From positions 14,260,001 to 14,324,000 of the forward strand of contig OZ004610.1 of NCBI GenBank assembly GCA_963924565.1: a DNA stretch of 64,000 nt. The letters are read 5' to 3'. Each line of letters starts with the position of its first letter. Within the stretch, counting starts at the first letter, position 1. This document shows positions 1 through 64,000 of this stretch, piece by piece. Origin of the DNA: Ascidiella aspersa (lineage: Eukaryota). The notes beneath the pieces are model-generated. The model was not told the origin of the DNA. It did no database searches and saw only the letters and a list, made by a program, of their open reading frames with translations. Position numbers and translations under genes: made by a program.

Positions 1-3000
1 CAATTACTGCTTTCTTAGTTTCCCAGAATATATTTTTATACCCTCATATTCAGTCTTTGCCATTTTCTAGTTCAATAAATTGGAGAAAACTGCAGGTAAT
101 TTTAATTCCAATTAAATTTTGAATTACGTTCGTGCTCCAACTCTAGATGTAATCTAATTTCTGTTTAAAAACATTTCTTTATCAAACGGCATTTTTCGTT
201 ACTTAGTCGGAACCTAAATATTTGAATTAATACTTTTAGATCGCAACGGCTCTACAATCGTGTAGATTAATTTCATAGTCTTAAAGCATGGAAAAGGAAC
301 CAAACTTAGTACAGGAATCGTTCCCATCGTTCACATTCCTATGAGAATAAATTGCGACTTGAACTACAGTACACCAATCGTGAATAATTAGATGTAATTT
401 TAGTTCGAACTATGGTCTAATTTTTAGTTTTGGAAAAACAGACTACTAATTTAAGTTGTCCATTCTACTTATGTGTCTTTAAGTACAAGTTTTTTTATTG
501 TTGCTAACTTGTCCTTTACTGCCTTCAAATGTTGACAGTTTTGTTTTAAATTGTAAGTTTACTGTCGTTATTAACGCAAAACTATATTTAACATGTTGTG
601 CGAATAATGCAATTAATTTCCATTAACGAGTTTACGTAACCACGTTTCATTTTTGTTATTTATATTGTGACAAATTTATTGTTTAATAGAGGGTCTTGGT
701 AGTAGAGGGTAATATTTTGGCACTTCTTTAATTTTAAAAGTGGTCTATTTGTTATACAAACTAAAGGATTTATATTATACGCTTAATCCAACCTTTTTTT
801 TCTTTTGTTTTTAAATATAACTAAATTTAAAATGCCTTCAGTGCAATAGTATATCAAGTGTTTTGTTGGGCTTGAAATACAGCGTTAAATGTAAAAAGTT
901 AAAAAAAAATAGAGAAACTTCTTTTAGGATGCGGACATATAGCCAATGAAAATCTAAACAAAATGCAAAAAACAGTAGCATTTTGGTAACCGTGGATTAG
1001 CGGATAATATAATATAAGAGTGTTTTTTAATACGCTTAATCCAACCTAAATACTATGAACGTAAACGCCAATGGGGCTCTAGTGCGTCGTCTAGTGAATA
1101 AATATTCTCTTAACAAGTCGCATTAGGTTTTTGTTGAGAAAGCCTGTTATAGATTCCAATATTGTTTCATGTATCGTTGCTGCTTAACTGCGGATGTCGA
1201 ATTGCGCTTTTCTTCCGGCGCAAGTTGCGCTGTAAACAAACATTTGCAATATTATTGTACCCTTTACAAATGCTACTACAACCACAAACAAAAAGGGGGA
1301 ATGGTTTTTGAAGCAAGAGCGAAAAAAAATATTTGTTGTGACGGATTTTTACGAGAATGATCAATTAAGTTTCTGATTGCTTGATTTTTTATTTGAAAAA
1401 CATTTAACACATTTGAAAAAAAACAAAAAAAAAACACACATTAACATTTGCAGTTTACAGTTTACCAAAGGATCCATAATTACCTCTGCTTTGGTTAGGA
1501 TGCTCGGGTAACAATTATAACAGCCGAAGTGTTGGAAAATATAATCAACAGCAGTGTCGATAGCGAAAAAAGAAACAGTGTTAGGCGGCAAATAAAATGT
1601 GAGAAAGCAGTAATAATACAAAACATGTAAACTACAAAAATAATTATATTATTTAATGCTAAGGCATGAAATGTTTTAATGCTAAGGCATGGACTTTGTT
1701 AAGCCACTTATATTCCGCTATATTTAAAAGTTAATATGGAGTTGAGCGAATTGCACATAAAACGATTAAAATTGAACGGTTAGCGAGATAAATAACTTTT
1801 ATGAAACAAAGCGTAACAAAATGTTATAAAGCAATGATTTCTAACCTATGTGATGCAATTTAGATTTTGGTCGCGGTTTGATTTGGTTGCGTCGTCTACT
1901 GTAGTAGTTCACATGTCTGTGTTTATTGAAATTAGTTATAAGAAAGATTTTTTCCGAAATTTCATGAAACACATGCATCATATAGTCATATAAATTAAAA
2001 AACATTATTATTGCTATTTGTCTTATTAATCTTTGTTCAGCATCAAGTTCAGTAACGATTCGGGTTGTAAAATTAAGCTTATATAGTATTTGGGTCGCCA
2101 CGAAATTCTTGTCCGAGGTACCGTCGCACTTAAGAGAGTTTCAAACCGAGCGATGGGCTATCCATAACAGGGGACGTAGCATTTATGCACAATGTACACT
2201 TAAATGCGCTCACGGAAATGTGCTTTTTCAGAATGCGTGGACATTTTAAAATGGATTCAAAAATGTGGAAGTGAAGTTGAAGACAAAGTTAGATGAAGAG
2301 GTGGAAGAAGAGTGGAAATAAGAGTTGGAGAAGAGTTCGAACAAGGAGTTAGAGAAATCGCGCGCCTGAACCAAACTCAGAAAGATCTCGGCGGGCCGTA
2401 ATAAAATTAAACGAATAATTTTGTTAAAAAGTATAGTTTTAAGCGTTCCATTATAATTACTGTTAATCAGGAACGGATCCATTTTTTTGAATTTGACAAT
2501 CAGCTAATTAGCCTACTTTTAAAAAGAATGTGGTAAAGCGTTTGTTTGGATTTAGGTTGAGTTAGCACAACGCCATTGATGATCACAATGAAAAGGTATA
2601 AATATAAATATGCGAAACTTCCATTGTTGGTAGTTCCTGATTATGTATGGCGCCTTTAGGCCGAAAAGATTTTATTGAAACGCAAACATGCCAGTGTAAG
2701 ACCAAGATCGCGCGAAACGCGCAAAATTTTACACTCATGTATAGTTGTATACTGTTTAGTTAAAACAGACAAAAAGGCGACGGCCTCTTGCCTAGTACTT
2801 TAATAACCGATCTTTTGGTGATGGTTTAAGAACTCGCTGTCCAGATAACGTTTTTCTGCGATGTTGATGATTTGTTGAAGTTTGAACAATAGAAATCTTG
2901 CGTTCTATTTAGGAGCTATGTCAATAACGTCTTGAGTTTTTAAGATCCTGGTAAAGTCTGGGTTGTAGTTAAAACCTGGTGCAAGCCTTGGTTGCAAGAA

Positions 3001-4689
3001 AATCGTTAATTTATCAACTAATTTTGAACAGCCCATAAATGAAAGTAACTTCATTACATTCAGAACAATATTTGGCATACCAAACACTAAAAAATAATAT
3101 AGCACTAGGTATTTTGGAGTAGATATTTTAATTAAAACATTTAACTTAAATTAAGTCAAATCATTTTGGCCAATCGGATCAAGCTCAGTTAAGTCATTTG
3201 AAAAAAGTGATCAGAGTCACATGATTGACTTAAATCATTGCAACCCTAGTAATCAATCATACCAACATTACCAACACTAGTAAAGTCACCTTATAGTTTC
3301 GCACTCAATCTTTTTCTTAAAAAATTATAATTTAATTATAGTTTACCGACTCCAAGGAGTCAAACCGGCCAAAATCCAAATGTGCCTCATCACTGTAACA
3401 TGGAGAAATAGTCATGGCCTAAAAAATTGTAAATCTAGGAAACGCTGGCATTTGTGATACGGATAATTAAAACCAGTTAAGGGGTCATACACGCAATCAA
3501 GTTGTTCACGTTTAGCTTTCAATCAAAGGACGCATATTTATAGACTTCGAACAACTGCTCGGTGTCAAGTTCGATGTGGTTCGTCTTAGGAGGCCGTCCA
3601 AGAAATCAATTAAGGCGTCGCTCGACTAAGAAAGCGAGTTGTACATGTGGCATCGCGGTTCTCAATGCTGTGTGTTGTGTGAAGTGGTAAACTACAATGG
3701 CGCATTGCCGAGTTTAACAGCAGGGTTGTGCATCTATAAATATTTCGCCTTTCAAAAAAAAAAAAACTAAGAGGATTGGACGGTGGGCCACACCTATTTT
3801 AACGCTTACCCACGGCCATAAGTTATTGTTGTTCGAATCTGTAACCAAATTAAAACAAACAATTTAATTATTCACGGAACCTCTGTTATACAATTTAATT
3901 TTAGCTAACAGTTCGTGCAGGCAGTTTATAAACTGATTTTTGAAAAATAATTGAAAAAAATCCGTTGATTTTTCTCTAAATGTGGACATATGAGGAATGT
4001 GAGAAATGCAACTGTCTCAAAAGCACATGCATTCGGAGGCAACAAAAAATTGAAAACATGGCATATTCAAATGTCGGTTTTCGTTTGGGTTTATAGAACT
4101 GCTTACAAAATCTTAGTTGTTTACGTAAATCATTGCTAAGATAAAATGTTCATAAATATGTTAATAGTATATGATTTTTAATTGATGTTTCCTATAGACT
4201 TGTTAGCTTTTTTAGGTATTGAGCTAAGGGAAAAAACATTAAAGTTTAAAATACACTAGACATTTATGTTCATACGTCATTAGGCTAAATAATAACGTAA
4301 CAAGCAATTAAATTTATTCTAATAAATAATACAATATAGAAATGTTTTTTGGGCATTAAAAGGCTTGTGGAAATCGAATAAAAATGTGTTGTCAATGTCG
4401 TTTTATTCGATTTAGCCATCTCTTCCTCCGCAAAAGGTTTTGGGTTTAACAAATTTCATGATGTAAAGTACCCCTGCGCCTGTTAAAAAAATACACATAA
4501 AAATCGACCCTGTTGCAAAAAAGTTTCAGCCATTTTGATTTAAAGGTCTAATTTGATTTTGGATAAAAATGTTACGGAAACGACAAATCTACTCCTTGCC
4601 AAAGCAACCAATTGGTTTTCACTGCACTTGAAGTTGGCATACTTTGCAACAACCCTGGTGAATCCATCGCTCAAACACAGCACAGCTCT

Positions 4690-5560
4690 TACTTTCCAAA
4701 GCGACGCCTCAAAAGGTTTGGCATCATCATGGCAAAGCAAAAGGCGAGGAGCGTTTGCCTCCTCCGTGCCGCAACAAGAATAAAGGTCGTGGCCGCTGCA
4801 CGACCCCGAGCGTCTTCTCACGCACCGCAACGCGGCTCCCAGCTTCCAGCGCGCATTCTGGAACGCCACAGGGAATCGTCGCGGCCGCCTTGGCACGAGC
4901 AAGCGCCCCTGTCCCGCTTCTAATGGGCCGAGCCGCGCGGTCAATGTTGAGAGCGAGTGTGATCTTCTGCAATGGCATCAGCGGCAGCGAAGACGTCTGA
5001 AGTTGCCCAAGGCCCTCCGTTAATTGCTTAATGGACACGTATCCGCTGCGTGCTCCTTGCTTCGAAAGACGCCGTTCCGAAAGGGCCTCCTATCTCCTGG
5101 GGCACGCGGCAGCCCGACGCTGCAGCGGTGACGCGATTCTAATTTATTGCTCGTAATGAACAGTTATGAAGTTGCACTTTTGACCCAGGCTTGCCGTGTC
5201 GCCCTACGGCCCACCGATAGAAGGTCGCGGCCAGCGCGTTCACACGCCTTCGCGGACCAATCCCCGAGCGCCCACAGCCGTTCGTTGTGAACTTAGTCGC
5301 TCCAAGAAAAGCCAAAGCAGGCCGGGCCAAGGCTGTATTACCGCTTTACTTTGCTCAGCGCGCCAAGAAACCTTGGAAACCCGATCTCATCAGCCAAGTA
5401 ATGACCCGCCGATGAGCGACAATTTTCAATTACAGCCGAGTGACTGCGGCGCGACCATCGTAATGTAATCGCCTCGTCGCTCGTGCAGCAAATTTTATAA
5501 TGAATTTCGATAAGCGAAATGCGATAATGATGTGTTCGCAGCGCTTGACTGACTGAAAAT
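4690..5560. promoter_or_regulatory. CpG/GC-rich non-coding block just 3' of Prrx, candidate enhancer
   Basis: Sharp GC/CpG rise against the AT-rich flanks. No recognisable protein in any frame. Contains TAAT/ATTA cores (e.g. TTAATTGCTTAATGG at ~5020). Confidence 0.4.
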
Positions 5561-5686
5561 GGTAACCAGTTCGTATTTTGTCATGGGACACGAACTGGAG
5601 TTTGACGAGAAATTTTGAAGCCACAAGAAAGAAAAGTGAGCGACAAAGTACCAGGATGATAAAAAAAGAGTTTTTCATTACAAGGC

Positions 5687-5692
5687 TTTATT
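5687..5692 (-). terminator. Candidate polyadenylation signal (AATAAA) of Prrx
   Basis: AATAAA on the minus strand about 280 nt downstream of the Prrx stop codon. Confidence 0.45.
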
Positions 5693-5968
5693 CGAATAAG
5701 TGGAACTTTTCGTCATTTTGTTGTTGGAACATGTAAAATAGCGCAAGGCAGTAACACCAGTCACAACAATACACGAAATTAAACAACCAATCATAATAGG
5801 ACATATTAAATGTCAGGTAAGCGATACAAACAAAATGGGTTCTAAGGAAAAAGCACCTTCCATCTTTAACGTCCTGAACGTACATTTGCTAATCAAGCAC
5901 AGGCCACAGTCAAAAATGGCCCGATGACCTTTTCCTCAATAAAATAAGTCTGCTGAAAATTCAGTCGG

Positions 5969-11720
<5,752 letters not shown>

Positions 11721-12554
11721 AACACACGCGTCGCTTTTACGACAGGACGCCTTCAAGTCGTCAAGGATTCCTTTTCGCGTCAGCCAGACACACGCCGTAA
11801 AGCGACCGCAAATGAGCGGTGGAAAATAACTATCCTGGGATTTAGGCCAATCGGAAAACAAAACCTTTTTTTCTGCGATTTTATAAATGGTAGTATGGTA
11901 AATTTCTTGAAAATGAACATTTATGCGCCTACAAGAAAAATTAAGTGAAGTGCATTCAAATAAATTTTTATATAAACCAACCTTCACAATTTGAAAAACG
12001 AGAAAAAAATATATGTTAATAAATTATTTGTTTTAGGAAGCATTTTAGTTATTTGCGTTTTATTTGCTTCTTGCATTATTCGCCGTAAAACCTTGTCATA
12101 AATTCAAGCTCCATACCGACAACTTGCAGCGACTTGTTTTTGGAATTTATTGTACCTCGGAAAATATTTTTCTATCTTGAGATGAAGCATAAAGTTAAAA
12201 ATGTTGCTTTTCCCTGAACGTAGCACATTTATTACTTAATTACTCTTAACTTAATTACTCGTGCGCAATTAATTACTCTTAAACTAGATACGTCGCCAAT
12301 ACTTATAATTATTTGATTATGGTTTAATTTACAGGTGGTTTATATATGAAGAAAATCGGGTCTCATTAGGATTGCAAACACTTTTTTATTGTTTTTCTGC
12401 TTCTTGCGCTCTTTCAGAGAACAAAAGAAATCTACAAAACAACTCGTTGTCTAATTACCACTGACAATATTTTAATGATTTGAAGTTGTATTAAACGCCC
12501 TGTTCGCCAACGATTTTTTTAACTGACAGCAGTTCGTTGGAATATGGCATAGAG

Positions 12555-13791
12555 CAGTGGTCGGCAACCGCCGGTCCGAGGAGTTCGTTACCGGTCCATA
12601 GCAGGGTGGCCAGATTAAAATTTTAATCTAAACCAAAACCGTACGTAACAAGCAAGATAAAAGTAAAAAAAAAATTAAATGTATTTCTATATTGAAAATA
12701 TATTAACTTTCGTTTGAATGTACTCCATGGTTGATTGGTATGATAAAAACCACTATACACGAGTATAATTCAAAACAGATAGTCTGGTATGGCCATAGGA
12801 GTTAAGGCACATTCACAACGTTAAAAGTGATTTTTCTTATCGTAAAATCCAACTCCTCGTAGGCTACGCTGTGCAATATATCGAAAAATGGACCAAAATA
12901 TTATGTTTTTTTATGTTAGCGAGTGCTCACCCTAAAGTCGAGTGCTCTCCCTAAAGTATTCTAGTATAATAAAATCATTCGTGTATTCGATGATAAAGTT
13001 AAATTGATTAACCCCATGCACTTAACACCCGGCTGTTTGAGAAGCTATGTGACTGAGAGGACATGAATGCGCCACACAAGTACCTTCTTTTGCACACAGA
13101 AGTAAGGTGGCTCTCACGAGAAAAAAACATTAAACAGAGAGCGTTTAAATTGCGTAAATCACTGCTAAGATTTTTATTAGAGAAACATTTAGACCTTGGT
13201 AACAAATATAGACGAAAACTAGGTTGTAAAACTTGCCTACTTGTGTGACATATTTCACTTGCGTGTTATATTACTAGAGTTCAAGCGCTATTTTCGTAAA
13301 AACCGTGGGACTGCAAATAAATGGATTCGTGATCCATTTATTTTCGAAACAGGTGAATCGACCTTAGAAGTGCGACAAGAGGACCAATTGCTGGACATTG
13401 TAAATAATGGCTGCTTAAAATGAACTTTTCATGCAAATACTTTACCAATGTTTGGATGAAGGTCTTGCCAGAATACCCTAACCTTGCCATAAAAGCATTA
13501 CAGCTTTTTGCTGCCATTTCTGACATCTTACTTGTGCGAATCTGGATTTTCTGCGATGACAGCACAAAAGGCAAAACCACAAAACAGAAAGAAAATGAGG
13601 GAAATATATTGCGGGTTTCATTAAGTTAAATAATAATAATTCCTATAGATTGCGCAAAACAAGCTCAGAGTTCTCATTGCTAAAAGTTGCACTAAATTTG
13701 ATTTACTGAACATTTGTTTTTTTAAGGCCGGTCCGCGGCCAAATTTAAGTTTTAAACCGGTCCGCAGTGGAAAAAAGGTTGCCGACCCCTG
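12555..13791 (+). mobile_element. Internally deleted hAT (Buster/Charlie-type) DNA transposon with a decayed transposase
   Basis: 15-bp TIRs CAGTGGTCGGCAACC / GGTTGCCGACCCCTG and a perfect 8-bp TSD GCATAGAG (central TA, typical of Buster). Frameshifted transposase motifs LLLHTEVRWLSR, WIRDPF and LPEYPNLAIKAL lie at 13063-13629. Confidence 0.92.
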
Positions 13792-14519
13792 GCATAGAGT
13801 ATAGCAGAATCTTATAAAATATCAATATTTATATTAACATATTAAATAACTTCGGGTAAATCGGTGTAAACAAAGAGCGACCCAAACAGGTACAGTGACG
13901 GTTTGCTACCGTTTGTATTTGTCATTTCAATTTAAACTTTTCGGCTACCTGCGTTTCAGCAACAAAATCGCCTGACTGAAGATAGCTACAGTACTCCGTC
14001 TAGCAAAAAAATATTCGAGTTAAACAGATATAATGTAAAACAAAAAACAGTGTTTTTTCCTTTAGATGCTTGTCCACAGAGCTTTCCTTGTAGATTTTTT
14101 TTTAATTTATGATATAGGAAGAAAACTTTTTTAAAAAGTGTATACAGTCTGTCAACAAGAATATTTTCTACAACAAATACATTGTTTTTAACCCATCTTA
14201 AAGTTTGTTTACACTTTAAAAAGAGCAAAAGAAATAAATAAAATTTCACGTTGAATCAAGCTCAAGGCAAGTTAAAAATCTTAGAAACCGATAGTTCGTT
14301 TAGACGTAAAACTTAAATATATTATTTTAGATAATTTTGAATGTAGGTTAATACTACTTTCTCCACGGAGTCACGCCATTTTAGGACCCAACTCGGGGTG
14401 TAAACGGAAAAAGTAAATAAAAACTTGCACTGACAATCTAACAAAAATATTCCAGAAGGAAAACGGTTAAGTTCGACTAAAATTTGTAGCAATTTCCCCA
14501 AAGAGTCAGCTTTATTAGT

Positions 14520-16520
14520 CGTCTTGAGTTAGCGCGAATCACCTCACAACAAGCTCGTCGCCTAATCGCCAACATTTCCTGTATAGTAAATCGACGCGTC
14601 CACTGCGCTCTCCGCTTGCCAGCTTAATGTTGTGATCGAATCAACCTCAATCGTATTTGCGCCACCGCACAGCATAGCACTCGCGAGCGTTGCGCCACCG
14701 GCGAGTGATCATCATCTCCCAGTGGCCACTCGAGTAGATCCAGAGCATCAAGCAAGCAACTCAACCAACAGCGGCCCACGATCGAGTCGCCCTTGCTGCT
14801 GCTGCTGCTGCTGCTTCGAACTGCGATCGCAGCGCGCACGATTCAAGTTAATGGATTTGTCCCGAGTGTGAGAAGACCCCAGGGACTGGCAAGCGACAAC
14901 CGTTAAAAGTGAAGCTCCGTGAGCTCGCTCCCATAGTGCTGAGCTGCTCAACTTAGATCGCCGCTTTCACCGCGGCGACGACGTTGATGGCGCGCCCGGG
15001 GTTTATCGCACATTATTAAGACACACACGTTGAAGCGGCTCCCCCCTGCATTATGGTGCAGTGCACGCCAGCGCCTTGGACGCCGGTGCATTTAAGTCAT
15101 TAGGCGATTGAAGCGGTGTGCGAATTCCAGGTTGCGATAAATTGCTAGCCAATTTTAACAGTTTGCGGTAATTTGCCGCAAATTATGCTTTAAGCAACAC
15201 CGCCGGCAACAACAACACGAGAAAGGATTTTGGTTTGGTAACAAATCTGCCTAACAACAACTTGTCATAGTTTCATATCATTTTCATGACAAGACTTGAA
15301 CGTTTAGTAAACAAAATTCAAATAAAGTTATATTTTCGTTGAAAATATAGTTTCGTCGAAGCGTATACAACGTGTAGCCTGATATCGCAAGATACCTGTC
15401 AAATACGTGAAATAAACAAACTACTGAATACTAAACATTAACTTTACGAGTATGTTTAAAGTCCTCGTTTTGGCCTTATTCTCGGCAACATCGCGCGCTT
15501 TTAGGCGAAAACTTGGCAAAAATCGCAATAGCCGGCTTTCGCTCCATATCAAAGCTTCCATTATCGCAACGTGGGCCAAAGTTTTTGATGGCTAGCAGGC
15601 GTCTATCTATCAAAATGCGGCAAACGGGGCCTTCCGCCAGCTGTGATCTGCCCTTTGATGTCACTGATTCATTCTCGCGCACTGTTTATAACCAGCAAGG
15701 GGCATTTCTTGGGCTACTGGTCAAATCATTTTTTGCGAGGGCTGAGAACTCCGCGTAAACAGTTTCTTGTAAATAACCAGACTATAGTTCTCTTGTCTGA
15801 TCTCAGTTTAACGCTGTTGATGTTTTCCATCTTAAAAATCACCACTAAAAGTGCTCATATTCACTTACATGTTTAAAGATCAGATTCTTCGTTTCAAAAA
15901 GTGTCTATAACTGTTTATTAGGCAAAATTCAACTTATTCTTTACAAAAAATTAGACGTTTAAATTGATTATTATTGATTCAAAACTACCGGTTAGTTATC
16001 ATGTTAAGCTATTACTAAAACCAATGGCAGAGTTTGGGCATACACTGACTGCGCGCACACACGTATACTCATACACACAAGAGATGATGAGCAATAAATG
16101 TTGGGAAATCTTATACGGGCGGCAGTTAATATCGCTTGTAGCAGGCCCCAAGAGTCCGTGAGCCTGCTGCGTCCGAAGGCAGTACAAAGCCGTAAGTCGA
16201 AAATTCCGGCGCACTTTGCCGGGAAGGTTTTCTTGCTGCTGATCGTCCCGTCATTCATCGTTGCGAATTCGCCCTTTGTCTTGCCTTCGCACTTTGATCC
16301 AGAAGTTGCGACGTGGAGCAATGTTGCTGCCCCTTGATTGACGTCGGGCGAGGGCTTTGATCTCGCGTCCACGAGATGAATCCGCTTCGTTATAGACGCG
16401 TTCGTGTCAGGGCGAAGGAACCACGCTTATGCTTTAATTGAGACGTGACACCCTTACAGAACGACTCAAGGAACGAAGGGTTAGTGCGTCAAAATAGTCG
16501 AAGGGTTAGTGCGTCAAAAT
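14520..16520. promoter_or_regulatory. CpG-rich upstream regulatory region of Prrx (blocks ~14520-15210, 15480-15760, 16110-16520), including a (CTG)n run at ~14794-14815
   Basis: GC/CpG-rich non-coding blocks 3-5 kb upstream of the Prrx ATG. The overlapping short ORFs lack homology and splice-consistent structure. Confidence 0.4.
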
Positions 16521-16522
16521 AG
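16474..16522. repeat. Direct tandem duplication, 25-bp period
   Basis: CGAAGGGTTAGTGCGTCAAAATAG occurs twice, back to back. Confidence 0.85.
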
Positions 16523-17589
16523 AAATGAAAACCATCGTACAATGACCATCGAAACAAACGATCAAGGCCATAACATACTGGAAATTAATTTATGGCGAGG
16601 AAAAAAAACTTGACCTTGTTTTACTTATTTTTTGAAAAAGTTTATGTATTAGGCATAGGCCTCTGGGTTTGTTTGGAGCTGTCATTGTTGAATACAATGT
16701 CTACGGCTTTACCTTTCATGGTTCCACGAAATTAATCCAACATTGTCGGGCTGGGTGTAAAAAGCAAAAAACAGAAAATAGTAAAAACCCGTCATGTTGA
16801 TATACATAGAGGCCTGTGGATTCTGCTAATTGCATATTATGTCAGGTAGAAAGAACTCGATCATGGCTAAAATAATTTACGAATGTTTGGAGGAATAATA
16901 TGGCTAACGTCCCTGCGCTATATAGATCGTAATGTAACTCTGCAAAACTAGTAAATATTGATTTTGCGTAAGCTAAATACCCGACTTACTGGGGTACTTA
17001 TGCCAACTAAGTAGTGAAACTTGTGTAGTCTGTGTATTTATTCAGGTTTAAAACATAAACGACATAAACAAAAAAAGTCGACGGTGCAAATGCAACTGCA
17101 TGCAGGAAGAGATCGTTGCGTTACATAAATTACTATACGCATACCTCTTGAGTTTTCAAAAACGCGGGGAGTTCGTGCAGAATACACCTTAAAGACAGTT
17201 TTGAAACCTATTCGTTCGGCTTAAATTATGGGTCGCAGCGACACAGAATCCGATAGTGAGAATAGGGCCGATAAAGTAGATCTATTCTGATAAATATACA
17301 ATATTAAACAAATACATTAGGACCCTGAGCCAGCCAAACTCACGGGAATTGGTTTATACGCAGGGTCACAGTGTTATATCGAAATAAGAAAGGTTGTGCA
17401 AAGCATCTGCGAAAATAATGGCCGTTCTCGTAACATGACACAACTAAAAATGAATGAATTTTCGTGTGAATTGCGCAATGTTTTTTTTATAAAAACACTT
17501 ATATTTAATTTTTTTTATATTTAAAGTTTATCATCTGTGGTTAATAAAAGAAAGTTTTGTTAAATTTCGTATATACGAATGCCAAATTA

Positions 17590-17814
17590 AAACCCTAATC
17601 CGAGTCCCGAGTCCGACTCTGATTAAATGTGCGGTTTCGTCGAGTACCGATTCCATCTCTGACAATACAGCCTGTATTCCGCCAATTTTTACAACTAAAA
17701 ACGTCGGACTGTAGTTTTACGTGGCATTACAAGAGTCCCGAGTTCGACTCCAGCAAAACTAACGAAATCCGTCGAGTCGGGAGTCCCAAGTCAGAGTCCG
17801 ACTCCGCAGTCCTG
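17590..17814. mobile_element. MITE (GAGTCCGACTCC-repeat family), 3' part
   Basis: Repeated GAGTCCGACTCC units ending in CCGACTCCGCAGTCCTG. Shares GTCGAGTACCGA and CAGCCTGTATT with the copy at 63761. Confidence 0.75.
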
Positions 17815-18005
17815 TTAAGGACCGGTAACTATTAAACAGCCCGTTGTGTATACCCAGTTCGTGGGTCATTTTGCAATCAGCACTTCGAATTATAATCAAG
17901 TAAACAAATCATACATTAACCGACAACTTCGCCAGCAAGTCGTCTCGCGAGCGACCTCTGGCGGCAATACAAAATGTGCTGTGAGCGGCGCGCAGACAAT
18001 ACAAG

Positions 18006-21864
<3,859 letters not shown>

Positions 21865-22190
21865 GATAACAAATTTAACCCATCAGAGCTTACACGGTTA
21901 CACTATAGCTTTTATTTCGATTCGAATATCAATTTTAATTGTGCCCTTCTGCGAATAAACTATAGGGCAGATCAACAGATGCTTCGTTCAAGTAACAATT
22001 GCCGTCGATAACTGAATAAAGAAAATCAAACAGTTTAAAACACTAATAACATCACTTCGTCTACCTCAAATAGGTTAACAAAAAATGAGAAAAAAAGGCC
22101 AGCAGCTGTTCAGTGTTCTTTCATCAACACAGAGAGTTTTCATTTTAAATTGAGCAATAAATATCATTATTAAATAGTGCAGCTATAGTA

Positions 22191-22439
22191 AAATGATTCT
22201 CAAACGTTTTCAGCTGGTGGACTATTTTACTTCCAGTTAACTCTTTGACGGACTCCGTTAATTTTCGAACAAAGTAAATACAAAAACTCATTTAAAACAA
22301 TAACTCGAGTATACAAATCAGTACTCATACAAGTTAAACGCTGCAACTGTCAAAGGATATTAGCGATAGATTTGCGGTCCCCTTGAAACTTTTTTTACAG
22401 GCCCCTAGGATTCCGCGGACCCCAGTTTGAGAATCACTG
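22191..22439. mobile_element. hAT-type MITE
   Basis: AAATGATTCTCAAAC ... GGACCCCAGTTTGAGAATCACTG inverted termini. Degenerate TSD (CTATAGTA / ATCTAGTA). Confidence 0.7.
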
Positions 22440-23100
22440 ATCTAGTACGTTAGTGATCAGTTTCCTTACATTTACGACTAATGGCCACAACCACGTACGA
22501 TATGGTGCAATGGAGAAGTTTGTTAACAAACAAATACGCCAACACTTTCTATTTCAATATGGCGCAACGCAATACAGTTTGCTGTTTATTTATTTTTGTA
22601 TAGGCCAATAGCCAAAATAGCATACACTTCATTCGCTAGCCTGATATAATGTTGAAGTTCGTCAAAAGTATATTAATTAGGTGACTTTGGACAGTAAATA
22701 TAACAACTGCGAAATGTGAATAATGTGCTAGCTCGCCCTGTGTTTGTCAAGACACCCACAGAGAATACAAACCATGTCACATCGCTGTTGAAAGTGTTTA
22801 CACAGGATACTACGGAATGGAATCGGTGCGTATGAAGGTCGTTGATGGCAAACAGCTATTTTTTACTTGTTGAAAATATTTGATAGAATAAGCAAATAGT
22901 TTACCTCACATATTGCCAAATACTTGGACTTTAGTTTCAAACAATTTTAGTGACTTTAGCCTTGTCTATTCATTTTTAGATGTACATTTTTTCACTTATT
23001 TTGCAAAACATTTTTGTGATCAAACGTAACAAAATATTTTGATAACCTTAACCTATACCCTTTTCCAGGCTCTTCTGTATAAAGCATGCTGCGTTAAAAT

Positions 23101-23296
23101 CAGTGTTTCTCAACATTTTACGCACAAGCGTCAATATATCAGCGAAGCTTTGGTGACCTTATTTTTCTGTTTTCCTAACTTTTGAAGAAATTCGCTCTGG
23201 GCCGATCGCTATAAATCTAACCATTTGAAACCACTGTGATCAGAGACACAACTAAATTAATCGGCGACAAATTTTTATGTAGGTTGAGAAACACTG
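23101..23296. mobile_element. hAT-type MITE
   Basis: TIRs CAGTGTTTCTCAAC / GTTGAGAAACACTG. TSD imperfect. Confidence 0.75.
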
Positions 23297-26200
23297 CGTT
23301 AGGCCATAATGTATTATACAGTAGTTTTTACATGAACTTTGCTCAGTCAGCAATAATTTGTCGCTGAGCGGAAGCAAATTTAACTGAATTCGTAAGGTTG
23401 AAACTGTTTATCGCTTTCGTGCAAAGATCGTTGTTAAAAAAACTAAAAAACGGAGACCACTCACTCTTTAGTTCGATATGATGTTTTATGTTAGCCTGCT
23501 TAGCCTGACAAGTATAACAAAACCGATAACATGTTTGGTTAACACGTGAAAACGTGCAGAACGCTTTCCAGTAATAGCTTGTTAATAAAAATAAGCTAAC
23601 TCACAGTGAGCGAGTTTAAAAAACGACTCTAACCGAATTCTAACTTGTTTTTTTAGATTTGAGCATTTACTCTCATTTCGGTTGCCTCTTACACAAGGTT
23701 ACCTCATACAGCAGTTACGCCATACTCTAGCTTGCTGTTGATCTGTGGCGCACCGGAGGCCCTTACGTGCAAAAGTCAATACCTCGCAAGCAGCAGCTTA
23801 ATCGCACTGTGACGTCACTCCCAAGGGGATGGTGTTGCTTGTCAGATAGCGAATATCGCAAGCCACTCAAGGCGAAATGTCAAGCCCGACAGAGCTACGT
23901 TCACCACGAGCTGCATGAGTGCAGTGCTGCTTTGGAGACTGATTTAAAGGGGTGGATAATGTCAAATACCGGCGTTGTAATACTGCACAATAAATCCAAA
24001 CAATAAATACATTCAGTTGACTCTTGGACGAAATACAACAGCATTTGGCAAAGTTTAAAGCTGTGCAAATTCAAAACGCTTTCGGCGTAATCAAATCGCG
24101 CATCTGACCATAAGCAGTAAACTTTGTTTCGATACATATACGACACCTTAGTCACCAAGATGGTAAACTTCCGGTGTGCTAAACCTAATTTGGACAAAAG
24201 CAAAACCAAGTCAGTGCCTCGTCATAATGCTGCCTGCCGCAAATGATTTTGACACTTTTCAAGCGGCCGGTATCGATTTTATCAAGCCACCTGTCGTGCA
24301 ACGCATGGCCAACGGTCATCTCTAACCTTGCTGACAACAACGCAAGGCAATAACAAGGTTTTCCAATCAATAAATATCTACGTATATTTACAATGTTATT
24401 TTTGACCACATATATTAGGAGGATTAAATTATAAATCAAATCCTGAAGGCTAAAATTGCGATTTAATATTCCATAGGACTCGTAAAACGTTTTGCTTTCT
24501 TTTGTTAGTGGTATGCTCCCTTGGGCTTTTTTGTTTTTTGGCACTTTTGCCACAAAACATTCAATGTGTTTTGGCTTGCAACCTACCGGATAAAACACTA
24601 AATAATGCAAAGCGCAGCACTAACTGCCTGTCACTTCGATTACCTTAAGACACGTGCATTTAAAACAGATATACATCACGTTTTACGTTACAAAACACCT
24701 TTAGTTCAAATATATCTACCATACACTCAAATGCGACAATGACCAGCACTAGCTAACGCTCACTTGCTTGATTCACACACATTATTGCCAAACGTTCACC
24801 ACTGGCGAAATTGTAAAGTTGGAAAAATCTGAAATCACGTAAATAACGCTGGCGAATGGTCTTGTCGGCAGGAAGCATTCGGGTGAACTGGAGCGACACA
24901 AGCGTTGCCCTGCAGCCACGCACATCGTCCTCAAGTTAACCGCTTTCAAAACGTACGACTACAATTGTAGTACCTGCCACTTCGTTAGAGCCTTCCACAT
25001 TTTGCAAAGCCTTTGATAACTTCGTGATCTGAACCAAATTCATTCATATGGCTGACATTTAATTTAATATTGGTATTAAGGCCTGGTTAAGTAAGGCCTA
25101 ATTAATTTTGGTTCTTATGGATTAGATGTACGCTGATATTGGAATGCGGGTTTTGATAGGCTTTTAAATTGTCTGTCGAAACTAAGATCAAGATAAGCCA
25201 GTTTGTAAGCATACTCCCGATCATTAAACGGACGTAAATGCATCCAGTCAAATATAACCCTTTTTCACGAGTAGAATAAAGTTTGCTTCGCAAAACCATA
25301 ACATAAACTTAAACTGTGGTCTGTAAATGAGCAGGAACCCTGACTTAGGCTACAATGTAATTCAGTACAGTACTAAATTTGGAAGTAATACTGTAGTCTT
25401 TTCGTGCTTGATACCTGCAAACGAGCAAATGTTGGTTGGTGGCGACAATAACTTTTCTTTAATTAATAAAAGCTAGCTTGTATTGCGTTGTCAGATCGGT
25501 CGCAAAGACTTTAACTTTAGGTACAGCTATAAAAATGTTCCAATATGCCACTTGAAGACAAATAGATATAGTTATAGAATGAATGGTTTCGAGCACCACT
25601 AACGAAAACGCTCGGTATAGTATGATTTTTGTTGATATTCTCTACTGTGAAAAATACCTAACAGTTGTGTGCAAATACCGTGAATTTTCCAACACTTTTT
25701 AATGGAAACTTATTGAATGGTCAGATATTTAGATATATTTTATGTTAACATATGCGCTCCCAGGTTTTCAGAAGATAAATACAAATAAAGAAAATGTAAA
25801 AAAGGTAGGAGGTAACTGGTGTCATAAGTTCATTTATTTCCGAATAGAAAACTATATTTTTGGTGATATCCAGTTAAAACTGCGGACGTGCTGAAATACT
25901 TTAACGGGCTATATTCAATTTGAATGAGTTCAGGAAGTGGTAAGCATTTGATTTCCAGAAATGTTTAATCAAAAGCTTTTCCCACTAGCTATTGGCTTTT
26001 CGCTCGTAAGGCTTGCTTAATTAGATTGGTAATTTCACATCTAACAAAGCTGCCATGTTCGCAACAAGTAAATTTGGTAAGTGCTATCCAAAATATACTG
26101 CGTGTTGATTTTGTTACCTGCCACACTACAGTCTTGTTACATAAATATAAATCTAATAATGATAAAATAAAACAAAATACCGACCGATGTGTAAAATTAA

Positions 26201-27501
26201 TACACGATGTAACAACTACAGTGTGGTTTGTTTACCATCAGATTAAAAGCATCTTCACGAGAAAGACAGACTCAATTTTCAATTGTCAGCACTCATTAAC
26301 ATAACGTTCCGTAGTTTCCTAAAGAAAATGAACAATGGTCGGCGGAAACTAGAAAACAGCTTCTGTTGCGATCTAAACACACCACGCGTCAGTATAAATC
26401 CAGATCTAGCAAATTGTAATTGTGTTTATTATAAATCCTTTTTAAATAAAAAATTCCTAGGTAAAACGCCATGTATACATTTTAACATCCACGAAAAAGA
26501 GCAACCCTGGCAAAAAGGTTTGTTCTGCTTTAAAATGCGAGCCCGAAAAAAACGCTTGGTATTATGCCCGAGGAAGCTCTGACCCACTTGTTTTGAGTTG
26601 CCGTGGCGTAGAACAGGTGGCAGACAAAGTCAATTGGCAGCCGTGGTTGTTAAGATGGAATGTTTGGACAATATAAGTTTGAGAACAGGCGCAAATCGAC
26701 AGAAGCCATTAATTATCGTAAAAAGCTTCGAAATGCGTTATTTTAATATAATTGACGTGAGGTAAGAACGTGGTAAAAACATGTTTTATACAGTATACGC
26801 AAAATATGACTTTTAAATTGGAGAAAAGTGGATGTTTTCAAATGAAACATCGCAGCTTTTTAAACATGCCAGGTCAGACTACTTTAGTAAAAAAGTTTTA
26901 GCGAAATATACCATTTAATTTCTATTAATGTTATCCGGGAAGTTTTGTTGAGAGGCAAAACATGCTAATGCCCATAGGCATATCACTATTGAAACATTTA
27001 CCATCCTATCCAGTCAAACGAAAGTAAATACATTTTAGGCGTACTAGTTATTCATTAAACATGCCCGTCAATAAAAGCAGCTTTAAAGTTTTAAAACATT
27101 TTCTGTTTCTACATTCCAAACTTGTTTTGTTCCATCAATTTATAAAAGTTATCTTGAGTTTACAGAGCAATCTTTACCTAAAAAACTTTATATAGTGATA
27201 AGCAAGAAAATCTCTGCTGTCATATTCTTTAGATTTCTAAATTAAAGTGCAATACGTTTAAACCCTAGCGGTTTGTATTATAGAACGCACAATAAAACAA
27301 TAAACAAATTGTATTTACAACAGTGACAATCAGTTATTTGGTATGCATGGTTGTTTAACGGAAAATACATTTTTAGTACAGTTGTCTATAACGTGTTCTT
27401 TCCTCGTTGGAATTAAGGTCAAAAGCCCCTTAAACTGTGGTGCTTCCTTCCGAAGTGCAACTCATTTAATCCTCTGACAAAACCAGCAAGTCAGCACGGT
27501 A

Positions 27502-28614
27502 ATGAGCCTTTTCGAGAGCGGGTCGACATTCTGCGTGATCACTGGCGCAAGTCAGGGCTTGGGAAGATGCTTAAGCGTGAGTCTTGCCTCTCGTCTTCTG
27601 CCAGGCTCCGTCATGGTGCTGGTGGCAAGATCTGGACAAGGTCTCGAGAAGACGCGCCTACTAGCTTTAAGTGAGCGTGAAGCTGACAGCATTGCCGTGT
27701 TTTGTTTCGCCACGGACCTGTCTGAAGTGAAGTCGGCCCAAATTGACGCGATTCTGTCGCACGAGAGCAGCTGTGGTGAACGGCATCGGAACGCGCTGTT
27801 GATCAATAACGCAGGCTCGCTGGGCGACATCGCGACTAAGGCCTCGGCAAACCGAAGTCCAGACGATCTCGATCGCTTCTGGTCCCTGAACCTAACTTCG
27901 ACCCTGGCCTTGACTTCGGCGTTCCTCGCGCGATTTCGTGAATCTTCGGATATGAGGACGACGGTGGTGCAAATCAGTTCGCGGATCAGCGAACGACCGA
28001 CTCCCGGACTCTCGCTTTACTGCGCTGCGAAGGCTGCCCGGCTGATGCTCTTCAAGGTAACTGACAAATGCACATGAATTCTGTAATAGTTGACGGTCGT
28101 TTTATAACACATTACAGTTGGATAAGTGTTGCGATTTAATATGCCGCGCGTTGGCACAATGTGTATATAGTGGCTGTTTGCTATAAAGATGTGCTTATTA
28201 TGCTCAATTTGTTTTTAGTAAGGCGCAGTTTTGCTGATAAGGCTGCAGCCACAGCCTAGAAATGCTTCAGTAATCCGTTTATCGTTTGCCACAAACAAAT
28301 AAACGCCTGGTTGCCGTTAATAATCCAACGACAATCGTTTAAAGGTGCTTGCACTCGAGGAGCCCGAAGCACGTTTTCTCAGCTATGGCCCTGGGCCATC
28401 GAACACAGAAATGTGGAGGCAACTTCAGTCCATCTGCGTGCCCGAGATAAAAGAGATGTTTGCTCAAATGACCGCTAGAGGGCAGGTGAGGGATCCTGAG
28501 GAGCCGGTGCGTCACCTGCTGGACATACTGCAGGCCGACGAGTTTGAATCGGGCGCACACCTACTGATGCCTGATAGGCAGGTAGCGGATGATGAAGGGA
28601 ACGAACCTGTGTAA
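27502..28614 (+). CDS. SPR: Sepiapterin reductase-like SDR, about 274 aa. Exons: 27502-28056, 28345-28614
   Basis: Motifs TGASQGLG (Rossmann fold), LINNAGSLGD, the catalytic S...YCAAK, FK|VLALEEP, SYGPGP and FESGAH match SPR. One phase-0 GT-AG intron (AAG|gtaact ... tttaaag|GTG). Confidence 0.88.
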
Positions 28615-29315
28615 CTCTTTATGTCGTGTCGTTATTAAATCGCTAAAAACAACATATACATACTTACTTATACCTGACGGTGGTCATCACTGAACACTGC
28701 AGAGTATCCCGCCATTTTTCCCCTTGGTAAAACCAGGTGTTTTTCGTGCGGTAAAATTATAATATCATTTATATTTATACTGACACTTTAATCTATCCAT
28801 AAACCAAAAAATAGAATTCAGAAATCCCCGGCCTTTTCGGCCAATGTTAGGACGACAGTCACTTCCCCCTTTGCCCCTAACTTTACTTTTTACTTTTTTT
28901 AATAATAAAAATAAAAAAACGATTAAATGAAAACAACACCAACAGGCTGCGTCCGGTCGTCCGTCCATCCTTTACGTGTTTGTTTTGCGCTTTGGTGTAG
29001 CACAAAATGTCTAGCTCATTGCAGACTTATAATGTTGTGATAAACAATAAATAATGCGATTTATTTTAAAGTTCAAATTTAATTACGGTAAAACTTATAG
29101 ATGAACTTTGCCACTGTTCCATAGGCAAGGTTTTTGTATTTTGGCGGGCCGCCCCTCCTCTTTTAACAAAGCTGGTTTAGTCACGAATGACAAAGTAAAA
29201 TCTAATCGAAGCGTATCTACGTATACAAACGTTAAACTATTGACTTTGCAACATTCCAATTCAATAACGTTATTGTTTTGACGATTTTGTTTGAAAACGT
29301 GTATTTTCATATTTG

Positions 29316-29492
29316 TACCTGTGTATCATATTTATTATCATACATATTTTATTGTCCTTTTTACGCCTCAATTTCAATATTATCCATATGTTGGAACCTT
29401 AAGTAATACCTGTGTACCATTTTTATCATACATATTTTATTGTCTTTTTCACGCCTTAATGACAATATTATCCATTTTTGGAACCTCAAGTA
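29316..29492. repeat. Tandem duplication of a ~90-bp unit between SPR and the convergent gene
   Basis: TACCTGTGTA.CAT...TATCATACATATTTTATTGTC...CAATATTATCCAT..TTGGAACCT.AAGTA occurs twice. Confidence 0.8.
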
Positions 29493-30179
29493 GAAATAGC
29501 CATGTACAAAACAGTAATTACCATTCCCCATACCGATATATTCTTGTGCTTAGCAGCTGTCTATAGAAACTTCGTGGTAATTTGGCTTTAGGGTCCACTA
29601 CGACCCCAAAGAAAAAATATGGCAAACCTTGTTTGTATTTCTTGCTACTTAACTATTTTTAGTCTTCTTTCGTTTTTTGTTTTTAACTAAGCACTTTGTG
29701 TACCTTCTATCAACACCTTAATAACAACTTCGTCATATATTTTTGCGCACTTTTATTACAATAAAGGGACGCGTCAAATAAACATTAGAAAAAATCCAAA
29801 AGTCCCGGGAACAGGCGAATACATAAATAATGAGCAAAATTAAATCTCAAACATCATAAAAATCAGAAAGAAGAGCATAAAGCGGACCATCATAAGTTAA
29901 TCTTGAAGTTTCTGGTAAGAAAGAGTAGGTCAAAACAGGCAAAATTTCCCACATAACTCACCGAATGATAAAGTAACTTTCCCTAACCACATTTCACCTT
30001 GTTTAGGTAAACATAGTTACCGTGTGATTTATGACAAATAAAAATGAGGAAGTTGGGCTTAACAGAGAAGGCAGTCGCAAAATCTGTGAGAACGCATGGT
30101 CTTAAAACATCCTAAGCGGATTTTAGGAAAGTATACTGCAGAGAAACGTAACAACAAAAGAAACAAACGAAAAGACAGC

Positions 30180-33100
30180 TTAAAACAAAAGTTTTTGCGC
30201 TGGATTTGTCCGACCGCTTCCGCTCGTCGAATTTACGGCGAACACGGAAAGTTGCGGTGAAGAGTAGCTCAGCGACTTGTTCATGGTGGGAGCGGCCTCG
30301 GAAGAGCTCGCCCGACCCACGTCCGGCTTCGACGGCGATCTCTTCATGGAAGGGCGCCTCTTTGCAAAGGAGAGAAACCTGCGTTTCAGGGTGTTCGACT
30401 TCTGGGGCGACTTAGGTGTGATCGCGCTGCCGCCGCGGCTGTTCTGCTCTACAGACTCCATGACGCGACTTTCGATGTCGTTGGCCCGCTGCGCGCCATC
30501 GCCGTACTGAAACGGCGGCGTGACGTCACTGCTGGGTGGTTGTGAACCGCTCCTGACGTCAAGCATGTTGTGGGCGGGCAGGCTGGAGCGCCGGGGGTCA
30601 CGGCCGCGCGGTGACTTGCGCGAGAACTTGCGCATCAGCGAGTTGGAGCTGCGCTGTCGAGATTGCGCTGACGCCGAGAAGGTGTACTCGGAGGTGGCGT
30701 CCACCGAGCCCACCGGAATACAACTGTGGCCTGCTTGCCGCCTGGGGTCGTGCGAGAGCGAGTATTCGCCCCGACTGCGAAAGCCGTCCTCGTCGAACGA
30801 GCAATTGTTGTTGTTGTTGTTACTGTTGTTGTTGGTTTCGTTGCCGTTGCTTACGCAGATTTGGATCATGGCTTTCTTTTCCTCATGCGAGAGGTTGCGG
30901 GTGCTGTTCGACATCGAGCTGTTGCTGTTGTACACGAAGCGCTTGAGAGCTTTGAATGGACCCTTTTGTTGCCCGGCGGAAGGAAGCTGCAGATAAAAAT
31001 AGAACATCTTTTATAAATGTTAGATTTTTTTATTCTTTTAAATTAGATGCAATAAAGCCTTACAATTTTTAAAGAAATAACAGTTACATTTTTAAGGAAC
31101 TTAGAGATGAAAACATTCAGAATTTCTTTCATAGCGAACAAATAACCTTACGGGCTTACAGTCGCCTAACAAGTACGGCCTGAAACATTTCAACACACCT
31201 TGTCGCTGTTTGCTGAGTTGGTGCTCAGTCGGCTCCAACGCTTCGAGTCGAAGCCACTGCCGTCCGAGTCGGAGTCCCGCGACTTGGGCCGCTCGGTCCT
31301 CCCGTCGTAGGTAAAGTACGTTTCGACGGCGCTTGTGTCGCGACGTGCCCGTAGAGGGTCCAGGGTCGCGTAATCGCCGGCGCCGGACTGGAACGGATCA
31401 GTCAGCTCGCTTTCGCCACCGGAGAGCGGACGCGGAGGAATGGAGGAGGCGCGCTTCGAGGAAGACTTGCTCCGGCGTCCCAGCGTCCCGTAGCTCGTGT
31501 GCCGCTTGTACAGGGAAGCCGACTTCTTCTTGCCTCCCATGCCGCCTCCGCTGCTGCTGATCGACAGGTTCTGTGCAACGTCGTCGCTTGGCTCTGCAGC
31601 CACATGGTCTTCCGCGGGAGTGTGGAGGATTCGCTGGATGCGCTTGCGCGTGTGAAGAATTTTCTGCACGCGAAATTATTGTCGTTGTTTAGCGATATGA
31701 GGAAGTCGCGAGTAATGCTTTAGTTAACTGTGCAACTCTTGCGTGCCTAAGTTAAACTGTTTACGCAGCACAGTTCTTATATATTCATGGGATAGATGAG
31801 AAGAGCATGGATAAAGATACGGTTATAAGGAGAAAATATACTTTAGACTTTCCTATGTTATTCAAAGTCAGTCATTTTATAAGTTCTAGTCTTTAACAGA
31901 GAATTATATTTCGTCACAAAATATGGCATCATCAGTCTCTTTATGCGAATGTATTTCTCTGTTAAAGACTAGAACTTATGAATGACTGACTTTGACTAAG
32001 ACAGAAAAGTTCAATGTATATTTTTCTTCCATTTGAAGCCAATTTATTCATTCACGTGGAAGGGCGAGGAGATGTCATTCAGTTTGCCAATTATAAGAAG
32101 GCTAACATTTTATTGCGACACAGAATAATGTTGGTTCCTAAAAGCCAACTTTCGACCAAACAACTACACAACAGCGCTCAAAAAGGTTACGTCGTAACTC
32201 ACCGCCACGTCCAGGTTGGCGTATTTCGGGTTTGGCTTTTCGTCGCTGCTTTCGACTCCCGAGGACGATAATACCCCGGAAGAAGCGACAGATCCGACTG
32301 ACTCAGAAGATGAGGCGGCCGAAGATCTCTTGGACGAGTTATTCACATCGTGCTCGTCCTTACATTGCTCTTCGATTGACCCTGAGGAAATGATTTTAGG
32401 CAAAATTGAACAAACACTTCTAGCTTGGAGGTTGTAGTAAGACATAGGTATAAGTAGGTATCATTTTGAACGTTTCTAATAACTCTATTATTTTTTAAGA
32501 TCGTCAGGAAATAAAACCAACTTCTGTATGGGCTTTGATATTCTTATTACTTTTAGCTTTGTTTTAAAGTTTTTTTTATCATTATTTCAAACTTGTCTAT
32601 TCATATTACATTCAAATAATCCGTAAGCACAAAAATGTTGCATGCCTATCAGTCGCAAGTGCAACTTACTCAACTAAACACCGCACTCAACTCACCCTGC
32701 ATTTGCCTTTCCAGATCGTCACGTGACCTAGGCGTGGGTGATGTCATGAAGTCCATTACCTCGTCATAGTCGCTGTCGTCGAAGACCGACCTGCGGTGTT
32801 GCCCGCCGATTTGGCACTTTGCCAGGTCGCCAGCCACGTCGACGACATCGCAATCCTTGGGCTTAAGCACGCCGTAACCCTCATCTTCCGAGTCGTTGAT
32901 GGCTTTGCTGTGTTTGGCGTCCAGCGTGCTGTAGGCGCAGGATTCTGCACGAAAAAAGTGTGGGGCTTAATTTGTATAGCGGCTCAGTGTAAATAGGCCT
33001 ATTTGATACGGTCACAGAGTAATGGAACTTATGTAACATAAGAGAAAAATGTTGTTTTTTTCTGTTAAAACGGTTTTGGCGCCTTTACCGCAAGTATGTG

Positions 33101-34797
33101 ATCATTATGTAAAGCGAAACCATTTTGCGAGGGCCTCGTTTATTTTGGCTGTTTGTTCGCGAAAACCTATACGCATACCTGAGGCGGTATTTTCACGTGT
33201 CATTGCGCGTGGGTGTTGCATTGCTTTGTAGTGATTCAATGGTTGAAGTTTGGCACAAACAACCACTTCGGATGCTCAAAATTCGTTTTCGCAAACGCTA
33301 GATATTGGTTGCTTCGTTCGAAAACATTAGCATTTCACAAATGGTATTACTAAAATTATTGCCCATTTTCAAAAGCTGCCATTTGAAAGCTGCTATTTAG
33401 GGATATTACACGCAAACCCACCCACCCAGCAGCAGCTGTTGGTTCCCCTTGGCCGCCAGCGATCGCGCCCGTCCAATTCGCGTGTTTACGAAATCCACAG
33501 CAAGGCGCTGATGCGTTGCCTTGATTGAATTATCCGGGACACGGTCCAACTCTATTAGCGGACCTCAAACAATCGAATTTGTGCTGTTTAGCGACAGGAA
33601 AATCAGGCTGGCCCCTGCTACGCGCTTTTCAGCGGCAACGGTCCTGTCTTTGTGCTTTTTTTATTGAAGAGAGGGCGGTGTCAGGTTCAAGTTTTCAACG
33701 GGAACAAATGTGTTTTCTATAGGAAGCAGTCCACCACCGAAACTGTGTTTCGCCCCATTGACATTCTCACCACAACTTTGTGTTTGGTTGTTGCTGGAAT
33801 AAATACTCGAAAATTAATGTTTTTTAAGCTAAGTTGCCATCGTGTAAAGTTGTGTGATATTTACACAATTACAGGTGGGAAAATTTGCTATTTATTTTGC
33901 TGAACGGACAAAATGGGCACATTGCCCCCTAAACTATTAATAGGTTGCCCAACTAAAATGGTGCAGACTAATACCTATGTAGGCAGTTGTGCAAAGCAAT
34001 GGTAGTGGTTCAAACTCGCGAAAGTGACATTTCCTGTCAGTGATCAGGATTCGAAGCATAAACGCCCTGAAGTATGGCTATATATACGCATGTGAACATC
34101 GCGGAAATTACTAGAGAATGCACATAAACGATCCTAACTTATTTTTTCATCGCATCAAGTGCTTCCCCAAGAAATAAAATTTGATCCCGTCGCTCGCATC
34201 GTGGATGACTATAACAATACGAATATTTATAACCAAACACGACTTGCCAAGAATGACATCACACACAACCCACTCGGCTAGACCGATGAACCTTGGGTGG
34301 GTAAGAGCACATCCCATTTGTGAAATCACTGGGTGCGGCTAACGTATCGTTTATACGTGGAACAACTTTCTATAACGGGGTCTGACAAATTTCACAGTTT
34401 CGATGGGAAGTGGACGATTTTAGACCAGGTAAACAATTACGTAGCCATAGTCGGGCAACGGTTTACTTTTTTGCCCCACAGCACAAAAATGGCGAAAACC
34501 CCTTATTTAATGTTATGAAACTAGGTGAATTTTAAGCCAGACGAACTAAACAAAGCCAACATACCTAGGTCATATGCTTCGTTCGTGACGTCACGATCAA
34601 GCGCATACTGACTGAGGCGCTGATTGATCATGACGTCATCGTTAACGTGATTCCGTCCGGTTTCTTCCAGTTGCAACATTTCTTCCGTCGATGGGGATAT
34701 GTTGCGCTTGTAAGCGGCGTTTATTCCGACTTTAAAACTGGCCGTACGCAAGTGCTTGCAGCGCACCAAATAAGGTCGACTTATTGCAAATTTAAGC
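30180..34797 (-). CDS. Ser/Arg-rich disordered protein region with multiple YxxL/V motifs, about 643 aa. Exons: 34565-34797, 32696-32944, 32203-32381, 31199-31663, 30180-30986. Probable cytoplasmic tail of the upstream 7TM gene and/or a separately initiated adaptor
   Basis: Five GC-rich open exons joined by phase-consistent GT-AG introns (phases 1, 1, 0, 0), ending QKLLF-stop. The first exon starts in phase 2, so it needs an upstream exon. No recognised domain. Confidence 0.78.
30804..30833 (-). repeat. (AAC)n microsatellite encoding poly-Asn (NNNSNNNNN)
   Basis: TTG repeats on the plus strand, within the last exon. Confidence 0.7.
31846..32010. repeat. Long inverted repeat (foldback/MITE-like hairpin) in an intron
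   Basis: TCAAAGTCAGTCATTTTATAAGTTCTAGTCTTTAACAGAGAA (from 31862) pairs almost perfectly with TTCTCTGTTAAAGACTAGAACTTATGAATGACTGACTTTGA (to 31995). The stem extends imperfectly outward. Confidence 0.85.
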
Positions 34798-36681
34798 CTG
34801 AAATGAAAATAAAGTCATGAAATGAGGATAAAACTGCTTTAGTCTTACTTAACTTATAAAAAACTAGCTCGCAGTTTATACATCATAGCCGATTAAACTC
34901 GGACCCACTTAGTAACCACCTTATATGCATAGACTTGGTTATAGCTTTACAATTTATTATCCAGTACGAACACAAACAGTTTTTAACGCAAAACGCTAGC
35001 TTTGTGTTTCGTAACGACTGCACTCGATGCTCAACGCGCGTTGCGCTTGTTAAGGAAATGTCGCGAGAGTCCGACTCAGCAAAATACTGCACTGACGCTG
35101 ATCCGTCATTCGCTTGCCAAGGCGGAAGAGTATGCGACTTAGCGACCTGGGGCCGTGAAAAACAAACGCCCCTGTTACTTAAATTGTTACAAACTGAACA
35201 AATTGGCGTCGGTGTTCCGCAGCGGACCGCGTTAGCAGTTTAATGCATAATTAATGTGGCTGCCTGTGACAAGCAAACCCCTGTTATTCTGTTTTGCTGA
35301 GAAGAGAAAGTCATGGCAATTTAAGACCTATGGGCTGTTTAATACTAAGAAATGATTGTCTTCACTGGAAAGTTATGTAATGCTGGTTAAAGGCTGAAAA
35401 GTCGCACAACCTTTCATGACAAATTAGATGGTGTTTACATGTAAACCAAAAGGCTGTGTATGTAAAACATTTCACACTACACTTTCGTAGCGTCAAACAA
35501 AGCCTTTACGCTGCACTACTTAACGGCATTAATGCTATGCCAAATAAACCTAAACAGTTACTTGAACACAACATAGGCACAATGCACATGTTACACACTC
35601 CCCTTTCGAAAGTGAGACGAAGTGCAGAAAAAGAAGGCGGTTTGGCTTATAGCGGTCAACCAGGTTCACTGAAAAGCCATTGTCACCTATTCGAACACAA
35701 CAAGTTGGTGCAAATCCGTAACGTTCGTTAACTTAATCACCCTCATCCTATTTTGTCTCGTGCCATTGCCTGCGTCACAACGTCATCGTGCGTCAGTCAC
35801 GCGGCTTGCGTAACGCAACTTTTGGCAAATATACGAGAAGCGATCACCCTAAACATTCCGCGAAAAGTTGCGGGGGGAGTCATTGTAATGTCCGTTTCTC
35901 TTTAATTCGATTATAAGAAACTAGAAAACTATAAACAGACGTACAATAGCCCTTGTGACGAACGTCGTTGCGGTTATAAATTATCTTGACTTAAACAAAC
36001 GCTTCTAATAATAACTGCCTTTATGGTATTACGTTCTTAAATTAACACATATTCAAGCAACAGTAATGAGGCCGCAAAGCAAAAGCACAATATGCAAGAC
36101 ATAAGCTCGCCAGGCTGAACCGACATAAACTGGAAATCCAGTGTACGCTCACTTTCCTCATTTTGTCCCTCCTACTCACTTTTAGGTAAACGACACTCAA
36201 ATAAACTCTTTGATAGAACCTACCACTACTAACAAGTGTACTACTAAAACTTGTTCTGTTGCCTTCACCAAGTATTCCGCAGCCGTCTTGTAGCAGGTAT
36301 TGAAACGATACGCAGGGTCCGCGCGTCTGCGGCGAAATGGCGACTGCAAAAGCGCGCTCTCTCGGTGGCCCGGACAATTAAGCTCACGCGGTTACTTCTT
36401 CTCTCAGCGGGCCGACGCACAATAATAGCGGCGTTGAAAAGCGATTTCGGAATGATACGAACGAACTGATCAGCGCTACGTCGCGCGCCGCTCACTTTTA
36501 CAGCGTTATTCAGCTTTCGCGGCGCAGTCTTAAAACAGCTCTCTCGCTTTGCAGTTCCGGGAAATGTTAAAGTGGCAGCGTTTGGCTGAGCGAAACACAG
36601 CAACAAACACCCGTGCTAAAAGCCGATTTATTCGCGGCTTCGCCGAAGCGCGGGCAATTAATCAGCAGATCAGGTACATAC

Positions 36682-36722
36682 CTGCGTGGCGCTAACTCCA
36701 GCCGACCTGCAAGGCTCTGCAT
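36682..36722 (-). CDS. Candidate alternative first coding exon (MQSLAGRLELAPR-R) splicing onto exon 34565-34797
   Basis: GAAACATGC start context and a strong phase-2 donor CAG|gtatgt that matches the phase-2 acceptor at 34797. TATA-like TATAATAAAG about 70 nt upstream. Confidence 0.4.
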
Positions 36723-39700
36723 GTTTCGTGCTTAAAGACCAGCTAACTTGGTCGGATGCAAAGCGCAGATTCGTGACTGTATAAAGCGCCCTTTATTATA
36801 TGCTGAGGTTATAGGTTGGGACATTTAACGACGGCATCATAAAGCCGATATACATTGCAGTCAGCAAAAATTCGCTGGCGAAACTAGTGGATTTCAACAC
36901 CAGCTTAGTAATTAGACAATGCACACTGCCAGGCGAACTTTGCTCGATCACAATTTTAAAATTACCTTAATAGAGATACCTCATAATGTAAATTTGCATA
37001 CTTTCAAATATAACCGCAACAATCAATGTTGTGACACTCGATTATTACGCAATTACCGAACACCAAATTTCGATATAATTATCCAATCACACTAATGCAA
37101 CGGCTGACAGCAACACTTTAAAAAAGTTTATAATCCTGTTTAACGTCCATTTAGCGCTACATTGGTGCGTATCGGGTGTTAAGAAGTTGTGCTCTTTCCA
37201 ACATCGTCGCTCCAGCGGGTTATTTTACATCCGACCGGTCCTTAATCCCCGCAAAGTGACTAAATCGTACCGGTGACGCGGCACTTTGATGAAACAGAGC
37301 TCCCCGCTTAGGCGCGACCATGCGTGACGGTTCACGTGGGATCGTCGCGTAACATCGTCCAGTTTTTTACGGTTTCGGCGCATCGGGAGATTCATATTTC
37401 AAGTCGGACCCTCGTCATCGGTGGAAGCAGCTGAAACAGGCGAAGTGGTGAGTAGGTGCCAGCCAGGGCAAAAATTATCACACGAGCGGCAATGTCGCGC
37501 GACCACAAAGCACACAAGCTTTTCCCAGTTGTCATTGGGATTGTCTCTTGCTCTTTATCCCGGCGCGCTGTGAGAAGATTAAAACTGAGTGGGCGCGTTT
37601 CGGAAGGAAGCAGGGTGTTTACTTCAAAACTCGAGGACCGACCACCGCCTAAGAGATTATACCCGGTGCGGGATACAATGCCAAGAATCAAGGTTGGCGT
37701 TTATTGCCGCGACCGTGGGATTCGGGACTTACGCGTGTCCGGCCTGTAGATTTCGGCCACAAACATCGCTGTGTTTGTGTGCAACGCGCGTTTGATGCGC
37801 GATAGACACAAGAAACCTGTGCTCATAAGTTGCGAAGCGTCGGTTGAGTCACGGACCGGTTTTCCGTAGATTGATCGGCGTGTACAAAACTGAGGGTGGC
37901 TTCCGTTTGACAACTGTAGCTTAAGAATAAACAAGAACAATCAATCACCGATAATATTTACATTTACTTGTGAATGGCGGTTACAAACGCAACAACGTCA
38001 GATTAAACCGATCGCCAGTCGACTCTAAACGCAACAGCTTGATTTGTATTTTATTCCGGTACTGATAAGTAGCATTTGGACGAAAAATAACGACCATGGT
38101 CGGGCGCGGCTTATTATGGGTTGAGCGATGCCGTTTCACGGTCGAATTGACAAGAGGAAACTCCGGTCATTGACATCACGCCAATCGGGAGCTTTTATTT
38201 GCGGCGGGCCGCGCATTATTTCGTCTTGTGCGGGCTGGAATATTGGTCGGTCAGCGGAAGGTGACGCGGTCGCGTGTGACGTTCAACTTTACTGCTATGC
38301 AAGCCGCAAACAGGTGCTTTCCCTTTCCTTGTAAACTGCCAGGTTGTCTTGCGACTGGGCAACAACTTGTGTTAATGAAGCAATATAAACCAAGTCCAAG
38401 AAACTGCGTGAAACAAGATTTATATTTCGTCACATCAATATGACAATGTTTTTTTTGTCTAAGTCTTGGAAAACCGAAACACGAAACAAACCGACAACTG
38501 ATATTGTATTCAAAACAGGCGACTAACATTCAGCTTAAACCGAGTAGCTGTCTGTTAGCGGAGTTCATTCAAAAGTTGAAGCTGGTGTCAAAAGACGGCA
38601 TTCTTCATATGCAAATACCAGCAACCACACACACACACATGCAGGGGTCAGCTTTGAAACCGAAGGGTGGCTTCGAAGGAAGGGAGTCGAAACAGCTATT
38701 GTATCGAATTTCCTTTGCAACGTTCACAGGGCTCTGCGTTTTATTTGCGTTGGCAACCTGAAACGAGCGACGTCACTTCAAAGTACCAATCTGGGAATCT
38801 TTTGGACAGATTTTTTCGGAAAGCCGAAAATAAAGTGATTGACTTCGGGCGAATCGTGATCTTCGAATAACGGCAAGGGGAATTTCATGTCATGTGCATT
38901 AAGTCATGTGATCTATTGTTAGTATTGAACGATTTATACATATAAAGCGACAAATTTGCAGAGGTTTAAAAGGGCACTATATGTTTTTTCCGCTGATCAA
39001 AAAAAAGTAAAAGTAATAACGTATAGGAAAGGTAAAGGCGGATTCCGCTGCTTTCATAGCTTTTAAAGGTGCTTTAATCACCCGTCAACTGTCGGGTGAT
39101 GTCGTTACCCCGGTAAAACTAGCAACCAAACCCGAGCCGTCTGTGTTTCCAACAACAACAAATGCGTTCTGCTTTTCCGTCATCCGAGTCCTCGCGGCCA
39201 TTGTCCCGCATCGCGCTGAAACAGCTGCACCGCGTGTACGCGCCATTGTTCTGGGAGTGTAGGACCCAAACCCTCGGCCGAATGTTTCAGATTCAGCGCG
39301 CCTGGTCGCCGCTGAAACAAGAAGTGAAACTCGAATAATGGCGGCGGGCCGACTCGCTGTGAGTTGATCACAAACGTCAGGCGCGACACCCATTGTAACG
39401 AGTCGAGAGAACCGACGGCCTGTCCGGCGGCGAATTTAAGGCGTCGACAAAATTACTGAAGGCCCGCGTACACCAAAGATACATTCCCACGCGTAACAAG
39501 CGATTTACGGATAAACACAGGTTTAAACCGACGGCCTCTCTTTCCATTTTGCAAACCACTCGAGAGAGGTTTTGCGGAGAAAAGCAGCCTACTTTTCACA
39601 AGATGGCAATCACATTCCTTAACCAATTGTCTTTTAGGTACCAATCGCATTCCTGTTCCAACTGTAATCGCTACACTGATATTGGGAAAGCTCGAAAACG

Positions 39701-42700
39701 TGCACCAATTACATCTTGCACCGATAGGCTTCCTAGCAGCTCTCCCCATCCCACACGCTACGCAAAACAACGAAGCGCTTATAGAGTTCTGAGATAAAGA
39801 CGGCCGCAAACGGGAGGCTTGCAAATTGCGTTTCTGGTAGGACACAATACACGTTTTGTGTCCAACAAGCTGCAACTCACACAACGCTCTTTTTATTGGC
39901 TGCCGGCCAGCGTCTGGACACATGCATACGCAAGCGACGCGCGTGGCATTAGTCCTTGTTACGTGGGGAGCGACGTTGGGTTGTCAGATTTACTGCTCAT
40001 AATTTTACAAGCGCCACACGGCTGTCCAACGTGGTTGCGTCACGCCTTGCAAATGCTCCGATTCGACGTTTGTGTAGAAGAAATTTGGCTCTCTTTAAAT
40101 ATCGCCTGATAATCAAAGCCGGGAGCAAGTATAGCTCGATAAAGACCCAGTCTGACTGGTTTAAGCCCGCTGCCGAAGAATTGCGATCAAACCCTTACGA
40201 TAAGCTTAGGAATAGATAACCAGATATTATTTTCTACGCGAACCGCGGGCTGTTGATAGCACAGTCGTCTAAACAAATGCCCGCTTCGTATCGCGTCGGA
40301 TCACGAAAATATTGCCTTCGATTGCTAAAAATGGACAAAATTAAATGAACCGCAGTGGAGTTTTAAATTATAAGGATCAGCGATCTATGCAGAGAAGCAT
40401 TGCTTTTGTTGATGCCATCAACAGATACTTTTATGGTGACAATTCGTAGGTTTGAGCTGCAACGTGTCACCTAACATACGTTTTTAAATTTGTCTGCAAA
40501 TGATGAACTCACGATGACTGGTGGAAGTAACTTTTGCAAAGTAACATAACCTTACACGGCAGAAGCGATCGTGAGTCTGGATGTTGCAAGCTAGGATGTT
40601 TAGTCGTGCCATGCGACCGCTTAAGGTGGCGATTTTCATGACCTTGTGTACCCTTGCTTAACATTGTTGTCAACATGTCTGTGGCCAAGCCATATTCTTT
40701 CATTGACATTTCCCACTACATATATTGATAGTGCTGAATAGACGCGTCTGATTGAAACAAGAAAAATACTTTGTCAAAAAGCCGGCATGATTTTAAAAGA
40801 AAGGCGTTTTGCGCCCACAGATGCAATTTACCAAAATAATTTTGCACTATTGACAAGGAGTGTAAATAAGCTCCAAAGTGTACCTGAAATGATTTTTTTT
40901 CCTAACGCTGTTCTCGGAAACCTTTACGAAACTTGCAATAAGCTGTAAGACGAAACAAAGCAGCGTGCCAAAAACCTGCTGTTTCTCTGTTTGCGACATT
41001 TTAGCAAATGCCGAAAATAAGTCGTACTCTGTAGCCCTAAAGCCAGTTAACAAGAAAAGGAGGAAGTAGTCCGTGTCTTGGCCAATTGGAAGTCGTACAG
41101 AACCTTACAAAGGAAAATGGTTCCACTTTGCGTGTGCGACGCGTAATACCGGTAGTAATGCACAACTGCTCGTGTTTTGATGGCCAAGAGTATCAAAGTG
41201 CTGATACCTGCCGTTCGCCAGCTGTCGGCTCAATTCAGGCTCATTACAATCACAATTGCGCGCGTTGCAATTGAAACGCAGACGGAAGCGTCGTTTCCGT
41301 AAACAGGCCACAGACGCTGATGCTTCATTTGTTGTTATTGGTTTGCGGCGCACAAACGAAATGATTTGACAACCCTATTTTTCCAAGACAATGATCGATG
41401 CGGATTCAAACGATAAAAACAAACAAGTATGGCCGGTATAAAACAGAATAAACAGTCTCTTTGTTGTCATTAGTCGATCGCCTTTTTTGCTTGTATACCA
41501 AATACGTTTGTGATGCACTTTCGATTTTATAAGGTTTTTTAATTTACAGTTCCTTAAAGTCGCCTAAACACGCGGAAAATCATGATCTTACATATCAACT
41601 ATACGCAATGGGATTTAAACTTGAATGATTGGTTATCAAACTGCTTGGCAAAATTGTAAATATTTCAATTTCTAAAAAATATGCATGGCCGACTTAGTGG
41701 GAATCTATTATTACAATATGCGGTTGTCGTGTCTTCTGTTCACCCCAGACAAAAGATAATAAGCTAAAAAGAGTTCATTCGCCAACGAATCGATTTCGAA
41801 GCTAATCCGGCGTATTACACTTGGGTGTCTGGCCCTGGAGAATATTAACCAAATAGGATTTGTTAATGCACCAGACCGCATGCCTAAATCCCGACGAGAA
41901 ACAACACACAAAATGCTAAAAACAAACGACTTTAGTGGAACCGCCATATGGCACTTTCTGACACATACCTCATCATCGTAATATATTAAAAATTCAGACA
42001 CACATATTAAAAAATGTTGACATTGTTTCTGCAATGATGCTTTATTTTCGAAAAAGCCTCGTTACTTGAACAATATGGCCTTAAGTGTCGATATCCTCCA
42101 GTGGAAGGCTTAGGTTCAAAAGGCTTTAGCTAAGTGATTAGCGTACACCACACAACTGAAACACGTCACCGTCACCGCCTTATTTCGAGAAGCCTTGCTA
42201 ATTTAACTGTGTCGAAACCATGAAATCGTTGTAAAAATGAGCCTGCGCTTGACTGAATCGAAGCTGCGATCAAACAGCGAAAGCTTTGCCTTAATTGCAA
42301 GTGTCGGCAACCTCTATTTTCCAGGCGCCATCCTCAGTTATGGCAAAGCCGCGAAGGCGAATGCTCGAGAGCGCAATTACTGCGTCGCCCAGTTGCCTAG
42401 GCTTCTGCGAAACTCTAAGCAGCAGGCTGGGAAAATATACTAACAATTACCGGTAATTGCGGGCGTCCACAGCGCGAGGCTACTGTCAAAAAGGCGCCTC
42501 GCCAGCTAAATTCAGCAGTTTGGCTTGTTACCGGCGCTCTGACTTTTGACCACGGGCGAAAATTAATCCCTTTCAAGCGGCCGTCAAGCAGTGGCCCCTC
42601 CTTACAGACGAAAGTGTTAGCCAATAGGCTAATAACTGGTCTTTGTGCGCAGAGCATAATTTATTCGAAATAAGCCCCATGTTGCGCGTGAATCGTAAGT

Positions 42701-45700
42701 CTCCACTAAAAGAGCAGTAATAAGCCGACCGGCTATCAGACCGGTTCGAACTGGCTGCGTTTTGGCTCTTCCCCGAACTCCCAATCAAAGATGACGGTCC
42801 GAAGCTGTCCAGTTAAACAAAGTGCACGTTGATCCCCCAATAAAAACAAACAATGCTGAACAATATCTCCTTTAAAACGCCGTACTCATTTGTAAGCAGC
42901 GCGGTGCGTTTCGGCGTCATCCAACCCGCTTAGAAAACGCTAATATCCTATTATTACTAGCCCATGCCCTTTTCGGCAACGACAGTTTGCCAAACATCGT
43001 CCAATGTCCTATGCTACAGACAAGTGGTGAAATTTTATTGTGCTCTGATCCAAACGCGTGTTCTGTCATCTCCAGTGCAAACAGGTTAACGGTAAAAACT
43101 GTTACGGGCAGCGTGGTGAATACATGGCGCACCGTCCCTGATACTCCAGCCATAAAACACACACGCAAACACCATAAAGAGCCGAACCCATAAACGGATT
43201 GCCCGATCTGTTTGATCTGCGTTCGATTTGAGAATGGGCATTTCACGGTTTGTATACTCGGTCGGTGGTGAGCTACAGTCGTAAATAAGGGTGCGACCAC
43301 TGTGTCTTAAACTTGTTCGGTCGACACGCGCCCTAAACGAAACCGTAAGTCGAAATAAACCGCAAAGCAAATTTGTCAACGCTGGTGACAAACTTTTCAC
43401 CGCGCAAATGTGTTCGTGTGCTATTCAATCTCAATCGCCTAAATCAACCACTTGAGACGGGCATTGTGGTAAACCCTTAAGGGCCCATGTCCATCCTATA
43501 GTCGAATATTGGCATTTTTACAATTGAGCAGTAAACTGCAATGGTATATGACGACCACTGGGACGATATTATAGACTCACAAACAACATACATGTGAACT
43601 TGGCTAGTTGTGACGTCAATACATTTACACGACTACGCCCAGTACGTGGATAGGGGAATGACTTTACTATACGCACTAATAATCTTCCATTACTAGACCG
43701 CCACCGCTAACACGTAGTTGCTAATTGAAGTCCACACGAGCCAACTTACTCACGACTTGCTAGTTCCAAATGCTTTAATTGGTTCAAGGTCCACAACTCC
43801 AGATGCGATTTAAAATTGGTCAGTGCTAACTATCTTACATTACTTGTTCAACTGCCTTAATAGAGCCTAAATATGGGTTATATTGCACAGTCGTACGAGA
43901 CGTGCTTTTCAAAATGAATACCATTTCTATAGACCAGTGACGCGCCACGAAAACTTACATGAATGGCCTCTAGACAAGGTTTCTATTTATCATATTCCAT
44001 TTCAGCCATTTAGAGGGAAACCCCGAGGCTCACCATGCACAGTACGCAAGCGTTACATTCAATGGTGTTTTTTTATCATAGCCAGGTATTCAACCAATAT
44101 TAGGTGTAGTCAGCTGAATTACACACGCTACAAAAATACATAAACCTTTATACCACCGTAACCTCTTCTCAAGCTATTGAATTTTTCAACACTCCGAGTG
44201 TGTTTGATCGTTGAACGTTACGAATCTGCTTTCTAATAGCGGTATTCGAACTGGCTGACTAAATAGGACAGCAATAAAACGATACGAGAGATGTAAAGGG
44301 TATATGAGTACAGTATAACAAATCAGTCACCTAATTAGGAATGCAACAAACGCTTTGTTTTATAACCCGATTAATACATTACCCAGCAAAAATCAACACT
44401 AACTATTTTCCTGGAGGATATCGTGTAAGGAAGTATATTTTTAAACGAGTATACTGCTTCTAAACATTTATCTATTTCTATATCGCATTTCGATTCTAAA
44501 TACCGCTTCATCCTTGCTACAATATCCGACACAAGATTCTCAAGTCGGCAAGTGCCCTCAGCGCCACAGCCTTACTATCGACTGGACAATGGACATGTTC
44601 GGCGACTTATTTCCACTTGAGCGACGACAAGTTACCAAGTTGCGACTCATCTCGCTAGCCCTGATAAGCGACGCTGCCGAATGCAGAGACGCGAAGACGA
44701 CGCGCGTAGTTCTCTATTGTTCCATCACAGCGGCGAAGCGACCTACTTCAATCGCTGCAGCGGTCGCCAGCGCCGCCCCTCACTTCTCGCCGCTGCAAGA
44801 TTTAAAACGAGAGTGGGCGAGCAAGTGAGATTTGCAAGAGAATCGAAGAACCGTGCCTCGCCATAGCGCGTATCGCACCAAAAATTTGCCATTTAGATCA
44901 ACGCAAAATAGCTCAATATTTCTCTCTCGATAGGCGATTGCCGATGGGAACGCGGTTTTCCTGTCAAGCGTGCCATTTTCCGACCTAGCCAAGTTGTCTG
45001 GCCTACACGTCCTTGCAGTTGCCAGATGGAGTATGCCGCGATCTGAAAAACTAAAACTTGCAAAACTAAAAGAAAAGGAGGTTAAGGAAACACCATGACA
45101 ATCACTTATTGATTATAAAAAGTTGATTTCATGAAAGACTTATTATAACTAATCTTATATTGTTGTTTGGCGCGTAACTGCAGCTTAACTTTCAAATTTT
45201 ATTAAATTAAAATCAAACCAACACAAGCAGTATATTATTGTTTCTTCTAACTGCACAACTCAAACAATGATACTATGCAATGACGAAACCTTTATCATTT
45301 TTTTCCTAATGTTTTCTAATATTTGATTGCTGATTGATGTCGCCAATTTACCACATAGTCAACAACCTATGTAACAAATGGTTGCCATTTGCCCAGTTAA
45401 AATTCAGAAATTAACTGACCAATAATTTCAGACAAGATTACCTTTATTAAATGAATCCCAACCTAGCAATTACGAATAGTCCATCCTGCTATTAAACACG
45501 ATGATTGCACTTTTATTGCTGTTGTTTTACTTATTGAATACGTGGCAAACTGTTTTCGAGTGCATGTTGTTTACGGGGATGTGCGCTATTACAAATCAGC
45601 TGCGGTAAATAAGTCGTCACTCTTACCTATGCTGCTTGCTATAGTGTAGTAGTCTCTCATCACAACCTGCAATTCGCGTCGTTAATTACACCTTGTCCAA

Positions 45701-48700
45701 GCAAAGGTGCAATCTAACAGCGCCATTTGCACCATTTCAAGTTGTTTCGTTCGTGTTGTGTTGTTTTGGGTACACTAGTTTCCATGTTATGAAATATACC
45801 TGGTAAACCTTAATTATAAAGTTGATTCAACCTTCTTTCAAAATAGTGCACGCACTGAATGACAAGCAAGGTTGACCTGTACTGTAACAATAAGTTAAAC
45901 AATTTAAATAACCTGCCTGTGACATGTCAGCTGAGAACTATAAATCTGTAGTAAAAGGGTATTATACACTCACAATATATCATTTCAAGCCCTGCATTGC
46001 ACGACGTACCAAAATATTGGGCCAAAAAATTCCACAAAGAAAAGAAACCTTATTTTGTTTAACAACCGCTATATGTTTTCCTTAAGTTTTAACGAATGTT
46101 TAAACATTTGTCGAAATCAATTTGAGGCCGGATTTAAATGTAAATTAGAAGTTCTAGGTTTTAAATTAATAAGTTTACCTGCATCGGCCAGAACTCGACA
46201 AAACTACTAGTCTATGAAAAACAACGGTAACGAAGGCAACTTGATTAGCGCCTGTGCTGGCTCTGTAATTCGTTAATTAAAACAAACAACAAATGTCACA
46301 CCTACAAACAAGACAAAAATTAGCAGCACGTTCTTAAGAAGTTACATTATGACAAATGACCCATCTAACACACAAACTCAACCTTGCACTGCTTCGTCGT
46401 AACAAACGTGATTCAGGTGTTGCGAAATATAACGCCGTGAACAACAGAACGCATAAACATACAATGGAACAACACTGAATGGAATTAGACTCAAACAATG
46501 AAAATGTTTTGTAACTGATCAAAAAACACTTGTCAGGTTTCGAATGGTTGTTTACGCAATGTCGCAAATGAACTGAAGTACTGAACAGGTGGCAAACGTG
46601 TTATCCTGAAGACTTAAAAACTATCGTCTTCGTAATTTGTTTTACGTTTTAGTTTCAACTAACCTGTCAGCACTACAATAGTTACCCATGCCGAAAGGTT
46701 TTAACTAAAAATATTTATAAAATAATGAAAGTAAAAAAAGAGTTTGATTTCTAGCGTCTTTTATTATTGCTACATATATTTCAAATAATATTTTGTCGTG
46801 CGTATCTTATGTTTTTGAGTATTTTTAAATCATCTATTACTTGTTTATAGATTTATACCAATTAAACGGTAATGACATGTATACTTTTTTTAAATCTAAC
46901 ATTCCCCAGGATAATATATATATTATTTGAATGCACAGTAGGACCGATAGAAACCCGTGGCCTAATGGATCAACAAAGATCCACCGGAACACAAAGTAAG
47001 GATTAGTGCGGAATTTTTCCATTTAAATCATCGCAAACAGATAAAATTGCCAGTGCGCCTGATAGATCAGCGTTTTCAATCGTTTGGCGTGTCAACTGAG
47101 CCATTTACAGGGGGGCGTGGGTTTTCTTTTCGCGGCTAAGTAACCCTATTCAATCAAGCAGCTTCTCATGGGCGCTCGGTGAAAGAAAAACACGTTGCAT
47201 CGCGCGTCTAAACACTTAGTAGAACTGGCCCTTGTTACGTCACAATCGACATGGATCTAATCAATTGACGGTCAAACAAAGCGACCTCGTAACGTCCAAA
47301 TTCCGAGCGAATGAGGTAATCCTAGCTATCGAGTTGTTATGTGCTGTGATACATGCAGCTTAGTTAACCCCCTATGCTGCTTGGTCAAGCCGATAACTCG
47401 AAAACGGGAAAAACTACCGGATTTTCGCAGCAAAATGACTAAGATTCCGAAATGACGCAATTGTTTAGCTTCCTATTGACGTAGTTTATTTTCGTCGACC
47501 ACAAGATGTGTGATAAATACGCGACGACGTGCGCCAAACACACTTTCATTTTAATTAGGAGTACAATACTTGGATAGAAAACCAATTAAATAATATTTCA
47601 TGCATACAAACTGTGCTTGACTAGAAATAATTCGATAGATTTAGGCAAAATAGTCAGAGTAAAATTTACCAGAAGGATAAACAATACATCAGAGCCAGGG
47701 GACCTTCACTAGGCCTCTGTTGTTTATCGCACCAAACCTGCGCTCTTTTAGTTTTCGGCTGTGTTCCCTTCCAGCATCTACGGGCGAAGTTTACCCGATA
47801 TACATGCAAACGCAGTGTATTGACGATGAATATTTTATGCGGCCGTACGCACGTAAAAGTCAAGTTGGCCGGAGAAAGTCTCTCGTCGCCGGTTGTGAAT
47901 GTAAGAACACACTTTCAAAGTAGAAATTCTGTTCAGAAACGCCCGTGAATTTGCGGTTTTCTTTGTGTCTACTGACACCCCACCTTGGGGCGGAACAGTG
48001 ACGTAACGAAAATTCCTCGCATTACCGATATTGTGTTTTTAGGGAGCCGGCAAGTTATCTACCCTGACTCATCATGTGAGTCGTAAAGCGATAGACGATA
48101 CGTCTGAGAGAATTACAAATTTAGAAAATTGCTTTCCGCATGGTTACGTCATGAATGAAGCAAAAGTGAAAATAAATAACTAGTTTTTAATGTCTAAAGT
48201 CAAAGTTAAGTCATTCCCAACAAAACAACAAAGTTTGTTAAAAAAATAAAAAAGTTTGAACATAGTGCCATTAAGTAAAGTCGTAGACTGAGTACATTTT
48301 AATACTGGGTAAAGCCGTTTACGAAGGAAGTGGTAGAAATAGTTGAAATCCGTATGTTGTACATCAGACTATGAATACATCATTTGAATAGACAATATGG
48401 TTGGCTGAATAAATTAATTTTAAGCCTTTCGAGCCTCTCAAAAACACCTGTAACTATTAAATTCGAAAATATGGAGTATTGAATTCTATAAACCGAAAAA
48501 GTATTTGGATAAAAGAAAAAAACTAACCTTCGAAAGATAGATTTTTGAGGGACAATTTTACAACGAACGTGCCGTCGTGCCTGTAATTTACCTACGAAAG
48601 CAGTCTCGTACCTTCGCCAAGCAATAAATCCAGCAGCGCCGTGCGGCAGTAGAAGCTCGTTAATTGTCCGGGGCCTGGATTTGCACCTTCGGACACAAGT

Positions 48701-51700
48701 CGATGGTGACGTTACAATGACGAATGACCTTTGGCACGGGTCCCGGCTCTCCAGCACACGCCTGTTGCCTCGACAGGTGAATATGATCGTTTTGACTTAA
48801 CGCTGATAAGAACAGTATTCCTGGCTGTAATTCCCCGGGTATTTGAAATCAGTAAGGTCGCTATGGTTGGCAACGTTTTACTGCAGAGGCACCATCTCGT
48901 GTTTCACCGTAACCGATGTGCGCTTTTTGGTATAAGGGGAGCTGGGTTTTTAACAACACAAATAATTAGAAATCCAAATCTATGAAATATGGTGTTAATA
49001 TTGGAGCAAAACTGAATTTTAATGCAGCACGTGGTTTTAATATATCGGCTTAACGTTTCCGGTTGCCATCATTAAAAAAACATTTAAAAATGCAAAGCAC
49101 TATCCGCAGGCCAATATGCTGTATTGTTTGAACACAAAAAATGCAATTTGGCTCGAAAACAACCTTCTAACTTCTCATATTTATGTTAGCTTGCGAAGAA
49201 ATGTTATATATGCTGAAAGGGTACAGCGAAGAAAGTTATTCTGAAACCGGTCAACGCCCTCTGTTACTCAAAGCGACAACGTCTCAGCGGTCTTTAGACT
49301 CGCAATGTGGCGTAGAATTTTTGTGAGTCGGACCACAGATGCAACAATACATTGGATAAGGAGTGGCAATACTAAGCCATTTTCGTCACACACGAATTTA
49401 TTCACGATTTGCGTCAGCAACCGTGAGAGTTCACCGTGACATGGCGTCTGTATAAGGAATATAAGACTTTTGGTTGTTTTAAAGCAGTTTCGATACAACA
49501 CTGGTTGTAAAAAGCGGCAATGTATCAGCCGCGCCCTTGTGCAGTCGCACTCTTGTCGTTTAAGCAAGTTTAAAACGAAATGGTTCTCTGCCAATAGGAG
49601 TTTCGTTTAAAAACCAAAAAGCTGTTTGTATTGCTCATCATTGGTTGCTTTATTGGGTTTTCGTGGGTGACTTTCTCCCGCGTCACGTGCTGTAATAGCC
49701 CAACTGCGCCGGGAAACTCATTAAAGTTAGTTTGGTAACGAGCGGAGCCTCGCGCTTTCTTGACAAAAATAGAATCTCGAATAGCAGGAGCGAGGCCTTG
49801 GACTGGTCATCAAATTGTTTTTATCACGCATTTCAACACGTCAAGGATAAATATCAATAACGGAAATAACAATAAAGCCACTTTTTTCTAATATATTTTA
49901 TTTCATTTTTCGTGGCACATATTGAACAACCCAGGTTGATTTTTTACGCTGATATCAACAGCATGCCACAAAGTTATTAAGGTCGCAAAATGTTCCAGTT
50001 GCTGGATGGAAATAGTTACAATAAAATATACCACGAACTAACAGCCGCTTCACAGAGGATGAAGCTCTTCCGAATCTAGGTTGCACGTGCCCAAACAGCA
50101 CATAGTTGCCGCTGCGAACTCCCAATACTCTTCCGTCTTGACCGACGAACTTTATTAAACTTGCGACCGCGAAAGTCGCTCTGATGCTAAAACAAAGAAG
50201 GCCGGTCAGATCACTCGTGACGTCACGCCGTGCGCGCGCCTATCCCCGTCGAGTCGGGCTTCGTAACAATGCTCGTCGCGTCGCAAACAAAAGCAACAAA
50301 ATTAAAACGCGAGTGCGCAGGCTCAGCGTGATTCGCGACTAGTTTCGCCTGTTAGTCGTCCGTAGAACTCGTTCAGCTGGATTGGCCTGCTGCAAATAAT
50401 GATTAAATGTGCCCCACTTTTTTCGGGGAGGGGATAATGAGGAACCGGCGAGACGCAGTGTATTTGCCGGCCGTTTAAGCTGCGAAAAGCACGCGCGACC
50501 GTGCGCAATGTTGATTCTGCTTGCACATCGTCACTGGTTTGACGGAGTTTTGGCCCAATTAGAAGATCCAGGTGCAAAAATACAGTACATTTAGCATCGA
50601 AATGACTGATATGTTCAATCGCACGTATGGGGTAAGCCGCAAACAGATGACACTTACAAAATAATTGTGGTAGCCATAATACTAGAGTGTTTCAATCGAA
50701 TGCTTATATGAAATATACACCTTTCGTGCGTGTTTTTTTAGGCCGCGATATCATTACCAAATTGTCGGTATCGTAATCGAGTATGCAAAACACCGATAAA
50801 GTCACACTCATTTAGACATGTTAGCATGCGGTTGCTAATAGCTGATCAAATAGCTTGGGCTAAAACATCGTCAATGGCCAAAATAGTACCGGTAAAATCA
50901 ACTTGCTTTTTCGTGAATTAGGTCCAACACTGTTAACAAAGTTATGTGAACGTTAAAATTTTTAGTTGACACGACCGGAAGCAACGCGTTGTGCGATCAT
51001 CCACGATGACTTTTAGCCTGTCCAGCATTGGTTACCGAAATTGCGTGAAGAAAGTTAAACGAGTCGTGTGCAACAGGACAAGTGTGACCTACTTAGAGCA
51101 ACTCCTCAACGACGCTCATTTCAGCAACAACACTCAACTAAGATCGGGCGTTCCGCGAATTCCGACGCGCGGCTAATGTTTATGCTGGCTGGTGACTCCG
51201 AGTTGAAGCGCTTCTGATCCCGGGCACGAATGGCACCTTGGGTTTTTCTTGTTGTCCTGGGTTAAGCCGCTTTATAACATACAAATAATATTATTCGTTC
51301 AGCAACCGCCGGTGATGGTCAAATCGTGCCCGCTCGATTATGTTTTCCACCGCTCTCGTGTCGTGCTGATGAGTTGCTCATTAAGTGCTAAGGCGATTTA
51401 CATCTTTCTTTCGTCATAGCGTGACGCAGGTGTCAATTAAACTGTTGTTTTCTTGCCATTGTAGCGCACTGATTAGTTCAACTCAATAACACCTTTTTTA
51501 ACAATGGAAGTTAACTGTTTCCTGAGTTAAGGACAAAATGCAAAGTAGGCTACATTATAAAAATGCAGTTTATAACGTGCGGTTAACTCGCATCGAGATG
51601 ATATCAGCTTTACCTTGCAGATCTTGCCATATTCCAGTTATATATAGCACATTAATTTGGCCTACATAACTATTTTGGATAGTTACGTACAGGGTGCAAC

Positions 51701-52404
51701 TGGCGGCCACAACAATAATTTGATTATGATGGTTTATATAGTAGTCATTATGGTAAATTCTTGTAGGTCATTGCGTAGAGTTAATAGTGTTTACCGACCT
51801 AACCCCTGATTAACATTAAGAAGTTGGTCTACCGGCGGCGCACCTAACCCGCGTGTCTTTATTTAATGCAAAAAAATTATATATGCAATTGCTTATTTGG
51901 AATATGTGGTTCTACATTTATCAGCTTGCGACTCACTTCGCAAATAAAAATGTTGTGTCACACTTCTACAAAATATGTTGGCTTAAAACAATATTTTGCA
52001 ATTTTTCATACGAAGTCACCAAAGGCAATTTAATAGGTAATGCAGTACCATAATAATAATAATTTTATAAGGTATAGTGTGCGTTAAAGTCTCGTATATC
52101 TATTTTGTAATTTTTTTTATCAAAATTAGAAAGAATTTCGAAGCACATTAGGGTATCTCACGAGAGTCTCACTTTAAGAACCACTATTTTAAATAAAAAT
52201 ACTTTTGGCCTAGTTTCCTTAAAATGCATGGAAAAAGTTGACACTGTTAGGCAACAAAACATTAATTTGGTTAAAATAATATTTATTTTAGTTTGTCTTA
52301 AACTCTTTTTGTTCATTTAAATAAACCTCCGTCTAACCTACCGGACTCGGACAGAACTTCCGCAAGCGATTTTTTTATCGCATATTAAACAATAAAACTA
52401 CGAC

Positions 52405-54501
52405 TTACCGTTTGGAGAGCCACCCTTGTTTGATCCTGCCGCTCGTCTGGCATCTACAGGGTCCGATGGTAAACGGAAGTAGAAAGGGGAACAGAAAAGT
52501 GGAGGCGCAAACACTGAAGATGCAAGAGGGACTGTACCACTGGAGGGACACAGCTGTCCACTTCAGAAGTGCAAGAATGGTGAGTGTGGGTCGTGCAGCG
52601 AGTGCTGTCCACTCTTCCAACGAAATCTACGTGTGGTGTTATCATTAGACTTCAATACGACTCACATGGGAAGTGTTTTATTTTGGATCGTTTTGTGTGA
52701 ATTCAAAATTCGCAAAAGATGTCTGAGGTTCATTTTTTAAAGTACTTGAGCTGCAAATCTTGTTTCAGATGATTACCTATTATAATCATACCCATATAAC
52801 TTAATATGTATAGCACACGCCATGTTTTATCCAATTATTTTGTATTATTTTAGTAACCATTTTGAAGTTAGCAGGACAATAACATTACCAGCACAGGCAG
52901 GCATAACCATAATACATTTACCTTTAAACGTTTTAGTTCGCTTCTTAAATTGAAGAATTCTTGTAATTCCACCAGGAATCCATAGCAACTTGATAACACT
53001 CCAAAAGCAAACGACACCAGGAGCAAATTAGAAGGCCATGTCACCCAACATACAGGCTTGCCAGTTTCCAAATCGTTGGCTTGAAAATTTTCTTCCTTTA
53101 AGTTTTGTGAACTTAATCCTTGACTGGTTGATACAAAAGCTATGCTGTCCATAATTAGATTCTTTGTTCTGAGAAGAGGCATTAGTGCTAACAACGAATC
53201 TGTAGGTCCAGTATTAGCGTGAACTGTTGTCCAATGTGTAGGTGCAGCAGTTGTACTACGTTGGAGAATGGTTTCATTTTCCAAAACGATATCTGGGGTC
53301 ACAAATTCCGATGTTGTCATTTCAGTTGTGTTACTGCGCCCAAGGGCGCCTAATGGAACATTGACACCTTGCATTTGGGACATTGTGTAAACCGATATCA
53401 TCAGTGTAGCGACAACTGGTACAATAAGCACTGCAGATAAACAGAACAGTTAAAAAAACTATTGTTATGATGAATTAATATTACAGTCTACATATGCGAG
53501 TAAAAGTGAATGTTTGACGTATACTTAGTGTCAATAGACACAAATTTTCGCAACTGTTCTAAAGGCTCTTTTTTTAATAGATTTTAATGTTTTGATTTTA
53601 CCTTTACACTTAGCGTTCGATAACTGACATATCGTCTTGGCGTAAATTTAAACGCTACTCGTTGGCAACACCCAGATACCAGATAATTTCTAGCGGTTTA
53701 CGAACATAATTAATGTAGGATCGGAATCCATACTTACAGAAAGAAAATAGAACAAGAATTGAATCATGAACACGTGGAAGCTTGCGTCGTACATTTCTGT
53801 TGCATATTGACGACGTCAGCAGACTCTGTATCTCGAACACCATTATCATCTGAGTATAATTGCAAATAAAACTATAAACACCACAAATATATTGTGAAGT
53901 TTTACACCAAGATGAAAACGTTATTTAAACAAACGTATGACGTAGAATTATACTTTACTCAAATTTGTTTTAAGAACGTCACAAGAGTAACAATTGATAA
54001 ACATTTGATTCTTTAGCGCCACCCACCGTCAGTATGTTTTTGATCATTGCGACGTGTGAAGCATGACGTTGTGAACAAGTGATCACGAAGGTTGCCAAAG
54101 ATATAGTTGATGTAATAAATGAAGCGCACATAAGTATATGCGAATGACGTAACCATTTTATCATGGGTCGAACCTGAAATTTTAAATATCAAACAAACTT
54201 TTTAAATATCAAACAATTAGTGCGACTAGAAATTCATTTTTGTTTCTGTTGTATTGCACTAAAATATTAAAACATTATGCAACTTATGCATCTGTTGAGC
54301 ATTATTAGTAAACATTTTTGAACTTTAAAAAATGTGGTTTTGACAAAGTCGCATTTTGAGAAGTTTTAAGTGTTTTAATTTATTTACCTCGATATTCTGT
54401 CGTTCCTGGGACGGTTTGGACCACATGTAGCATTGCATGCAAACTGCGAACACCGAACATATGGCAGTGCAGGTAAACACTAGCGATCCCAGAAATTCCA
54501 T
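52405..54501 (-). CDS. Divergent seven-transmembrane receptor (class B/adhesion-like 7TM core), about 367 aa. Exons: 54388-54501, 54027-54173, 53738-53849, 52922-53430, 52409-52626 (then either stop at 52405 or splice to 34797)
   Basis: Seven hydrophobic segments with class B-like landmarks: TM2 SHILMCASF, TM3 C...MIMVFE, TM4 LIVP, ECL2 CW, TM6 TLTILALL. All introns are GT-AG and phase-consistent. The family assignment is by eye only. Confidence 0.72.
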
Positions 54502-57480
54502 CTTTAAAATTGAATTTTATACGAACGGTAAAACAGTTGACTGCATAAATTCACCTTGTCCGGAAACGAAAATGTACTGTTCTTAATAAAAACACAGTTC
54601 ATGGAATTAGGAAACGATGATATTCAACATTTACGTATTTGAACCTAAACTTCAGTTAAAGTATTTGCACTAAGAAAAAGGCATTTCCACTAATGCATAA
54701 TGAATATATTAACAACGTTTTCTATACGTTCAAAACTCTTGAATTTAAACGAAAACTCAGTCGTTTTAAAAAAGATGTAACCCGCAACCTATACGATCTG
54801 TTCTATGAATTTTGTGACAAAAAATAGGCGTCACGCATTACGCTTTTAGGCGTTAGTATTAATTGAAATGCATTTAGTTTGTTTTAATGCGCTCATATCG
54901 ACACCTATCTACTAAAACATATCTGTAACCTAAAAAATATTCTAATAAAACCAGTTGTTATTAGCAGATACTTGTTGTTAAATTTACTTTATCTATAATT
55001 CAATCACCTGCGCTATTCAAAATGTCACGCGTTCAATAACTTGTTATCCCGCGTGCCTGGTAATTACGCACCTTACTTACTAAATTGAAACAAGTATAGC
55101 CAACTATTTCAAGTCGTTTTGCCAAGTGAAATGGAATAAATGCGTCACAAAGTGCCAGCGACCAATTGCGCTACGAAAGCGGCAAAGGTCGCATTCTCAC
55201 GAGCTAAATCGGCCTTCTGGGATTAGTATTGGTTTTTGGTATTTAGGACTACAGTTTGACACCATTTTTTACTGGCGCCATATGACGTTGCCACATTTTT
55301 CTCCATGCTTCATGTAGTTTAAAAAATCGTAATATCGAAGCTATTAACTGACAAAATTTCACGACTGAAGTCTATGTTCTAAACTTTACTAGCTGCACGG
55401 TATCTATCTCTCTCTATATAAATATATATAGTGTTTCACTTAATGTTGTGTCAGAATGCACTTTCACATAATGCATATTTATTGTATATATAATATTTAT
55501 TTTTAAAACCAAGGCGTTTGACATCTAGCAATCCACAGAAAGAACAGACATACCCCATTGAGCAAGTAGGCTATTCAATAATTCAAAGCAGTGACGACGT
55601 GCTTTTTTAAGTCTTACGTACAGCAGGATTTCGGCGCCAAACTGACATCTCTTATATTTGCATGCTGTTTTTTTTTTAAATAGTAGCACAAGGAGAATCA
55701 GCTAGGTTAAAACTGTGCTGTTTTATATACATTAAGACTGTGAGAAAGATATGTCAATCAATGCAAATTGTCGCACTCCTCGCACTAATCTGATTCAAAA
55801 CGTTGATCGCAACCTTTGGCTTTCAATTTTAATTTTAGTACTAAAAGCCTTTAATACCATTTTAAAACATTAAGAGCTTAAACACAAGTTCCATGTTGCT
55901 CATTTCCTCGCGCGTTCAAGTGTTTAGTGAAGTTTAAAATAACTTTAAAATATAAAGCACTTTTCTATCTTTCTTCTTAAACGGCCATTTTATCGACGTT
56001 CATAAAACCTTCACCAAATGCCGTTCGAGAGATTCAAGCAGCCACTAATCCACGAGATCCGTGGCCCACAGTTGCTAAATCCAAGCGATGGGCAATTGGT
56101 GCATTTTACAATACCATATGTCGTCTCAGCATTTCCAACGTTATTTCAGTTTCGTAGCATTTTTGCCGAAATACAAACTATAACCGATTTTCAGAGGGTT
56201 GCGAAAAAAAGTAATATTAACAGTGCTTCATAGTAGTAAAACTGTCTCGCATTGCTATCAGTATTCAGAGGTTAACTACTTTTTTACTAGATCAACAAGT
56301 CGTCGTTACATTGCTCAAAGTGCATCTACTGCTCTACTTTTTATATTTTAACAAAGTTGTTTTTTAGGGAAAATAGGTATTTTTTCGCTATTAATCAGAT
56401 TTCTAACAGCAGCTGCGTTTACGAACAACACCGCCTCATATAATTGCCCATTTCTTCCTACCTGGAACTGCTCCATACACAAGGGTTAAGTTAGTTTATA
56501 GAAACAGTAAAGCTATTTAAAACGATTTTCTCTAACCTGATGTTGTTTTAGACTTTTGTCTTAAAATTAATTGTTTTTTCAAACAACCACTTTTACTCAA
56601 ACAAATACGTTTTCTAGCTATAACCATTATTGCAAAATATCAATACATTTCACTAATTAACCCGAGGCTCATGCAATATATCAGGTAGCAATTGACGATC
56701 GCAAACTCGGACATTCGGACAGCTAATTTCGTTTCTTATCCAACGCCGACGACGCATTCCCAATCTGATCACAACTCAAATGCCCGTGGCTTCTCCCACT
56801 GGGATTAATTTGAACGGCATTAGTCCATACAATCGATAACAAGGAAGCAAGGCGCTATCGGCTGCAACGCCCTCGCTTGCAGTAACAATTCGTTTAAATC
56901 TGTAGCAGCTAATCGATAAAGGCCTTGTCCATTGGTTCACGTCACCCTTCTAAATATGAAAACTGATGCACGGTGGGAGTTTTTAAAGCAGTATTTAAGC
57001 CACTCTTGCTCAATTCAATCAGATTAAATGGAACATGCTTCAAGTTTAACCCTAAAAAACAGACATAAGACGGCATTAAGTTATAATTTATTTTTTAAAT
57101 AAGTAAATTTTACAATTTTTTTCTAAACCTTTGTTGTATTTTTTGAATGTTACAACTTAACATCGAGTACAGCTGGGACTAAACTTGATTTAGCGATATT
57201 TAAAGGCCGATACAACATAAAATAGTATATAATAGTCAAAAAAGTGTCATTAATTACCGGTTTTAACTTTCAAGCATATTCATTTTTTAGTAAACTTTTA
57301 TTTATACCTTCGTAACAAATAGTGAAAAAAATTAAGTTTGGTTGTATCGCGCTAAGGGCTAAAATTTCGCGTTTCTCTTTTTAAATTGACAAAACTTTTA
57401 AATTACAAGGAGAAGTTACGCATTGGAAACAGCAAATCGTTTTGCACCTTTCAAGTTTTGCAAAATATGAAAGGTCCTAC

Positions 57481-57537
57481 CTGAAGCAATCTAGACATCA
57501 TTGAGTTGCTTGCAAACTTTAAAGAAACCTCGGTCAT
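57481..57537 (-). CDS. Possible upstream first coding exon of the 7TM gene (MTEVSLKFASNSMMSRLLQ)
   Basis: Phase-0 donor CAG|gtagg fits the phase-0 acceptor (ttttaaag|ATG) at 54501. A rival donor at ~56460 (MEQFQ) fits equally well. Confidence 0.3.
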
Positions 57538-58115
57538 CTAACTGCAAGAAACCCCCATAGCAAACATCTGCCAAGCAAGCCCTTCCCAAATATGTGTTAG
57601 CTGGGTTTATCCAAAGTAGAGCACACGGGCTAAACACGTCATAAGGAAAAACCCAAGCTGGTTGTTTGAAGGACGGTCTCCCAACTAATGGGATGTTAAG
57701 TGCGGATTTAGACAAACGTTCACGGCAACTACATCGTGAATGTTACAAGCCTCCGCTCTCACAACTATCAACTTCGTCCCTCCCGGTGTTCTCAGCGCTA
57801 AAACTTTCGAAAGGCCGATTGGCGCTTTTGCTAAACAACCCGACGTTAATCAGGCGTACCAGTACTGTTTCGAACTCCTTATAAAATATGGCTAAAATAA
57901 AAGGCTTGGCTACCGTTAGATCAACACGGAATCAAGAGTGCGATAGCACCTGAATTGGACGCAACTACTTTTCGCTCATATTAACCAACAACGCCGTACC
58001 CTAAGAGCGGAGGCGTCAACTATTCCGCATCAGACAACCCAGCAGACTCACAACAAACCATTCAAACGCCATAAGAAAGTGATCATTTTCACCTCCACTG
58101 CTTAACATCTTAATT

Positions 58116-58432
58116 CAGTGGTTCTCAACCGAGGTGCTGCGGCGCCCTAGTGTGCCATTTCTAATGCTCAAGGGTGCCGATAGGTATTTGAGAATTTTTA
58201 AGAATCTGATTTTCGCTCAATTGGTAAGCCGCTTGATAAAACTATAGTTGTGTACGATTTTAAACCATTATATCAAATGACATTTTCCTACATGTTTCAA
58301 GTTCATTGTGTCGTTCCATATCCATTTATTAGTGACATTGCAGCAAAATACTCGAAAGTTCTAGCCGGGGTACCTAAAATCTATTTATTATTTTGAGGGA
58401 TGCCGTAAGCCATACAAGGTTGAGAATCACTG
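58116..58432. mobile_element. hAT-type MITE
   Basis: TIRs CAGTGGTTCTCAACC / GGTTGAGAATCACTG. 8-bp TSD TCTTAATT / TCTTAACT. Confidence 0.85.
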
Positions 58433-58574
58433 TCTTAACTAGTGTCTTGGCGGCCAAATTCTTTTGACAGTATGCATACGCTAAAGACTTGACCATTTTT
58501 ATCGATGATGTCGTTTTACTAAAGTTTATTTATAAACATAAGGGCGTTCAACTATCAAACCTTGCAGCCAACAG

Positions 58575-58907
58575 CCAGCTGATGGGGAGCGACCTTTTCT
58601 CTAGGTGGTCGCGCCCTAATGGTATAACATTTACTCTACCATATAACAGGACCGGTGCGGTGAAGCTCAACCAAAAAGCGCCATTTGGATATCAAGCCAC
58701 CCATACTGGTTGCACTCACATTACAGCTGGATGGATTGGCAATAAATGTAATAGATATGGGGGAGCAAACTTAACCCTACCCACTGCTATTGCCTCAACC
58801 GCTCCAACAAACCTTTGGAATTCGGTGTGTCGGGCGGACTTGAACTCGCCTTTACAAAAGGAGCACAAAGGTTGAGTGCTTTAGGTCGTGCATGTACAAA
58901 TCAGGCC
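58575..58907 (-). mobile_element. Probable tRNA-derived SINE (degenerate)
   Basis: The minus strand has a B-box/T-arm GGCGAGTTCAAGTCCGCC and an upstream decayed A-box-like segment. Downstream is CCATCCAGCTGTAATGTGAGTGC, which resembles the conserved SINE body seen in marine invertebrates. Confidence 0.5.
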
Positions 58908-59707
58908 TGTTTCCTTTTGCGTTTACGAGTGTGACTTAAAGACGCAGGCCGCAAACCATAAAATCTCACGGTGCCCTAAACATCGTCCACCAATTGGTAA
59001 AAATCCGACCATCGTGGATGACGAGATTATCCGCTATCTTCTCAATCGTAGCCCATACATTTGAACAGGACACCAAGGTCGTCTATGCGAAGACAGTCGC
59101 ATAGAAAAAAAAAAGTTAAACGATCAAACTAAAATAATTTTTAAATTCTAAAAATATATCCCCAACACCAAAACAAAATAATGAAAAGCAAAATTGTCTT
59201 ATGCTCAAAATGTGAGGTGAATAACCTTATTTTAGTCAAATTCATAGCTAATCGAATCTTACTTTAATTTGTAATGTGATTTACGCCTTTTAGGAATTAT
59301 CTTCTCAGTTCAAAGACGCTGTGGCACTCAGTCGAATAACAATAGGAAATCTTTTCTGTACTTTAATGTGTATAACAACGTGAGATTAACCTGCCTCTTT
59401 CAAATTATATATACATGGGGTTGATGGCCCTTACAACTTTTTGCCAAAAACATATTTTTTTATATATTTACACGAACACTTTACCGCCGTTACCTTAAAT
59501 ATATATTTAGCCTATAGATTTCAGTTGTGCAATTTCGCACTAGACTAGCTAGAGTGATCAAGAACAGCAGGTTTCTTACTTTATCCTTTTTTCGTTAAAC
59601 TTCTACATTGTACATAATAATACCCCAATAGTTATGGCTGCCATGAGGTAAAATGGACCGAACTAATGTGCGTGTAAGCGTCGTCCTCACTTATCAACAG
59701 GCTAAAG

Positions 59708-60339
59708 CGGTCATGTTCAAATGGCGGATCGCGATCCGGTTCCGGATCTTTTCAGCGTTTTGTGCGGATCTTCTAATGTAGTCTCAGTGTTTTCATGTGA
59801 ATACCAATTGTCAGTGTTAATGAATTTTGTAAAAAAGCATAGAACAAGGCTCCCAAATGCGAATCTTTGTAAGCGTTTGAGGATATCGGGCAGCCACAGA
59901 AAGCCCCAACTCGATGCTATTGTAAGACCTAAAGTTTAAAACAGGGGTTGGCAACCTATGACCCGCGGGCCGGATGCGCCCCGCCAATGAAATTCATTCG
60001 GCCGGCCTCCTCTTTGACAAACTAGATACGAGTCCATTTCAAATACTTTTTCACTATTTTAACTACGTAAGTGCGAAAAATTTTCCCGCTTAGCGCGAAT
60101 TATCTTTCTGCGTCTGGCTCGTTTACGTTTTGATGCGGTCTTTTGAACTAGATCAGCGCCTCGTTACCGTTAATGGGAAACTTATTCAAAAACATTGGAC
60201 ATATATTTTTTAACATTTTGTATTTTCGGCAATGTAAGAAAAACTTGCAGGAAATTTATAAGAAATGCCGGTATATACCTAAAAAAGTTGTCAGGATTGG
60301 CTGTGATGGATCATGGCAAAAATCATTTGAACACCCCTG
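59708..60339 (+). mobile_element. Deleted hAT element with a transposase C-terminal remnant and a nested second hAT end at 59942
   Basis: 8-bp TSD GGCTAAAG on both sides. Termini CGGTCATGTTCAAATG / CATTTGAACACCCCTG. ORF 59721-59939 (CEYQLSVLMNFVKKHRTRL...LRIS...PQLDAIV) resembles a hAT dimerization region. CAGGGGTTGGCAACC lies at 59942. Confidence 0.8.
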
Positions 60340-63061
60340 GGCTAAAGCATGCACGGTAAGATATTGCGAAATTATGTGTCCAACCCGAATTGTTATTTTT
60401 TACTTGTTTCTTCAATAGTTTTATTATATAAGTTAATAATAATAATAATGTGTTTTTATTAAACTGTTTTTTTATTTGTGTTTTTCTGTTGAAATACAGG
60501 AATAGAAAATTTTGGGTTGGTTAGTCTTAAATTTAGGTCAAACTTCCATCCAGGTGTAGCCAACTTATATTTGATTGCGATCGACTGAACCATTTTTTAG
60601 AGACTCGCGATCGACTGGTTTACTAAAAAAGTCACAAGAACACTTATTAAACATTCATTCTAAGCGTTAATTGCATGCCAAGCCAGCGATGGAGTTGGCT
60701 ACCTCTGAATTCTGTAGTATAACGTACGAGATTTTGCCTTGACTTGTTTCCATTCGAGTGCCCACGGAAAGATGTAGCGTCGCCACAAAGCTGCGACCTC
60801 GCGAAAAACGTGACGCAATGGCTGAAATAGCGAGACCCTGAAGCTGCTAGCTGATGGCTTGATCAGCAGCCTGGGTGCCCTGTAGTATGGCACTTAGTCA
60901 GCGGTGTAGTGCGCCGGCACTTGGTTCAATGGACTGTCTTTAGAACGAGGGTTGTTTATTTAAGCTTCTGACTTTTGTTACGGTCGTTTATTTTGTTGTT
61001 TTCTGTGGGCGAGGTTTTTATTGTACAACTGACGTTGCTATGTAGCCTTTCCAAACGCTGAATCGGTAAGACTTTACAAAACACTATACTTACACATCGT
61101 AAAGCCTGGTAATAACGTTGCTTGTCTGCCGTGTAGTTTCAGTGTATTTAGAAGCAATATAATCGACCATATGTCGGAAGAGTTAGGTTACAAGTGATTT
61201 TTTTGCGTTGCCGTGAGATCATAACAGACGAAAGCTGCTATATTGTAGATAACGCTTTCATCCAAAAACGTTTAGCAGTGTAGCTCAGTTGTGCAACGTG
61301 CGTCCTACTGTACTGTTATATCGCCTTCTGTGTCAGCGGAAGTTTTAGAGCTGTACAGCACACGTTTGTAGAACAGAAGTTATGGAGCTGTGTAGTATAG
61401 TGGTTTGGCTCATATCTGTTATTATTAGATTCGGTCGAAACTGCCACTTAAGGCTGAGGCTCTGAAACGATTTCTGACCCTAGGCTTGTCAGATTCTTGG
61501 GAGAATTGCTAAATGAATGTTTTTCACGAGAATATAGTAAGTTACAGTTCTTTATAGTGGCGGGTTGCGTTTATGGACTTTTTCTAATTTAAATCAAGGC
61601 AACAATTTAGCCGTAATACAATCAATCCGTTACTGTATTTGTTACTATCACAGCGTATGTTTTTATATATGCTGTTTGTAAATGCGATTATTTCAATATA
61701 TTTTGAGCATGTGCTAAAAATTAATTAAAAAACAGTTTGCGTTCGCTTTGCTTTGGCGAATTTTGTACTCGCGAACACTAGTTAGTAAAATTAACACTTC
61801 AAACTATCACTCAACACAGCAATATGAATTAGGCCAAGCATGACCGGAACTGAAAGACACTGTTAAATCACTTAAAAGTGCCGAGTCATAGTTATTACGT
61901 TTTCACGCTCGTATGAATGCCAATCATGGTAAACTCAAATTTAACTGGTTGACATACCGCACCGGTAACCATTCGTGCGAATATTCCTCGCTTTAAGTTA
62001 CGGGTCCATTCTCCTCATTTTACAATGTTCTATGTTGTAATTCATTTGCGATTCACTAGCCAAGTCCCCTACCTGTTCTCTTTGTTTGATTCTTCTTCTC
62101 TGCCCACTCAATTCGTATTTGCGGGTTAGCAGTTGTAATATGAGCCGCCTTTTGTTGTTCACTAGAATAAAAGGCTTTTAGTGGGCGCGTATGAAAATGG
62201 AAGCCGCTTGATCAGTTTTGTAAGCTGCGGCCTTTCACAAAGATATGAAGTATTTAATATTTGATATGAAGTATATGAACGAGTGGAATATCGGACAGAA
62301 GACGAACGGCTGAAACATATATTTTAAAGCAAGAGAGAAACGCCTACCGAATAGGTATTTCCTATCTCAGTTTTAGATTTACCATAAGCAATGTTCAGCT
62401 TGGCACTAAAGTTTTACTAAACCTTAATTTGGTTTTACTAAATATAATAGAGCATTTTGTTTAAATACCAGCAATTCAAACATAATGGTATAATTGTGTT
62501 AAAAATACGTTCCCAATATCCCGGTCCCTGTATGTTTAGGCCTAAATGTTTTATTTTATTAAGTGTATCTGGTTGGGCTACAAACTACAAAAACAAAACG
62601 AAATACATCAGCACTGGGACTAATGCTAACTTCCCCTTTCAAAAGTATTGTGCAACTGAAACACAAAACGACAACTGGAATGTCGTCTTTCGATTTAACA
62701 CTTGAAAGCCTGAAAGTGTTTTGTTTTGCTTTGGAAGACCTCTCGTCGGGGCTTGGCCAGTTAGCGCTGGCGGTTGCCCGACAGTCGGTTGTTTCCAGTT
62801 ATTAACGTAATTGTACGGAAGTTTAATTTTAAACCGTCGCTGTATATAGTACTTAAGTGCTTAGTTCGGTTTAGAAACAGATGTTCGTCTGCTTGAACTG
62901 TGTGTGTTCATGCCAGTAATACTAAAACCGTCACGATAGAAATATTATTTACGTCACACATCATATTTTATTATTAAATTTGACTAATGCTGTCACGACT
63001 TTCATACCAAATTAACGTTTTCGTGAATGTGCACTACGCGACTTTTCGTCATTTCAGTAGA

Positions 63062-63168
63062 ATGGCCAGCTCGACTGCAGAGGTAACAACTGTAGAAGTG
63101 ACCACTCTCAATAGCACCACCGATGATGTGGCGGACCCAAACAACAATGCTCTCCAAATCGTCACTGC
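63062..63168 (+). CDS. First coding exon of a gene continuing beyond the window: Thr-rich N-terminus (MASSTAEVTTVEVTTLNSTTDDVADPNNNALQIVT), probably a membrane protein or receptor
   Basis: Acceptor tttcagtag|A immediately before the ATG, and consensus donor GC|gtaagt. NST glycosylation sequon, with a hydrophobic stretch starting at the exon end. A possible 5'UTR donor G|gtaaga lies near 61066. Confidence 0.55.
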
Positions 63169-63760
63169 GTAAGTAACAGTTCGAATTTGCATGGTGTTAA
63201 TAATAATTGCATTCTGGAAGTGTTGCCAAGAAACAAGTGAATAATTGATGATTTATGTTGCTAAGTACTATGTGCAATTAAACCTCATCAACGCTCTCCG
63301 CTGAAAGTTTACCAAGAAGCTATGAATTTCCCAAAAGCAAAGTAACAGCATTACAAACATTTACGTAATTTATTACCGTAGAACAAAACGGGTTTTAAGT
63401 TTCGAAAAGTGGCGATGTAAAAGCCCTAAATTGAATATTTTGCTCTGATAGTTGTAAAGTTATGTTTTGTTTTTGTTGTCAAGTTTAAATATCATTTTGT
63501 AAAGAGCAGCAAATTTAATACATGTTAAAAAACAATTAAAGATAACCCATTTAATTTCAGGTATGCAGATCGAAATGTTTTTTTCCAAAACAGAAGGTTG
63601 GGAAAAAATGACTTATAAACTGTCAACAAATTCACACTTTGTTTGTTTTAAAATTAAAAAAATAAGGTAATTTTCGGTACTTGAAAAGTAATTGCTCGAT
63701 ACAACTACTCGATAAATTAATATTTATCAAAATTAGCTTTTTTCCAACGTTACGGCAAAG

Positions 63761-63925
63761 CAGGGTTGCGGAGTCGGTTAAAAAAAACCCGAGTCCGACT
63801 CCCGAATCCGACTCCGGCCAAAAAAAATACACCCGAGTCCGACTCCGGCCAAATGTAAGATTTTGTCGAGTACCGAGTCTAGCTCGGACTCTACAGCCTG
63901 TATTTTACTCATTTACGCAACTAAA
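63761..63925. mobile_element. MITE (GAGTCCGACTCC-repeat family), 5' part
   Basis: Starts CAGGGTTGCGGAGTCGG, the inverse of the 17814 end, and has internal CCGAGTCCGACTCC repeats. Confidence 0.8.
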
Positions 63926-64000
63926 TTAAGGTGGATTTTATGCAATCCACTCATATTGGTGCCATAAATGATCCACCCGCATTACATGGTTTAAAAATAT

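What the first reader, a model, noticed from the sequence alone, without database searches (positions are those of the whole stretch)
30180..54501. Modular orphan 7TM locus: receptor core plus a ~650-aa phospho-Tyr tail, with signals for three different products
Seen in the sequence: the last TM exon ends ...WLSK CG|gtaagt (phase 2), which fits the phase-2 acceptor 17.6 kb away at 34797 and gives one ~1010-aa ORF. If unspliced, the same site reads CGG TAA, and an AATAAA follows ~120 nt later (52283-52288), giving a ~367-aa short-tailed receptor. A separate ATG exon (36682-36722) with a TATA-like box also has a phase-2 donor, giving a soluble tail-only protein. Inference: one locus may switch between a short GPCR, a GPCR carrying a Tyr-signalling scaffold, and a free adaptor or decoy. 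I do not recognise this architecture from any named GPCR family.
Basis: partly seen in the sequence, partly recalled or inferred. Interest (0 to 1): 0.8.

Follow-up and report, generated by a model that had tools for sequence, protein, structure and literature searches.

The report
Orphan membrane gene beside tyrosine-motif gene
A sea-squirt locus holds a lineage-restricted seven-segment membrane protein gene and, 17.6 kb downstream on the same strand, exons for a disordered tyrosine- and serine-rich protein; the sequence allows them to be spliced into one 1010-residue protein, but nothing shows that they are.

Summary
There are five exons for a 367-codon protein with seven hydrophobic segments and five exons for a 643-codon disordered tail. 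The phases match across a 17,611-base gap, a TAA lies inside the donor, an AATAAA follows 118 bases later, and there is a 41-base ATG exon.

- The one RNA run gave no read on the membrane half, so no junction was tested.
- Four-fold GC3 is 0.40 in the membrane exons and 0.71 in tail exons T2-T5.
- The other nine introns are 177-1620 bases.
- The genome is an ascidian's, where unpaired acceptors take a spliced leader. The first ATG after the tail's acceptor is in frame.
- The ATG exon is at chance level.

No Pfam family, solved structure or database relative matches any exon searched, so "GPCR" is not established. Variants in three DNA runs (synonymous changes, an in-frame indel) fit a real, constrained membrane gene.

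My odds are about 0.55 for two genes and about 0.3 for the long splice in at least some transcripts. This scan did not find the locus on other DNA.

The parts
54388..54501 (-). E1: start codon and first hydrophobic segment (38 codons). AG lies directly before the ATG.
   Evidence: All three DNA runs carry an in-frame +3 nt insertion at 54411.
54027..54173 (-). E2: 49 codons with the second hydrophobic segment and the start of the third.
53738..53849 (-). E3: 37 codons plus 1 base, with the rest of segment 3, a basic loop (NRNVRRKLPRVH) and the start of segment 4.
52922..53430 (-). E4: the rest of segment 4, a loop of about 115 residues rich in Ser/Thr with NTT and NET sequons, the letters CW, and segment 5.
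   Evidence: Single copy in the genome. No relatives found. The variant at 53069 is synonymous.
52409..52626 (-). E5: segments 6 and 7 and a basic end (GPCRCQTSGRIKQGWLSK), with two trailing bases CG.
   Evidence: Variants at 52507 and 52570 are both synonymous.
52403..52408 (-). Donor GTAAGT. Read through, it gives CGG then TAA (52407-52405).
52282..52287 (-). AATAAA 118 nt after that TAA, followed about 22 nt later by TGTTTTGTTG. A candidate poly(A) site for a 367-residue product.
   Evidence: The hexamer occurs 1.5 times per kb on this strand, so this is weak evidence.
34798..52408 (-). Spacer of 17,611 nt: either one very long intron or intergenic DNA. It is unique in the genome at 42% GC, with no Pfam, Rfam or tRNA hit.
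36682..36722 (-).
   Evidence: Candidates of this kind occur at chance frequency.
34565..34797 (-). T1: first tail exon, behind the strongest acceptor of the locus.
34677..34679 (-). First ATG downstream of the T1 acceptor. It is in frame, has G at -3, and no ATG in any frame lies in the 118 nt before it. Candidate start of a tail-only protein (MLQLEE...).
32696..32944 (-). T2: acidic, with the motifs YSTLD, YGVL and YDEV.
32203..32381 (-). T3: Ser-rich, with NPKYANLD.
31199..31663 (-). T4: 155 codons, basic and Ser-rich, with YATLD and YGTL.
30180..30986 (-). T5: 268 codons plus the stop, Ser/Asn/Arg-rich. The next AATAAA is at 29757.

Best explanation
Most likely these are two neighbouring genes on the same strand of an ascidian genome.

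The upstream gene (54501-52409 and probably a little further) encodes a lineage-restricted membrane protein with seven hydrophobic segments. The N-terminus is probably outside and the C-terminus inside. It has a glycosylated Ser/Thr-rich outer loop, no detectable relatives and background-like codon usage. Its last recognised exon either reads through into the TAA and the AATAAA 118 nt later, or splices to a short unrecognised 3' exon.

The downstream gene (34797-30180) encodes a roughly 600-640-residue disordered Ser/Arg-rich protein. It carries repeated Y[AS][TN]LD, NPxY and YDEV motifs and has the GC-rich codon usage of the neighbouring genes. Its mRNA begins at the 34797 acceptor, either through spliced-leader trans-splicing with translation from the first AUG at 34679, or through a small 5' exon of its own.

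What is shown: the exon chains, phases, single copy and coding constraint on the membrane exons. What is inferred: every transcript end and every junction.

The long 52409>34797 splice stays possible as a minor product when transcription from the upstream gene runs through. In ascidians an acceptor that gains an upstream donor is cis-spliced instead of trans-spliced.
For: Codon usage and gene structure:
- Four-fold GC3 is 72/180 = 0.40 in E1-E5 against 206/289 = 0.71 in T2-T5 (Fisher 3e-11). It is 0.62 at four-fold sites in the neighbouring SDR exon, and overall GC3 is 0.60 in the ORF at 11 kb.
- Short introns beside both halves are equally AT-rich, at 0.24-0.36 GC. The difference is therefore exon-specific.
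- The nine other introns are 177-1620 nt against 17,611 nt for the gap.

T1 start:
- There is no ATG in the 118 nt after the acceptor, and the first ATG is in frame.
- GC1/2/3 is flat before that ATG (0.44/0.46/0.49) and periodic after it (0.66/0.24/0.55).
- A codon model trained on T2-T5 scores the first 39 codons like random open intron sequence.

Tunicate genome:
- Earlier notes of this scan describe an ascidian genome with spliced-leader trans-splicing.
- I found a cellulose-synthase hit in the same genome, and the neighbouring gene's best matches are deuterostome proteins.
- In Ciona about half of all genes are SL trans-spliced, at unpaired acceptors only (PMC1488885).

The membrane gene is real:
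- The 3 exonic substitutions listed are all third-position and synonymous.
- The only exonic indel is +3 nt at a codon boundary. The seven other indels (1, 1, 2, 2, 2, 5 and 7 nt) lie outside exons.
Against: - A perfect GTAAGT exactly at the end of E5's open frame would be a 1-3% coincidence if E5 were a last exon, so some downstream partner is expected.
- T1 is the first convincing coding exon downstream, and its phase fits.
- T1's frame is open for 39 codons before the ATG (chance about 0.15).
- NPxY and YxxL-type motifs are typical of cytosolic tails of membrane proteins, and the tail has no membrane anchor of its own.
- No RNA evidence exists for either half.
- The GC3 and intron-length arguments are statistical and were not calibrated on this genome's annotation.
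Confidence: 0.55

Rival explanations
1. One gene of ten coding exons. E5 is cis-spliced over a 17.6 kb intron to T1, giving a 1010-residue protein: a seven-segment membrane core with a 643-residue cytosolic tail full of tyrosine and sorting motifs. It is made either constitutively or as one isoform among others.
For: - The phases fit (CG|G), and the total is 3030 nt, which is 1010 codons, without a stop.
- The donor is a consensus GTAAGT, and the T1 acceptor scores highest in the locus.
- The frame is open from the acceptor onward.
- By my reading of the exon translations, positive charge sits on the predicted inner loops and on the end of E5, so the tail would be cytosolic.
- Yxx[LIV] occurs 6 times against 2.5 expected (p 0.03). 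Y[AS][TN]LD occurs three times, with NPKY and YDEV as well.
- The spacer is unique sequence with no recognisable gene.
Against: - GC3 is 0.40 against 0.71.
- The intron would be 11 to 100 times longer than the other nine.
- 31 other acceptor-like sites of similar strength lie in between, 11 of them with 30 or more open codons in the right phase.
- The first 39 codons of T1 look non-coding by composition.
- No RNA read fell on the membrane half (no test).
Confidence: 0.3
2. One reading: one locus switching between three products. These are a short receptor made by intron retention and polyadenylation at 52287, a long receptor-scaffold, and a soluble tail started from the ATG exon at 36722.
For: All three sets of signals exist in the sequence. 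A T/GT-rich stretch follows the AATAAA.
Against: - ATG exons with a phase-2 donor of this quality occur 0.8-1.9 times per 17.6 kb by chance, and 2 are present.
- AATAAA occurs 1.5 times per kb.
- 'TATAAT' is not a strict TATA box in AT-rich DNA.
- The model needs the long splice as well (see the rival above).
- No transcript evidence of any kind exists.
Confidence: 0.07
3. The membrane half is not a functional gene. It would be a decaying or never-expressed set of open frames.
For: - 0 RNA reads.
- No relatives.
- Codon usage like the non-coding background.
Against: - There are five exons with canonical borders and consistent phases over 366 codons.
- Seven evenly spaced hydrophobic segments follow the positive-inside pattern.
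- Only synonymous exonic substitutions are listed, and the one exonic indel, seen in all three DNA runs, is in frame. Indels outside exons are not multiples of three.
Confidence: 0.06

Closest known systems
Lineage-specific 'Other/Unclassified' GPCRs of ascidians (Ciona repertoire, PMC2396169)
   Same: An ascidian gene for a seven-segment membrane protein without orthologues elsewhere. Fast-evolving or ascidian-specific receptors are common there.
   Different: Those receptors were found because they match GPCR profiles. No exon here matches any Pfam 7TM family or solved GPCR. There are only three residues before the first segment.
Class B (secretin/adhesion) GPCRs, Pfam PF00002
   Same: Seven segments and a CW pair just before segment 5, where class B receptors have CW in the second outer loop. 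That placement is from my memory, so it is a lead only.
   Different: There is no PF00002 match and no N-terminal hormone-binding or GAIN domain. By eye I saw none of the other hallmark motifs.
Transmembrane adaptor proteins and engulfment-receptor tails (LAT/PAG type; Draper/CED-1/MEGF10 type), from general knowledge
   Same: A disordered cytosolic tail carrying several YxxL/YxN motifs, an NPxY and a YDxV. A Cys-x-Cys lies right after the last membrane segment (GPCRC).
   Different: Those proteins are single-pass with the tail in the same exon chain. Here the attachment to a membrane core is unproven and the core would be seven-pass. There is no sequence similarity.
SL trans-spliced genes of Ciona (PMC1488885)
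   Same: An exon that starts at a strong acceptor with no obvious upstream exon, a leader free of ATG, and a first AUG in frame.
   Different: The spliced leader at 34797 has not been seen. In Ciona operons the two genes abut, whereas here they lie 17.6 kb apart, so this is not an operon of that type.
GPCR fusions with C-terminal signalling modules (for example the GPCR-PIPK proteins of Dictyostelium and oomycetes), from general knowledge
   Same: The idea of a 7TM core carrying a large signalling module on its C-terminus.
   Different: Those carry folded enzymes and are single, verified open reading frames. Here the module is a motif array and the fusion is hypothetical.

Membership tests
Class B GPCR (Pfam 7tm_2, PF00002) | Significant match of the membrane core to the PF00002 profile | tested here: not met
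   Exon-by-exon hmmscan found no family at E <= 1 for any of E1-E5.
Class B GPCR (Pfam 7tm_2, PF00002) | Extracellular N-terminal ligand-binding or GAIN/GPS domain | tested here: not met
   Only M-E-F precedes the first hydrophobic segment, and the frame closes five codons upstream of the ATG.
Class B GPCR (Pfam 7tm_2, PF00002) | Hallmark motifs in the helices and CW in the second outer loop | tested here: inconclusive
   CW is present before segment 5. I did not see the other motifs, but the motif list comes from memory, so this is a lead and not a test.
GPCR superfamily in general | Seven membrane helices, N-terminus out, C-terminus in | tested here: inconclusive
   Seven hydrophobic segments appear in the exon-wise hydropathy scan, two of them across exon borders. 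Basic residues cluster on the predicted inner loops and the end of E5, and sequons lie on the long outer loop (sequence reading). No topology predictor was available.
GPCR superfamily in general | Sequence or fold similarity to any known 7TM receptor | tested here: not met
   Pfam gave none. The PDB gave only a non-significant E5 match to a somatostatin receptor's loop-2/helix-5 region, at E 0.66. E4 has no relatives in 1.84 billion representatives. The fold of the joined core was not predicted (barred step).
SL trans-spliced ascidian gene | Host genome uses spliced-leader trans-splicing | tested here: inconclusive
   Earlier notes of this scan describe SL RNA genes and sea-squirt identity. 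My own checks found a cellulose-synthase hit in the same genome and deuterostome best hits for the neighbouring gene.
SL trans-spliced ascidian gene | Spliced leader joined to the acceptor in mRNA | not tested
SL trans-spliced ascidian gene | Acceptor without a paired donor, and a first AUG downstream that opens the long frame | tested here: met
   The first ATG after 34797 is at 34679, in frame, with no ATG in the 118 nt before it. Whether E5's donor pairs with this acceptor is the open question.
Phosphotyrosine/sorting-motif scaffold tail | Several YxxL-type, NPxY or YDxV motifs in a disordered region | tested here: met
   There are 18 Tyr in 641 residues. Yxx[LIV] occurs 6 times against 2.5 in shuffles (p 0.03). 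Y[AS][TN]LD occurs three times, with NPKY and YDEV as well. S+T is 23-29% in T3-T5 (12-13% in T1-T2), and ILVFMW is 15-27% across the tail exons.
Phosphotyrosine/sorting-motif scaffold tail | Tyrosines are phosphorylated and bind SH2/PTB or adaptor proteins | not testable with these tools
   Needs experiments.

The most novel reading that the evidence does not exclude
The 34797 acceptor is shared between two fates. Transcripts that start at the upstream gene give the acceptor a partner donor (52409), so it is cis-spliced. That tethers the tyrosine and sorting-motif scaffold to a taxon-restricted seven-pass membrane core. Transcripts that start inside the spacer leave the acceptor unpaired, so it takes the spliced leader and yields a free scaffold from the AUG at 34679. 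Competition between cis- and SL trans-splicing would then act as a switch between a membrane-bound and a soluble signalling scaffold.
Probability: 0.2. Interest if true: 0.7.

Novelty: new member of a known kind. Interest (0 to 1): 0.35.

Why it matters
If the two halves are separate, this is an ordinary pair of taxon-restricted ascidian genes. One is a constrained orphan multi-pass membrane protein, which is useful mainly as an example of how little of tunicate membrane biology is recognisable by homology.

If the long splice is real, it would be an unusual design: a receptor-like core carrying its own phosphotyrosine and endocytosis scaffold. It would also be a concrete case in which the choice between cis-splicing and spliced-leader trans-splicing decides whether a signalling scaffold is membrane-bound.

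Either way, a few RNA experiments would settle the question.

Tried and rejected
RNA and reads:
- The RNA run X4 gave 0 reads on 50001-56000 from 7.8 M records, about 6% of the run.
- No RNA run is indexed as holding the membrane half.

Protein and family searches:
- Pfam found nothing on all ten exons and nothing above a family's curated cut-off on the ten longest spacer ORFs.
- The word-index search with E4 and T5 found nothing. Its length filter excludes proteins of 600-1000 aa.
- The full HMMER search of 1.84 billion representatives with E4 returned only a bacterial repeat protein. That score was summed over 11 repeats and is spurious.
- The PDB search with E4, E5, T4 and T5 found nothing significant. 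T5 matched only the Asn linkers of MBP fusions.
- A metagenome scan with T5 found none.

Locus context:
- I tried to reach an annotated copy of the locus through the neighbouring SDR gene. The best hit is only 56% identical, so this species is not annotated in the collection.
- CpG observed/expected, used as a map of transcription units, is uniform at about 1.1-1.3 and uninformative.
- Rfam and tRNA scans of the window found none.
- The bacterial promoter/terminator scan is irrelevant here.

Left out on instruction:
- No search or fold of any joined (spliced) protein model was run. All searches were exon by exon.

Full report
**What is in the sequence**

The locus lies on the minus strand. I rebuilt the exon chain from the raw sequence.

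Membrane half:

| Exon | Coordinates |
|---|---|
| E1 | 54501-54388 |
| E2 | 54173-54027 |
| E3 | 53849-53738 |
| E4 | 53430-52922 |
| E5 | 52626-52409 |

Tail half:

| Exon | Coordinates |
|---|---|
| T1 | 34797-34565 |
| T2 | 32944-32696 |
| T3 | 32381-32203 |
| T4 | 31663-31199 |
| T5 | 30986-30183 (stop at 30182-30180) |

All borders are GT-AG and all phases are consistent. The ten exons total 3030 nt, which is 1010 codons.

Left unspliced, E5 reads CGG TAA and gives 367 codons. A TGTTTTGTTG stretch lies a further 22 nt on.

The 41-nt ATG exon 36722-36682 exists, with two spare bases and the donor GTATGT. A TATAAT lies at 36800-36795.

**The membrane half**

Exon-wise hydropathy shows seven hydrophobic segments. 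Two of them straddle the E2/E3 and E3/E4 borders.

By reading the sequence, basic residues concentrate on the first and second predicted inner loops and on the end of E5. The loop of about 115 residues between segments 4 and 5 is Ser/Thr-rich and net acidic, and it has two N-glycosylation sequons. This fits N-terminus out and C-terminus in. Only three residues precede the first segment.

Nothing recognises this protein:
- Pfam gave no family at E <= 1 for any exon.
- The word-index search found no relative of E4.
- The exhaustive HMMER search of 1.84 billion representatives found only a spurious bacterial repeat protein.
- The PDB gave only a non-significant match of E5 to a somatostatin receptor, and in the wrong helix.

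E4 and E5 are single-copy in the 308.6 Mb genome. 'GPCR', and 'class B-like' in particular, is therefore not established.

**Is the membrane half a real gene?**

The three DNA runs laid on 50001-56000 differ from the reference at many places.
- The three exonic substitutions listed (52507, 52570, 53069) are all third-position and synonymous.
- The only exonic indel is a 3-nt insertion at a codon boundary in E1, present in all three runs.
- The seven other indels (1, 1, 2, 2, 2, 5 and 7 nt) all lie outside exons.

That pattern is what coding constraint produces. One caution: only 40 of the 80 substitution differences were printed.

**RNA**

The one available RNA run gave no read at all on these 6 kb, from 7.8 million records covering about 6% of the run. 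The tool itself calls this no test. No indexed RNA run holds the stretch. That was my only read-laying run, so the tail half and the 34797 acceptor were never laid. The junction 52409>34797 is untested.

**The genome is a tunicate's, which changes the reading**

Earlier notes of this scan describe spliced-leader RNA genes and call this a sea-squirt genome. I checked this in part:
- The genome holds a cellulose-synthase match, a tunicate hallmark among animals.
- The neighbouring short-chain dehydrogenase exon has deuterostome sepiapterin reductases as its best matches. The top hit is only 56% identical, so this species is not annotated in the protein collection.

In Ciona about half of all genes receive a spliced leader. 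This happens only at acceptors that have no partner donor upstream, and paired acceptors are cis-spliced (PMC1488885). An exon that starts at a strong acceptor with no visible upstream exon is therefore ordinary in this animal. It does not by itself call for a partner 17.6 kb away.

**Evidence bearing on one gene or two**

For one gene:
- The phase matches, which has a 1 in 3 chance.
- GTAAGT sits exactly where E5's frame closes. I estimate that as a 1-3% coincidence for a true last exon.
- T1's acceptor scores highest in the locus.
- T1's frame is open for 39 codons before its first ATG (chance 0.15).
- The tail carries motifs typical of cytosolic tails of membrane proteins. Yxx[LIV] occurs 6 times against 2.5 expected (p 0.03), Y[AS][TN]LD occurs three times, and there is an NPKY and a YDEV. 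The tail has no hydrophobic anchor of its own.

For two genes:
- Four-fold GC3 is 0.40 in E1-E5, 0.58 in T1 and 0.71 in T2-T5 (Fisher 3e-11). The SDR exon is at 0.62 at four-fold sites, and the ORF at 11 kb has an overall GC3 of 0.60. The short introns beside both halves are equally AT-rich. The tail exons therefore share the codon bias of neighbouring genes and the membrane exons do not.
- The gap is 17,611 nt, while the other nine introns are 177-1620 nt.
- Thirty-one other acceptor-like sites of similar strength lie in the gap. Eleven have 30 or more open codons in the fitting phase.
- In T1, the 118 nt after the acceptor hold no ATG in any frame, and the first ATG (34679, G at -3) is in frame.
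- Codon-position composition is flat before that ATG and periodic after it. A codon model trained on T2-T5 rates the first 39 codons like random open intron sequence.

The spacer is unique in the genome and has no Pfam, Rfam or tRNA hit. That fits either reading.

**The three-product model**

AATAAA occurs 1.5 times per kb on this strand. These two signals carry little weight on their own. The short product (read-through plus poly(A)) remains plausible, and it is also what a stand-alone membrane gene would make.

**Verdict**

- About 0.55: two neighbouring genes.
- About 0.3: the long splice exists in at least some transcripts.
- About 0.07 (a subset of that 0.3): the full three-way switch.
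- About 0.06: the membrane half is not functional.

The most interesting reading still open is that cis-splicing and spliced-leader trans-splicing compete for the 34797 acceptor. That competition would decide whether the scaffold is tethered to the membrane core or free. I put it at about 0.2.

By class this is a new, lineage-restricted member of known kinds of genes. Ascidians are known for many fast-evolving, unclassifiable receptors (PMC2396169). Interest is modest until RNA evidence exists. The tests are simple: read the letters upstream of 34797 in RNA reads, or run RT-PCR from E5 into T1.

**Limits**

- There is no RNA evidence for either half.
- There are no comparative genomes.
- The likelihood figures for intron length and GC3 heterogeneity are my estimates and were not calibrated on this genome.

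Noticed in passing
window 31833-32024 (intron between T3 and T4): A palindromic element of about 190 nt with arms of about 78 nt. As RNA it folds at -88 kcal/mol (z -14). The genome search returned 88 matches on nine contigs (both orientations counted) from 602 first-look candidates. This is a MITE-like repeat family.
   Followed up: partly
window 27502-28077 (+): An open exon of 191 codons for a short-chain dehydrogenase (Pfam adh_short, 4.7e-19). Its best matches are deuterostome sepiapterin reductases at 36-42% identity, plus one transcript-derived protein at 56%. It converges tail to tail with the tail gene.
   Followed up: partly
window 11013-11987 (-): A 324-codon open frame in a GC-rich island (GC 0.52, GC3 0.60) with no Pfam match. 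Probably a coding exon of an unrecognised gene.
   Followed up: partly
window 54411 and 52699: All three DNA runs carry +CTT at 54411, which adds one Lys codon in the first inner loop of the membrane protein. They also carry a 37-nt insertion at 52699 in the E4-E5 intron (X3 shows only its first 22 letters, as a loose end). The reference individual is the odd one out.
   Followed up: no
window 54502-54530: The membrane gene's ATG is directly preceded by ...TTTTAAAG. This is an acceptor-like AG that could itself be a spliced-leader site. TATAAAA sits only about 16 nt upstream of the ATG, too close to serve it as a TATA box.
   Followed up: no
window 29316-29492: Two tandem copies of an 88-nt unit (86% matches), about 690 nt downstream of the tail gene's stop.
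   Followed up: no
G000:C5:19610700-19611167 (L005): A cellulose-synthase-like match (PF03552, 27.5 bits) inside a 647-codon open frame. This fits the tunicate cellulose synthase gene.
   Followed up: no
window 34798-52408: 17.6 kb of unique, repeat-free sequence at 42% GC, well above the 24-36% of the short introns. It has no coding or RNA-family signal and may be regulatory DNA.
   Followed up: partly
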